From Mobula hypostoma (lineage: Eukaryota): a DNA stretch of 64,000 bases. Positions 1-64,000 of this stretch are shown piece by piece; the first letter of the stretch is position 1; the number at the start of each line of letters is the position of its first letter. The stretch spans positions 87,546,001-87,610,000 of the forward strand of contig NC_086097.1 in assembly GCF_963921235.1 (NCBI RefSeq), written 5' to 3'. Made by a program: the position numbers and the translations under genes. The notes beneath the pieces were generated by a model. The model was not told the origin of the DNA. It made no database searches and saw only the letters and a list, made by a program, of their open reading frames with translations.

Positions 1-470
1 TAGTACCAACAGTCATACACAGCACAAGGCACATATAGCACATTCAAAATCACAGTAAACATATAGTCACACAAAAACATAATGTAGACCAAGTCCCGAG
101 GTAACATGCCCTGCAGATTGATGGAGCATGAACATTATTGACGAGAACAAGCTCTCAGTAGTCCACAGACTGACTCGTGCATACAGCTTCCACCAAGCAA
201 ACATTCCGGGGGGGGGGGCCTGTCCCCAATTTGCATGGATGCTATGTCACACCGCCTCTGGCCTCTTCTCCTCCTGGTGGCTACAACAGGCAATGCCATG
301 GTTTGAGGCCTAGTCCTCGCTACAACCAAGACCGTGCCCCCACCGCCAGTCTCGCCAATAAACCAGTGAACTGGATTTGCAATATTCTATGTTACCGAAG
401 AACAACAGGGTCTTGTGATCACAAGAAAAACGTACAAGAGAATCACTCGCTGCTAGACTGCACACTGCCT
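1..470 (-). mobile_element. Non-coding non-autonomous retroelement (LINE-tail type), cut by the window start; same family as 60405-60912
   Basis: Reverse complements of 1-35 (gtgccttgtgctgtgtatgactgttggtac) and of 350-465 align by eye to 60783-60815 and 60410-60525. It may extend to about 770. Confidence 0.6.
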
Positions 471-1929
471 TCATGCAGCTAAGCTGACGCCTTTCTGTCG
501 CAGGCAGCAACAGGGTCCGCATCAAGTCCAGCTCCTTGAGCTCTTCTGCTAATGGGTAACTCGCTGATGGGGCAGACCTGCAACTCCTGAAGTTCGCGAT
601 GTCCAGCAGTGCCTTGTTATCGTAGTAAAAGGCAAAAACACCTTTGGTTGGCCCCAGTCAGGCTGCTGCATCTGAATGTACCACCATCTGGCTGGAGATG
701 TTGAACCTGAAAAGTTACTGAGAAAGTGAACCTGATGTTCCATTTTAACTGACAATGCATGTTGCTGGGTCAGTAAAATTCTTCTGGGTCCAAGTACACT
801 ACCTGTACAAATTATAGTGGTATAAATGAAATGAATTCTGAACTTTGTCAGATGTTTATATTCTGATTAAATACTCACATTTACATTGTTCAAAGTCAAA
901 TTAGAATTTTATAATATTTATTTCATTTTGAAATTATTTCTTTTTGCATGAGAAAAATCTTTTGAGTTTTGCTACAGAACATGCAGTGGATAAATGATTG
1001 ACCAACCTCTAACTCTTCAAAGTATTTCTGCCACTTTTGGGGCAAAAGTAACATATCAATTTTCAAACCATCCAGGAAGAAGCTATTGTCCTGATTGACA
1101 CTTGCCCATCTAGCCTGCAAATAAAACCCTCCAAGTGATTGTGCCAGAGCCAGCTGCACAGCTTGGCAAGGCACTCTGACTTGGAAACAGAGAACACCTT
1201 CCTCCTGGGTCTGAAATACTTGATCGCCATATCTAAAGTTTGTCAGATACCTGTAGTGTTTCAAGAAGTTTCACCATCAACTTCACAAGGAACAGGGTAA
1301 TGAGATCAGCTCCTGATAATGTCAACCAGTTGCAAGGTTGATATTTTTTGCGTATAATAAAATATACATTTTGTTGTGTAACTTATTTATTCTGCCAGAA
1401 ATTGGATTGCTCTGACATTTTTTTTTCCTTGGTTCTCCTAGATATATTTTAAGTCTGTAAAACTAAGTTGGATCGTCAATGGTTTTATTTAGAGTTGTGA
1501 ATGTACAAATATTATTGTGTGTAGCTTCAGGCAATGGCAGTTTCCTAAATAAGAAAGAACATTAAAATGAGGTTACATTGATGAGGCAGCCTATTTAAAG
1601 TCCTCTGGACTTGAAGGCAGTACTGTATATATGACCTCAAACTTTAAATAGATTTTTGGCCATTAGCAGGGAGATGAATTTAATCATTTCATGAGTTACA
1701 GAAGGTTATGACCAATTAAGCAAGCACTTTTTGACCAATTAATTCTTTTGGGAAACACATAACTTTTGCATGTGGCATTTCATTTGGTTACATTGTAGCT
1801 TTCAAGGTTTTTGTTGCTCTGAAATAAATTGTGATGATGGACTGCAGGTAATATTGCTTAGGGAATATACTATGCATTAATTTACTTGAAGTATTGTGAT
1901 GTATGCTTTTATAGTTAACATTTGTCAAT

Positions 1930-3130
1930 AAGGTACATCAGTTAATCTGGGCAGCTGCTTATTTGGGACAACTCTTAAAGATTGAAAACTATTAAGAAAA
2001 TAACTGGTATTCCTTTTGTTTATTTGGGATACTATGCCACTCAATTTGGCAAGGAAACTGTAGGCCAAGCAGTTTTCAACAAGCGGTAGATGAATTAACT
2101 TCGTGGCCTTTGGTCACTACACTGTGCTTAGGGTGAACAGTTTTTAAATAGCATCAATTCTGTGTGCCTCTGTTTAAAAAGCATTGAGTTTGGTCACTGA
2201 TAGTTGGTGAGAAATAAGCACTAAGATAGTTTAGAACTGTTTTGCCAATGGTGGTTTCAAACACTCGGGCTTGGAAATGCCAAAAATGGCTGAGAGTGAG
2301 AATGAAATTATTTCATGACTTCAGCTGTTAGGAACTGTGGAAAAATTTGAAAGTTTCAACAATTATCTTGAATATTACAATGTAAATGAATATTTGGAGG
2401 ATGCAGTTGTTGAAAAGAGTGACAAGGCAGTCCATCATCTACATTAGGTGTCTGTGCTGATTTTGTTCATTTACAGTCAATCAAAAGAACACTGCAGCGT
2501 ACACTCAGCTGTCACCCGTGGCTCCCAGGAGCTGTTTGCGTGCAACAGTGAGCACACCTGGTACATCATTTCAACAAGTAGGTTAAACCAGGTGAGGATA
2601 GCTGGTGGGCCTTATACCCCTGAGGAGCAGGGACATGCCTGTCCTTGCAAGTAAAGTCAGCTCCAGTGGACTGGGCAGATGAGATCTACAGTGAGGTGCA
2701 ATGGTCAGGAAGGTGGTTCTGCAAAGCTCTGTGGAGAGTGAAGGGTATAGCGGGGCACTGAAGAAGACATGGTCAACCAGTGCAATCAAGGAAGACCTCA
2801 GTTGTGACTAACTTGGTACCACTGGACCTAGACTTCCGGGTTCGAGAGACTGCCCTGGTGCAACAGTGTTTCCACTTTAAAAAATTTTCCCCACAGGTTT
2901 CCTGTCATCATTGGATAAGATGGGCAACCACCAAGCCAACCATTAGGACCTGGTACCCAGTTTAATAGTACTGTAGTAGTATTGATAGTACTCTAATTTG
3001 TTGTGTACTTCATTTAAATACGTGTTACTCAGTTAAACAGTAGTTTGTCTTTTCTATATACCCTTTTAACTAATTACACGAAACTTCAGCTAATTGGTGT
3101 AGCTGCGTAATTGGGCCAAAATGTATTCCG
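1930..3130. mobile_element. Tigger/pogo-like non-autonomous DNA transposon, interrupted by an insertion at about 2505-2955
   Basis: Reverse-complement similarity to 61199-62028: atttgggacaactcttaaag...tttgtttatttgggatactatgc at the left, gctgcgtaattgggccaaaatgta at the right. An acidic transposase C-terminal remnant lies near 2340-2415. Ends are degraded. Confidence 0.6.
2505..2955 (+). mobile_element. Non-autonomous element with an RTE-like 3' tail, nested in the Tigger-like element
   Basis: GC-richer block that is absent from the uninterrupted copy at 61199-62028. Its 3' motif ctgtcatcattggata (2902-2917) matches the RTE 3' end at 21757-21772. Confidence 0.5.
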
Positions 3131-3439
3131 ATGTGTTTTGAAATCTAAGTTGCATAACCTGCTTCTCCACTCGGTAATATATCATGCATTTTTTTGGCCA
3201 ATCAGTATTTGCTTTAAAAGTTTTAAGAAGTTCAAAATCCCTATGTGAATTTTGTGAATTACCAGTATCATTGCTTGTGTTAGCTGCTGTAAGTATATTC
3301 ACTGCCTTGCTTCTGCTGTTGTATTTTTTTAATAAAACTGAGTAAATGTGCTTCTGGATTTGTTTAAACTCTGTACATAGAATCATAAATTACAGCATAG
3401 CTTGTTTCACTTGTTACATACACCTGTTAGGGTGCATTC

Positions 3440-4885
3440 TCCAGTTACCTTGTAAGGTAACCGTAGCCTTCAGCCAGGAGTAGATGTTATCAGGTGGTTC
3501 CCAACCTTCACTGAGTGTTTCAACCCTTAACCATGACACTCTTCAGCTGGTGGGCCGGCAGTGGTGGCCAAATCACTGCCCAACTGATCTTGGTTTCCAG
3601 CTTCCCTCCTCTCGCCTACTCCAAATCCAACAAGAGGCTCGTTCCTACGAGCTGCTTGTTCTTTGCTCCTTCGTCCAGGCCCAGATCTGACAACATCCGC
3701 CATGCTGATTTGGCTGGGAAACCTCTGCAGCCAACCTCTGCAGGGAACAACCATGCCTGCCATCCCTTGTCTTTACACTCCTGCACTAAGGGCTGGTACT
3801 TCAAGGCCTTTCTCTCATGGGCCTCTTCCCATCCCTCCTCCCACGGCACAGTCAGCTCAACCAGAATTATTTTCTTGTCTTCGGTTGACCACAGTACAAT
3901 GTCCGGGCGTAAGGTTGTGTGCACCACATCTGGGAACTGCAACCTCCTTCCCATATCGACCTTCTTCTCCCATTACCTGGCCGTTTGGAGCAGATTAGGC
4001 TTTGGTTGTTTGGTTACGAAAGACCTAGCTCCCTCTTTGGTGAAGGTGATAGCCTTCCTCAAATCTGTGCCAGCTGTCCTCTTCTTGCATCTCTCCCGCT
4101 CTATTATGTCAGCAAGAGCCAGAAGCACCTTATCATGGTGCCACCTATATCGTCCTTGAGTTAGAGCTGTTTTACACCTGGACAGTATATGAGCCAGTGT
4201 CCCCTTTTGACCACAGAGCTTACAGTTCGGGTCCTCTCTCATCCCCCATGTGTACAGATGTAATAGTGAAGGAAGGGTGTCATACATGGATCGCAAGAGG
4301 AAGGAAATATGGAAGGGCTAAGTCTCCATAACTCTGCCCATGAGATCTTGCGCTTAGGCAGATCCCATTTTGTCCAGGCACCCTGGGACCCTTGTTCCAC
4401 TGCCTTTGACATCTGCTTTTCTTCCTCATGGATCCATACTTCTGCCTGTATCATGTCTCGCCTGTTCCTTATGCTTGCGTTTCCACACTTCTGGTAGTGA
4501 ACAGAGCCGAGGCCTTGCCGCCTGACGCAGGGGTTGCCGATGAAATCTCGCAGCTTCCGAGAACACACTGCCTCCTCCACAGCTGTGATGTCTGCCCACT
4601 TGCGCCCAGATCTGGTTGTAACGTCTGCTTGCTTTACCAAGACGACATTGGAATCTCTCAAGCTTAATAAGGCTCTGCATTTTGCCACCTTGAATGCCTT
4701 CTCAACAGATGACAGGGGAAGTTGAAGTTGCAGTTGCCCAGAACGAATGTAGAGGCCCACTGAAGAGAAGCTTGGGGGAAATCCCAACCATCTCCACAGG
4801 TGCTTGTTGGTTTTCCTCTCAATGCCTTCTACGGCAGTCATGGGGTACTCATAAAGTGTGAAGAGCCAGAGAAGCCTTGGCAGAA
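3440..4885 (-). mobile_element. HERO-type (R2-group) non-LTR retrotransposon with restriction-like endonuclease, 5'-truncated and frameshifted
   Basis: Three successive minus-strand ORFs: 4239-4940 (late RT/linker ILPRLLWLF...QGAWTKW), 3973-4296 (CCHC CKLC...HILSRC, RWHHDKVL) and 3616-3954 (LRPDIVLW...VELTVPWE...RKALKY...EVGCRGF, a PD-(D/E)xK nuclease). ERASCWIWSRRE follows in a shifted frame. Confidence 0.8.
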
Positions 4886-5524
4886 TGAATGTGTGTATAT
4901 AAATAAATAACGGGTGGGGTACAAGGGGGAGGTGGGGCATTAGCAGAAGTTTGAGAAGTCAATGTTCATGCCATTGACTTGACTTGGAGGCTACCCAGAG
5001 GGAATATAGGGTGTTGTTCCTCCAACCTGAGTGTGGCTTCATCTTTACAAATAGAGGAGGCTGTGGATAGACATATCAGAATGAGAATGGGATGTGGAAT
5101 TTGTGTGGCCACTGGGAGATCCTTCTTTCTTTGATGGACAGACACTCATATTCATTCTGTCTCTGTCTCTGTCTCTCTCTCTTCCACCCCCCCCCCCATC
5201 CATCCTCTGGGTTTCCCCCCCTCCCCCTTTTCTTTCTCCTTGTGCCTCCTGTCCCATGATCCTCTCATATCCCTTTTGCCAATCACCTGTCCAGCTCTTG
5301 GCTCCATCCCTCCCCTCCTGTCTTCTATCATTTTGGATCTTCCCCTCCCCCTCCCACTTTCAAATCTCTTACTAGCTGTTCTTTCAGTTAGTCCTGACAA
5401 AGGGTCTCGGCCCGAAACGTCAACTGTACCTCTTCCTAGAGATGCTGCCTGGCCTGGTGCGTTCACCAGCAACTTGGATGTGTGTTGCTTGAATTTCCAG
5501 CATCTGCAGATTTCCTCGTGTTTG
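4885..5524. mobile_element. Penelope-like element 3' portion, inverted arrangement (minus arm about 4885-5130, plus arm about 5140-5524)
   Basis: The minus arm encodes the GIY-YIG C-terminal remnant (NSTSHSHSDMSIH). The plus arm matches 53480-53875, with a decayed hammerhead at 5390-5425 (CTGACAA) and the terminal tail. Confidence 0.8.
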
Positions 5525-5589
5525 AGTGAAATTATCCTGTTTGGTTCAAGAGGGATCCAAATGCCTTTAAAACATATGTAATTGTACTT

Positions 5590-6095
5590 TTCTCTACCAC
5601 CTTCCTTAGCAGTTTGTTCCATCTAACCAGCACCCTCTGTGAAAAGATTTGCCTCTCGTATCTCCTTTAAATTTCTTTCCACTCACCTTAAACCTGTACC
5701 CTCTTATTCTAGATTCCATTGCCCCAGGGGAAAAAGACATGGACTATCCACATCTCTGTCCTTGTACTTCTATAAATCTGCAGAAGGTCATGCCACAGCT
5801 TCCCATGTACAGTGAAAACAAGCCCAGCCCACTCAGTCTCTCCTTGTGGCTACAGTCCTCCACTCTAGGCAACATCCTGGTGGATCTCTTCTCTTTTCAC
5901 CACATACAGTTTTTTTAAACCCTAAATAAAGCTATCTAGAACACATGTGGCAAATGGAATTATACGCAATATTCCCAGATCAATCTTTTCTTCAACTGGA
6001 CTATGAAGTCTTTACACCTACATTCACTGCCTCGGCTCATGAAGGCAAGTATGCCAAATGATTTTTGCATGACTCTTTCCCACCCATGTCACCAC
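5590..6095 (-). mobile_element. CR1-type LINE 3' fragment
   Basis: accaccttccttagcagtttgttcca...caccctctgtgaaaag...cctttaaatttc is similar to 15290-15420 and 43020-43110. Resembles an elasmobranch CR1/HER1 3' region. Confidence 0.6.
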
Positions 6096-6693
6096 ATTCT
6101 TTCCTGGATAATTTTAACTGACACGGCTCGTTGTGTGTGTCAACTCAGTCTTTTATTTGTACATCCTACCATAATCATTTAGTTCAGCATTTTGCATTTG
6201 TTTCTTTGGATTTCTAGCATCAGCAGAAGTTTTTGTGTTTATGATTTAGTTAGAGCTGTGCAAGCTAGTAGAATTATTAAACTATCTATCTACGTGCTAA
6301 TTGTCTTGAGCGATATGATTGTGATGACAAAATCCAAATTGTCGCTCATGTAAGTTCCATAATTTGAATGCAATTTAATATCCTCATGTCTTTATAACAG
6401 CATTATAAGTAGTTTTACTTAGTTGTTCTAAAGCTGTTGTATGCATTTGTTATATTGAGGAAGGTTTCATTCTCAGAAGAGTATTTATAAAGTGATGGAT
6501 TCAGTATCCTGGTAATAGCTAACCCTAAGCCATTAGCTTTAAGTAAAATAAACCTGTTCATCAGATTACTCTTCATGGGACCTTGTTGCATTATGCAGGT
6601 GCTTACATTTCAGACATCTTTGCTTGGTTCTGAGACATTAACTAAATGCATTTAGCCCTCTCAACTGCCCTAACCAACTCATGGTTGTGTTAA

Positions 6694-6941
6694 GCACAAA
6701 ATGATGGAGGAAATCAGTGGGCCAGGCAGCATCAATGGAAAAAAGCACAGTTAATGTTTTGAGCTGAAAACACAGACAACAGAAAATCTGCAGATACTGG
6801 AAATCCAAGCAACACACAAAAACCACATTTTCGCTCATAACGTCGACTGTACTTTTTTCCATAGATGCTGCCTGGCCTGCTGAGCTCCCAGCATTTTGTG
6901 TGTGTTGCTCAGTTTTCCAGCATCTGCACATTTTCTCTTGT
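6694..6941. mobile_element. Penelope-like fold-back insertion (subfamily B), three-piece
   Basis: Inverted arms containing ggccaggcagcatc and gatgctgcctggcc. TSD tcatggttgtgttaa (6679-6693) vs tcacggttctgttaa (6942-6956). Confidence 0.75.
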
Positions 6942-7145
6942 TCACGGTTCTGTTAAATGTTAGCATAGAACTTGAAAGTTGGCTGGCTCAAGATATAACT
7001 GTGGTTTGGAGGAGAATTGAGGAAGGATAATTGAGGTAGTATCTGAATTCAACTCCTAGGTGTTGTGAGCTTCACATATGGCAACAGCTAATATTGGCTA
7101 TACTTGTTTTTTTGCCTAAATATAATCATCTTGAGGTGCTTTTTA

Positions 7146-7590
7146 CTTGCTGCCCATTACACCATTGGTGTTCAGGGCAGCATTTGAAGGTCCTCCATCT
7201 CTAGCAGTGTTCAGGGCTTCTTTCTTCGCGACAGTTGCTTCCTTCTTCGCGACAGTTGCTTCCTCTCAGTCTTCACTACTGTCACTCAGGGAAGTCCCGG
7301 ATGGAGACTCAGGAATACCATTGCACTCTGATGTAGAAGGTTTTTTGCAGAGCTGTTTCCGCAAGAATTTTGTTTCACCAGTCAGAGTTGTTAGCCCTGA
7401 GCTGAACCCCTGAACCTGGAGGACTGTTGGACCAATCCTGGTCTGGCCTTTACTCTTTGACTTGTTTGGCAAGGATGACCCTACCAAGAGCCAAAGCATA
7501 AAACCCTGTCTCCAGTCAACATTACTCTCTGGGTCATTGAAGTACACAAGCCTCCAAACCCAACAACGAGATTGTCCTCTTGGAGGTTGA
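7146..7590 (-). mobile_element. RTE-derived non-autonomous (5'UTR plus 3' tail) element
   Basis: The minus strand reads gtcctccaggttcaggggttcagctcagggctaacaac, resembling RTE 5'UTRs, and ends with ...gctgccctgaacaccaatggtgtaatgggcagc. No coding capacity. A 21-bp tandem duplication lies at about 7222-7264. Confidence 0.5.
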
Positions 7591-7852
7591 GGTGCTTTGC
7601 AGAGTTTAAAGCATGGGTTTCTGGGTAGTGAATTCTCTATTTTCGCTGAATTGTGGACGCTGAGAATAAATGCAGTATATTTATCTGAACTTTGGCTTTT
7701 TTTCAAGTAGATTTGATGACGGATGTGACTTGCTGATTGCAGTTCAGGTATGGTTGTATTTCAGGACAGCCAGAGATCTGTATTGTTGATCCAGACTTGC
7801 AAAGTCAAATCCCACCATGTCATCTGGGGAATTGAATTCCAATTTTTTTTTT

Positions 7853-7978
7853 CAAACAAGAGAAAATCTGCAGATGCTGGAAATCCAAGTGACACACACA
7901 TGATGCTGGAGAAACTCGGCAGGCTAGGCAACAGTATGGATAAGAGTCGACATTTTGGGCGGAGACCGTTCATCAGAA
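7853..7978 (-). mobile_element. Penelope-like terminal fragment (subfamily B), single arm
   Basis: aaatctgcagatgctggaaatccaag...gagtcgacattttgggcggagaccgttcatcag; the fragment ends at the hammerhead CUGAUGA box. Confidence 0.7.
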
Positions 7979-9321
7979 GAATTATTATTTACCAGTATTT
8001 GAAAGAAAGCTGGTCTTTCTAGTGATGACATGGAATTGCTGGATTGCTGTGAAAATAAAATCTATAGTTCATTAGCCTCCTTTTTAGGCAAATAAATCTC
8101 AGTGTGACCTATGTGAAAGTACAGACTTGAAAATGTATTTTAATTGACTTCTGACTCAGCCTGTACAGTCCACATCCCTTAAATAAATGAAAAAAAAAGA
8201 TGCCACCTGTATGCATTTGAAAATGTATGAAGTTTACTCATTTGGTTTGGGGGAAAGATCATATTTGTATCCTGTATGTGATAACGGATGGATGTGTTGG
8301 GTAAAAACCATAAGCCAAGTTTTGACAACTATTGGCACGGTTTAATGTATTTATATCTGTGGTGGAGACGGATGTCAAAACTGAAAGCAAAGCTCTAATT
8401 TTGACCATTTAAAAAAAATCAACACTTCATTCCAGAAGAGATTGAATTAGAATGTCTTGTTCTCTGGTTGCTGATAGAGCAATTAAGGTGTTTCCTGTTT
8501 TAAAGGACCTGCAACAATTGTGTCTTGACTTGTTGCATGAGTCATGCACTGATATGAGAATGTAATTCTGGTAACGCAGGATAATGTTGCCCAATGCAGT
8601 AAATTAATGCTTCTGTGAAGTACATTTTTGTGCCCTGTTTATCACACCTGTTTACATTATTCCTTGGGTTTGGTTCACACTATATTGAGCTAAATCTGAC
8701 CTGAATGGTCTTGTTTAATTTCCCTGTTAAATACTGCAAAGCAATTAACAGCACATAAACTATATTTTTTGTGTTGAAGTTCTTTACGTATTGTGATGTA
8801 AAGTGCCATTCTGAAAAGTTATTTTGTTCTTAAGTTTCCTCAGAATGGAAAACAGAACTGAATTTTTTGTGTTGCAGCAGTATGTTTGGATATTGACTCT
8901 TGTATTCATGTGTCAGAAGATTTCAAAACAGAAAATATTGCTTTTATTATTGCTTTTTTCCTATACTGCTGGCCATTAATGCTGCTCATTTGAAAGTTTC
9001 CCAACAGTTAACTAGGTGAGATACAGATTTAAGCTTCCTTGACTCCAGCCAAGAGGAAAATACTGAACTTGCTGAGCTCTTTTTTCCACAATTACAGAAT
9101 GTCGCAAGTACTTCATAGTCAACAAAATTGCTTTGGAGTGTAGATGTTGAATGGGGTTATGTGGTAGATAGTCCATGTAGAGTAAGATCTCAAGGAGTAA
9201 GGATGAATGGCTTTAAGATAAGAGATAAAATGTGTGGAGTGAGCTTGAAGAATGCTAAACCCAGGCTGTAGCTAAAGCAGGGGTATGCTAGAAGCAGTAC
9301 TCCAACAGCATTTATTTGCAT

Positions 9322-10082
9322 TTCAAGTCAAGTCGTCACTTTTTATTGTCATTTCAACCATAACTGCTGGTACAGAACGTAATAGAAATGAGACTACGTT
9401 TTCCAGGACCATGGTGCTACGTGAAACAATATAAAAACTACACTGAACTATGTAAGAAAAAAACACAAAAACTACACCAAACTACAGACTTACCCAGGAC
9501 TGCATAAAGTGCACAAAACAGTGCAGGCACTACAATAAACAATAAATAATAAACAAGACAATATGCACAGTAGAGGGTGTAGTAGGTTGGTGTCAAGCCA
9601 GGATCTGGGTATTGAGGAGTCTGATGGCTTGAGGGAAGAAACTGTTACATAGTCTGGTCATGAGAGCCCGAATACTTCAGTGCCTTTTGCCAAACAGCAG
9701 GAGGGAGAAGAGTTTATATGAGGGGTGCGTGAGGTCCTTCATAATGCTGTTTGCTTTGCGGATGCAGCGTGTGGTGTAAATGTCTGTGATGGCTGGAAGA
9801 GACACCCCGATGATCTTCTCAGCTGACCTCACTATCTGCTGCAGGGTCTTGCAATCCAAGATGGTAGAATTTCTGAACCAGGCCGTGATGCAGCTGCTCA
9901 GGATGCTCTCAATGCAACGTCTGTAGAATGTGGTGAGGATGGGGGGGTGGGGGTGGGAGATGGACTTTTCTCAGCCTTCGCAGAAAGTAGAGATGCTGCT
10001 GGGCTTCCTTTGCTATGGAGCTGGTGTTGAGGGACCAGGTGAGATTTTCTGCCAGGTGAACACCAAGAAATTTGGTGCTCTT
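9322..10082 (-). mobile_element. Rex1/Babar LINE 3' end
   Basis: ORF 9677-9859 DCKTLQQIVRSAEKIIGVSLP...HPSYKLFSLLLFGKRH is a typical Rex1 C-terminus. Tail aataaaaagtgacgacttgacttg on the minus strand. Confidence 0.8.
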
Positions 10083-10437
10083 TACTCTTGAAATGCTGTG
10101 GCTACAGTTTGAATGTTGGAAAATGGGAATGGTATAGATAGGGGTATAGTAGCTGGCACAGACGTGATTCTCAGAAAGGCCTTGCTGTGTAACTCTAAGC
10201 AGAAAATAAGTTGAATAATCAAGTAATCCAGAATGATTTACTTTATTGAAATACAGCGTGGAATAGTCCTTTCCGGTCCTTCAAGACACATTGCCCAACA
10301 ATCCTGAGATTTAATTCTAGTCTATTTATGGGACAATTTACAATGACTAATTAAGCTACCAACCCGTATGACTTTATGGTTGAGGAAAGAATATGCCCAG
10401 GGCATTATGTAAATTCAAACTCATTTGACTGGTCCTC

Positions 10438-10790
10438 TGGGTGGCACAGTAGCACGGTGGTTAACGCATCACTTTACAGTGACCGCAGTCGCCGATCGGG
10501 ATTCAATTTCTGCAGCTGCCTGTAAGGAGTTTGTACGTTCTCGCTGTGACCGTGCAGTTCCCTCCAGGTGCTCTGGTTTCCTCAAACTTTCCAAAGATAT
10601 ACAGTTAGGATCAGTGAGTTGTAAGCATGCTTTGCTGACACTGGAAGCATGGCGGCTCTTGCGAGCTCCCGAGCACAATGCTTACTGATTTGATAATGAT
10701 CATAAAATAAAGCAGACTGTATGTTTCACTGTATGTTTTGAGGTTTCGATGTACATGTGTGCAAATAAAGCAAATATTTATCTTCAAAAA
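10438..10790 (+). mobile_element. tRNA-derived V-SINE
   Basis: Head ggtggcacagtagcacggtggtta...gattcaatttc, then V-domain-like gcctgtaaggagtttgtacgttctc...ggtgctctggtttcctc...ccaaaga. A partial minus-strand relative lies at about 10240-10400. Confidence 0.7.
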
Positions 10791-11227
10791 GATCTTTAGT
10801 ACCATGTAGTCCTTTACATCTGCATGAACCATTCAATAAAATGTCAGGACCTTACTGTGATATGTCTCTGCTGATGGATGCCTGCTTTGACAATGCAGGA
10901 CTTGCATATTGAGAAGATTGTCTGCTTCATGGAGCTTGAACTGACAACCACCGTATCTGGCTGCAGTGACCAGTGGAAAAACCTAGGGACTTGTTGTATT
11001 CCCTGGCTTGTGAATTTATTTTCCCACAATAACCATTTATGATTATGACAATGTTCATCATAACCTGCATTGTGTGCAAATGTATCGAAGCACAAATGAT
11101 TCTATTCTCATGTGCTGTCTAGGGTTATATGCATTAATGGGCCATACTGGGACCATACTGGGTCTGGGTATGTATTAAAAGGTTCTTACACAGGTGACCT
11201 TGTTGAAAAGTACTTATTCTTGAGGTT

Positions 11228-11265
11228 CAACACGAGGAAATCTGCAGATGCTGGAAATACAAAGC

Positions 11266-11301
<36 letters not shown>

Positions 11302-11447
11302 ACTGGAGAAACTCAGCAGGTCAGGCAACATCCATGGAACTGAATTTATAGTCGATGTTTCAGGATGAGTTTTGGCCTGGAACATCAACTATTTTTTTCA
11401 TTTCCATGGATGCTGTTGAGTTCATGCAGCATTTTGTGTGTGTGTTG
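11228..11447. mobile_element. Penelope-like fold-back insertion (subfamily B) with internal (CA)n expansion
   Basis: TSD ttattcttgaggtt (11214-11227) vs ttattgttgaggtt (11448-11461). The inverted arms join at a decayed hammerhead near 11350-11390. (CA)n at about 11268-11298. Confidence 0.8.
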
Positions 11448-11596
11448 TTATTGTTGAGGTTGAGTGGTTTTGAAAAGTTTGAACTGCCGAGGGCAAATGT
11501 CCGATTTGTCTTTTGAACCTGCAACACATCCTTTTTGTGAGTGCTAGCTTTGCTTGGGGATGAATGGCTAATGTTTCCTTTCCTTCTCATTTTCAG

Positions 11597-11668
11597 AATA
11601 ATTCCAGCTGCCTTAAAAATGGAAATAGTGAATGTGCATGCCAAGCTTCTGAGCATCTGAAAATAAAG
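11597..11668 (+). other. Candidate 72-nt host-gene exon
   Basis: Strong pyrimidine tract tttcctttccttctcattttcag before it and donor AAG|gtgagg after it. Length is divisible by 3 and phase 0 is open (NNSSCLKNGNSECACQASEHLKIK). No homology recognised. Confidence 0.35.
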
Positions 11669-11829
11669 GTGAGGTTAATTTATTGTTTTAAAATGACTCC
11701 CAAATCATCTATTTGTTTTGATTGATGTCCTGTACACTTCACTGTTTTCTTGTTTTATTTTGGATTTCCAATTATCAGAGCTTCTAATAAACTGACAGCT
11801 CTAAATGACTTTTGAATGGAGTGCAGGTG

Positions 11830-12465
11830 CTCTGCAAAATGATCTCCTAGTCTAGGCCTGTTTTGCCAATGTAGAGGAGGTCATCTTGAGTTTCAAGTTG
11901 CATTTTCTCTGCTTTCACCATGATGATGCCAAATCCAATCTAGAAGAACAGCATCTCCTATTCCTTTTGAGTAGTCAAAAAAAATTCAGGTTATCCACTC
12001 CCCTTTTTCCACTCCTACCAGTCCATCCAGGGTCTCCCTCCTTGTTCACTTTTTCCATATCTTCCTACTCCCTCCCCCACCCCACTTGTTAACTGCTTTC
12101 ATCACCGACTCCTTCCCTCTTGTCCAAGACACAGGCGCACAAACGTGGCTCCATCTACCTATTTATTTTGGTTATTTTTCCACCTATTATCTTCAGCCTC
12201 TGTCTCAATACTCTCACTTCACTTTCTTGGTTCCACTGCCCCCAAAACCTCCCCCACCTTCTCCCTGTCTGGTTCCGCCTAACACCTTCCAGCCTCCCTC
12301 TGTCTCACCCCTCTCTTTCATCCTTACACACTCAGCCTTGATGTTGAGATCTCAACCAGAAATGTCTACCATCGCTTTGCTTCATAGATGCTGCTTAACC
12401 AGCTGATTTCTTACAGTAGTTTGTTTTGCTCCAGATTTCAGCATCTGCAGTCTCTTGTGTCTCCT
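11830..12465 (+). mobile_element. Older, diverged Penelope-like 3' portion
   Basis: ORF 11886 contains DAKSNLEEQHLLFLL, paralogous to EATLRLEEQHLIFRL at 53350. A pyrimidine-rich spacer and tail catagatgctgc...agatttcagcatctgcag follow. A further decayed hairpin lies at about 12560-12765. Confidence 0.65.
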
Positions 12466-12829
12466 TTCAGGAATTTCTGTTCTAAATACTTCTAGATTAT
12501 TTAGATTTTATAACTGTACTGGTCCTATTGCATTTGCCTCAGAGAGCAGGATCATTTGAAATTACAGATGGAAGATGCTAAGGATACTCAGTAGGTCATG
12601 GAAAGCATTCATAGAAAGAGAAGCTTAATTAATGTTTCATGTTGATGAGCTTCTATTAGAACCATTTTGGTGAGATGAGGTGACATGATACATTAACTCT
12701 CCTTCTCCTCTTTTCTGATATTTTTCAGCATTTTGTGTTTGCTTTAGATTTCCATCATCTGATTTTTGCTCTTTGATTGATTTTATGTATGTATTCATCT
12801 GTCTATCTACTCAGCTATTGTCTTTCATC

Positions 12830-13095
12830 CCTTTGTGCCTTCCGGCCCTTTGAGCTACACAGCCTAGTAGTCCCCCAATTTAACCCTAGCCTAATCACGG
12901 GGCAAATTACAAGGACCAATTAACTACCCACCGATGCATCTTTGGACTTATGGGAGGAAACCGGAGCCCCCGGAGGACATCCACACAGTCACAGGGAGAA
13001 CGCACAAACTCCTTACAGACAGCATTGGGAATTGATCGCGGGTCACTGATACTGTGAAGTGTTGTGCTAATCACTAGATTACCAGGCCTGCCTGT
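12830..13095 (-). mobile_element. V-SINE
   Basis: gggaggaaaccggagcccccggagg...ggagaacgcacaaactccttacagacagc is the reverse complement of the V-domain at 10515-10600. Confidence 0.7.
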
Positions 13096-13664
13096 GTGTC
13101 TGCGATCCCATAATGGAATAAGAATTGGCTTTTTAAAAAAAAAGTGATCCCTGCCGTCAGAATAACGTGTAAATGTTAACAACCATATAGCTACACGTGT
13201 GCCACAGGAATGCCATTCAAGTGAACCCTTGTCTCGTCACTGCAGTTATCAATCTATATTGGTCATAATAAAAACAGACTTGGAGGTACACAACAAGTCA
13301 AGTTGCATCTTTGGAGAGTAATCAAAATTAACATTTCAGGTCAATGACCTTTCAAAAGAAAGGAATCAAGTTTTAGGGAGAGCAAAGTGAATGTCCATGG
13401 TCATGTGGAGTAGCTTCCTGTTTATTTTAATGTCAGCTGACTTTAACTTAAAACAAGAATAGTCAACTGTCTTTGTCATCTTGCCATCAATATATTGTTC
13501 TGCTACTGGACATCCATAACAAGATGATAAGACAGTTGAACCTGTTTCAGTGATACAGAGAGGAGCGTCACAACTGCACAAAATTAGATGTTTAATCCTG
13601 ATGCTCATTAGAGAAACTGTGACTTCTATGTCCATCTGGCTGAAATCTGCCAAACACGGTATCA

Positions 13665-14329
13665 AGCTTCAAATTCCTTGGTGTCCACATTTCTGAGGAT
13701 CTCACCTGGTCCCTGAACTCCTCCATCCTGATCAAAAAGGCGCAACAGTGCCTTTATTTCCTGCGGAGCATCAAGAAAGCTCACCCCTGTCCCAGGATAC
13801 TAACGGACTTTTACCACTGTACCATTGAGAGCATACTCACCAACTGCATCTCAGTGTGGTATGGCAATTGTCCCGTATCGGACCGCAAAGCACTCCAGCG
13901 TGTGGCGAAAACTGCCCAGCGGATTATTGGCACCCAATTACCCACCATTGAGAACATCTACCATAAACGCTGCCTGGGCAGGGCAAAAAGCATTATCAAG
14001 GATTCATCTCACCCTAACCATGGACTTTTTATTCTCCTCCCATCCAGTAGGCGCTACAGGAGCCTCCACTCCCGCACCAGCAGGCACAGGAAGAGCTTCT
14101 TCCCTGAGGCTGTGACCCTGCTGAACCTCACATCACAGCGTTAAGCAGTATTGCACTCATATTTTACTGTCTCAGTACTTCATATTTGTGTGCTGTAGCA
14201 CTTACTTTTTATTCACAGTTATTTTGTAAATAACACTATTCTTTGCATTTCTGGTTAGATGCTAACTGCATTTCATTGGCCTTGTATCTGTACTCAGCAT
14301 AATGACAATAAAGTTGAATCTAATCTAAT
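13665..14329 (+). mobile_element. Rex1/Babar LINE 3' end
   Basis: FKFLGVHISEDLTW motif and ORF 13854 WYGNCPVSDRKALQRV...LLPSSRRYRS...SFFPEAV. Tail aataaagttgaatctaatctaat. Confidence 0.85.
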
Positions 14330-15124
14330 GGCGAATGGACAGTTCATTGGGTCTAATTAGATAGCCTCTTAACAGTTGCCTATGCGATGGAGCAAAAAAG
14401 CATTAAATCATTTTATAAAAGAATTTGGATGTTTTTTCTCTGATCCAGATGGAGAGAGGGAATGGGAAGAAGGATCAGTAGAGTTAACATGCTTCAATTC
14501 CTCTAGATATTCTGCTCCTACAGTGCTGGTGGGTGGTGATATATGTACTGCAATCCTCTTACTCCAAGAGTAGGCATAGATGATGCGTATCTCCTTTCCA
14601 CTATTAGTGGTAAAGTGTAAGGTGTGGAGTTTAAGCTTTTCCCTCACAGCTTTGCTTTAATTTGTAGAAATTGGTCTGCTCCCAGCAGAATTGAGAATTC
14701 AGGTGAGGTTAATTAACAATTAGTGATAAGGGTGCTACACAAGTAATAAGACATATTTATAAGGTTAGGGCTTATGCTGAAACCATATGTTTTTTAAAAA
14801 TTTCCTCAGAGATCCTGGAAGTTACTGTTTCCAGAATAGATAACTCAATACTGTGAGAGAGCAGGGTTAATAGTCTGCATTTTACAATCTTACTAGTTAC
14901 TAGTCAATAAAAATGTAATCAGAAAGGTATCAACATAATTTTAGTTTAGATTTCTCTTTTTAATTCCATATGGATATGAAGTATATGATTAAAGACTTTC
15001 ATGAATAGCTGAGACTGAGACTAGCTTTTCAGATAGAGTGTGCATATGGGTAGTAGAGCTGTCTGCCTTCAGGCTCCATCAATGCATTATAGTTATTTTT
15101 GCAGTCATTGCTGTAGTGTAAGTT

Positions 15125-15430
15125 TGTGAACATTGAATGTAGAACAGTGTAGTACAGGAACAGATCTGTGCTGACAGTGATGCCCATTTAAGCTACACAT
15201 TTACTGGCATGTAGTCTGTATCCGCCCATTCCTTATCTGTTCGTGTGCCTGTCTAAATGCCTCTTGCACGTTGCTATCATTATTCGCTTCTACCACTTCC
15301 CAGGCAGTGTGTTCCTGGCACCTACCACTCAATACCTGCCTCGCACATCTCCTTTAAACACTTCTCCCATTCACCCTAAAGCTATGCATTCTGTATTTGA
15401 CATTCCCACCCTGGGGAAAATGACTATCTA
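15125..15430 (-). mobile_element. CR1-type LINE 3' end
   Basis: gaacattgaatgtagaacag...ctaccacttcccaggcagtgtgttcc...ccctggggaaaa, similar to 5590-5740. Confidence 0.55.
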
Positions 15431-15809
15431 GTGCTTTATTTTATGAGCATGTATATTGTATGCACACTTTCAATTCACTGAAATGTATATAATATAAATA
15501 TGAAAATTTGATTTTTATTCCTAGAACATGGGTGTTGCTGTGATGGGGAGTATTTGACCCACATTTCTAATCACTCTAGAAGGTTGTGCTGCCTAGATGT
15601 GTAATTTGGGGAAAATGGTGATGTTTCTATGCATCTACTTACAGCAGTTCCCTTGGTCTAAATGTTGGTGAAGGCTCTCAGCCTGAAACATCGACTGTTT
15701 ATTCCCATCCATAAATGAGCACCTCCAGCACATTATGTGTATTGCTTGTTTGAAAGGTGTTATTAAGAACCCTTGCTAACTTGATTTGCAGCATCATGTA
15801 AATGCTACA

Positions 15810-16503
15810 GAGTAGACGTCATGATATTTTTTAACGTGGTCGATGCAGTTGCTTCAATACTCTGCAATTCGAAGTCGCTGCCCGTGGAGGGGCCACTGGG
15901 TCCCAATACTCTCAGAGATGTTATCGAAATGTGTAATTTATGGATTGGACTGTAGTTCATATCAGCCTCTTTCAGTTCTATTGTGTTCTTGTCCATTTAT
16001 TCTTGCTACTGATTGGTGGGCTGGGGTTTTGGGGTCTGATGTTGTTTCTCCATGTGGGTGATCTGTTAGTCTATGCGAAGGAGCGGTTGTGGGGGGGGGG
16101 GGAGGATTTTGCAGTTAGCAAGTTTTTGTTTCTTTTTCTTTTAGTGTGGGGAGGGGATTGATGTCTGTCTTTTAACTACTTCAGTCATTTTCTATATTTT
16201 CTGGCTAGCTGGAGAAGACGAATCAAAGTTGCTGGTGAACGCAGCAGGCCAGGCAGCATCTATAGGAAGAAGTACAGTCGGTGTTTCAGGCCGAAACCCT
16301 TCCTCAGGATGAAGGATCTCGGCCTGAAATGTCGACTGTACCTCTTCCTAGAGATGCTGCCTGGCCTGCTGCGTTCACCAGCAACTTTGATGTGTGTTGC
16401 TTGAAATTCCAGCATCTGCAGAATTCCTGTTGTTGGAGAAGACAAATCTTAGTTGTGTTCTGCATACATATATTGATAACAAAAATGGACCTTTTGAACC
16501 TTT
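15810..16503 (+). mobile_element. Non-coding element with Rex1-like 3' tail, interrupted by a Penelope-like hairpin
   Basis: After removing 16225-16434 the 3' end reads gaagacaaatcttagttgtgttctgcatac...gataacaaaaatggaccttttgaacc, like the Rex-type tail at 52600-52670. Confidence 0.45.
16225..16434. mobile_element. Penelope-like fold-back insertion (subfamily A), 210 bp
   Basis: TSD ggagaagacgaatc (16211-16224) vs ggagaagacaaatc (16435-16448). The inverted arms join inside the hammerhead (…cctcag|gatgaagg…). Only the plus arm has the terminal tail. Confidence 0.88.
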
Positions 16504-17000
16504 TCCTGGGTGATGTTGAGTTCAATTTTTTTTTTGGTTGCAGCATAAGTGGAGCCTTCTTTCATACAGTTGACTTACTCCTTATAGAAGATATCAAGCC
16601 TTTAGCAAATTAGCAGTAGAGTAGCTGGCCAGAGAATTCCTACTGTATGACCTGCTCTTGTAATTTATGATAATTGTGGGTGGTCAATTACCTTTGTGGT
16701 CAGTGGTGACCCTCTAGATGATTTGTAGTTAGTTCCATTGAATAGTAAATTGCAGTGGTTTACTGAGGTTTTGTTGGAAAGTTCACTTCCCATCTAAAAC
16801 GTTACTCGCTTCAGAATAGTCAACACCTGGCTGTCGTCCATGTTTCACTGCAGGAAACATGAACTGTTTTATTTCTGGGCCAAATCTCCCTTTGTTTTAA
16901 ATTGCATCTCTTGGTAAGAGCACAGCTGCACAGCAATCTGTTCAGCTGAAACCCTACTATATGACATAGTTTTAATATTTCATGTATTTCAGGGACTTTA

Positions 17001-17843
17001 CAGCTCTTCTACAGACAAACTGCCTCCTGTTTGAGCCAAAAATTTCAAATTTTGACTCATCAGTCCAGAGCATTTGCTGCCAAAGAGCCATTCCTTCTAA
17101 GTGGAACTGAAGCAGAAGGGCTGAGGTGCTGAACAATGGCAACAAGTTCTGTGGACTGATGAGTCAAAATTTGAAATTTTTGGCTCATACAGGAGGCAGT
17201 TTGTCTGTAGAAGAGCTGCAGAACGCTACTTGGATGAGTGTCTGCCACCAGTAGGGAAACACAATGGAGTTCCCTACAGGTTTGGAGCCACATTTCTGCA
17301 AACGCGATCAGGTCAGAATTAATGGAATCCTTAGTGCTGGGAACTACACACAGACTTTCATGCATCATGCAATACTAACAAGAAGGCACCTGATCAGTCC
17401 CAACTTCGATGTGCAGCAGGGCGATAACCCCATACATGCGACCAAGGCCATAAGTAACTATCTTCAGCAAAAAGAATGACAGGGAGCTCTGTACAGATGG
17501 TATAGCTTCCACAGAGCCCTGATCTTACATCACTGAGGCTGTCTGGGGTTACCTGGAGAGACAAGCAAGTGAGACGACCAAGGTCTGCAGAAGAACTGTG
17601 GCAAGTTCTCCAGGATGCTTGGAACAACCTCCCAGCCGATTTTCTTATAAAACCTCAAAACCGGGTATCCAAGAGAAATAATGCAGTTTTAAAGACAAAG
17701 GGTGATCACACAATTTTTTTTTACTGTTTACTGCTCTTTATAGTAAATTTTTTGATATTTAAAAACTTTTCATTTCATTACTTTTGAAAGCATTTTCGCT
17801 TTACAATTTTTTTTTACATTTGCTAGACTTCTGCACAATACTG
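17001..17843 (+). mobile_element. Decayed Tc1-like transposon 3' half (DD38E spacing), with an inverted duplication at its left end
   Basis: WQQVLWTDESKFEIFGS at 17137, then degenerate QQ(D)NDPKH, PQSPDL..IEAVW and RPRSAEELWQVLQDAW. Right TIR gacttctgcacaatactg followed by TA at 17844-17845. Confidence 0.8.
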
Positions 17844-17994
17844 TATATACTGTAAATCATATTCAATCCAATCCTTGTAAATGCTTCATATAACTGTTGA
17901 AAAAGACACCACTGCCTTTCCAAACTATTTCATGGTGAGTGGGAAAAGCAATCTGATCATAGATTTATTTCTAGTAATTAGAATCCTTAAACCA

Positions 17995-18200
17995 CAGTAG
18001 CCCGTTTTGCCTAATTACACCCATGTGACTAACTTGCCTATTAACCTGTATACCTATGGAATGTGGGAGAAAGCCAGAGAACCCAGAGAAAACTTGTGCT
18101 GTCACGGTGAGAAATTACATACTCCTCAGGAGCAAGAGTTGAATGAAAGTCACTGGTGCTATAATAGCTCAGCACTAATCGCTACACCACCGTGTTGCCT
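17995..18200 (-). mobile_element. V-SINE, decayed
   Basis: ggaatgtgggagaaagccagagaacccagagaaaac...cacggtgagaaattacatactcc...gctacaccaccgtgttgcc. Confidence 0.55.
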
Positions 18201-18809
18201 CACCATGTTTTTTCAGCCTTTATTCTGCTTTCAACATTCATGGAACTAGTTCCTGTATTTTTAACTGGTTATTTTAAAATGACTGTTATTTTCTCATGTG
18301 ATCTTCATTGATGCATACTTAGTTGCAGCAGCTAAGAATTCAAGGTCCAGTATTTGCATTAACAGCAGGAGACTGCAAATCAATTTTTTCCCCTAATGTG
18401 TTCAGTTTGGTCAAAATTTAGTATATTATTCCTGCTTACTCGTATCTAATTATTCAGTACATTCAAAATAAATCTCTGCAGGAGATAGAGGTAAAGTGGT
18501 TTACAACCACAGAATGCAGAGATTTTTTGTAAGTGTTGTGAACAGTTCGATTGCGCTAAAGGCAAATGACCAAGCCAGCTGGAGATCAATTTAGTGTTAA
18601 TGATGCTTTCTGGAAGAAAATCTCTCTTACTGTCTGCCTTGCCCTAGTGGGGATATTAAAGGAGAAAGGTGAGGTGATTTCAATTTACTGTCATCACTTT
18701 CTGGGGATCTTTGTTTTCTTATTGTTGTGAAAGTAAGGCAGCTCTGGAGGTTCTTGGGTGTTAAAAGAGGTTTACAACTGGTGCTGCAGATGGACATGTT
18801 GTACTTGAT

Positions 18810-19150
18810 TAGTGGTGAACCAAATGCATTTCTGTGTACTTTACATCTATTGTTTGTGTTTGGTCTTCATGTGCTTTGAATGGATAAACTTGTGCACAGT
18901 ACTTCCCGGTATGCTTCTCTGCTGGTTTCAACTCTTTATTTCCATAAGTAGTGAGACTGTCATGGAGGCTTTGAGGACGTGTGTTTTTTTTCCCACCCTC
19001 GCAGAAGTTGCTTACCATGATGAGCTCAGAGTAATGTGTTTGTTTTGGACGTCTGACATTGATGTGACCCATCCATTCAAGCTGATAGAATGTGATATAT
19101 CCCCAGTGCTTTGAGGAGCTCACTGTAAATTGTCTATGAATCTGCATACT
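18810..19150 (-). mobile_element. RTE LINE C-terminal fragment, heavily decayed
   Basis: QLEWMGHINVRRPKQTHYSEL resembles RTE QLRWAGHV..R.PKQLLYGEL. Confidence 0.45.
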
Positions 19151-19702
19151 GAATAGTGTGAATCACTGTTGTTCATTTGATCATGATGTTGGTGATAAGT
19201 TTACTGAGATTTATAAAATTACGAGATGGGATAGTCATCGTCTTTTTTTTTTATCCCCAAGATTGAAATGTCTCATACTAGAGAACATAACTTTTAAGGT
19301 GAGAGGGGAAAAGTTTAGAGAAGGTGCCTGTACTATCCTGCCAGGGGTGGAATGGAAGCAGAATTTATGGTGACACTTAAGAGGGATCTTTTATACCGTC
19401 CAGGTTTCACATCCATACAGGAGATTGCTGAGGATAACGGCTTTGTACATCTTCAGTTTTGTGGGCAGGCGAATGTTGTGCTGGTTCAGCATACTTGATT
19501 ACAGTCAACCAGTGTTCTGGCTGGTTTTGCAAATCCTGGTGCTGAAGTTTAGTGAGCCATCACTACAAATGACACTGCTGGGATACTTGAATTCTTCCAC
19601 TGTAGCAGCTGATCCAGGAGCAGGAAGAAATGGTGCTTCTATCTTGCTTAGGCTGACAGTAAGAACAAAGACGTGAGGCTTCTGCAAACTTGTTGACAAT
19701 TA

Positions 19703-21027
19703 CAGACATCCCACCCTGCAAAAACTCATTTCAGGGAGGTAGCACTACCAGTTCAGGGAGGGTAACACCCCTGCCCCCTGCAACCCCATATTCCCCCCGC
19801 CCCCCACGTTCGACCTCCAAGGGTGTATGTAATACTTTGTTTAGTCATTTTGTCTAATCTGTAAACCGAGTTGGGTATATGCAGATAATGTGACATTAAA
19901 ATATATACTTATGTTATATTATCATGTTTATTCTATTACAGCTTTAAGCAAGTCTACAGGGAGTTTGGCCTCATCACGTAGGACGTCAATAGCGCAGCTC
20001 CTTAGCAGCCAGCCAGCTAGTTTAAATAACGTTAGCTATGCTAATGAATGAATGACATCTGTTAAACTCACTTCAACATGTCTTTTACATTTTAACCCAC
20101 CATGGACAATAGAAAATTCACTATTGCAAACGTGCAGCGAGCAACACTGTCATTATTTTTGAGGTCGACTGTAAAGCCCGCCCAAAGAGAAAACTGATAG
20201 GTCTACTTAGCAGGGGTCCGCAATCATTTTTGGACTGCAGACCAGTTTAATATTGACAATATTCTTGCGGACCGGCCGACCGTGGGCGGGGGTGTTAATC
20301 ACAACCGGAATATAGGTGATAAGTCAATCGCATCATAACATTTTAAGTAACGTTTGGATATTAAACACACAACGCATATTTTCCCCGTATGAACATATAA
20401 AATCATTGCAACACACCAATATCGATGAATCAGTGGGAGCCCTGGGCTTGTTTCTCTGCAACAAATCTATTCCGCAAGTTAGTTTTCGTTGCATTCATTG
20501 CAGAAAACTCCGCTTCACCGAGATATGTTGGACATGGAAGTAACATTTTCGGTGCTTTCATGGCTATATCAGGATATTCAGCCTCGACTTTGATCCAGAA
20601 TGCCAGCAAAGATGTTATGTCAAACATACTTTTCAGCCTGTCGTCATTTGCAAACTCGAGGAGTTGATCTTTCTCCCGCGCTGATGTGGATGATTCACCG
20701 GAAACATTCACAAATGGGTCACGGATCCATTCCTTTGCATGTCTCGGGTCACTGATGACCTCCCGTGTGTTCAAGTTCAGCAGTGCATGACAGGGAATGA
20801 GGAAAGGTGCAGCTGACTCATATAATTTCATATCGCCAAATCATATTGTTTCCTCGTGGCCTGGTGGCTGGGGACCACTCTTAGCACGAAGAGAGACCAA
20901 TCAGGATGCTCACTCTTCCTCTCAAAAAAATCTATTTCCGGGATATTGTATATAATTTCCGGGCGTCAGGGAGCCACTATCGATATGCGGGAGACTCCCA
21001 GAACTTCCGGGAGAGGTGGGATGTCTG
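19703..21027. mobile_element. Non-autonomous DNA transposon (hAT-like) with 13-bp TIRs, host of the Charlie insertion
   Basis: TIRs cagacatcccacc (19703) and ggtgggatgtctg (ends 21027). Flanks caatta and cagtta. Repeated subterminal gggag motifs. Confidence 0.65.
20211..20879 (-). mobile_element. Charlie/Buster-group hAT internal-deletion derivative retaining the transposase C-terminus
   Basis: Termini caggggtccgcaa and ggctggggaccact. ORF 20430-20831 EWIRDPF...FWIKVEAEYPDIA...PTYLGEAEFSAM..KTNLRNR is a hAT dimerisation domain. Left TSD ctacttag; the right side keeps cttag. Confidence 0.85.
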
Positions 21028-21224
21028 CAGTTAGTTGAAGGTCTGATTCACTAAGCTATCAGGGCACATTCGTCAGTGTAGAGTGTTCAAGGATGAGTTT
21101 TTTTGACTGTCTTTGTTCTGGTATTGAGTCCATGCAGGTCAGCGAGTGATCCATCAAGTCTGTAGTTCAGACAGACACCACATTCAGGGTCTTTGATTGC
21201 ATGGTGTAACACGTGAATGAATCG

Positions 21225-21785
21225 CTCAAAATTCTAGAGGGATTTTATATGTGTAGTCTGAGTTCAATCCTTGGCATCTGTTGGCAGGACCGAGTCACAA
21301 ACCTAGAGGTCCTCGACAGGGCAGGAACCATGAGTGTTGGGGTCATGTTTGTAAATGCACAGCTTCAGTGGACAGGGCACGTCATATGCATGAAAGATTC
21401 CTGAATCCTCAAGCAACTACTATATGGTGAGTTTTCGCTGGGCAGGAGGAATCAAGGCAAGCCCTGTAAGAGGTTCAAAGAACATGTGAAAGGTAACACC
21501 GCACACGCTGGGCTAAAAACAGCAGACAGAGTGTGAAGACCTGGAGTGACTGGTAAGCCTTAGACAGAACCACTCACGACAACCTGGAGGAGAGACACCA
21601 GGTAGTACTAATTGCTAGCTGATAAGGAAAGCAATAGCAGCGGCTCTACTTCCAGATCCAGCATGGGTTTCGTGTCCTTATTGTGGACGTCTGTGTCACT
21701 CACAATTTGGACTCAGGAGCCACCTACAAACACACAACAGAACTGTACAAATGTAGCTGTCATTGTTGGATACGTGGAATGCAGT
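21225..21785 (+). mobile_element. RTE-clade LINE 3' end
   Basis: ILGICWQDRVTNLEVLDRAG...QLQWTGHVICM..KQLLYGE...GKPCKRFKEHVK, then a terminal C2H2-like CPYCGRLCHSQFGLRSHLQTH. Confidence 0.8.
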
Positions 21786-24700
21786 GGAGAGCTATGGATC
21801 ATATGGAGGCAGACAGGTTTAGTTTATTTTGATATCTGGTCTGTGCTATATTGTATTATCTCACTTCTAGCTCAACCTTGTCATAAGAGGTGTAAGTACT
21901 CCATTGTTAGCAGTCAAGACTACTATTCTTGGCTTGTATAGTGACCTCCAAGTGATTATCTTATCAAATTGCAATACCAAGCATTCAAGGAAGGGGATAA
22001 TTAGTAAACCTTAAGTAAATTCAGGATTTTCCCACTGTTCCGATTTCACTCTTTGACACAGACTGGTGGAGATAAACTTTTGTCTTGAATGTATGCACAT
22101 CTCAGACAGTATAGATAATCTGATGTGTACTAACTAGATTGTCTAACAAATCTTCTGTAGTTTGAAAAGGCTCTAAGAGGTGCCTCCTGGGGTAGGTGGA
22201 TAGGTAGCAACTGAAGAGACACAGATCACCATCCTTAATGCACTTCTCCAATGCTGAGCTTTGAGGTTCTGAACACTCCTGGATACTCCTTCTCCACCTT
22301 GGGCAGATGTGGATTGGGAAACCGAGGAATCGATGGGCATGTTGTGTTTTCTCAGAGGATTTGAGCAAGTACTTGATAAATCTTTTCCTGTCACCTGGTA
22401 AATTTATTCAAAGCAGACAGAGAAAAGACTGCTTTTGGAATTTTGTATTTGGGATTTGCATAATGGAGCTGATGTTAATGAGAGTCTTAATGATGGAGAT
22501 CAGTGAGGACATTGATACTGGTTTGCTTATCCTTCTGTGGATTTTGCTGTGCCTGGTGTAGGTGATCCATGTCTAAAAGTAAATGGGAGGTTAAGGATGC
22601 CACAAAGATCTGTTGCCAGGTAGAACATGGGTTTTGTGTCAGGTCTAAGGTCTTAATCTTCAAACACACTTTCCTTCATCAGCTGAAGACTGCTGGTGTA
22701 TTGAATGTACAAAGAACAGCAGTCTGGACATGAGATACTGTGGCTGCAGCCTCTGTTAATGGGATGGGGGTGGAGTGGTGTTGAGGTGGAAGGCGTTTTC
22801 AGTGAACTGTCTGTAAATTACAGAGCATAGTTCTCTTTGGCTTATGCACTGCATTTTTATAATTAAAATATTTTGACCACAGAGCTATCAGCTTGCTACT
22901 TTGATTTAAGCATGAGCATTGGTATAGATGTTGTCATATAATATTTGTTCAAATACATCTATGATTCAGCCAAGTAGCAAGTTTTTGCTCTTATAATATC
23001 AGAATATTTTCAATTTCATTAGGAAAATTTTGTTTGCTATTGCATATTCTGCAGTGTTTATAAATAGAATTATAGAATTTTGATATTAAAATGTCATTTA
23101 TAGACTTTAAGTACTGATTAAGTCCTCCTAAATTACCCCAGGTAATTGAAGTTTATTTCAAAGTGTATGGAATACCATGTAGCACCGCTGATGGGGAAAT
23201 GTATGCCCATTACAGCTTCCTTATGTGTAATATCATTACCACTGTGATGGATCCAAATAATGATTCTGTCCCACATATAACCAACTTATAACAGTCCTCA
23301 TGAAAGGTAGGTATTTATGGTCTTTGTAGGTAAACTTGCCCTTTTCATACTTTATCCTTAACTGGCTTGCATATATAATAATGAAAGAACTGCATCGGAT
23401 GCTGTAACTTGAGTTTCTGGTTGCTGAACCTCTGAACTGGACTTGATTCTGTGATGTGCTGGCAAATAATTACCATTTCAGATGTTTAACTTTTAACTCC
23501 CAGCTTGCATTATATGTATGTGTCTCAAATTTACATTAAAGCCTTTAGTACTACTGATGAAATGGTGAAAGCTGGTGTAATGCAAGATGAAATTTCAAAC
23601 AGAGCAATTGGTGCACATTAAAACTATCAGCATGATGATGACTAAATGGTATGTTCCCTTGAGGTTGACTTATGGGATCAAAATTGGCTGGTGCACTGGT
23701 CACGTGTTAATTTCTTCAAGACTCTGTTAACCGAAGTTAAATTATATGTGTATATTTTGCATAGCTGGTTAGGCACTACCTGCTATGTGTATGTCTGCTG
23801 AGCTGAGATGGAGAAGTGTATAAGCCATGGTGTGAATGTGTCAATAGTGTCTTTTGATGGGGACAGATGTAAGCCATTATAACCTGGATCATATTTCTAT
23901 CGTCTTTATTCCTTCACCTAGAATATGTCTGCCTTTCATCTATTGATCTCTTCTTTGAAATATTGTGTGGACATAAGGTAACCCCAAAGTTTTTTTTGGG
24001 GAACAGTTCAGATTTATGCTGTCTTTTGTGTGAAGAAGTGTATTTTTGATGTTGAATTGACCTGACTCCAATTTGTTATACTTCCTTTATCCTGCAATCC
24101 ATCACCAGAGGAAACATTTACTCTGCACACTCTATTAAATCCATTAGTTGTCATATTAAACATTTCATTTAGAGCATCCGTCAAGTCAACTGTACTCAAT
24201 TAGATAGAAGTATACATAGTCTTGTTCTGATGATTTAACTCTTTGATTTCCAGTATCATCTTGGCTAAAACAATTTCTTCCAAAGTTTTTTATTTAGTGG
24301 TGTCCTGAATTGAATGCAGCCACCTGAATGCAGTCTAAACAGAGTTTTATGTAAGTTTCAAAAGCAATAGCTCTACTTGTATGAGTTACAATCTCGTTGT
24401 GGGAGAGACACCAAGATTTTATAAGCCTTCTAAGTTGCTTCTTGAAACTGACTGGTATATTTTTACTAATTTCTTACTACTCATTTTAGCAACAATTTAA
24501 TTGTTTTCGAATAGAATTTGACACTGATCATTTATAGTGTTAGTGGTGCAGATAATGAGCTGGTTGGGTTGAAAGGTTGAGAAAGGTCTTTAAAGGGGAA
24601 ACATGAGTTGATAGAAATGGAGAAGTTAAGGAAAGGAATTCTCAAGTTTTAGCTCTTAGGCAACAGAAGACATGGCTACCAGAAGTGGAGTGATTGAAAA

Positions 24701-25804
24701 CGGTGCACACAGATGCTAGAATACTGATGCTTCTGTGGGTTGGAAATCTGAGATCTGGAGTATGATGACATGGAAAATTATGAAAATTGGTATTTTAAAA
24801 ATTGAATGATTACTCAACCAGAAGCCCCCTTATCTTTGGAAATGTATTTCTGTACATTCAGTTACTTTGTTTAGCACCTTCTCTTTCTCCGCCCCCCCCC
24901 CCACCAACACAAACAAAAGAAAAAAACACTTTAGGATTGCCTTCACCAGATGGTATGATGCAGTGAAAGTGGCTTTTGAGATGGACAGTTAATGTTGGCC
25001 TCCTCTGTGATGTCCTGATACTATACAACGGATGAATGAATAAAGTTGAGGCCCTGAATTTTCCTTTACTCTCTTCTCAAACCACCAAGGTGCTATGGCA
25101 CAGTTTCACAATTGCTCCCAAGCTCGTGCTACTTTGCTGAAGTGATCATTATCTTGAGCCTCTTAATTCCAGCACATTTGGAGCTGCCTTCTGTTTCTGG
25201 TGTCTATGGACATGTGTTTCTGTCAGGGAATATTGGCTAGCTGTTTTTTTTTTTGCCTCCACCCCTGCTGCTGCTGCTGCTATTACTACTATTAATCTAT
25301 TGATACTACATAATTCCTTATGGTTACCTGAGCATTCATCCAAAAACACCTGGATGTTATCCCACTCTTCTGCTGGTCAAGACACTCACTGGCCTGCTTG
25401 ATTGATTGATTCAGAATCCTGCTACTTCTGGGAATGTAAATAATGTGGTTTTACAGCATGTATGTCTCTTATTTAAAATAACTCTGGTTACATGTTTCAA
25501 TCTGCTTTTTAGAGTATGCATGTGGGACATTTTAACCATAAATGTACAGGATGGAATGCTAGACCATTCAACAGCCCAGTCCCAGAAATGAAAGCATTGC
25601 CATTCTTTTAGAATGAGTCTCTGCACAAGTTTATGCATTGTCCACTACAATTGAGTTCTTGACTTGTTTGGTCCACAGAATCGCCTTTCTCCCTTTCTCT
25701 CCAAAGAACACAATACCTATATTGTTGTCAGATTTCTATTTTGAATTGCATTTTCATTCTGCCATGAGACAAACCAGAATGGCTAACGCAATAAATAACA
25801 CATT

Positions 25805-26160
25805 TATCATAGAAAATAGTCCCTTCAGTCCATCAGGTTTGCAACGACCATTAAACGCCCATTTATCTGAATCCTACACAAATCCCATTTCATTCTCCCT
25901 ACATTCTCATCAACTTCCCCAGATTCTGCCTCTCAACTATGCATTTTGGGTGAATATAGTGACCATTTGACTTGCTAACCCTTGCATCTTTGGAATGTGG
26001 TGGTGGGTGGGGGGGGGGGGTGTTGATTGTAGCACTGGAGGAAACCTACAGAGTTGCAGGGACAAAGCTACACTCTCCACACGGCACCAGAATTCTGGAT
26101 TCAACCTGGGTTGTTGCAATTATGAGGCAGCTAGTGTACTCTGCACCACTGTGCTGCCAT
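25805..26160 (-). mobile_element. V-SINE, decayed
   Basis: gcatctttggaatgtgg...gcactggaggaaacctaca...acactctccacac...ctgcaccactgtgctgcc. Confidence 0.55.
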
Positions 26161-26633
26161 CTATAACTGTTTAATAGACAAATGCGGTGCATTATCTACG
26201 TATGAAGGTTGGATAATGATCAATAACTGGGGGAGTATTATAATTTTTGTTCCTTATGCCATCTCGATGTTGCATGTGCTCTTCAGGGACGTGATGAAGA
26301 TTCAGTAGTCTATTGACATAACTGAGCATGCACAAAAGTTGTTCATTGAGAATGCTAGAGTGGGAACTGTTGTTATTAATACAACTACAGTGCATTCTGG
26401 TAAGGGGGAATATAGATGGAAATCCAGTTACTTTATTGAATATATACACACCCCCAGGAAGTGCTATTAGTTTCTTCTAGAAAATTACTAATATTATGGT
26501 AACTGAAACAGAAGGTCTCTTGATATGTGGGGGAGACTTGAATTTACAATTACAACCAAAGTTAGACTCTTCCAATAGGAAAAACTTATGAAACAAAGTC
26601 CTTACACAAGAAAGTTAACACTCTTTTTGAGGA

Positions 26634-26819
26634 CAACAGGAATTCTGCAGATGCTGGAAATTCAAGCAACATACATCAAAGTTGCTGGTGAACGCAGCAG
26701 GCCAAGCAGCATCTGTAGGAAGAGGTGCAACGAAGGGTCTCGGCCTGAAATGTCGACTGCACCTCTTCCTACAGATGCTGCTTGGCCTGCTGCGTTCACC
26801 AGCAACTTTGATGTGTGTT
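26634..26819. mobile_element. Penelope-like fold-back insertion (subfamily A), 186 bp, inside the L1 endonuclease
   Basis: Perfect 14-bp TSD actctttttgagga (26620-26633 and 26820-26833). About 60-bp near-perfect inverted arms flank a truncated hammerhead (acgaagggtctcggcctgaaatgtcgac). Confidence 0.92.
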
Positions 26820-27112
26820 ACTCTTTTTGAGGATGTTGGTCCAATTGATATATGGAGGGACCTTTTCCTCGACAGAAGGGATTACACTCATTATTCTGCC
26901 CCCCATTCCGTATATAGAAGAATAGACTATTTCATAACATTTGGAAAAGATAGAGACAAAATAATCACCTGTGGAATTAGGACAATAGATGTAAGTCACC
27001 TATATATTTATCTCAAACAACAGAAATTTTGCAGATGCTGGAAATTCAAGCAACACACATCAAAGTTGCTGGTGAACACAGCAGGCCAGGCAGCATCTGT
27101 AGGAAGAGGTGC

Positions 27113-27148
27113 AGTCGACATTTCAGGCCGAGACCCTTCGTCAGGACT
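27113..27148 (-). ncRNA. Minimal type I hammerhead ribozyme motif (helix III with a U-G wobble)
   Basis: Minus strand reads AGTC CTGACGA AGGGTCTCGGCCT GAAAT GTC GACT. Confidence 0.65.
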
Positions 27149-27883
27149 AACTGAAGGAAGAGTGAGTAAGGGATTTGAAAGTTGGAGGGGGAGGGGGAGA
27201 TCCAAAATGATAGGAGAAGACAGGAGGGGGAGGGATAGAGCCAAGAGCTGGACAGGTGATAGGCAAAAGGGGATACGAGAGGATCATGGGACAGGAGGTC
27301 TGGGAAGAAAGGCAAGGGGGGGGACCCAGAGGATGGGCAAGAGGTATATTCAGAGGAACAGGGGGAGAAAAAGGAGAGTGAGAGAAAGAATGTGTGCATA
27401 AAATAAATAACAGATGGGGTACGAGGGGGAGGTGGGGCCTTAGCGGAAGTTAGAGAAGTCGATGTTCACGGCCTCCTCTACTGTAAAGATGAAGCCACAC
27501 TCAGGTTGGAGTAACAACACCTTATATTCCGTCTGGGTAGCCTCCAACCTGATGGCATAAGCATCGACTTCTCTAACTTCCACTAAGGCCCCACCTCCCC
27601 CTCGTACCCCATCTGTTACTTATTTTTATGCACACATTCTTTCTCTCACTCTCCTTTTTCTCCCTCTGTCCCTCTGAATATACCTCTTGCCCATCCTCTG
27701 GGTCCCCCCCACCTCCTTGTCTTTCTTCCCGGACCTCCTGTCCCATGATCCTCTCGTATCCCCTTTTGCCTATCACCTGTCCAGCTCTTGGCTCTATCCC
27801 TCCCCCTCCTGTCTTCTCCTATCATTTTGGATCTCCCCCTCCCCCTCCAACTTTCAAATCTCTTACTCACTCTTCCTTCAGTT

Positions 27884-27919
27884 AGTCCTGACGAAGGGTC
27901 TCGGCCTGAAACGTCGACT
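27884..27919 (+). ncRNA. Minimal type I hammerhead ribozyme motif, intact core
   Basis: AGTC CTGACGA AGGGTCTCGGCCT GAAAC GTC|GACT: stem I AGUC/GACU, CUGANGA box, short stem II, GAAA box, loopless palindromic ACGU helix III and a GUC triplet (predicted cut after 27915). Confidence 0.8.
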
Positions 27920-29420
27920 GCACCTCTTCCTACAGATGCTGCCTGGCCTGCTGCGTTCACCAGCAACTTTGATGTGTGTTGCTATATATTTATCTGTTAA
28001 CTTTGACCTACAACCAAAGAATACTATGTGGAAACTAAATGTAAGTCTACTCAAGGATCCCTATTTTAAGGAACAGATTTAAAAAAAATTGGTCTTTACT
28101 TAGAATTCAGTGATAATGGAGAGATTTCACCTCCCATTCTATGGAATACTCTGAAGGCTATCTTAAGAGGGAAAATTATAGTGATATCTTCATATAAGAA
28201 AAAGTAAGGAATAAAACATTAGAGGAATTACAAAATAGGCTGAAGGAACAAGAAAAAAACACAAATTGAGTTTGGCACAGGATACACAAGAGGAAACTAA
28301 AAAAATTAGGAATGAAATTAATAGTTTGGCTACACAAGAAATTAGAAAAAAAATAATGTTTCGGAAACAGAGACACTATGAAAGTGGATCTAAATCTATG
28401 AAAATACTGGCGTGGAAACTGGGGAAAAAAGATAGCAGAAAATACAATTCATAGAATTAGGGATCGAAGAACGAAAGTGATTTTAAAAAAAAATAAATAA
28501 GCCATGTGAAATTCATGAAGCTTTTGAAATGTTTTGCAAAACTCTATATTCCAAAGTTCCAGGGGGAAACTTAACTCAAATTGACACCTTCCTGAATTCT
28601 TCGGAGTTACCCACTTTAAGCAAAAAACAAAATAGAAAGATGACTGCTGACGTAACTGAAGCTGAACTAAAAACTGCAATTAGTAGGCTTAAATTAAGCA
28701 AGTCACCAGGATCAGATGGATATATGGCAGAGTGATATAAAGAGTTTAGAAGTGAGTTAATCCCTGTTTTACTCCCCACACTGAACTGGGCTCTGAGAAA
28801 GGCGCAAATGCCACCTAGCTGGAAGGAGGCAATAATCTCAGCTATACCGAAAGAAGGCAAGGATAACATGGAATGTGAGTCATTTAGACCAATATCTGTT
28901 CTTAATGTGGATTATAGAATATTTACCTCCATCATGTCCAAACGATTAGAAGAGTTTCTACCCACACTGATACATTATGATCAGATAGGTTTCATACAAC
29001 AACGCCAAACACAAGACAGTATACAAAGGACACTTCACATTATGGATCATATATATATAAAAAAAATGAAATTGTAGCAATAATAATAAGCGTGGACGCT
29101 GAAAAGGCATGTGATTTGGTTAATTGGAATTTTCTTTATAGAGTTTTGCATAGATTTGGTCTACATGACACAATTATTAAAACTATACAGGCACTATATG
29201 ATAATCCTACTGCCAAGATTAAAATCAATAGATATTTATCTAATAGTTTTACCCGAGAAAGGGGCACGAGACAGGGTTGTGCATGGTCACCGCTACTCTC
29301 CGCATTATATCTGGAACCATTAGCTCAATACATCAGACAAAATGAAGATATCAGGGGAATTACTATTAAAGGGGGTGAGCATAAATTGGCCTGTTAAGCG
29401 GATGACATTTTGATCTATCT

Positions 29421-30056
29421 AGATTAGATTAGATTATGAGGACACGCAGTCCTCTTTTATTGTCATTTAGTAATGCATGCATTAAGAAATGATACAATAT
29501 TCCTCTGATGTGATATCACAGAAACACAGGACAGACCAAGACTGAAAAACTAACAAAAACCACATAATTATAACATATAGTTACAACAGTGCAACAATAC
29601 CATAACTTGATGAAGAACAGGCCATGGTACAGTAAAAAAGTTCAAAGTCTCTCGAAAGTCCCGCATCTCACGCAGACAGGAGAAGGAAGAAAACTCTCCC
29701 TGCCATGCCCGACCACAGTCCGACTCTGAGTCGTCCGAATACTTCGAGCTCTGATCAGCCCTCCGACACTGAGTACTGAGCACCATCTCTGCCGAACGCT
29801 TTGACCTCAGCCTCGGTAGCCAGCAGCAGGCAAAGCTGGGGATTTTGGGGCCTTCTCCCAGGAGATTCTCGATTGCACAGTAGCAGTGGCAGCGAACCGG
29901 GCATTTCAGAAATTTCTCCAGATGTTCCTCTGCTTCTCACGTCTGTCTCCATCAAATCAGAATTGTGCCCGGCTTCCTACTTACAAATTCAATATCATTT
30001 CACCGAAGAGGCTACGCGCGCTGCGTCGCGCTGCCATCTTCTCCTCCCGCCTTAAT
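29421..30056 (-). mobile_element. Non-coding LINE-dependent element with (AATCT)n tail, inserted just after the L1 RT YADD motif
   Basis: Removing it restores ADDILIYL|GQPTDCLPKLM. CpG-rich 5' end ggcgggaggagaagatggcagcgcgacgc. Paralogue at 41150-41816. Confidence 0.85.
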
Positions 30057-30665
30057 AGGGCAACCAACAGACTGTTTACCTAAATTGATGCAATCTTTTG
30101 AACAATGTGGCCAATTATCAGGGTACAAGATCAACATAGATAAAATCCAACTACTTTCATACAACTATAGCCCACCAAGAGAAATTGAAAGTAGATATCC
30201 TTGGGCATGGCAAACAGAGTCCATCAAATATTTGGGTATCATTATGCCCAAAGATTTGGCAAAATTATGAGAACGCAATTATCAATCTATATATAAAAAA
30301 TTAAGGAAGATATAACAAGGTGGGACCTAATTCCTTTTCTTGGTCTCAGTTCAAGGATTGAATCTATTAAAATGAATATACTGCCCAGACTACTATATCT
30401 CTTTCAGACCCTACCAATAGAGATTAACCAAAATCAATTCAATGAGTGGAACAAGATGCTATCAAGCTATATATGGCAAGGTAAAAGGCCTAGGGTTCGT
30501 CTCAAAACTTTGCAATTAGCCATGGAAAAGGGGGATGGGATCTGCCTTAGAGATTATTGTTTTGCAGCACAGTTGAGAACTGTGATATACTAGTGCAACC
30601 CATCATGTGACACTCAATGGAAAAACATTGAGGAGAGGATATTTTCCATCCCCATACAGGCAATT

Positions 30666-31676
30666 TTGGCTGATAACAACCTACAGCGTTACATAAATAA
30701 TATTGACAACCCATGGGTGAAATTGACTCTTAAAATATGGAAAACTATTATAAAAGAATATAAACTAGAGAGAGACATTGCAATTCTTAAATGGTGTGCA
30801 TATGACTCGGATTTTACGCCAAATAATCTGGATGCTAAATTTAAGGACTGGACAGCTAAAGGAATTACAGCTATTTGCAACATAATGAAAGAAGGAACAC
30901 TGTTCAGTTTTGAAATGCTCAGAGAGAAACACTTATTAGAAAAACAAGACTTTTACCGGTATTTACAGATGCGACAGTATGTTAATAGGACGGTTAAAAA
31001 TGTAGGCAAGGCAAGTACATATCTGATAGAGCTATTTAGAAAAGCATATAATTCAGACAATGGTAGTAAAATCATTTCAAGCATGTATAAGGGTTTGCCA
31101 AATCTTAAAACACATTCGACTTCATACATTAAAACAAAATGGGAGAAGGAAGGAGGGATAATAATATCTGAGGAAGAATGGACAATAATATGGAGGTATC
31201 AATGGAAGTGTACCAGTTCACAGAAATGGAGGGAGTTTGGATGGAAAAACTTGATAAGATATTTTATTGCACCCTCTCAGAAATCCCATTATGATAGTAA
31301 CCCCCCTGTTTGCTGGAGAAATTGTGGAAATCAAAATGCAAACCATGATCATATTTTCTCGGAATGCCCAGTTATCAAACACTGTTGGAGTGGGATACAT
31401 AATGCCCTACAAGACATCTTTAAATGTGAAATACCCTTAGAGAGTAAGACCATATATTTTGGGTATATACCTCAAGAATGGTTGAAAAGAGATAAATATT
31501 TAATGAATGTACTGATGGTGACCGGTAAAAAGACCCTGACCAGGAAATGGTTATCACAGGAGAGCCCAACTTTAAATGTATGGATGGAAATTACAATGGA
31601 CATTTACAAAATGGAGAAGATAACAGCATCTGTTAATCATAAGTTGGAACAATTTTATTCATATTGGAAAAAATAG
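30666..31676 (+). pseudogene. Open C-terminal segment (336 aa) of L1 ORF2 with the CCHC zinc knuckle
   Basis: Longest ORF in the window. It continues frameshifted RT fragments (28808, 29092, 30372), and its start codon is not a real initiator. Confidence 0.85.
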
Positions 31677-31862
31677 TTTAACTACATAACACCTCATAGG
31701 CCTGATTTTATTCTCACAAGTCAATGAATATGTTGTAAAAAAAAGATCACTCCCTACTCTGTACATAGTTTTCTTCTTTCGATTGTTCTTTCCTCTCTTC
31801 TATAAGTGTATACCTCAGACAAATATTATGTGGAGATTTGTGACAAATATGATTATAAGGGA

Positions 31863-31910
31863 TGTGTGTGTGTGTGTGTGTGTATGTATATATACACACA
31901 CACACACACA
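31863..31910. repeat. (TG)n-(TA)n-(CA)n self-complementary microsatellite in the L1 3'UTR
   Basis: Read directly from the sequence. Confidence 0.9.
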
Positions 31911-33149
31911 CTATCTGAAATACATCTTATGGAAATGTTTGTTTGATGAAATTCAATAAAAAATAAATTACAAAAAAATTACAAATATAGTGCAGATCAG
32001 CACAAAACCCTTAGGGAAGAGGGAAGTGAGCAGAAAACATGTTAGTATTAATTGGCTGAAAAAAATTAAACTTTCGAGCCAATCACAAGCATGGTTCAGT
32101 TCTGTAAGTTTTAGCTGGAAAGTGATTACCAACCATCTTCCCACAAGATAATATTCTGAGACATATATTGACAAATAGAATTCCTCCAACCAAGCTTGGG
32201 TTTGTTCTGAGATACAGATCTAATCAGAAACTTTTGATATGCGGTAGTTCATCACTCACATATGAGTAATCATTTTACAAGACCTACAGAAGACTGTCAG
32301 AAATGAATTGAAAGACAGTAATTTATTAATTCTGGAATGCTGTGCAGACCTTTTAGTTGAGTAGAACATTGCTGGAGTTTCATTTATAGGCAATGCAATG
32401 AAAAGTATTCAGAAACGTGTACGTGAATGCTTCATCCCTAGTGGATAAACTGCTAGCATCCACTGGGAGGAAGTAACTTTGTTGTTGCATTTAGGTTCAG
32501 CTCAATATTCTGGACTGAATTCAAATCAAGTTGAGGTTGTAGAGAAATTTCACTTGTCCACGGGGTGATCTATTTAACATAAATTTCTCATTTATCTAGC
32601 ATGTGGCCAGTAAAATCCACTGAGCTGAAAAATGCCCTTAATGTGTAATATTGCAAGTTCTCCCTGTTCCAGCATGCAGTGGGACTATGGCTGGTATTCT
32701 GCTTCACCATTTTCCTGCAGTAACCCCATATCCCTTGATTCTCTAGATTTCCTTGTTATTTTAAGAAAACATCTGTCTGCCTTTGTACTGAATTTACTCA
32801 ATGACAGCCTCTACAGACAGCTTTCATGAATAATTACGAAAGTTTGCAACTCAGAAAGAATTTCATTTTGTTCTAGTTCCGAACTGCCAAACCTTATTTT
32901 GAAATTGTCTTTGCCTTTAAGTATACACTTACAAGCTGCTTGAGAATTCATTGATAATACCTCTCTTTCTTTCTAAACTAGAGAATGTAGATCCTGACTG
33001 CTTAATCACTCCTAATCAAAATTGTCATCCCAAAATTTAATCTGGTGATCTTTCATTCTATTCTCTCTGTCGCCAGTATGTTCTTGGAGAAATCAACCAG
33101 ATCTGTGTATGATGTTTTACATATGATCTTTTCAAAGTCCTATATTCTC

Positions 33150-33440
33150 AAACTTCTACTGCTTTGTGGCTATACCCATTCATGGGGAAGGCTTCGGGAG
33201 TAAAGCCCGAAGGGAAAAATTCAGAGCTGGAGTCCCCTAGGTCAGTTCTACTTTGAGTTCAATATTGACTGGCAACTCCTATGATGCTACTGGTGCCAAA
33301 CTGTATCAGTCTCTGCTAATCCTTTGGTCTCATGAACTGCATGGAGAGGGGGAGCCTGCTACATGGGCAATGGTTTGCTCTCCATACTGTACCCGCCAGC
33401 CTATATAACTGGAGCAAAGCATCATGACTCTTGCATCCCA
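33150..33440 (+). mobile_element. RTE-5'UTR-like non-autonomous element, partial
   Basis: ctgctttgtggctatacccattcatggggaaggcttcgggagtaaagcccg...ctggtgccaaactgtatc aligns with 43930-44150 and with the reverse complement of 33990-34240. Confidence 0.6.
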
Positions 33441-33689
33441 AATCTTTTTGGAATTGAGGACAATTGACATTCTAATCTGGGCTCTATGCCTTCTGAGAGA
33501 GGTCAGGCTGTTGTGTCTTGCTTTTGCTCTATACCTTTCTCTTCCTGCTGCCTTTTTTCTTTTCTGCATCTCCTCTCCCTTCCCCATCTGCTGGCATCCC
33601 ACTTCACAACAGCTGTACCTTTGTACTTGTGCTGCTGACCATTGCCTGACTCAGCATCTCAGCGTTGGATTGGGGTTTGTTGGGCAGAG

Positions 33690-34640
33690 GAAATGAGATA
33701 AGTGTGGAAAAAGATTTGGCCTTCAGAGAGGGCACAGTATATGGGAGATGATGCTTGGTGATCCAAAGAGTGACCATGAATGTTAGAGAATTAATTATTC
33801 TTCAAACAGAAAAGGAGATTTGCCAGGATATCGTCTGGATTGGAGGACTTTAGTTATGGGGAGAGATTGGCTAGGTTGGTCTGAGGAGACCAGGTGACCT
33901 AATAGAGGTATAAAGAAGGTATAGTAGGCAGCCGTCGATCCCAGGGGATAATGGGTTTGTGCCTCTGGTGGACTGTGTCCTATGCAAGGCGCAAGCCTGG
34001 GCGGGAAGTTTTGAAGAATCAGCTGTTGTCCATGCAGTGAGCTTCCCCCTCTCCACGTCACTGATGTAGTCCAAGGGAACGGCAAGCGCCGATACAGCTT
34101 GGCACCAGTGTTATGGCAGAGGTTGCCAGAGTGAGGTTGTAAACAACATCAAACTGCCTTAGGGATCCCGGCTCCGGATTTCTTCCTCGGGGTTTACTCC
34201 TGGAGCCCATCTCATGGGTGGGTATGGCCGCAAGGCAGCGGAGATTTAAAATCAGAGTTTTCCTTCTCCTAGGCGGGCTGCTGTCCAAGGCTGACGAGTC
34301 CTACTTGCCTGAAAAAAGAAGTCAGATGGTCATTGTTCCATAGTAGGAGTATCAAAAATAACAATGTGCAGCTTTAAAGGGCGAGGAAGGAGATTTAAAA
34401 AGGATATGAGGGGTAAGTTTTTTTTTCATGCAGAAGAGTTGATATCTGGACCATAATGGCAGAGAATTTGGTGCAGTGACTACATTTGAGAGGCATTCAG
34501 ACAGGCTCTTAAATGGGCATGACATATAGAGAGATGTGGGCCTAATGTAGGCAAATTGGGTTGGTGTCATGGGCAAAAAAAGTTTCCATGGGCATGGTGG
34601 ACAGAAGATCCCATTTCTTTGCTGTACAGCTCTATGACTT
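33690..34640 (+). mobile_element. CR1-type LINE 3' fragment interrupted by 33905-34315
   Basis: ggattggaggactttagttatggggagagattgg...gacctaatagaggtataaa|...gaggggtaagttttttttcatgcagaag...gggcatggtggacagaag...gctgtacagctctatgact. Other CR1 pieces lie at about 19190-19390, 24020-24450, 32740-33150, 42890-43130 and 59300-59460. Confidence 0.6.
33905..34315 (-). mobile_element. RTE-5'UTR-like non-autonomous element
   Basis: The minus strand contains ctaggagaaggaaaactctga, also at 43897-43918, and the module ctggtgccaagctgtat...ggagagggggaagc shared with the SINE at 44435. Confidence 0.6.
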
Positions 34641-37600
34641 TATTGCCTTATTCAGGGCTAGTTTTGTATCTTTTTCACCACAATTAGGTTCAGTTGTATT
34701 TCTTCCTAAAACCCTCTGTTTTCAACACAGGTTAGCCATTTTGAAAATTTTATTTTAGTGTCTCGTGAGAATGCTAACTCAACAGTTCTCCAGAAAGGGA
34801 ATTGTTGTTTCTGCTACTGCCACAATAAGACTAGTGACAGTCACCAAGGTTCAGCTGAAAACCAGTCCTCTTTCCTTTCATTTGAAGTATTTCCTGCAGT
34901 TTTACGCTAATATGGCTGCAATATAAAAGCTACTTTGGATTTATCAGTATTACTGTTTTTGGTGACTGACAGTAATCACTGTATGCAGAGATTCAAGAAC
35001 TGCTTAGGCTTCATACCATATTTTGTTGATCTATAAGACAATGCCATTTCATCCAGATTTATTTGCAGAGATAAAAGAGAATATGGCATTTAGATACATC
35101 AGATACATTTAGATACATCTAGAACTTTAGATTGGGAGACCTGAATTGAAACACCCCTGTCAGTGTTTACAATTTGCCTGAGAATTTAAATTCATTGAAT
35201 GCATTTTCCTACTGTCTTACTACTTATTACATCAAAACTATCAAAACGAGTTAACGAGAAGCCCTAAACTGCTGTTGGGGATTTAATGTGAGAAAATTTG
35301 TGGGTATTAATACTAATAAATGATCACCACACTGCCTTTTGACTCTTGGTTTACCTTGGAAAAGCAAATGACTCTATACTGACAAATGATTGTAACTGCT
35401 AATGTGTATTTTTAGTGGCAGGTAATATTGTGCTTTCCTGTAATTTAATTCTTCTGTGTTTTACTTGGCAGAATTGGTTTAAAAAAAATCTCAACATGTG
35501 TTTTCTTTGCATGGAAGGAAAAATCAATAATATGGAATAAAATAGTATAGAATTTAATCCTTGATAAAGCTTTTGGTGTTTCCTGGGAAGGGGAAGAGTG
35601 CTTTTATTTCTTGATATGTAGCTGCCTTTCCTTTTTTTAAAAAAAATGTCTCCAGTATATTAAAAACTAAAAAAAAATGTGCAATATTATGTTTGCTTAA
35701 TTTATGGATTTGTGATATGTTGTACTGTTTGCCAAGGTACTGAATGTGCATTTCCTTTCCATTGCATGAAAACTGTGCCCATGCTGTCTGTTCCCACCAG
35801 ACTGCCTTGTGCAGCTGGTGGAAGTCAAACGTAGAAGCTGAAATCATCAAGTCTTCCTGGTGGGCATCCTTTTCTTTCGAGTGTCAGCAGTTTTGTATAT
35901 ATCACAGAACTGACTATGAGGCCCAAGCTTTGGAAACAGGAAATGAGTCCAAGAGTTGGGCACTGCCTGATGCTCCAACTGAGCATCTGAGGCTTTTGTT
36001 TGATGTTCTGCAATATTACACAATGGACAGTTGGATGCATGTTTTTCTTAATAGGTCTGGAGGTGGCTTGCAGAAGAATTCTGATTGTGGAGTAGGGAGT
36101 GACTGTTCTGAAGTTTCTCTGAGAGGAACATGTACCAGAATTTGTTATTTCTGACCTCTCATTATCGGCTTGTTTCCTTCACTGAAAGCTGAGCTTCTCC
36201 AGCTCAATTTACGCCGGTACTTACAGTCATCAAATACAGTTGGTTGAAATGAAGGAGCAATTTTCACTATTGACTATGATTGAATGGATGCAGAGTAAAA
36301 GTTAAATTTTGCTTTTGGATTGTAAGACTGTTGCACTCATTGAACAATTACTTTTGCACAATATTTTTAACCTGAGATAGTCTTATAGGAGATCTGTTAT
36401 TTGAATGCGTTGTGCTTTGAGTTAATTATTATTGATGGTGAATTGTGCCAGCAGGGACAATAAGGATGTTTATCAATAATTGATGAAAGCTTTATTATAC
36501 TGCATTTGTTTTAATAGGAGACCTTGGATCATCTGAGAAATTTACTTGATTTGTAATTTATGGGAGAACTGCCATTGCTGTGAATTGGTCGTAGCTGATA
36601 AATGAAAGCGAAAACCAAATTACTGAGAAGGTATCATTTATTTGTTAGGGCTGAGGGGAATGCACACTTAAGACATCTGCAGGGGAATAATTAAAATGAG
36701 CCTTTTTGCTGTAAGGTTGGCAGCAGGGCTTTTCATAATTACTCTCCGATGTACGCCATTTTCTAATTTCTTTTGCTATTGCTAAATTTTGCACATTCCC
36801 TCTTATCCTGCTGAACTGACAGCTGAATTGTCTCCAGCAAGTTAAAGTAATGAAATTTTGAGACAATGTACTTCAACAGATCTTTGATTAGCCTTTGTTC
36901 AAACTGCGCTATCTGGAGTGCATTGCTTGCTACCAATACCTTTTAATTCTGAAAACTTATGATTGACATTTAGAAGCAAGTTTCCCTAACACTCACTGGA
37001 GCCACAGATAAACTTGATCTTTTTTTTGTCAGCAGCGCAGACTTGTGGATTCTTGAAGAGGCCACTGGTTTTGATTTTTACATGGCATCTTTTTAAGGTG
37101 GAAGAGTAAGTGGAGAATATTTCATTGAGAGTTGAACTCTCTTAGAAACACTAGAATTTGGAGTACTTTAATGGGCTACCCCTCTAAAAAGAGACTCTAA
37201 TCAGACAATTGCCAAGATTGATACTTTCTGATATCCTACCCCACCTCAGCAACAAATTGATTTCCTCTGTTGTAATCATAGGAAGAATCATGGAAATAAT
37301 CACAGCCTTCAGTAAATGAGAGTAAGTGGGGATTCACGCTCTCTTTCTGAGAGCTTCTCAGACGATCTAATTCTGCTCACTTGCATCTTGTTGACTTGAT
37401 TCTTGCAAAAATATCCTTGTCACTTAAGTAAGATGATGGATAGATAATTATTTCATAATGTTTCATCCCACATGGACTGTCTTTAGCTATATTTCTTGTG
37501 GTGGTGAGGATGGGGAAGACTTGGGTGAAAGTGAAGGTGAGACGAGAATGATTCTTTTCTGAAATCATTACGTATTATCAAAGTATGTACTATCAATGTC

Positions 37601-38796
37601 ACCATATACTACTCTGAGATCCATTTTCTTGCAGGCATTCACATGAACAAAAATACAATGGAATCAAAGAAAAGTATACACTTAACAAAGACTGACGAAC
37701 AACCAATGTGCAAAACCTACCATTAAGTAAATAAACAGACAAACAAACAAGCAATAAATATCAAGAACATGAGATGAAGAGTCCTTGAAAGTGAGTTCAT
37801 AGTTTGTGGAATCAGCTCAGTGTTGAGGTGAATGAAGTTATCCACATTGGTTCAAGAGCCTGATAATTGAAGGGGAATAACTATTTCTGAACCTGGTGGT
37901 GTGACCTAAATTTCCCGTGTCTCCTTGCTGATGGCAGCATGGCCTGGATGGTGGGGGTCCCTGATGATGGATGCTGCTTTCTTGTGGCAGTGCTCCTTGT
38001 GGATGTGCTCAATGGTGAGGAGGGCTTATCCTGCGATGGACTGGGCTGTATCCACTGCTTTTTGTGGGCTTTTCCATTCTTGGGCTTTGCTGTTTTCATA
38101 TCTGGCAATAATGCAGGCAGTCAAGATGCTCATCACTGTGCATCTATAGAAATTTTAATTGACATGCCCATCTGCAAATTTCTAAGAAAGTGTTGATGCT
38201 GCCTTGTCTTCTTTGTAATGGCGTTTATGTGCTGGTCCGAGGACAGATCATCTGAAATGATGATGCGAATTAATTTAAAGTTACTAATACTCTGCACCTC
38301 CAGTCCCCTAATGAGGTCTAGCTCATGGACCTCCTGTTTCTTCCTTCAGTAGCCATAATCAGTTCTTCGGTTTTGCTGACGTTGAGTGAGAGATTCTTGT
38401 TATGATATCACTCCCTCCTATATGCCAACTCATCACCACCTATGATTTGACCAACACAGTGGTGTCATGAGCTAACTTAAATATGGCATTGGGGCTGTAC
38501 GTTAATCTCACAGTCATAAGTATAAAGTGAGTAAAATAGGGGGATAAGCACACAGCCTTGTGGTGCACCTATACAGAAGGTGATTGTGGAGGAGATGCTG
38601 TTGCCAATGCAAACTGACTGGGGTTTGCAATTGAGGAAATCAAGGATCCAGTTGCGTAAGGAGGTATCGAGGCCTAGGTCTTGGAGCTTATTGATTAGTT
38701 TCGAGGGTATAATAGTGTTCATTGCTGAACAATAGTCAATGAAGAGCATCCTGATTCACATCAGTAACCTCTCAAAGCACTTCATCATTGGATGTA

Positions 38797-38915
38797 CAAT
38801 TGCAAGAAAAAGTTTGTGAACCCGTTGCAGTTACCCGGTTTTCTGCATTAATTACTCATAAAAATGCAGAAAACCAGGTAATTGCAAAGGGTTCACAGAC
38901 TTTTTCTTGCAACTG
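38797..38915. mobile_element. 119-bp Tc1-type MITE, almost entirely TIR
   Basis: caattgcaagaaaaagtttgtgaaccc...ctgcatt and aatgcag...gggttcacagactttttcttgcaactg form about 53-bp inverted repeats. TA on the left (38795-38796), CA (mutated TA) on the right. Confidence 0.85.
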
Positions 38916-39067
38916 CAAGTGCTGCTGGGTGGTAGTTACTGAGGCAGGTTACCACATTCTTCTTGGCACCGGTGTAATTGATGCTCGCTTGAAGCAGGTG
39001 GGTAACAGACTGCTGGAGCGAGAGGTGCACTCCATCCAGCTGATTAGTACAGGTCTCCATCATTCGG

Positions 39068-39127
39068 CCAGATACCCCATTTTGTCCAGATACCCCATTT
39101 TGTCCAGATACCCCATCTCGTCCAGAT
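39068..39127 (+). repeat. 18-bp tandem repeat, about 3.3 copies (ccagataccccattttgt)
   Basis: Read directly; gives the RYPILS repeats in the ORF track. Confidence 0.9.
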
Positions 39128-39221
39128 GTTTCATGAGTTCACTTTCATGAAGGACACTCTCACTTTGGCTTTAGAGATTTGTCAGGGGCAGTGGGAGTTT
39201 GTGTAGGTGCCTTTGTGCTCT

Positions 39222-40116
39222 CAAATTTCAAAGTACCTTTTATTATCAAAATATGTATAGATTATACAATCTTGAGATTTACCTCCTTAAAGCAAAAAAA
39301 AACAAAGAAACCCAAAGAATCTTTTTTTTTAAAAAACAAAGAAAGTCAAACACTTAATGTGCAGAGAGAAAAAAAACAAATCATGCAAACAATAAGAGTA
39401 AGCAAGTAGCATGTAGATTGAAAGTGAGTCTCAGACTCAACTCTTAGAGCAATCACCTGCCTCAGCCTGAGTTCAGTGCAGAGATAAGTAACATCGTGGA
39501 GCCCATAGACAGGAAGCCTGGAGCAGTTGGAACAGGCCGTGGTCTCAACCTCATTTCAGCACATAGTGTAGTGAATGTCACCGAGCCCGCAGGCCACGGC
39601 CTCAGCCTTAGTGCAGCGCAGAGTGGAGTAAACATTGCGGACCAACAAGCAGAGCCGAACCAACAAGCAGAACCAGCCCAACCCTTGCCTCTGGTCATGA
39701 CACAGTGTCTTTTCAATCCATCTGGCCCAGCGTTTCTATCGTCCAAACATCAGGTCATTTCTTGCTCCGAGACCAAGGCCCTGTCACATCGATACGCTCT
39801 GGGCCTGGAACCTGCTGCCACAATTTGGCTTGTACCCAGCCTTTACAAATCAGCCCGGCACTCAAATTGATCAAACCACACTCTCGGTTTAGGTGGGCGG
39901 GCCTTGAATCTGCCTCTGCTCTGCTTCGCTCGCCCCGACCTCACACCCGCATGCTTTGACCCTCGGCTTCGCTCGCCTCTTCATTGTTTGTGGTGATCAT
40001 TTGCCACAAATTTTTACAGCAAATGTGTTATTAACAACTTATTTAGTTGTAGTCCTTGTTTTGTTAACCGCCAGTAAGTAGTCAGTGGACTTCAGCAGCG
40101 CCATCTGAAACCGGAA
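39222..40116 (-). mobile_element. Non-coding LINE-dependent element nested in Rex1
   Basis: Minus-strand 5' end ttccggtttcagatggcgctgctg and Rex-type 3' tail ttgataataaaaggtactttgaaatttga. GC/CpG-rich interior with no protein homology recognised. Confidence 0.6.
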
Positions 40117-41149
40117 CTGTTCTGTTGCTCAACGCAAGCATAAAAGCATTTGTGCTTTTCGGGAGCAAAATCTTGTCATCACTTGGTTATGCTTTGGTAG
40201 AAGGCCTGCCACAGTTGTTGAGCATCCTTCTGTGACTTGAGTTTGGTCTGGAAGTACTACCTTGCATGTGAGGTATCTTCCCAGAGGTCATATCTGGAAC
40301 TCATTTGCTTTCCTTGGTTGTCAGATCTAACTGATTACCACTGATCTAGCCCTCAGCAGATTGTGAAGCTCTTGTTTCAACCATGGTTTCTGGTCGGGGA
40401 AGATTCTAAATGATTTTGTGGGGACACACTCGTCCATGAGTGTCTTTATAAAATCCATGACAACCGCGGTGTATTCATTCAGGTCCTCTAAGTCCTTGAA
40501 CATGACCCTGGCCACTGACTTGAAGCAATCCTGTAGCCGGTCCTCTGCTTCCCAAGACCACTTTTTTTTTGTCCTTGACTCTTGCTGTCTTGCTCTTTAA
40601 CTTCTGCCTGTGTACAGATTTCCCAAAATGCATTTTAGGGATGGAACAATGGGCATTATTGTACTGTAGCAGTGGGCGAGTGTATTGGGACTCCTTGTGC
40701 TGCATGTGATATGCTGATGATAATTGGGCTGCGGTTTCTTCAAGCTTGCCTGATTGACGTCCTCTGCGTGGATGTGAAAGGTGTCAGGGTAGACTGTTTC
40801 TTGTTTGCTAACCACAGCACTCAATAGATTGAGTGCTTGCTTAACATCTGCCCTCCATATTGGTGTATGTTTTAACATTCAGCAAACAAAGTGAATTTAC
40901 TCAGACCTGCCTCTAATGCACTTAGCTTTTATTTGATTATTATCATCATATATATTGAGATACAATAGAAAAACTTCATTTGTTTACCATCCAGAAAGAT
41001 CATGCCATGCATTAGTATATCAAGGTAGTAAATTGAGAACCGGATCAGAATACAGTGTTGCACCTGCAACTTGCAGTGCAGGCAGACGAACAAAATGTAC
41101 GAGCCACCATGAGGTATATTGTGGGGTCAGGAATTTATCTTTAGTATAT

Positions 41150-41816
41150 TAGATTATGAGAACACTCAGTCCTCTTTTATTGTCATTTAGAAATGCATAC
41201 ATGCATTAGGAAATGATACAATGTTTCTCCGGAGTGATATCACAGAAAACAAGACAGACCAAAGACTAACACTGACAAAACCACATAATTATAACACATA
41301 GTTACAGCGGTGCAAAGCAGTACCATAATTTGACAAAGGACAGACCATAGGCACAGTAAAAAAAAAGTTCTCAAAGTCCCGAGTCGATCGACTCCTGAGT
41401 CCTGGATAGCAGGCGGCAAAAGGGAGAAACTCCCTGCCATAAACCTCCAGGTACTGTCAACTTGCCGATACTTTGGAAGTAGCTGACCCTGAGTCCATCC
41501 ATCTGAAAACTCCGAGCTTCCGAGCAGCCTGTCCGATACAGCCTCCCGAGCGCCAACCTCTGCCGAGCGCCTTCAACCTCTCCCTGGCCGCTGAAACACG
41601 CAAAGCCGAGGATTTCGGGGCCTTCAGCTCCAGAGATTCTGGTTACCACACAGTAGCGGCGGTAGCAAAACAGTCATTTCAGAAGTTTTCCAGATGTTCC
41701 ACTGTGCTCTTAAGTCTGTCTCCACCAAATCAGGATTGTGCATGGTCCCCTACTTGACAAATAACAGATATTCATCACTGAAGTGGCCGCGCGTGCTGCC
41801 ATCTTCTCCCCCCTCC
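41150..41816 (-). mobile_element. Non-coding LINE-dependent element, paralogue of 29421-30056
   Basis: Both ends collinear with 29432-30047: agattatgagaacactcagtcctcttttattgtcatttag... and ...gcgcgtgctgccatcttctcc. Confidence 0.8.
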
Positions 41817-41902
41817 TGGGAGGATATGAGAGGTTCATTGAGTGGTGATACGTGCTTTCAAACTTCTGGAAATTCTGCCCAGTGGAAGTGAGGAGAAGAG
41901 GA

Positions 41903-42521
41903 TAACTGGGGTTTCACAGCTAACATAATCAATGACCGCTCTCACTCAGTTTCCTTGGGCTTCGTACAGCTAGGGAATACACACTCCGGTCCGCCAAATC
42001 TGTGAGATTGGAACCACCCTCCAGACTCCAAACCCTGGTTTGTGTGGATGCTGTGTAATTTGCTACCCTGTTACAACTCGGTGCCAAGAACTAACAGACA
42101 GCACACTGCATATGATAAAAGGAATTATATTTATGAATGTTAACTTAACTAGAGGGTTAGTAAAGAAAAGAAAGGAAAAAAAACAAAAAGGGCTATTATA
42201 ATTAAACAGTCAAATGTGCACAAGTTGGAGCTCAACTCTTCCAAAAGTCATATTCACCGATCCTTAGTATACCTCTGCTTGCTCCACTGAATCACAGTCC
42301 CCCACTGGCTCAAATCCTATGACTGGTTCTCTGCAGCAGCTTCTCACTTTATCTCCTGCGGAACAAACCCCAGCTCACACTAGTGTCAGGAACACAAAAA
42401 AAGACTCCCCCGATTGGATGGCTCACATTCCAAAACGCCCGTTATCTCTAACCATAACCCAAACACCGCTTCTACAGAAAGACCATTACGTTAGCAGTGA
42501 AACCTTTACCAGGGCGTTACA
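41903..42521. mobile_element. Possible solo LTR or terminal-inverted-repeat element
   Basis: Right end ...agggcgttaca is a TG...CA-type end. Subterminal inverted match ggtttcacagctaac vs gttagcagtgaaacc. No TSD confirmed. Confidence 0.35.
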
Positions 42522-43673
42522 GCTGCTTTCACAGTGGAGGTGGAGACAGTTGGAGAGAAGGCTAGTTCATGTGATGGACTGGACTACATGCACAGCTTCT
42601 GCAATTACTTGCAGTCTTGGGCAGAATAGTTGTTATATCATCTGGGTAAGATACTTTCAATAGCGTGTCTCTTAAAAATTGGCTAGAGTCATCAGGAACA
42701 TGCCAAATTCCCTGTACGTTCCGAGGAAGTGGAGGCTCTCGTGCTTTCTTGGCAGTATCAGCCTGGCTGGACCAGGACAAAAGGTGATACTTACACCAGG
42801 CAATTTGAAGGTCACAAACATCTGATTCTTGGCACTACCATTACAAGCAGCAATTATATACTTCCCCTGAAATCAATGACCATAATATATAGGAGTAGAA
42901 TTATGCCATTGGGTATGCTCTATCATGGTGATTTATTGTCCCTCTGAACCCCCTAAATTTAGATGGCCTTGTTAATCGAGAACCTATTAACTTCTGCTTC
43001 AAGTATACCCGATGACTTGGCCTCCACTGCCATCCATGACAATTTATACCACGGATTCACCACCCCTTTGCTAAAGCAATTTCTCCTCCCTGCTCTAAAA
43101 GGACGTCCTTATATTATGAGTCTGTTTCCAGTACTTTAGTGTATGCAGGTTTAGATTTTTATAGGATGTTGCAGTGGATTTTCTGCCCAGGTATGAGCTC
43201 TTCTAGAGATATTATTGGTGTTTATTTGTGGCAGTTGCAGTTTCCATGCAAACATGGGAGTAACTCAGCTGTGGCATATGCTACTGTATCACCTGTACTG
43301 TAACATTTCCAGTGAGGGCCTGTGGAGGAGAGAGTGCAATATTTTATAGATTACTATATCTTATCAGCTCGACATCAGTGGGAAGGATGGCTGCAACAGA
43401 ATGATGATTGCCCATTTTGTTAAGTGGAAATATTTATGATTGTTTTAAGTTCTTGTAAATGTCTTATTGTTTGGAACATTAAAAAATTATTGAAAGCCTT
43501 TTATATGACAAATGTCAAATATATTTGCACCTCTCAAATTTTAGTGATAGCTTTGACAGTGGTGAGTCTAGGGACTGGCCTCACTGATGTTCAGCTAGAG
43601 GAGATTCCAGTTAATCTGAGAGCAGGGATTATACTGTTGGTTGCTATTTTCCTTAAGGTTGTCAGAGCCAAGG

Positions 43674-44215
43674 GAGGTAGTGGGGATAGCTCCCAGTACC
43701 TATTAAATGTTCCCAATAGCATGCTTCTGAAATAGCCTCTGACAATCAAGTTCAACTCCTGGCATTCATGTGTTGCTTAGCTACTAAACCCAGCATGTTT
43801 CTGATGACAGGAGAAGGGGCAAAAGCGGGTTACTGGTCGCCTTAATACCAGTCATTTCAGGCAGATAGGACTTATCAGCTGTGGTTGGCAACTCATCTAG
43901 GAGAAGGAAAACTCTGATCTCAGATCTCTGCTGCCTTGTGGGTATACCTACTCATGAAGAAGGCTTTGGGAGTAATCCAAGGGGAAAAATCTGGAGCTGT
44001 AGTTCCTAAGGCAGAGAAACATTGAGTTCAACGCTGAATATCAATAACTACGATGCCAAACTGTATTGATCTCTGCCATTCATCAGCTGCATAGAGAGGA
44101 TGAGCCTGTTGCATGGGCAACAGTTTACTCTTCGTGTCATACTGCCTTGGTTTAGATATCAAGTAGACATCTAGACTGCAATATCCATGGTTGACCCCGA
44201 CCAATGGAGGGCCAC
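43674..44215 (+). mobile_element. RTE-5'UTR-like non-autonomous element, longest copy of the family
   Basis: Contains ctaggagaaggaaaactctga and aligns with 33150-33440 and 33905-34315. 3' end ccatggttgaccccgaccaatggagg. Confidence 0.6.
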
Positions 44216-44434
44216 ATGCTTGTGGTTGCTATGGAGAAGTTTAACAAGATTCTGCATGTCATTGAAGACTCTAAACAAACCATGACAGATTTACAGTAGG
44301 TAGCATTCTGACTCATTGAATCATGGCCTAGTATGGGAACTCCAATGCACAGGAATCCTGCAGACTCAACCAGTTACATCAGTGGTACAACTCTTCCTAC
44401 CATTGAGGGTATCTACAAGCGGTAATGTCTCAGG

Positions 44435-44746
44435 GTGTGAGCACGTGGCCAAGTGGTTAAGGCATTGGACTAGCTACCTGAAGGTCGTGAGTTCGAGCCC
44501 CAGCCGAGGGAACGTGTTGTGTCCTTGAGCAAGGCACTTAATCACACATTGCTCTGTGACGACACTGGTGCCAAGCTGTATGAGTCCTAATGCCCTTCCT
44601 TTAGACAACATTGGTGTCATGGAGAGGGGAGACTTGCAGCATGGGCAACTGCTGGTCTTCCATACAGCCTTGCCCAGGCCTGCTCTCTGGAGAGTGAAGA
44701 CTTTCCAGGCGCAGATCCATGGTCTCGCAAGACTAACGAATGCCTT
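44435..44746 (+). mobile_element. tRNA-derived SINE with CORE-like segment and RTE-like 3' module
   Basis: A box tggccaagtgg, B box gagttcgagcc, CORE-like gtgtccttgagcaaggcacttaa. TSD taatgtctcagg (44423-44434) vs taatatctcagg (44747-44758). Inserted in a Rex1 remnant (44340-44900). Confidence 0.85.
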
Positions 44747-46569
44747 TAATATCTCAGGATGGCAACAACCATCATTAAGGACCCCACATTTTGGCATGCT
44801 ATCTTCTCAATGCCGCCATCAAGCAGTAGGTACTGGAGCTTGAAGACCCACACCTGAAGGTTCAGTTACAGCCTCTTACTCACTGCCATCAGATCTTCAG
44901 TGAAACTTCTGTCTTGCCCTCTAAGTATGCATGGCTACATCAATAAACTTGAATGAGCGAGAAGATGGAGAAAGTGATGCACATGATACTGGGGAAAAAT
45001 ATGGAAGTTGATCACCATGTCTGTAGTTGAAATTACTGTGGAGTAGCATGAAGATGAAAATGGAGGAATAGTGGATAGGTTCTGGAAGAAACAAGTCATG
45101 GTGTGCATAGTTACGTGTATACAAATAATGTGGATACAGAGACTTTTGTCGTCCTTTTTAAATGAGTAGGCACTAAATTAAAGGATACAGAAAGGGTGGC
45201 AATTAATAATTTGTAGGGGCATTTAGATTGGTCATTTTTGTTCAAGGAGCTGTAAATATTGGATAAAACTAAGAACTCTAACCTACGTACAAAGTAAATT
45301 GAATTAGAAAAGGGTAAATAATTTAAAAGAACTTGGGATAAAAAGAGTGGATTCTTTGGTTGTGCATGGAAGCAATTTTTAGCATACAAGTTGTATGTTG
45401 GAAAGAAATAATAACTTTATCTTTATTAAGTAGAAATCAGTTCTGCTTTGTTTCTTCTTGAGGGGTAAAGCACCTATTCAGTGGAGGGTCTTGAAACAAT
45501 CCCAGATGCAAACTACAAGAGAAGTAAAGTTGACTTTCAGTCAGGAAATCAAGACATTAGCTGAGCAACATAAAAAGCATTGTTAATAAAGAATGCAGAT
45601 TTCTCAATCTTGTTTCAAAATGAATGCCTGGACAGTGTGTCTTGTATTAAATTATAAATACAGTATGTAGTGATTTACTGTGAATATTTGCTTAAAAATT
45701 GAACACACTTCAAATATCCTACTAGGCAGTTGATAGAATCATTTATCCTGGTTGGGGATTCAGCAATTTTTTTTAACCCGAAGAGAGTTTTTGATTGTCT
45801 TAATGCCTTTGTCCTTGACTGCTCTCCCACCTCAATTTCCATTTGCATGATTCCTTATTATTCTAGGTATTTAGGAAAATCGCCACTTCCCTTCCAAGTT
45901 GGCTAGAATGATGCAAAGGAGCAGTCTTTCATTTTGCATGTTGCACAAGTACTGTATCTGCTTTAAAGGAGGCCCTTGAGTGTAATTTGTGTGTTACGAT
46001 GGATTAGGCTGTGTGCTCAAGGAAGGTGTCTGGAGCATTTTCTGCTCTTTCAGCCTTCTGTCTGTCCATGATATATTGTTTAAAAAGAGAAATTCAGTGA
46101 ACTACAGTTCACATGTGTGATACTACTCTTCTGTCAGTGGAATATTCGGGTAGCTGTGTGAGCACTTAGTCTGCAATAAATTGCCAGGTAATTCTGGGTA
46201 TGCCAAAGTATATAGTTTCTACTTTTACAGTTAGATCAGTGATAACCTTGTATGCAGTTGAGACAGCTTTATTTTTTTTAACCTGAGTTCTGCTTCTGAG
46301 CAGTTGATCTACAACCAATAATCTGAAGCCTATAAATGTACAAAAGGTTGAAAAGTAACCTTAAAAAAAGAGGATTTGAATTAAAAAGTTGTTTTATTTT
46401 CAAGAAAGAATAATAGTTTAAAGCTAGTTATCTAAAAGTAATTGGTCACACTTGGCTGTTTTTTCTTCGGAGTTCTCCATGTGTATGGTGTGTAGATGTG
46501 TAGTAATATCAGACAATGTGCAGTGCATTTTCTGATGTTGCTTGTACATTTTTATTTTATTTTTTTATT

Positions 46570-46870
46570 TATTTTTTGAGATGCAGTGCGGAATATGTTC
46601 TTCTAGTTCTTTGAGCCAAGCTACTCAGCAAACCCTCCTCCCCCCAGATTTAATCCTAGCCTAATCACGGAACTATTTACAATGACCAATTAACTCTCAA
46701 ACATGAGGAAATCTGCATGTTTTTGGATTGTTGGAGGAAACTAGAGCACCCAAATGAAACCCACACAGTCGGGGAGAATGTACAAACTCCTTACAGGCAG
46801 CAATGGGAAGTCAGCCCCGGTTGTCTGTACTGTAAAGTGTTGTGCTAACCACAACGCTACTGTTCTGCCC
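46570..46870 (-). mobile_element. V-SINE
   Basis: ggaggaaactagagcaccc...ggggagaatgtacaaactccttacaggcagc...gtgctaaccacaacgctactgttctgccc; same family as 12830-13095. Confidence 0.7.
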
Positions 46871-46964
46871 AAAAGACGTAAGGGTGTTAGTTGTGATGCC
46901 ATGGATTGTAAGCTGTGTAACTAAAGTCAAGGCACAAAGGTAGGGCATGAGATACATTTTTAAA

Positions 46965-48370
46965 ATTCATTTTCAGAATTTGTGCATCATTGGCGATTGC
47001 CCTTCTTAATTGCTCCTGAGAAAGTGGTGGTGAGCCACCTTACTGACCTACCACAGTTTTTTCTGGTGAGGGAATTTCTACACTGCTGTTTTGTGGGGAA
47101 TTCTAGTGTTTAGAACCAGTGCTGATTGGTGATACGTTTCCTAGTTGGGATGGTTTGTAGCTTGGAGAGGAACTTGTAAGTGGTGGTGTTTCCCTGCGCA
47201 TGCAGCCCTCACCCTCGTCCTCCTTGGTAGTAGAGGTTGTGAGTTTGGGAAGTGCTGTTGTAGCTTGTGCGGGTGACTGCATTGCATGTTGTATATTGGT
47301 ATCCACTGTGCAATAGCATCAGAGTGTATAAATGTTAGGTGTGGTTGATGGCATGTAATTCAAGTGTAGATGTTGTCATGTTTCTTGAGGGCTTTTGGTG
47401 GTATGTTCATTCATACATACTAGTGGAGAGTGTTCCATCACAGTCCTGGTCTCTTACTTCGTAGGTTATGGAAAGGAATTGGGGTATCAGAAGCTGAAAC
47501 TCATCGAAGATGAGCAGCCTTTGACCTGCCCTTCTAGCCACGGAGTTTATATGGCTGATTCAGATGAGTTTCTGGTCGATGGTGAGGGATTCCACTATGA
47601 TTATTTTGTGGAATAGTTGAAAATAAATGGCCAGACATTGTTAGAGAAGGTCAGTACTCTTTAATGAGGCAGTTATTACTTGATACTTCTCAATCCTTGC
47701 CTAAATGTCAATTTGATCTTGATCCATGTAGGCAGGTGCTGCTTCATTTTCTGAGGAATTCAGAATGGGAATGTCATTGATAAAGTAGCTGGACATGATT
47801 GAGCCCAAGACACTTTCCAGAGGAATTCTTGCAGTAATGTTCTTGTATGGATGATTAACCATAACCACACCCACTTTTATGGGAATTTTGACCCCAAACT
47901 TGGCAGGGGTCTGCTTTTCATGTAAGTTGACTTTAGTTTTACTAAAATTACTCTCAGCTTACCTCTAGAATTCAGCTCTTCATTTCGTGTTTGAAGCAAG
48001 GCTGTGGTGAGGACTGGAGCTCAGATGTCAGCAAAATTAAAACCGGGCATCAGTGAGTTGGTGCTGCTTGGAAGCTTATCCAGGGTACAGTTAAGTTCTG
48101 GTGCAGGGGTCTTCAGAACTATGGCTAGAGTGTGTTCTAGTCTCATTACTATTGTTGTATTCACTGTTCTGAGCTGGTTCTTTATATTGTGTGGAATAAA
48201 CTGAATTTGGAAGAGATTGGCTTTTGTGATATTAGCGTGGAAGATGAGATGAATCTTCCTGCTGAACTTGGTTGGTTTTAACATTCCTGTGTCGAGCCCT
48301 GCTATCATTGATGGTGAGAATGTTCTTGGAACCTTTAGCTGTTTAGTTGTCCACCACCATTTGAGACCAG
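46965..48370 (-). mobile_element. CR1/L2-group LINE, degraded 3' part
   Basis: aattgctcctgagaaagtggtggtgagcc...ggaacttgtaagtggtggtgtttccc...ccttggtagtagagg. Related remnants lie near 15520-15660 and 16600-16870. Family assignment is from memory of elasmobranch repeats. Confidence 0.4.
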
Positions 48371-48679
48371 TTGTGGTTGAAAACTTTTTAAAGGGGTAAT
48401 TGAAGGTCCAGTAAGATAATTTGTTTGTAGTTCATTTGCACCTTGAATTTTGACAGAAAATTTTGACAGACTATCCTGCATTCGGTACTCACTGATTCAG
48501 TTTTATTCCCTACATACTCCTGTCTAATTAGTTCTCTGACCTTGGAATCACTGGAGGGTTATGTTTTTTTTGTGCAAGTTCATCTAGGATACATTGGCCC
48601 TTGGGTTTGAATATTGTCCTTGCAAAACTGTGCATAGTACTGGTTTAGTGTGAATGAAAGATTTTTTTTAGGTTGCTTA

Positions 48680-49960
48680 GAATGTAGAACATTGAACAGA
48701 ATCATACAGGAACAGGCTCTTTGATCTACTATGTCCGTGCTAACCACAATGTCACTGCAACATTTTACGCTTGCTAGATTAAACTCCCATCTGACATTTC
48801 TCCTTCCGAACTTCCAATTCATTTACTGTATATCCTACTCTTCTATCAGGACCTACTGTCCTTTATGACCAAACTAGTTTTGTATTGAATTTACTAATTC
48901 ATTGTAATTCCCATGTGAGATGGTCTTTTGGACCAGCCTATAGTGAAGGACTCAAGAGTTTTACTAAAGCCCACATAGACAATATCCACTGCCCAACCCT
49001 CATCATTCATTTTCAACACTCCTTCAAAAAATTTCAATCAGGTTTGTGAAACTGGCCCCTCCCTGTACAAAGCCATGCTAACTTCCCCTAATAAGTTCAT
49101 GCTTTTTCAAGTGTGAGTAAATCCTGTCCCTAGGAATCCTCTCCACTAATTTTCCTACAATTGTTGTAAGACTTACTGGCTTATAAATTTCCTGGTTTGA
49201 ATCTTTTTGCTCTTCTAAAACTATACAAAAACATTGGTTATTCTCCATTTTTTTTGGTCTCTTGCCTGTAGCTAAAGAGAATACAAAGATCCTAGTCAAA
49301 GACCCTGCAATCTCAAATTCCTTAAATAAATATCCTTTGTATTCTGTGATAGATTCCATCTTGCCTGAAGGGTTTAATCTTAATGTTTTCAGGAGACCTA
49401 ACACACCCACTTCCACCTCCACTTCCATACCTCCTCCTCAGTACCAACATGCACTACAATAGCACCATGACCCCTTCCATCATTAATTTTTTTTCTCTTT
49501 GAACTCTGATACAAAGTACTTGGTTAGGATTTTGGCTTCTTCATCTGGCTGTGGGCATAGATTCACTCCTACCTCCTCTCCTTTCTATCCTTTCTCTGGC
49601 TTACTTTATTCTAAAGCATTCATAAAATGCTTTGAGATTGTCCTTAATCCTACTTGTCACAAATATCTGTCACTCTCCTAATTTTTTAATGTCCTTTTCT
49701 GCTTCCTTTATGTTATTGAAAGGCTTTATGCAATTTTAGCTGCTTAAACCTTACATGTGCTTTCTCTTTCTCTTTGACTGAGCCTATAATACTTCTGGTT
49801 ATCCGAGCTTCCCAAACCTTGCCATTCTTGTCTTCCGTCCTCGCAGAAAAAGCTGGTCCTGAACTATAAGCAGTTGGCCTTTAAATGACTCCCTTGTATC
49901 ACATGTAGGTGTACCCCAATCCAAATCCCCCAATCTATTCTCCCCCGTTTCTCCTTTTAT
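48680..49960 (-). mobile_element. CR1 LINE RT fragments
   Basis: ORF 49078-49428 EIAGSLTRIFVFSLATG...YKPVSLTTIVGKLVERIPRDRIYSHLKKHELIRGS, followed by the QHGFV.GR motif. A 3' tail remnant lies near 48680-48740. Confidence 0.8.
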
Positions 49961-50027
49961 TCTGCCCTTTTTAAAGCTGTTTTAAGGAAGCTAAGAAAGT
50001 GCCAATGTTTTTTCTTACAATTGATAG

Positions 50028-50783
50028 CACTGGACAACAAAGATGTTGCTTCCTGAATACTTTTGAGTGTATCATATGGATTTTGGGCTGTTGATTATGA
50101 AAATCACCATGAAATTTCACTATCACGGACCATTTGTTAAAAAATGCATATATTTGTTATTTCAATTCATAATTCAAGACAGAATAACTGATGCCAAGAT
50201 TAAGAAAGGCATTTTTGTTGGTCATCAGTGGCGGGTATTCGAAGAACTTCTAGTGGGAACAGAGAAAATTGCATGGAAAGCATTCAAGGATGTTGTTGAA
50301 AATTTTCTTGACAACCACAGAGCACCAAACTACGTGTGGCTGGTTGACAACATGCTTCAAGCGTTTAAAACCATGAGGTGCAACATATCACTAAAGATTC
50401 ATTGTCTGTATTCCCATTTAGACTTCTTTCCTGCAAATCTTGGCACTGTCAGTGACAAGCATGGTGAAAAGTTTCACGAGGTCATTGCGGTCATGGAGAA
50501 ATAGTATCAGGGCAACTGGAATCCATCAATACAGGCTGATTATTGTTGGATACTTAAGCAAGAAGCCTCAGATATGGAGTACAAATGAAAATCATCAACA
50601 AAACGTTTTAGCTTAGTTGAACTATTGCAAAGTATCAACACTGTCATATTCAATAAACGTTCATTTCTTGTTTCTCCAAATTCCTCTGTGGTACCAGAGT
50701 CTAAAATTATATTTGTGTTCAGCTTCAAACGATCTATCATAAACAAAAAAAAATTCTGAGGAAACAACATTATGACTGTAGTG
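50028..50783 (+). mobile_element. Chapaev3-like (CMC) DNA transposon internal-deletion derivative with transposase C-terminus
   Basis: ORF 50067 AKIKKGIFVG...AWKAFKDVVENFLDNH...SLKIHCLYSHLDFFPANLGTVSDKHGEKFH, continuing past a stop as YQGNWNP...ADYCWILK. CAC...GTG termini with imperfect TIR (atgttgcttcct vs aggaaacaacat). Confidence 0.65.
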
Positions 50784-53249
50784 CAAGTTTCATTTCTCTC
50801 TCTTTCCCACCTCTGCCTTTTAGATGTCAATAGAGGAAACTGGATTGGCTAAGTATGAGTTGTCAACATCTATCTTTAATGCATAAATATTAGATAAAAA
50901 GCTCAATGAATTACCTATTCTCAAAATGTGCTTCCATTTCATTTCCTTCAAGAGTAGTCATAAGATATTTGCTCTCTCATACCTGGATAAATATACTGCA
51001 CTGGCTTTGCATCCCATTTTGAGTTTGGTAAACTTATTCATTTGTCTGTCTACCATCAGTCTCTGCATAACTGATTCTGAATCTGTACTTCTGAAAAAGC
51101 ACTTGCCTTTCAGTGTGGTAGCACTCCATATTATTGACAAAAGTGGATGCAAAAATATGCATTGGCTTCTTCTGAACGGGATTATGAACTCTATAGCTCA
51201 GGATTTAGAGAAAAATATCACTGGATATCCTTCAAATCAGGTATTTTTTATTTGTTTATTTATTTTATAAATTACTGTATGGTCTGCTGCATTGGAAGAA
51301 TAGCAACATGAAGTATCTACATAACACGCAACTCTTTAAGTTGTATTCCTTTGATTATTGGAACAAATAATCAACCAGTAGAGACCAGTATGTCCATGTT
51401 TGGCCATTTGTACCAGAATATCAGTGCTGTTTTTATGGAAAACAGTGGGTCACTTTTACTCTGTTAGAAGCTGTACAATGCTATGTAAATCGAGGAGTAA
51501 TAAATCCATTATTCATTATGTTTGTTTGAATGTGCACATGTTTGGATGCCTTCCTGGATAATCTGCACCACCTTTTGGTACATTCACCTTTTTTAAACAA
51601 AAAAAATGTGTAGATGCTTATAACCAGTCATTGGTGCATCCTTACTCACTGATCAAGGCTATAATTTAGCTCTGCTTCCCACTGCTAATTTGACATCCAT
51701 TGTTGCCTCCAGGCTATGCCAGTGTTTATCTAGCCACCCACATTGTTAATGGAGTGGAAGTCATCCCTGATCCCAAGGTGCCACCTAAGATGATGATCAG
51801 TAATCAGGACTCATCTAAATCCATGTTGGTCACATCTTCAATCAAATCATGCCTGGTGCTTCATAAGTTTTGTACTTGTTTCCTTCAATTGGCCACCACT
51901 GTGATGGTGAATGGATTTTTAATATCTTCATCCTTGTGCATCAGTTCCTCCATGCTACCATTGCTCACTGTTCTCTGTAAGCTTCTCTACTCTGTGAGCT
52001 TCTGGAACCTCCTTCCCTACCGAAGTTTCTTTGCTGTTTCTATTGGCAGTAGTGTCTTCACCTACCAGGGTCTTTTGCACTCCTACCTCTTCTTTAAAAG
52101 GATCGTTGGAACCTAATTTCTTAAGTTTTACACACCAATTTGTGTGTAATACAAACATGAATACAATAACTCAATAGGGGAGGTACATCTGTAGTAAGAG
52201 GAACCAGATTAATGTTTCAAATCTTTGGCCTTTCTTAACTGCACAACCAATATCTGTGTTAATTTTTACGTAATGTTCCAGCGAAGTACCTTAAGTATGT
52301 TGTTTCAACCTCAATCAATCATCATAAAATATGCCAGCTGATAACTTAAAACACTGTCCCCTCCATCTCTAAGTAGCTCCTTTGAGGGGATAACTACATT
52401 CATTTGCTCATCCATTGAGATGTTCCAAACAGTTAATTACCTCACTTTAAGGACTCTTTATCTTGTTATTTCCTGTTCTCATTATTTATTGCTATTTACT
52501 TACATTTGCATTTGCACAGTTTGTCGTCTTTTGCACTTTCCTCGATCTTTCATTAATCCTGTACAGTTACTATTCTATAGATTTGCTGAGTATGCCCGCA
52601 GGAAAATTAATCTCAGGTTTGTATGTGGTGGCAGACATGTACTCTGATAATAAAACGAACTTTGAACTTTTTTTAGAATTGGGTATTTGTGCAGATGACA
52701 GCTGCTCTCCGAAACAATTAGTGTGTCAGTATATTTTCTTGCTATTTTTGCGGACTTTCAAACTAAATTATCTATTATTAAGATCTCAGACAATCTGTGT
52801 TGGCAGCAACGTATCTAGCTCCAACATGCTGAGCACTGGCACCCCCGGGGCTGAGTGCTCAGGCCGCTGCTGTTCACACTGCTGACGCATGACTGTACTG
52901 CCAAATCTAGCTCTAACCATATCATTAAATTCACTGATGGTATGACAGTGGTTGGCCTCATCAGCACCAATGATGAGTTGGCATGCAGAGAGGACGAAGA
53001 GTGGCTTGTGGACTGGAACACAACAACTTGACTCTCAACGTGGACAAGACCGAAGGGATGATTGTGGACTTCAGGGATATGCAGGCTGACCACTCCCTAC
53101 TGCACATCATGGATTATCTCACCTTGTCCCTGTACACCACTCCTTTAGTCAAGAAACTATGGCAGTGCTTTTACTGCCTAAGGAGACTGAGGCAAGCGAG
53201 GCTCCTTGCCCCATTCTAACTGCATTCTACTGGAGCACCATCGAGAGTG

Positions 53250-53875
53250 TCCGCCAGAGAAAGCAGGATCTCCCAGTGGCCACACATTTTAATTCCACAT
53301 CCCATTCCCATTCTGACATGTCTATCCACGGCCTCCTCTACTGTAAAGATGAAGCCACACTCAGGTTGGAGGAACAACACCTTATATTCCGTCTGGGTAG
53401 CCTCCAACCTGATGGCATAAACATTGACTTCTCTAACTTCCGCTAGGCCCCACCTCCCCCTCGTACCCCATCTGTTACTCTTTATAATGCACACATTCTT
53501 TCTCTCACTCTCCTTTTTCTCCCTCTGTCCCTCTGAATATACCTCTTGCCCATCCTCTGGGTCACCCCCCCCCCCCGTCTTTCTTCCCGGACCTCCTGTC
53601 CCATGATCCTCTCGTATCCCCTTCTGCCTATCACCTGTCCAGCTCTCGGCTCCATCCCTCCCCCTCCTGTCTTCTCCTATCATTTTGCATCTCCCCCTCC
53701 CCCTCCAGCTTTCAAATCCCTTACTCACTCTTCCTTCAGTTAGTCCTGACGAAGGGTCTCGGCCTGAAACGTCGACTGCGCCTCTTCCTATAGATGCTGC
53801 CTGGCCTGCTGCGTTCACCAGCAACTTTGATGTATGTTGCTTGAATTTCCAGCATCTGCAGAATTCCTGTTGTTG
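53250..53875 (+). mobile_element. Penelope-like element 3' portion (GIY-YIG C-terminus, pLTR with hammerhead, tail); longest arm in the window
   Basis: Open frame RQRKQDLPVATHFNSTSHSHSDMSIHGLLYCKDEATLRLEEQHLIFRLGSLQPDGINIDFSNFR*, a PVA.HF...R..LE..LI..L....P.G.N GIY-YIG C-terminal pattern. Ends gaattcctgttgttg. Confidence 0.88.
53742..53777 (+). ncRNA. Minimal type I hammerhead ribozyme motif, intact core
   Basis: AGTC CTGACGA AGGGTCTCGGCCT GAAAC GTC|GACT, identical to 27884-27919. Predicted cut after 53773. Confidence 0.8.
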
Positions 53876-54731
53876 TATACACACCTTGTATCAACTTGCA
53901 CAACTACAGAATACATTTTTTATATCCATTAATATTATTATGTTAATATTATATGATATTGCAATACTGTGTATTGCAACTTGGTGTCTGAGGAACATTG
54001 TTTCATTTAGCAGTATCTGTGTATATGGCTGAGTGACAATAAACTTGAACTTGACGACTAATGGACCGGACGCTCTGATCTTTCACATTTCACTTAGTTC
54101 GGAACCACTGCCATAGCCATTCTCCTAACTTATCTTCAATTTTGCAAATAGCAGGAGAGGATTGATGTAGGTTGGTTGAAAACATTACTGTAAAGGAACA
54201 AATAAATAAAGGCACCATTACTGGTGATGCTGAGCTAATGCTGAGCTGCTCAAAGAAGGGACTGTTGGATGATATAACTCTTAAGATATGACTTAGCTTT
54301 TGTAATCTGATGTTTGTGAGTTCGTTCTCACATGCTCTGTGTCCTTCTCAGTTCAGACAGTCTGATAATGTTTGTCTGGTTCCTACCTGATGGTTACATA
54401 CTGTTTTTTTTAATTCCTTTTTGCATTTGTTTTCAAAGTTCAGTTGAGCCAAATGGATGCAAAAGTTCTAACCAGTACTTTAGAGAATTGTGAATTAAAA
54501 TCTAGTTTTATCAAAAAGTAAATATTTGAATATTTTGTTGTTTGGGAAAGGACAAAGATTGCTGTTAGGTCTCTAGGAGTGAATAAAAATGCAAATAATT
54601 TCAAGCAATAATCATGTTGTCAAGCACGTAAGAACTTTGTGTGTTCTAAATAAGAAAATCAGAATTGTTTTGATTAGTAGCAATTTGAGTGGAAACTAGG
54701 TTGTTAATAGGTTAGCACAGGTCCTTTAGAT

Positions 54732-54949
54732 CAGAGGTGCCGAACCTTTCTTGCACCACGGATCGGTTTAATATTGACAATATTCTTACAGACTAGCCAA
54801 ACGGGTGGTGGGGGGGGGGGTTCAAGTTCAACCGTGCGTGACAGGGAATGAGGAAAAGTGCAGCTGACTCGTATCATTTCATATCACCAAATCATATTGT
54901 TTCCTCGCGGCTCAGTATTGGTCCGCGGCCTGGTGATTGGGGACCACTG
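54732..54949. mobile_element. 218-bp Charlie-group hAT MITE
   Basis: TIRs cagaggtgccgaacc and tgattggggaccactg. 8-bp TSD ctttagat (54724-54731) vs ctttagac (54950-54957). Both halves align to the ends of 20211-20879. Confidence 0.88.
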
Positions 54950-55629
54950 CTTTAGACCACCTTGTCTTTGCTGACCATTAAATACGCATCTATAATAATC
55001 CCATTTTCCATCACTTTGACGTACTCCTTGGTGAATACAAATGAGGTGTATTCATTTGAGACCTCACCCATGTCTCACATGCAGATCGCCCCTTTGATTT
55101 CAAATGGGCCTGCTTATTTGCTGGTTACCCTCTTGCCATTTTAAAATGCGTAAGGAGTTTTCTAAACTTCATCTGGGATTTGTATTTTGAGCTCCCATTT
55201 GCCTTAATTTCACTATTTTTGAATAGTTTTCTTTTGAATATAGATTAATCCAATCCACCAGGATATTTTCCATTGACTTTACCACCATTGATTTTAGACA
55301 CTTGCTATATTATCTTTTTTTCACCTGGTTTTGCGCACTTCCAGTTCTCTATATATGCCATATGTTTCTTTCCCACCACCCCACCCCTTATCTAGCCTTC
55401 TGTGCCTTGGTGAGTTGGTTGGAATTGTTTTGATTGCCCACCATTTCGGAATGAACTCTGGACCTCATTTGTGGTCTTTGCATCTTTTTGTCTACCTACA
55501 CTGTACTTTCTCTGTAACAATAACACTACAGAATTGTATTCCCTTGTAATACATTGTTGTACTTAAGTTTTGAAATGATCTGTATTCATGGCATGCAGAT
55601 CAAAGTATTTTAATGTAACTCAGTATGTA

Positions 55630-57226
55630 CAAACCCCATTTCCAGAGAAGTTGGGATATTTTCCAAAATGCAATAAGAACAAAAACCTGTGATATGTTAA
55701 TTCACGTGAACCTTTATTTAACTGACAAAAGTACAAAGAAAAGATTTTCAATAGTTTTACTGACCAACTTAATTGTATTTTGTAAATATAAACAAATTTA
55801 GAATTTGATGGCTGCAACACACTCAACAAAAGTTGGGACAGAGTTAAAATAAGATTGAAAAGTGCACAGAATATTCAAGTAACACCGGTTTGGAAGACTC
55901 CACATTAAGCAGGCTAATTGGTAGCAGGTGAGGTATTATGACTGGGTATAAAAGTAGCGTCCATCAAAGGCTCAGTCTTTGCAAGCAAGGATGGGTCGTG
56001 ACTGACTCCTTTGTGCCAAAATTCGTGAGAGAATTGTTAGTTCAAAAGGAACATTTCTCAATGCAAGATTGCAGACAATTTAGGTCTTTCAACATCTACA
56101 GTACATAATATTGTGAAAAGATTCAGAGAATTCAGAGACATCTCAGTGCATAAAGGGCAAGGTCAGAAACCGCTGTTGAATGCGCATGATCTTCGAGCCC
56201 TCGGGCGGCACTGCCTAAGAAACCGTCATGCTACTGTGACAATTATAGCCACCTGGACTCGGGAGTACTTTGGAAAACCATTGTCACTCAACACAGTCCG
56301 TCGCTGCATCTGGAAATACAACTTGAAACTGTATTACGCAAGGAGGAAGCCATACATCAACTCTATGCAGAAATGCCGGCAAGTTCTCTGGGCCTGAGCT
56401 CATCTCAGATGGACCAAAAGACTGTGGAACAGTGTACTGTGGTCAGATGAGATCATATTTCAGCTAGTTTTCGGAAAAGACGGGCGTCGAGTTCTCCGTG
56501 CCAAAGATGAAAATGACCATCCAGATTGTTATCAGCGAAAGGTGCAAAAGCCAGCATCTGTGATGGTATGGGGGTGCATCAGTGCCCATGGCATGGGTGA
56601 ATTGCATGTATGTGAAGGTACCATTGACTCTGAGGCATATATTAGGATTTTAGAGAGACATATGTTGCCATCAAGGCAACGCCTGTTCCTGGGACGTCCA
56701 TGCTTATTTCAGCAGGACAATGCCAGACCACATTCTGCACGGGCTACAACAGCGTGGCTTTGTAGACACAGAGTGCGTGTGCTTGACTGGCCTGCTGCCA
56801 GTCCAGATCTATCTCCTATTGAAAATGTATGGCGCATCATGAAGAGAAGAATCAGACAACAGAGACCACGGACTGTTGAGCAGCTGAAGTCTTATATCAA
56901 GCAAGAATGGACAAAATTTCCAATTGCAAATCTACTACAATTAGTACCCTCAGTTCCAAAACGATTAAAAAGTGTAATTAAAAGGAAAGGTGATGTACCA
57001 CAATGGTTAACATGCCTCTGTCCCAACTTTTGAGTGTGTTGCAGCCATCAAATTCTAAATTTGTGTATGTTTACAAAATACAATTAAGTTGGTCAGTAAA
57101 ACTATTGAAAATCTTTTCTTTGTACTTTTCTCAGTTAAATTAAGGTTCATGTGAATTAACATATCACAGATTTTTGTTTTTATTGCATTTTGGAAAATAT
57201 CCCAACTTTTCTGGAAATGGGGTTTG
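55630..57226 (+). mobile_element. Full-length Tc1 transposon, IR/DR type, 1597 bp
   Basis: TA TSD (55628-55629 and 57227-57228). About 210-bp TIRs (55630-55843 and 57016-57226), with aagttggga direct repeats at both ends of each TIR. TATA-like gtataaaag near 55946. Confidence 0.95.
55991..57010 (+). pseudogene. Tc1 DD34E transposase, disrupted
   Basis: ATG at 55991; stop at 56003; frameshift near 56040; stop at 56395-56397. WSDE, VMVWG and FQQDNARPH...WPAASPDLSPIENVW with 34 residues between D and E. Confidence 0.92.
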
Positions 57227-57664
57227 TATATGACAATAATTATTACCAATTACATTGCCCTGAAAGTTTCCAGATTTGCTTTGGCAAAGGTCTGCTTTTC
57301 CCAAAACTTGTCTTATGATTCTGAAATAAGCTTCCTCCCCAATTAAGGACCTTAATTTCTGCACCACCCTTATCCCTTTCTGTAAATGCTTTTCAATGGT
57401 ATCACCGTCACGAAGATGGTCTCCCACTGCCAATCCAGCTTCTGGCTCAGATGCATTCCCTCGTCTCTTCTCTAGGGTAACTGTCTATTTATTGTTTCAA
57501 TAAGCTGTCTTGGACACATACAGTTAAAGTTCCCAGTTCATCTCAACTTTTCACAATGGGATCCCAGTGTTGTTGGGGAAGTTGACATGCACTTACTGCC
57601 ATGACGATTTATTCTTTGTGATGTGCTTTTACATCTGTTCCTTTATCTCCTGGTAATGCTAAAA

Positions 57665-57960
57665 ATAGCTTTATTTGTCACCATGCACATCAAACATCAA
57701 AAAAAACTGAAAAGTGTTGTTTTTTGTCAACGAAATTTGAGGAGTTTGCTGGGGGCAGCGTGCAAGTATTGTTTTGCTTCTAGTACCAACATAGCATTCC
57801 CACTCCATTAACCTCAACAGCATATCTCCGGAATGTGGGAGGAAGCCCATGCGGTCATGGTGAGAACATACCAACTCCTTGCAGGCAATGGCGGAACCAA
57901 ACCCAAATTGTGATCGCTGGCGCTCTAAAGCAATTACGCTCATCCTTGCAATAATCCATC
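57665..57960 (-). mobile_element. V-SINE, similar in type to 10438-10790
   Basis: ggaatgtgggaggaagcccatgcggtcatggtgagaacataccaactccttgcaggcaatgg...gatcgctggcgctctaaagc. Confidence 0.6.
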
Positions 57961-58529
57961 CCTGCAATGTGATTGCATGCTTTTTGTTTCTGAGCTCTGC
58001 CCATATGGTTTCATCTGAGGATCCTTCTCAGGTATGCTGCTTTATAATTTAAGAATGTTATTCTTGTATTTGTGTATCTGGTTATATATGTAGATTTAAA
58101 ATGAAACTAGTTTTACCCGAGTGACCCTCCAGAATGAATGAAATGTATTTTTCCCTTGAAAAAAATTCTGCAAAGCAGTATGCAAGAAGCCAATGTATAG
58201 CATTCCATTGTTCTAATAATTGAACTATAATAAGCTTTACATTAAATGTCAACAGCAATAAGGAGGGTTAAAAATTTTCTGCTTAAAAATGCATGTCTGC
58301 ATGTTGTGTCGGACTTCATTTGAAGTTGAAGCGTTATCTTGCCAAAAAAAATGCACAACATAAGAATGAGTATAAAATGGAATAAGCAAACAATGTTGCG
58401 TGATGGTCTGTGGCAAAGAGGCTTGTAGCTGAAGATACAGCAGAATTCAAGAGTGGGTGGTTGGCAGTGGAGAAACACATCAGTCTCATTCCTACTTTAG
58501 TCTCCCAATAGTATATTTAAAATGAGTAA

Positions 58530-58627
58530 CACACATCAAAGTTGCTGGTGAACGCAGCAGGCCAGGCAGCATCTCTAGGAAGAGGTACAGTTGATGTTTT
58601 GGGCCAAGACTCTTCATCAGGACTTAG
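58530..58627 (-). mobile_element. Penelope-like single tail-less arm, 98 bp
   Basis: Flanked by aatgagtaa (58521-58529 and 58628-58636). It ends at the 5' edge of a decayed hammerhead (…cttcatcaggact). Confidence 0.8.
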
Positions 58628-59614
58628 AATGAGTAAATGGGAGTGGCCGTATCCTCAAGGAAAGCACTTGAATGTGAATTCATTATTTGTAAATGTCAAG
58701 CTTATATTAGTTTCTGGGAGCTAATTTATCTGATTTAACTGTTTCATTATGGTGATGATTGTGCTAAAACTTTCTTTTTGAGGTACTTCATTCTCTTTCC
58801 TGTTTCAATTTCTCCGAACCCTGCACTCCTATTGACCAAGGAATGAAGATAAAATGATGGCATGTACTCTTACGATAGTGACTCTGCCATTTGTTGATGC
58901 CTGGGATGATATGATTAATTGTAATCTCATTTACAACATGCTTTCCCCATCTCTGGTTTCTAGTCTTTGCTGATCAGGCCACAGCATGTTTGAGTATAGT
59001 ATGCATTCACACTTTCAGATGTCCTGAATCCATGGATGTTTGTTTACTTGCTGGTTACATTTATAAGGCCTATAGCCAGAATTCCAGAGTGCATTAGAAC
59101 TGTTTTTCTTGATAGGAATTATAAATATTTAATGGGTTATTTGTTGATATTAAATGGACGTATGAACTTTTCAGCTTTTATTATTTTTGAAGAATTTGTT
59201 GAAATGCCAGAAAAGTGCCAGACATTCTTTTGGAATTATTGGCAATATGACAAAATGACAAGTAACAATTTGTCTTATTTTCCCTCTGTATTTGTTTAGG
59301 ACATAGAACATTGAACATCACAGCACAGGAACAGGACCATAGCCGCACAATGCTGTGCCAAACAAATTAAATTAGTAATCAAATACCCATCACAACTAAT
59401 CCCTTCTGCGTACACAATATCCATATCATTTTATTCTTTGCGTTCATGTTAGCTATGTAATTTTTTTAGGTGGCTATCTGTATTTTTATTAGGGATCTTG
59501 TGAATACATTTTCCATTATCAATAAGCATACCTGTGATTTGGGGAATGGTTACATTTTAGGGTAACTAGAGTAGATCCAGTTATTGCAAATAGTTTTTTT
59601 CCCAATAAAAAAAG

Positions 59615-60105
59615 ATACATGAGGAAAAATCTGAAATAAGCAGTTAAAGTATTGGAGAATCTCAGTAGGTGAGGCAGCATTCGAGAAAAATAGTTAATGT
59701 TTTAGGTTGAAGATTTCATCAAAGCCCAGAATGGGAAAATAAGTTAGTGCGGAGAAGGGGAAAGGTTGGATGTGGGAGAAAGAGAGAGAGAGAAAACAAT
59801 TTATCTCTTGGTTTCAAGTTTCAACAACAGCTCTGGGCTGCATTTCACAGCTTTTACACAGATCCTAGTTTGGTTATTTCGTTTTTACCTATCACCAGGC
59901 AGTTCTCCAAACCAAGCAAACCTAGCATCACCCCATCAGATAGAATTATCTATATCCTATCAATATCTCCCCCACCTTTTGCAACTTGAAACTAACTTGG
60001 CTTTCCTTCCTAGTTTCGATGAAGAGTTTTTCAAAAGAGAAGCAGAAAACAAACTAATTTCATTTCCTTTCTACTTAACCTACTGAGTATTCCTAGCAAC
60101 TTCTG
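59615..60105. mobile_element. Old Penelope-like fold-back remnant
   Basis: ggagaatctcagtaggtgaggcagcat on the left and acctactgagtattcc on the right are inverted, diverged versions of the pLTR arm. Confidence 0.5.
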
Positions 60106-60404
60106 ATTACACTAAAATAAAACAGTGAATCAGCCATTTGAGCTTTTGCTTTGGCTCTGCCAAGGTCTAAAGTTGATGATTATCTTTACCTTAGTTAATA
60201 TTAAAAATAAGAACTCAAAAATAGTCACATGAAACTTTTACCTTTTGCACTTCTAAATCCGGTGACATATGTGCGGAAGATGCAGAGAGTGTTTCAAAGG
60301 TATATGAACAGGTAAAGTTCTCTTAAAGAACTTTGTGGTAGTGAGATGATCTGTTCTTCTAAACTTTGTGTTGCTAACTGTGTTAGAGAGGAGTTAGTGT
60401 ACGA

Positions 60405-60912
60405 AGGCGGTGTGCAGTTTAACAGTGCGTGATTGCCTTAGTCACTTTTCTTGTGATTGCATGACCCAATTGGACATTGTTAATGTGAAATGCTGCAAGT
60501 CCATTTCACTGATTTATCGGTGAACAATGGGGGAACTACATGGCCTCAGTCATAGCGAGGACTATGCCTCAGTTCGTAGTGTTGCCTGTTTACAGCCGCT
60601 CAGGAGGGAAACATCGGAGCTGGTGCACTTCACCGGAGGCACTGTGGCACAGTGTCCAAGCTGGAGTCTGTGTTGCCCCCGGGGTTCGCTCGGCTAAAGA
60701 CAACCTGCTGACTACAATATTCATGGGCTCCGGGTCTTGGACTGTATTTTCATGTATGATTGTACTTTACTGATATCTTATTTGTGTCTTGTGCTCTGTG
60801 TGACTGCTGGTACCGTGTTTTGCTCCTTAGTCTTAGAGTTACACTGTTTCGTTTGGCTATATTCATGGGTATGGTTGAATGACAATTAAACACACTTGAA
60901 CTTGGAACTTGA
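60405..60912 (+). mobile_element. Non-coding LINE-dependent element with Rex-like tail; family of 1-470
   Basis: Tail gaatgacaattaaacacacttgaacttggaacttga; similarity to the reverse complement of 1-470. Confidence 0.6.
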
Positions 60913-61198
60913 GAATATACACCTAGCCTGTTCAATATCTTATGATTTATATTAAATCAAGTTCAATGCAAGCTGGAGGATATGTATAATTGGAATCCAT
61001 CAGCTTGGAATAAGATTGGTTAAGTATTAACCTTTCAGAGTCAAAGCTGCATGACTCAATATATTGTACCAGAGGATCTCTTCTGCCACTGTGTTGAGCC
61101 AGAAATTATTTGTTCTTGTATAAAAACGCAGGATTATTTTGCACCTGTGGGATGCTTGATTTCTGTAACTGAGTCAACATCAATTTTATATCTATCTA

Positions 61199-62028
61199 CA
61201 GTGAATTCTGGTTAATTGGGGCACATCAGGATCAGTACATTTTGGCCCAATTAAGCAGCTGTCCCAACTAGCCAAAGTTTCATGGAAATAGTTAAAAAGG
61301 TATATAAAAAGCCAGCTACTGTTTAACTGAGTAACAAATTATGTTTTTAAGTGAAATACATAACAAATTAGATCATTACCCATACCTTTACAAAACAATA
61401 AAACTGTGTATTAGTTGTTGACCGTTATCAATGCAAGAATTCGTCCAGTCTAGACTGCCATGTTCTTTTGATAGTCTATAAGTGAACAAAATCGGTGCAT
61501 ACATCTTGTGCAGATAATGGACTGCCTTCATAAAATGCCTTCGATGATTGCAATCTTCAAATCTTCATTTTTCATTGTAACATTTAGGTGATTGTCAATA
61601 CCTTCAAATTCTTTGTAGGTCCTTACTTTTAGAATTAGTGAAATTGTTTCATTTTCACTCCCGATCATTTCTCGCCTAAATGCTTGAAACAGCAGCAAGC
61701 AAAGCTCTGAATTGTCTTATCGCTTAATTCTTGACAATTATCAGTGACAAAAGTCACTGCTTTTTGAATGCAAACAGGTGCAACTGGGGCTATTTAAAAA
61801 CTTTGCTCTAAGCACAGTGTAGTGTTTTAATGACCCCTCAAATGCACGCAACTGACGCTAGTTAGGTGCTGTTCAGCAATAGTCTCCTGTCTCAATAAAG
61901 CAGCATAGTGCCCCAAATAAACAAAGGGAGTCCCAGCTATTTCCTGAATTAGATTTTATTCTTTAAGAGATGTCCCAGTTAAGCAACTGCCCTGACTAAC
62001 GGATGGTCCAATTAATTGGAATCCACTA
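61199..62028. mobile_element. Tigger/pogo-like non-autonomous DNA transposon, about 830 bp
   Basis: TA followed by TIR cagtgaattctggttaattgg; right TIR ccaattaattggaatccacta; subterminal ccaattaagcagctg repeats. Inverse copy at 1930-3130. Confidence 0.7.
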
Positions 62029-63734
62029 GATTAGCAATCAGTTATCCTTTTAAAACCTGGGAATATACAGTAAAGTTGTACAAGATGTACCAGGTGCCCC
62101 TTTTGACAATGTTGAGTAAGAAGAATTGGATATTAGCTGCACATAAGGATTGATTCTATGCTTTGCTGGAAGAGGGGTTTAATCCTGGGAATCAGCAGAA
62201 TCTGCTTTGATTCTGAGCTTTGTTCGCATTGGAGTTAATAGCTGCTTTAAAAAAAATTATTTTTTTTTGAAGGAATGACAGAATACATAATGCATTACAT
62301 GTTCCTCCATTTTGCTTTTATATCTTACTCCTAAACAAAGCTCCCCTTACCCGCCCTCCCTGAACATACCATGGCAGCTAATATATTTACAATACAACAC
62401 TTCACAAATACAAGTACGGACATTACACAGCCATAACCCCACATTCCTTCAAGACGAAGGCCCACAACACGTCAGATGATAGAGAATACACTCATATTAC
62501 AATGCATCAAACAACCTACGAGGCAAACCATATGCATGTTAAAAGGGGGAAAATCCCCAAGTACAATCAAATGCCCTCAACTGGTAGGTAATTCCTTAAG
62601 ACTCCCAAAATATGACAAGAAAGGTCCCCATTTCGAATAGAACTTTTTCACGGACCCCCTCAGGAGTTAATAGCTTTGAAGTGGAATGAAGTGTGGCTGT
62701 AATGTGATATGAATGCTGGAGTCTGGCAGGAGATGGTCCTTCTGACATCACTGTATAGTGCCAATCCTGAATTTGGAAGAGCCAGAAATGGCTTGTTAGC
62801 TTTGGCATATTGATGTCAAAGGAAGGGAGCACAGTTTGCTTGGTGGTTGAACAAGGCTATAGGATAAGGAGTATATAATGTTTCAGCATTTTCTGACTAT
62901 GTAAGGAATTTCTGCTTTCTTTTATAAGCTACCTGTATTAACAAATGTTATGTAAAGTTTCCCATATTCAAAATTTTTAAGAGTAAGCTTTTCTGTGAAG
63001 TTGTTCTGCTTTTCTTTTCCTCTCTGTCTTTTGTTTTTTGTCAGAAATGTGGGTATGGAGGGAAAATGAAATTTAGGGTCCTTCTTCTGAGTGGGTCCAG
63101 ATTTTTCCAAGTTTAAATTTGAATGCAGTCTTCAGAATCGCCACACCAAGCTTAAATTAGTGACACAGTTGATGGAGATGCTGTCTCCAGCAGACGGTAT
63201 ACAACAACCACTGGTGCTGTCCGTGTGGAGTTTGCTCACTCTGCTTGTTGATCACCCTGCTTTTCTTTCCCAAGTGCTCTGGATTCCACTCACATCCCAA
63301 AGATGGAAGGTTATTTGACTAGTGTAGATTTCCCCTAGAGAATAGATAAATCTGGGGAAGGTGATGGAATATGGTACAAAAGGTTTATGGAGAAAGTTAG
63401 TTGAGAAGTGGAATTACTGTGTGACCTGATCTGAAGTAGCTTATATAGGAACATAGGAAACTAGTTTTTGGTTAAACCTTAATGAAAGCAGAATTACCAA
63501 CTCCAGTTTTCAACACAAAGGAACACTATTGTGAACAGAAAACAAGTTGTTTGTCATGAGGGAATTAGTTGCCTGGATTCTAAAGAAGATGTTAATGCAT
63601 AGCTTTCACAATGCTTCTCAGCTGAAGCTTTTAATTAAATTATTATTCTTTCACATCACTAAGCAATTTTCCCATCATCTCTCAGATCTATAGTAAAACT
63701 GGTGTAATTTGGGAAAAAGATTGGTGACCTGCTT

Positions 63735-64000
63735 GTGCAATTAGGTCCTCGATCTCCTCACTGCAAATCCCAGTCAGTTTGGATTGGCAACGGCATCTCA
63801 TCCATGATCACCCTCAGTCCAGGTGCACAAAAAGGCTGTGTCCTTGCTCTGCTCACTTTACACTTGTGACTGACTGTGCAGTTAAGCACAGCTCCCAATG
63901 CCATTTTCAAGTTTGCTGACAACACCACTGCAGGCTAAGCCAGAGGTGGTGATGAATCAGCATATACGAGGGAGATTGAAAATCTGGCTGAGTGGTGCCA
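63735..64000 (+). mobile_element. Rex1/Babar RT fragment, runs off the window
   Basis: PQSVWIGNGISSMITLSPGAQKGCVL and FKFADNTT...GDESAYTREIENLAEWC. A V-SINE remnant lies upstream at about 63210-63430. Confidence 0.75.

What the first reader, a model, noticed from the sequence alone, without database searches (positions are those of the whole stretch)
6694..27981. Stereotyped fold-back (hairpin) insertions with 14-15 bp TSDs and a one-sided tail
Seen: five independent insertions consist of two inverted arms of the same pLTR: 6694-6941, 11228-11447, 16225-16434, 26634-26819 and 27014-27981. Each is flanked by a 14-15 bp TSD (two perfect, three with 1-2 mismatches). In each case one outer end keeps the ~35-nt tail (cttgaatttccagcatctgcagaattcctgttg) and the other stops at or shortly before gatgtgtgttg. 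Established: inverted 5'-truncated pLTRs and a 3' tail extension are known for Penelope elements. Inference: the constant TSD length gives the nick stagger of the GIY-YIG nuclease, and both target strands prime on the 3' end of the RNA at two fixed positions. The results are MITE-like hairpins that are really retrotransposition products.
Basis: partly seen in the sequence, partly recalled or inferred. Interest (0 to 1): 0.75.

Follow-up and report, generated by a model that had tools for sequence, protein, structure and literature searches.

The report
Short head-to-head Penelope retroelement insertions
These hairpin-shaped inserts are stumps of a very abundant Penelope-like jumping gene, laid down back to back in a pattern already described for this class, and their seams suggest that each half was copied separately from RNA at the two cut ends of the target DNA.

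Summary
The five inserts and their 14-15 bp target duplications are real (0 of 1500 random pairs score as well; L1 homologs confirm the duplication at two sites). They are 5'-truncated ends of a Neptune-type Penelope-like element (PLE) of a ray. Corrections: 6694-6941 has three pieces; two inserts belong to an older subfamily; the tail-less end is a 14-nt zone, not a fixed position; only 5 of 14 PLE loci in the window are fold-backs, and three well-preserved loci show no duplication. Inverted arm, one-sided tail, TSD, extension of both strands and two RT start sites are all published, and this scan noted the same pattern before in this and other genomes. What the window adds, on small numbers: six TSDs of 13-15 bp; in 4 of 4 two-armed inserts neither arm contains the other, the tail-less arm reaching further 5'; the arms of 16225-16433 carry different subfamily alleles; and the target matches the RNA just beyond the tail-less end (p about 0.003, post hoc). 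Best reading: both nicks prime reverse transcription on separate template segments and the cDNAs are end-joined (0.62). Not a MITE. No genome was held, so genome-wide counts are untested.

The parts
6694..6941 (.). Older-subfamily PLE insert of three pieces: tail-less minus arm 6694-6769, tailed minus piece 6770-6822 (template jump), short filler, tailed plus arm to 6941
6679..6693 (+). Left TSD copy (right copy 6942-6956), 15 bp, 2 mismatches
11228..11447 (.). Older-subfamily fold-back: tailed minus arm 11228-11363 (with expanded CA run), tail-less plus arm 11364-11447
11214..11227 (+). Left TSD copy (right copy 11448-11461), 14 bp, 1 mismatch
16225..16433 (.). Fold-back: tail-less minus arm 16225-16308, tailed plus arm 16309-16433, 2-nt overlap at the centre; arms differ at 8 of 81 sites, three of them subfamily markers
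16210..16224 (+). Left TSD copy (right copy 16434-16448), 15 bp, 1 mismatch; innermost 3 bases also match the element
26634..26819 (.). Young fold-back inside L1 ORF2: tailed minus arm 26634-26729, tail-less plus arm 26730-26819, no overlap at the centre; arms differ at 1 of 62 sites
26620..26633 (+). Left TSD copy (right copy 26820-26833), 14 bp, perfect; L1 residues 172-176 of homolog P0012 appear on both sides
27014..27981 (.). Young long fold-back inside L1 ORF2: tailed minus arm 27014-27468, tail-less plus arm 27469-27981 reaching about 90 nt further into the endonuclease region, 2-nt overlap at the centre
27000..27013 (+). Left TSD copy (right copy 27982-27995), 14 bp, perfect; L1 residues 235-237 of P0012 appear on both sides
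4882..5523 (.). Same family, inversion type: minus part 4882-5146 and tailed plus part about 5147-5523 are consecutive segments of the element with a 12-nt overlap; no TSD found
7853..7976 (-). Single tailed arm of the older subfamily; no significant TSD
53248..53875 (+). Longest single arm, used as reference: GIY-YIG C-terminal half (stop at 53446), pLTR, hammerhead motif, tail; 5' end joined to another LINE fragment over 5 shared bases; no TSD
53742..53777 (+). Minimal hammerhead-like motif (core boxes at 53746-53752 and 53766-53770, predicted cut after 53773); 10 of 16 arm 5' ends map in this stretch, none at the cut
   Evidence: sequence, fold, arm map; no Rfam hammerhead hit
58530..58623 (-). 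Single tail-less arm with a 13-bp TSD, 1 mismatch (58517-58529/58624-58636)
26400..31724 (+). Broken L1 ORF2 that is the target of two of the inserts

Best explanation
The inserts are dead, 5'-truncated integration products of a high-copy Neptune-type PLE. Its RT/GIY-YIG protein nicks both target strands about 14 nt apart (inferred). Each 3'-OH primes reverse transcription at an internal site of a template segment, either two RNA molecules or two pLTR copies of one partial-tandem RNA (inferred). One nick starts at the far site and copies the 35-nt tail; the other starts in the UG-rich stretch 30-45 nt upstream, where a few target bases can pair with the RNA, which is why that end wanders. Both cDNAs usually stop early, mostly within the hammerhead region, which gives 190-250 bp hairpins. 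The two cDNA 3' ends are joined head to head over 0-2 shared bases, and fill-in duplicates the stagger. Shown here: anatomy, TSDs, family identity, non-nested arms. Inferred: order of events, two templates, role of pairing, stagger.
For: Both arms point their 3' ends outward at the TSDs, as two target-primed cDNAs would. In 4 of 4 two-armed inserts each arm holds sequence the other lacks: the tailed arm has the tail, and the tail-less arm starts further 5' by 13, 2-6, 28 and 89 nt, so neither arm is a DNA copy of the other. The arms of 16225-16433 differ at 8 of 81 sites; at three (53758, 53782, 53791) the left arm has the state of older-subfamily arms and the right arm that of the copies at 5147-5523 and 58530-58623. 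TSD bases next to tail-less ends match the element's continuation for 2,0,3,0,2,2 nt (sum 9, null mean 2.0, p=0.003; without the doubtful 6694 end, p=0.008), against 1,0,1,1,0 at tailed ends (p=0.25). 4882-5523 has the consecutive-segment layout of L1 twin priming. 6694-6941 records a template jump onto the tail end. The nearest proteins carry RT, a CX4CxxC linker and GIY-YIG. In vitro, a Poseidon protein cuts and extends both strands, starts at two internal sites that bound the tail, and is predicted to be a dimer (PMC11167929). In four public runs the tail bin has 20-43% of the depth of the core bin, and many contigs leave the element at 53868-53874 into diverse flanks.
Against: n is 4-6 throughout, and the pairing test was designed after seeing the data; allowing G-T wobble raises tailed ends too (sum 9, p=0.04; tail-less sum 20, p=0.0001). 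Young arms are more alike to each other than to another copy (11 of 413 differences, against 21 and 18), and both arms of 26634-26819 share C53801T, seen in 1 of the 15 other arms listed (a decayed one); a single template also predicts this. The in vitro work found no difference in start site between strands, so the one-sided tail is not explained by it, and that element is of another clade with AC-rich start sites. Two independent primings give no reason for the tail-less arm to be the longer one in 4 of 4 cases unless the partial-tandem template is assumed. Deletion at the centre of a palindrome after insertion could fake non-nested arms. Three well-preserved inserts lack a TSD. The conserved 3' stem shows 0 compensatory changes in 16 pairs.
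Confidence: 0.62

Rival explanations
1. Self-priming on an antisense transcript (proposed in PMC3846280): the antisense RNA folds back at its 3' end and primes a sense cDNA that runs through the tail; the RNA-DNA hairpin is then integrated and the RNA arm is copied incompletely, losing the tail, and joined to the target by microhomology.
For: Predicts that the tail-less arm reaches further 5' (4 of 4), a variable tail-less end with target microhomology, and near-identical young arms. Published proposal for head-to-head palindromes.
Against: Needs pairing and a loop at the turn: 26634-26819 has no overlap, and 16225-16433 would need a 2-bp stem with a 2-nt loop. Predicts identical arms at insertion, against three linked marker differences in 16225-16433. 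Does not give 4882-5523. In vitro priming used sense RNA and nicked DNA.
Confidence: 0.17
2. One RNA segment copied twice: the first nick primes at the upstream site (tail-less arm), the second primes at the still free tail end and displaces the first cDNA, so it stops sooner.
For: Explains the one-sided tail, the longer tail-less arm (4 of 4, plus 4882-5523 with its 12-nt overlap) and shared variants in young arms.
Against: The arms of 16225-16433 carry different subfamily states at three sites, and those of 26634-26819 differ at 53834, where the minor base is a common family allele (about 19% of depth in run X1). Strand displacement by this RT is assumed, not shown.
Confidence: 0.12
3. One cDNA folds back on itself and is copied as DNA, or a single insert is turned into a hairpin later, with central deletions hiding the nesting.
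For: Short overlaps at the centres (2, 2, 0 and about 1 nt). 2-bp hairpin priming is proposed for inverted duplications at L1-induced breaks (bioRxiv 10.1101/2024.12.14.628481, passages).
Against: The copied arm must be nested in the first; this fails in 4 of 4 cases, by up to 89 nt, so a one-sided later deletion is needed each time.
Confidence: 0.06
4. A cut-and-paste MITE family whose arms are terminal inverted repeats.
For: Small size (186-248 bp in 4 of 5), hairpin shape, near-constant TSD.
Against: The five centres all differ; the two outer ends differ by the tail and by up to 14 nt more; arms run into the GIY-YIG coding region; the same sequence occurs as single arms and as an inversion. 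Only 2 of the 15 joints shown change strand, each in 2 contigs, but 298 joints were not shown and contigs collapse identical copies, so that check is weak.
Confidence: 0.02

Closest known systems
Inverted-pLTR insertions of EN+ PLEs, e.g. Pen2a_Av and Pen2 derivatives of Adineta vaga (PMC3846280; passages and Discussion read)
   Same: Head-to-head arms, a roughly 31-bp tail on one inverted pLTR, the whole flanked by a TSD; some copies without TSD joined by microhomology.
   Different: TSDs there are 8, 9 and 10 bp, here 13-15; there the main arm is usually long, here both arms are mostly under 140 nt; the authors proposed antisense self-priming, which the non-nested arms here fit less well.
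General PLE architecture (PMC8557442, Introduction and passages; PMC8969392 passages and supplement passages)
   Same: Inverted 5'-truncated copy next to the main copy; 30-40 bp tail often at one end only; hammerhead motif in the pLTR.
   Different: TSD length is described there as variable, set by a second cut after TPRT is complete; the six TSDs here span 13-15 bp and both ends look primed.
PAc, Poseidon of Anolis carolinensis, in vitro (PMC11167929; parts 1-3 of 4 read; term search of 3 supplement files found nothing)
   Same: Both strands cut and extended; two internal RT start sites downstream of the hammerhead bound the tail; hammerhead cleavage not needed.
   Different: Other clade (no Zn-finger linker); start sites AC-rich there, UG-rich here; no strand bias in start site there, a one-sided tail here; I saw no TSD length or inverted product in the parts read.
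L1 twin priming and the postulated 'dual priming' (PMC2837659, passages)
   Same: Two primings from the two nicks inside one TSD; 0 to a few shared bases at the inner joint; L1 TSDs there 7-20 bp, mean 14. 4882-5523 has the twin-priming layout.
   Different: Twin priming gives non-overlapping segments; these arms overlap widely, as dual priming would give, which that paper proposed but could not validate.

Membership tests
EN+ Penelope-like elements | [quoted passage not shown] | tested here: met
   Window peptide 53255-53443 is 82-95% identical to 8 ray proteins. [quoted passage not shown] The window itself holds only the C-terminal half (Pfam: no hit).
EN+ Penelope-like elements | 5' truncation with tandem or inverted pLTR arrangement and optional 30-40 bp tail | tested here: met
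EN+ Penelope-like elements | Minimal hammerhead motif in the pLTR | tested here: inconclusive
   Core boxes are visible at 53746-53773 and flanking stems form in the predicted fold (z-score -0.15), but Rfam gave no hammerhead among 19 matches at E<=1. Cleavage not tested.
EN+ Penelope-like elements | An intact autonomous copy | not testable with these tools
   No genome held; window copies are all truncated.
Neptune/Nematis clades | CX2-5CxxC Zn-finger-like linker between RT and EN | tested here: met
   CX4CxxC or CX3CxxC in P0002, P0003, P0004, P0006 and P0008, 5 of the 6 proteins read; definition in PMC8557442. Seen in relatives, not in the window.
Neptune clade | RT phylogeny placing it in Neptune rather than Nematis | not tested
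Penelope/Poseidon clade | Absence of the Zn-finger linker | tested here: not met
   Linker present in the nearest proteins.
MITE (non-autonomous DNA transposon) | Identical inverted termini and homogeneous length and centre across copies | tested here: not met
   Ends differ by the tail; 5 of 5 centres differ.
MITE (non-autonomous DNA transposon) | Termini shared with a transposase-coding element | tested here: not met
   Arms derive from the 3' end of the PLE ORF and pLTR, not from a transposase element.

The most novel reading that the evidence does not exclude
In this family, priming from both nicks on two template segments is the normal route and is ordered: a dimeric complex cuts with a fixed stagger of about 14 nt, one end starts at a fixed tail site, and the other finds its start by pairing (with G-U wobble) in a UG-rich stretch upstream. 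The many genomic copies would then be an in vivo record that settles how PLEs make their second junction and would be the first large-scale case of the dual priming only postulated for L1.
Probability: 0.3. Interest if true: 0.55.

Novelty: new member of a known kind. Interest (0 to 1): 0.3.

Why it matters
How PLEs form the second junction, the inverted copy and the one-sided tail is still open: the in vitro paper leaves the later steps unvalidated, and the older proposal is antisense self-priming. A high-copy family with short inserts offers three countable tests that separate the models: nesting of the arms, subfamily markers between arms, and target-RNA pairing at each end. In practice, such inserts can be mislabelled as MITEs or microRNA hairpins (one scores 45 bits against mir-3926, below its cut-off of 82). 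The architecture itself is not new.

Tried and rejected
Whole-genome tabulation: no genome is held. Family motif in viral, metagenome and prokaryote collections: 0 matches each. A 17-nt tail motif gave 118 metagenome loci; the best profile score was 15.7 bits over about 26 nt, so they were taken as chance. Public runs: 23 listed; 4 were laid on 53150-54000 only, so empty orthologous sites of the five inserts were not checked. Only 15 of 313 joints and 24 of 2348 loose-end rows were shown, so no junction or end distribution could be read; the tail-less end is not among the rows shown. Hammerhead cleavage as the cause of the turn: rejected, 0 of 16 arm 5' ends at 53774, nearest 53777. Conserved RNA structure at the start sites: an 8-bp stem is conserved in 8 arms but with 0 compensatory changes and the region folds no better than shuffles. 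TSDs for 4882-5523, 7853-7976 and 53248-53875: none above background even with 25-nt slack; a 11-13 bp T-rich match at 7853-7976 scored 5, which 271 of 1500 random pairs reach. The boundary of 58530-58623 was mis-set and redone. No shared target motif was evident in six TSDs (AT 53-86%). Literature searches gave no paper tabulating TSD length or arm nesting for vertebrate Neptune elements; Arkhipova 2006, Evgen'ev and Arkhipova 2005 and Repbase/Dfam entries were not seen and may state this, and figure content of supplements could not be read. PMC12602865, PMC5753468, PMC12910113, PMC2377424 and bioRxiv 10.64898/2026.07.22.740005 were term-searched and added no TSD length.
Full report
Observation. 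All five inserts are present. A boundary scan found TSDs of 15, 14, 15, 14 and 14 bp with 2, 1, 1, 0 and 0 mismatches; 0 of 1500 random position pairs scored as high as the weakest. Two inserts sit in a broken L1 ORF2, which gives an independent check: against homolog P0012, residues 172-176 occur on both sides of 26634-26819 and residues 235-237 on both sides of 27014-27981, so the target is duplicated once. In 5 of 5, one outer end has the tail. Corrections: the third insert ends at 16433; 6694-6941 has three pieces, with a second tail inside; 6694-6941 and 11228-11447 are an older subfamily.

Context. A profile of the arms finds 14 PLE loci at E<=0.003 and three weaker hits. Five are the fold-backs. 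One (4882-5523) is an inversion of consecutive segments, three are single arms, five are decayed. Of 12 loci scanned, six have a TSD: the five, plus the tail-less single arm 58530-58623 with 13 bp. The six average 14.2 bp, SD 0.75. The well-preserved inserts 4882-5523, 7853-7976 and 53248-53875 have none.

Identity. The peptide at 53255-53443 is 82-95% identical to 8 proteins annotated in Mobula, Hypanus and Hemitrygon, so the host is probably a myliobatiform ray (inference). Those proteins show RT, a cysteine linker of the CX2-5CxxC type (5 of 6 read) and GIY-YIG. The linker marks Neptune/Nematis and is absent in Penelope/Poseidon (PMC8557442); no tree was built. A minimal hammerhead motif is visible at 53746-53773 (stems), though Rfam did not report it. 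In four public runs, 7,781 to 189,577 contigs lie on 53150-54000, with depth far above the right flank, so the family is very abundant; the tool warns that depth is no copy number.

Ends. On the coordinates of the copy at 53248-53875, tailed outer ends fall at 53872-53876 and tail-less ends at 53828-53841. Hundreds of contigs leave the element at 53868-53874 into diverse flanks, and the tail bin has 39%, 43%, 20% and 35% of the depth of the core bin in the four runs; edge effects and subfamily divergence may contribute. So one position is fairly sharp and the other is a zone. TSD bases next to tail-less ends match the element's continuation more than chance (sum 9 over six ends, null mean 2.0, p=0.003; five ends, p=0.008), while tailed ends do not (sum 3, p=0.25); with wobble pairs the sums are 20 (p=0.0001) and 9 (p=0.04). 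This test is post hoc, and one end (6694) assumes a small deletion in a GT run. Ten of 16 arm 5' ends map to 53742-53777, none at the predicted ribozyme cut, which explains the similar sizes of the short hairpins.

Arms. In the four two-armed inserts the tail-less arm starts further 5' than the tailed arm, by 13, 2-6, 28 and 89 nt (1 in 16 by coin toss in this direction). Each arm therefore holds sequence that the other lacks, and neither can be a plain DNA copy of the other. Centres overlap by about 1, 2, 0 and 2 nt and all differ. The arms of 16225-16433 differ at 8 of 81 sites, and at three the left arm shares the state of older-subfamily arms while the right arm matches two other young copies; this points to two templates in that case. 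Against this, the young arms are alike (1 of 62; 11 of 413, against 21 and 18 to another copy) and the arms of 26634-26819 share a rare variant, which fits one source locus or one RNA. 6694-6941 is best read as a first cDNA that jumped onto the tail end of another template, joined to a second cDNA. 4882-5523 has the twin-priming layout with a 12-nt overlap but lacks a TSD.

Mechanism. Best supported (0.62): both nicks prime RNA-templated synthesis on separate template segments, one at the tail end and one by short pairing in the UG-rich stretch upstream, and the truncated cDNAs are end-joined. Two pLTR copies in a partial-tandem RNA would also explain why the tailed arm is shorter, but that is inference. 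Rivals: antisense self-priming (0.17), which predicts the longer tail-less arm but needs a foldable turn and identical arms; one segment copied twice with strand displacement (0.12); DNA fold-back with later deletion (0.06); MITE (0.02).

Comparison. Inverted pLTR, tail on one arm and 8-10 bp TSDs are described in Adineta (PMC3846280, passages and Discussion). The one-sided 30-40 bp tail and inverted copy are general to PLEs, and TSD length is called variable (PMC8557442). Cutting and extension of both strands, two internal start sites bounding the tail and a predicted dimer are shown for PAc (PMC11167929, parts 1-3 of 4). Twin priming and a postulated dual priming are described for L1, with TSDs of 7-20 bp, mean 14 (PMC2837659, passages). 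My nine searches found no tabulation of TSD length or arm nesting for a vertebrate Neptune-type family, but key subscription papers and Repbase were not seen. Earlier unchecked notes of this scan report the same pattern in this genome and in two other shark genomes, with TSDs of 14, 15 and 16 bp and one case of two templates; a look-up by sequence returned nothing. They are leads, not support.

Verdict. Real, mostly known. The useful addition is a set of countable asymmetries that could decide between published models on the full assembly. Novelty: new member of a known kind. Interest 0.3.

Noticed in passing
window 4882-5523: Twin-priming-type inversion of the same PLE family (consecutive segments, 12-nt overlap), abutting an unidentified ORF-bearing stretch (4239-4958, minus; no Pfam hit); no TSD.
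   Followed up: partly
window 5140-5146 and 53248: Two of the long arms have 5' ends within a few bases of the same position in the endonuclease coding region. Chance or a preferred stop; not tested.
   Followed up: no
window 53742 (tables 5c and 7): Many contigs leave the element on the 5' side at 53742 (470 in X1, 353 in X5), two listed joints return to 53742 with one extra G, and the arm at 58530-58623 starts there. May be a subfamily boundary or a transcription start.
   Followed up: no
window 26400-31724: Broken L1 ORF2, 51-89% identical in pieces to 1268-aa homolog P0012 and closest named to a teleost protein; hit twice by the PLE within 400 bp.
   Followed up: partly
window 52790-53252: LINE-like fragment joined to the PLE copy over 5 shared bases; it does not resume beyond 53875, suggesting target deletion. 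The Rex1-like label is from recall.
   Followed up: partly
window 55625-57231: Element with 202-nt inverted repeats (96%) and a DDE_3 transposase fragment (E=3e-17), Tc1-like.
   Followed up: no
window 17001-17218 and 38797-38915: Two other inverted-repeat pairs (82 nt, 94%; 53 nt, 91%) with no match to the PLE profile; probably DNA-transposon derivatives.
   Followed up: no
window 11835-12454: Older, diverged PLE copy: endonuclease fragment (38% to P0004) through a decayed tail; a weak opposite-strand fragment follows at 12581-12644.
   Followed up: no
window 11267-11300: The GT-rich stretch at the tail-less start zone has expanded into a CA/TG microsatellite in one arm.
   Followed up: no
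window 13644-14144: ORF with a Pfam ALKBH8_N hit (E=6e-16), a model that by recall often matches LINE C-termini.
   Followed up: no

Follow-up and report, generated by a model that had tools for sequence, protein, structure and literature searches.

Two identical copies of a 36-nucleotide motif with the make-up of a hammerhead ribozyme occur in this stretch of Mobula DNA, and the question they raise is whether such a motif cuts RNA and, if it does, whether the RNA is that of its carrier or of the host. In what follows, the window is the whole 64-kb stretch that was analysed. A string search found that the + strand of the window holds the exact 36-mer at two places only, 27884-27919 and 53742-53777, and the minus-strand motif at 27113-27148 differs from it by one base (C15.2 to U), just as a sequence-only reading of this DNA had it. 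That reading had also listed decayed or truncated traces near 5390, 7945, 11350, 15665, 16275-16337, 26729 and 58590. All of these proved to be homologous to the element end by BLAST and nhmmer, which also found further old element-end copies at 6836-6942 and 12323-12451. A core pattern allowing at most one mismatch had 10 matches in the window as compared with a mean of 1.47 in shuffled sequence, and none of 100 shuffles reached 10; six of the 10 relaxed matches are members of the hammerhead-bearing Penelope-like family. The features are collected in Table 1. Positions within the element are given on a scale where the predicted cut, C17, is 0 and helix I begins at -31; the two cut positions that had been named beforehand are the right predicted ones.

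Table 1. Copies of the hammerhead-bearing element and associated features in the window; positions relative to the predicted cut are signed.
Feature	Position	Strand	Details
Minimal type I hammerhead motif	27884..27919	+	Exact; predicted cut after 27915
Second exact motif copy	53742..53777	+	Predicted cut after 53773
5'-truncated Penelope-like element end	27467..27983	+	Last GIY-YIG ORF codons, ~290-nt pyrimidine-rich tract, motif; ends near +68, tail absent
Inverted partner arm of the 27467..27983 insertion, with tail	27014..27466	-	Motif 27113-27148; 422 bp align with the + arm at 96.4% identity
14-bp target-site duplication of the two-armed 27014-27983 insertion	left 27000..27013, right 27982-27995	+	
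5'-truncated element end	53248..53874	+	C-terminal GIY-YIG codons, pyrimidine-rich tract, motif, tail; 98% identity to a near-full-length copy
Miniature head-to-head insertion	26633..26822		Arms from +4 (with tail) and -24 (without tail); complete motif absent
14-bp target-site duplication of the 26633..26822 insertion	26620-26633 and 26820-26833		
Miniature head-to-head insertion	16222..16435		Arms from about -29 and -22; tail on + arm; both motifs damaged; 15-bp target-site duplication with 1 mismatch
Older inverted pair	4882..5527		+ arm motif at 5390-5425, with G8 to A, one helix I base changed and the G10.1-C11.1 pair present
Short solo copy, decayed motif	58525..58624	-	Begins at about -31
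Decayed copy, older related family	6768..6942		
Decayed copy, older related family	7853..7978	-	Begins near -29
Older copy, strongly decayed	11230..11378	-	Expanded (TG)n
Older copy, strongly decayed	12323..12451	+	Absent from the earlier list of traces
Older decayed copy	15665..15746	+	Core partly lost

The motif consists of helix I (AGUC/GACU), a CUGACGA box, an unpaired A, helix II (GGGU/GCCU) with the loop CUCG, a GAAA box and a loopless palindromic ACGU. The CUGANGA, GAAA and NUH core elements stand in type I order, helices I and II can each form with 4 bp and one unpaired base lies before position 10.1, while positions 15.2-16.2 are palindromic and loop 3 is absent. The two boxes, the GUC triplet, helix I and the palindrome had been recognized from the letters beforehand and are all present, but the register then given for helix II (AGG/CCU) has to be replaced. 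We prefer GGGU/GCCU after the unpaired A because energy evaluation gives it -6.0 rather than -4.6 kcal/mol and because it agrees with the published consensus of minimal hammerheads (min-HHRs), as reported, where an extra base lies between positions 9 and 10.1 (PMC4209133). A scan against Rfam had also been proposed as a check; no hammerhead family was among its 29 matches up to E = 5, which is expected for a motif without helix III.

As a monomer, the motif is predicted to fold into a rod (-10.0 kcal/mol) in which GACG of the core pairs with CGUC across the cut site, as compared with -6.0 kcal/mol for the open hammerhead-like form. The active double hammerhead (-9.5 kcal/mol) is about 10 kcal/mol less stable than two rods (-20.0 kcal/mol) in an energy model that ignores tertiary contacts. 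The lone motif is predicted to be an inactive rod. For the copy at 27884, 35 of 36 bases are predicted to pair with the inverted arm in read-through RNA.

The frame upstream of 53742 ends in a GIY-YIG-type C-terminus, and copies with a long frame were located by searching the window's own genome (3.48 Gb) with this frame end and an N-terminal part. The element unit is 3.5 kb long with a single 1043-aa ORF for a reverse transcriptase (RT), a Zn-linker and a GIY-YIG domain. Our open-frame sample comprised all eight listed copies with the 1043-aa frame; in seven of those fetched, a complete motif lies on each side of the ORF, 3,512-3,515 bp apart. The protein has DKG, YIDD, a CX4CxxC linker (residues 910-918 of the frame at locus L095) and GIY-YIG motifs. 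Pfam matched RVT_1 and GIY-YIG, both below the curated cut-offs, and the nearest Atlas clusters carry RT plus GIY-YIG. Partial tandems, an inverted truncated partner and an optional 30-40 bp tail, which are traits of endonuclease-bearing (EN+) Penelope-like elements (PLEs), are all found here. Judged from its sequence by the criteria in PMC8557442, the element is an endonuclease-bearing PLE of the Neptune or Nematis type, two types that the linker does not separate. At L094:1246-9290, the 3.5-kb unit is present as a triple tandem (99.4% identical) in which both complete frames end early, at 935 aa.

Several other loci are worth recording. A full-length copy at L102 is followed by an extra 135-bp repeat that begins at -30 (L102:750-1186), and two same-direction motifs there are 154 bp apart, a spacing that could allow dimerisation. 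A third related family, with the same stems and another helix II loop and downstream sequence, was seen at L212:3332-3463, L173:853-959 and L128:1717-1809. At L103:813-4115 (+), a 1101-aa frame joins what by eye is Gypsy-like integrase-region sequence to a 5'-truncated Penelope ORF; this is probably a chance in-frame insertion.

The motif had been assigned to the pseudo-LTR (pLTR) of a high-copy Penelope-like family, and this is borne out by the motifs that flank the ORF and by the copy number. The 28-base core has 55,586 exact matches in the genome (27,736 and 27,850 on the two strands) and the reversed control has none. With 60,440 matches for the 30-mer just downstream, the flank is at least as abundant as the core. 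Positions 10.1-11.1 are G-C in 9,280 of the 55,586 cores and G-U in the remaining 46,306 (83%), including both exact copies in the window. An older family has 10,612 genome matches to its own anchor. It had been suggested that the core should be checked for excess conservation and for stem covariation. The former was observed: the two families share 34 of 36 positions in the motif as compared with 30 of 57 in the flanks together (23 of 41 upstream and 7 of 16 just downstream; Fisher p = 1e-5). The latter was not, as there was no two-sided compensatory stem change among 154 descriptor hits (three shuffles gave no hits). Further downstream, identity between the families is 32/38, which is partly forced by the anchor, and 40/53. 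Since this region is also fairly conserved, the conservation may serve protein binding or a promoter. These data support the assignment of the 36-mer to a published kind, the minimal, dimer-type type I hammerhead motif in a PLE pseudo-LTR, as far as sequence can tell.

We also compared 117 young copies extending across the whole motif. At core positions outside CpGs, 1-3 copies carry a change, as in the flanks; at CpG positions 3-14 do, with the essential bases G8 (6 copies), G16.2 (11) and C17 (9) included. Because essential CpG bases decay in this set, inserted copies are not protected. At the C7-G8 CpG, tolerated changes outnumber lethal ones 12 to 4, whereas the counts for the remaining three CpGs are 14 and 35 (p = 0.0025 in a post hoc comparison), and this skew suggests selection on the catalytic core in source elements. 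Together, conservation between the families and decay in inserted copies indicate that constraint acts in the source elements and not in the relics.

Copy ends hold information about the template. For this we mapped 201 copies anchored downstream of the motif, at the first places on contig C1. Their 3' ends are bimodal, with 110 at +55 to +75 and 91 at +91 to +104. The tail is on exactly one arm in all 45 inverted pairs (42 from loci and three from the window), and 33 of these have a target-site duplication of 13-17 bp, which was seen in none of 500 random controls. Fixed-order fold-back priming is not favoured because the tail-bearing arm has the longer 5' part in 18 pairs and the shorter in 22. 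Of the 5' ends, 65 of 201 are at -20 to -39, with 18 at -30/-31 and 11 at -24/-25, and ends next to the cut site are scarce (3 at +1/+2). Solos and inverted arms both contribute to the pile at -36 to -22 (26/83 and 38/108; 44 of 249 copies reaching a locus edge were left out). Ten of the 83 solos start at -30/-31, and nine of the 14 with a start at -29 to -33 have 13-15 bp duplications. In the older family, 17 of 61 copies start at -28 to -35. Short direct duplications were seen at 14 of 205 junctions.

Genome-wide counts of exact starts (three mismatches followed by an intact 24-base body) gave 2,604 at -30 and 571 at +1, with 237 and 286 at the control positions -42 and +5; old-family copies, too, can satisfy the -30 pattern, and CpG content is not equal among the bodies. 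Among 48 newly sampled copies of one young subfamily, none starts at -30/-31, 12 start at -20 to -49 and two at +1 to +3. A pile-up at the cut site as proof of cleavage in vivo is therefore rejected as a major effect (3/201 and 2/48). The excess at +1 over +5 leaves room for some cleaved templates; in 41 of the first 100 listed +1 starts, the prefix completes a GAC match elsewhere in the element, and the +5 control has such classes too. Among ORF-bearing copies that reach -22 of the upstream repeat, three of 18 start at -33 to -36 and 15 run far past; the full-length copy at L102 starts at -178. These results show that the 5' edge of helix I is a partial stop: either some of the transcripts start there, or it is a roadblock where the sequence resembles a splice acceptor. 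They also suggest that the element is mostly copied from RNA uncut by the ribozyme.

The hot spot at this edge can be read in two ways. The reading that we prefer, to which we give just under an even chance, is that a genuine 5' end of the RNA lies here, most likely because transcription begins on the A of helix I, with short copies as run-off products primed in the 5' repeat. Transcription starts on pyrimidine-purine steps by the initiator rule, and the peaks at -30/-31 and -24/-25 are both on such steps. Old-family starts cluster at the same place, as do the solos, including those with short target-site duplications. Drosophila Penelope has an internal promoter in the corresponding repeat (PMC2377424). 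Against a real end are the ORF-bearing copies, most of which go far past it, and the empty -30/-31 class in the 48 young copies, despite their starts nearby. The passage of most long templates fits more easily with a partial reverse-transcriptase roadblock at a 3' splice-site-like boundary, caused by splicing factors or local structure, or with a preferred template-switch point; neither would be an RNA end. We consider this second reading plausible, with the chances somewhat against it. In both families a pyrimidine tract runs into an AG at -31/-30, an intron of Drosophila virilis is reported to end at the 5' edge of helix I (PMC4209133) and inverted junctions share the -36 to -22 pile. However, the junction sequences have no upstream exon in common, so a spliced template with a shared upstream exon was rejected, and the contig-derived joints falling at -31 lack GT..AG. 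The same peak is present in solos with unique flanking sequence, which indicates that fold-back microhomology alone is insufficient.

Two further explanations concern what the motif does. The dispersed copies could be catalytically active, each forming a dimer with a second sense copy in its transcript and so cutting host pre-mRNAs, in line with the earlier proposal that this genome is seeded with catalytic RNA. The two exact sense copies are 26 kb apart, and the window is T-rich on the + strand (AT skew -0.049), which is weakly compatible with an intron. We nevertheless regard this as very improbable, and the proposal is not supported: essential bases are lost at CpG rates, the monomer is predicted to be an inactive rod that is favoured over the active dimer, and a hairpin with its inverted arm is predicted to hide the copy at 27884. 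Splice-site scoring revealed no host exon in the window, nor did Pfam on 107 candidate frames, which returned transposon domains and two weak spurious hits. As a comparison, eight of nine Xenopus dimer elements are reported to show no cleavage in vitro (10.64898/2026.07.22.740005). Alternatively, the motif may be hammerhead-derived and now act mainly as a protein-binding or folding signal, or within a promoter or 3' splice site, with little or no cleavage left. The dominant subfamily with G-U at 10.1-11.1, the rod as the predicted monomer fold, the lack of a start pile at the cut site and the position of the helix I AG after a long pyrimidine tract in both families all point this way, and ribozyme mutants of the anole element are reported still to insert in vitro (PMC11167929). 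By contrast, CUGANGA, GAAA and GUC are all retained between the families while the flanks diverge, and the post hoc skew at C7-G8 reverses that at the other CpGs; on balance we think this alternative improbable.

The surroundings of the copies in the window were also recorded. From 26300 to 31700 (+) there is a decayed L1/Tx1-like LINE (subtype by eye), broken by the Penelope insertions at 26633 and 27014, with RVT_1 at 28736-29074 (E = 2e-11), a weak zf-RVT at 30594-31673 and a 360-aa open stretch. A Tc1-like DNA transposon is at 55625-57231, with 219-bp terminal inverted repeats that are 94.5% identical and a broken DDE_3 transposase at 56041-57033. At 3616-4958 (-), pieces of a non-LTR element lie in several frames and contain what we take to be a restriction-like endonuclease motif of the PD..D..E type. 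The ~290-nt pyrimidine tract at 27590-27883 (+), which makes up the 3' untranslated part of the element, with CAG at -34 and TAG at -30, resembles a splice acceptor (rough score 6.3) and is among the better-scoring signals in the window; in the older family, CAG stands directly at -30. Where the element lies in an intron in sense orientation, it could act as a cryptic acceptor.

We think it very probable that the locus belongs to a young, very high-copy PLE whose protein is of the Neptune type and whose minimal type I hammerhead likely cuts only as a protein-assisted dimer in the element's own tandem transcript. Source elements would be transcribed from tandem arrangements, and two of their motifs, 3.5 kb apart, would share a 4-bp helix III through the ACGU palindrome. 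Cleavage, if any, would need this distant second motif and probably also protein, as reported for the anole element. Two sites, one about 68 nt and the other about 102 nt downstream of the cut, are the likely priming points of reverse transcription, which would run through the uncut motif, often halting at the 5' edge of helix I; copying through an intact motif implies that the template is mostly uncut. The copies in the window are probably truncated insertion relics, unlikely to cleave host RNA. Four contig sets of presumed RNA origin cover the 3.5-kb unit, and these contigs show neither ends nor level. More tentatively, and with the odds more against than for it, these elements can be joined into one scheme. 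The transcript would start at the first base of helix I, uncut RNA would be copied, and a protein dimer would prime both target strands about 14 bp apart, one per initiation site, so that the tail would be on exactly one arm of each two-armed insertion. The ribozyme would then act on capped 5' ends of spare transcripts and not on the template. If this is true, the insertions document, on the scale of a genome, how the Penelope mechanism works in a vertebrate.

In published work, min-HHRs of PLEs are reported to be inactive as monomers and to have low activity as dimers or trimers (PMC4209133); a review also gives the dimer requirement (PMC6765202). They are described in fish Xena, Poseidon and Neptune elements (PMC4209133), and their role in PLEs is called an open question (PMC8557442). 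One supplement file of PMC4209133 has no shark or ray terms. We found no literature on this PLE family, on a shark or ray PLE hammerhead or on a start hot spot at helix I, in a search that had subscription journals and Repbase outside it. Earlier publications already describe the motif, where it lies and that it needs a dimer, and inverted partners and one-sided tails of PLEs are likewise on record (PMC8557442; PMC3846280); the family is ordinary in kind. What this genome adds is statistical power, as tens of thousands of young insertions show where cDNA begins and ends. Insertion ends speak for templates that were not cut and draw attention to one position, the 5' edge of helix I, and several intact open-frame copies offer a Neptune-type system for assays so far done on a Poseidon element.

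The closest match to the motif is the min-HHR of metazoan PLE pseudo-LTRs (Cervera and De la Pena, 2014; PMC4209133), with which it shares the type I order, the loopless palindromic helix III, the extra base before helix II, the place in both flanking repeats and thousands of dispersed single copies. Unlike the min-HHRs described there, the Mobula motif is very uniform in sequence, has a short 4-bp helix II and has predominantly G-U at 10.1-11.1. The family has at least 55,586 exact cores as compared with about 4,000 in coelacanth and about 9,000 in Xenopus (PMC4209133), although the search methods differ. The non-LTR retrozymes of a recent preprint (Li et al., 2026; 10.64898/2026.07.22.740005) are likewise hammerhead-bearing and come from vertebrate PLE terminal repeats, with one cartilaginous fish included. 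However, they are non-autonomous head-to-tail tandem arrays, whereas the copies in the window come from an autonomous family and are truncated insertions, either solo or head-to-head. We therefore rejected retrozyme identity, for which short head-to-tail units would be expected.

The protein and insertion pattern resemble those of Neptune-clade EN+ PLEs (Craig et al., 2021; PMC8557442), in which RT, a CX2-5CxxC linker plus GIY-YIG at the C-terminus, partial tandems, an inverted 5'-truncated partner and a 30-40 bp tail that is often one-ended are described; Nematis also has the linker. Compared with that description, the one-tail pattern in Mobula holds for every pair (45/45) and duplications of 13-17 bp for most. 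The anole Poseidon element PAc (Frangieh et al., 2024; PMC11167929) shares internal initiation at two sites that define the tail, with the hammerhead upstream of both. Its cleavage is reported to be protein-assisted, and we list as further likenesses that both target strands are cut and that uncut RNA is the main template in vitro. PAc belongs to another clade, the parts of its account that we compared make no mention of a 5'-end pile at helix I, and its ORF starts inside the ribozyme, whereas the first in-frame Met in Mobula is downstream of it.
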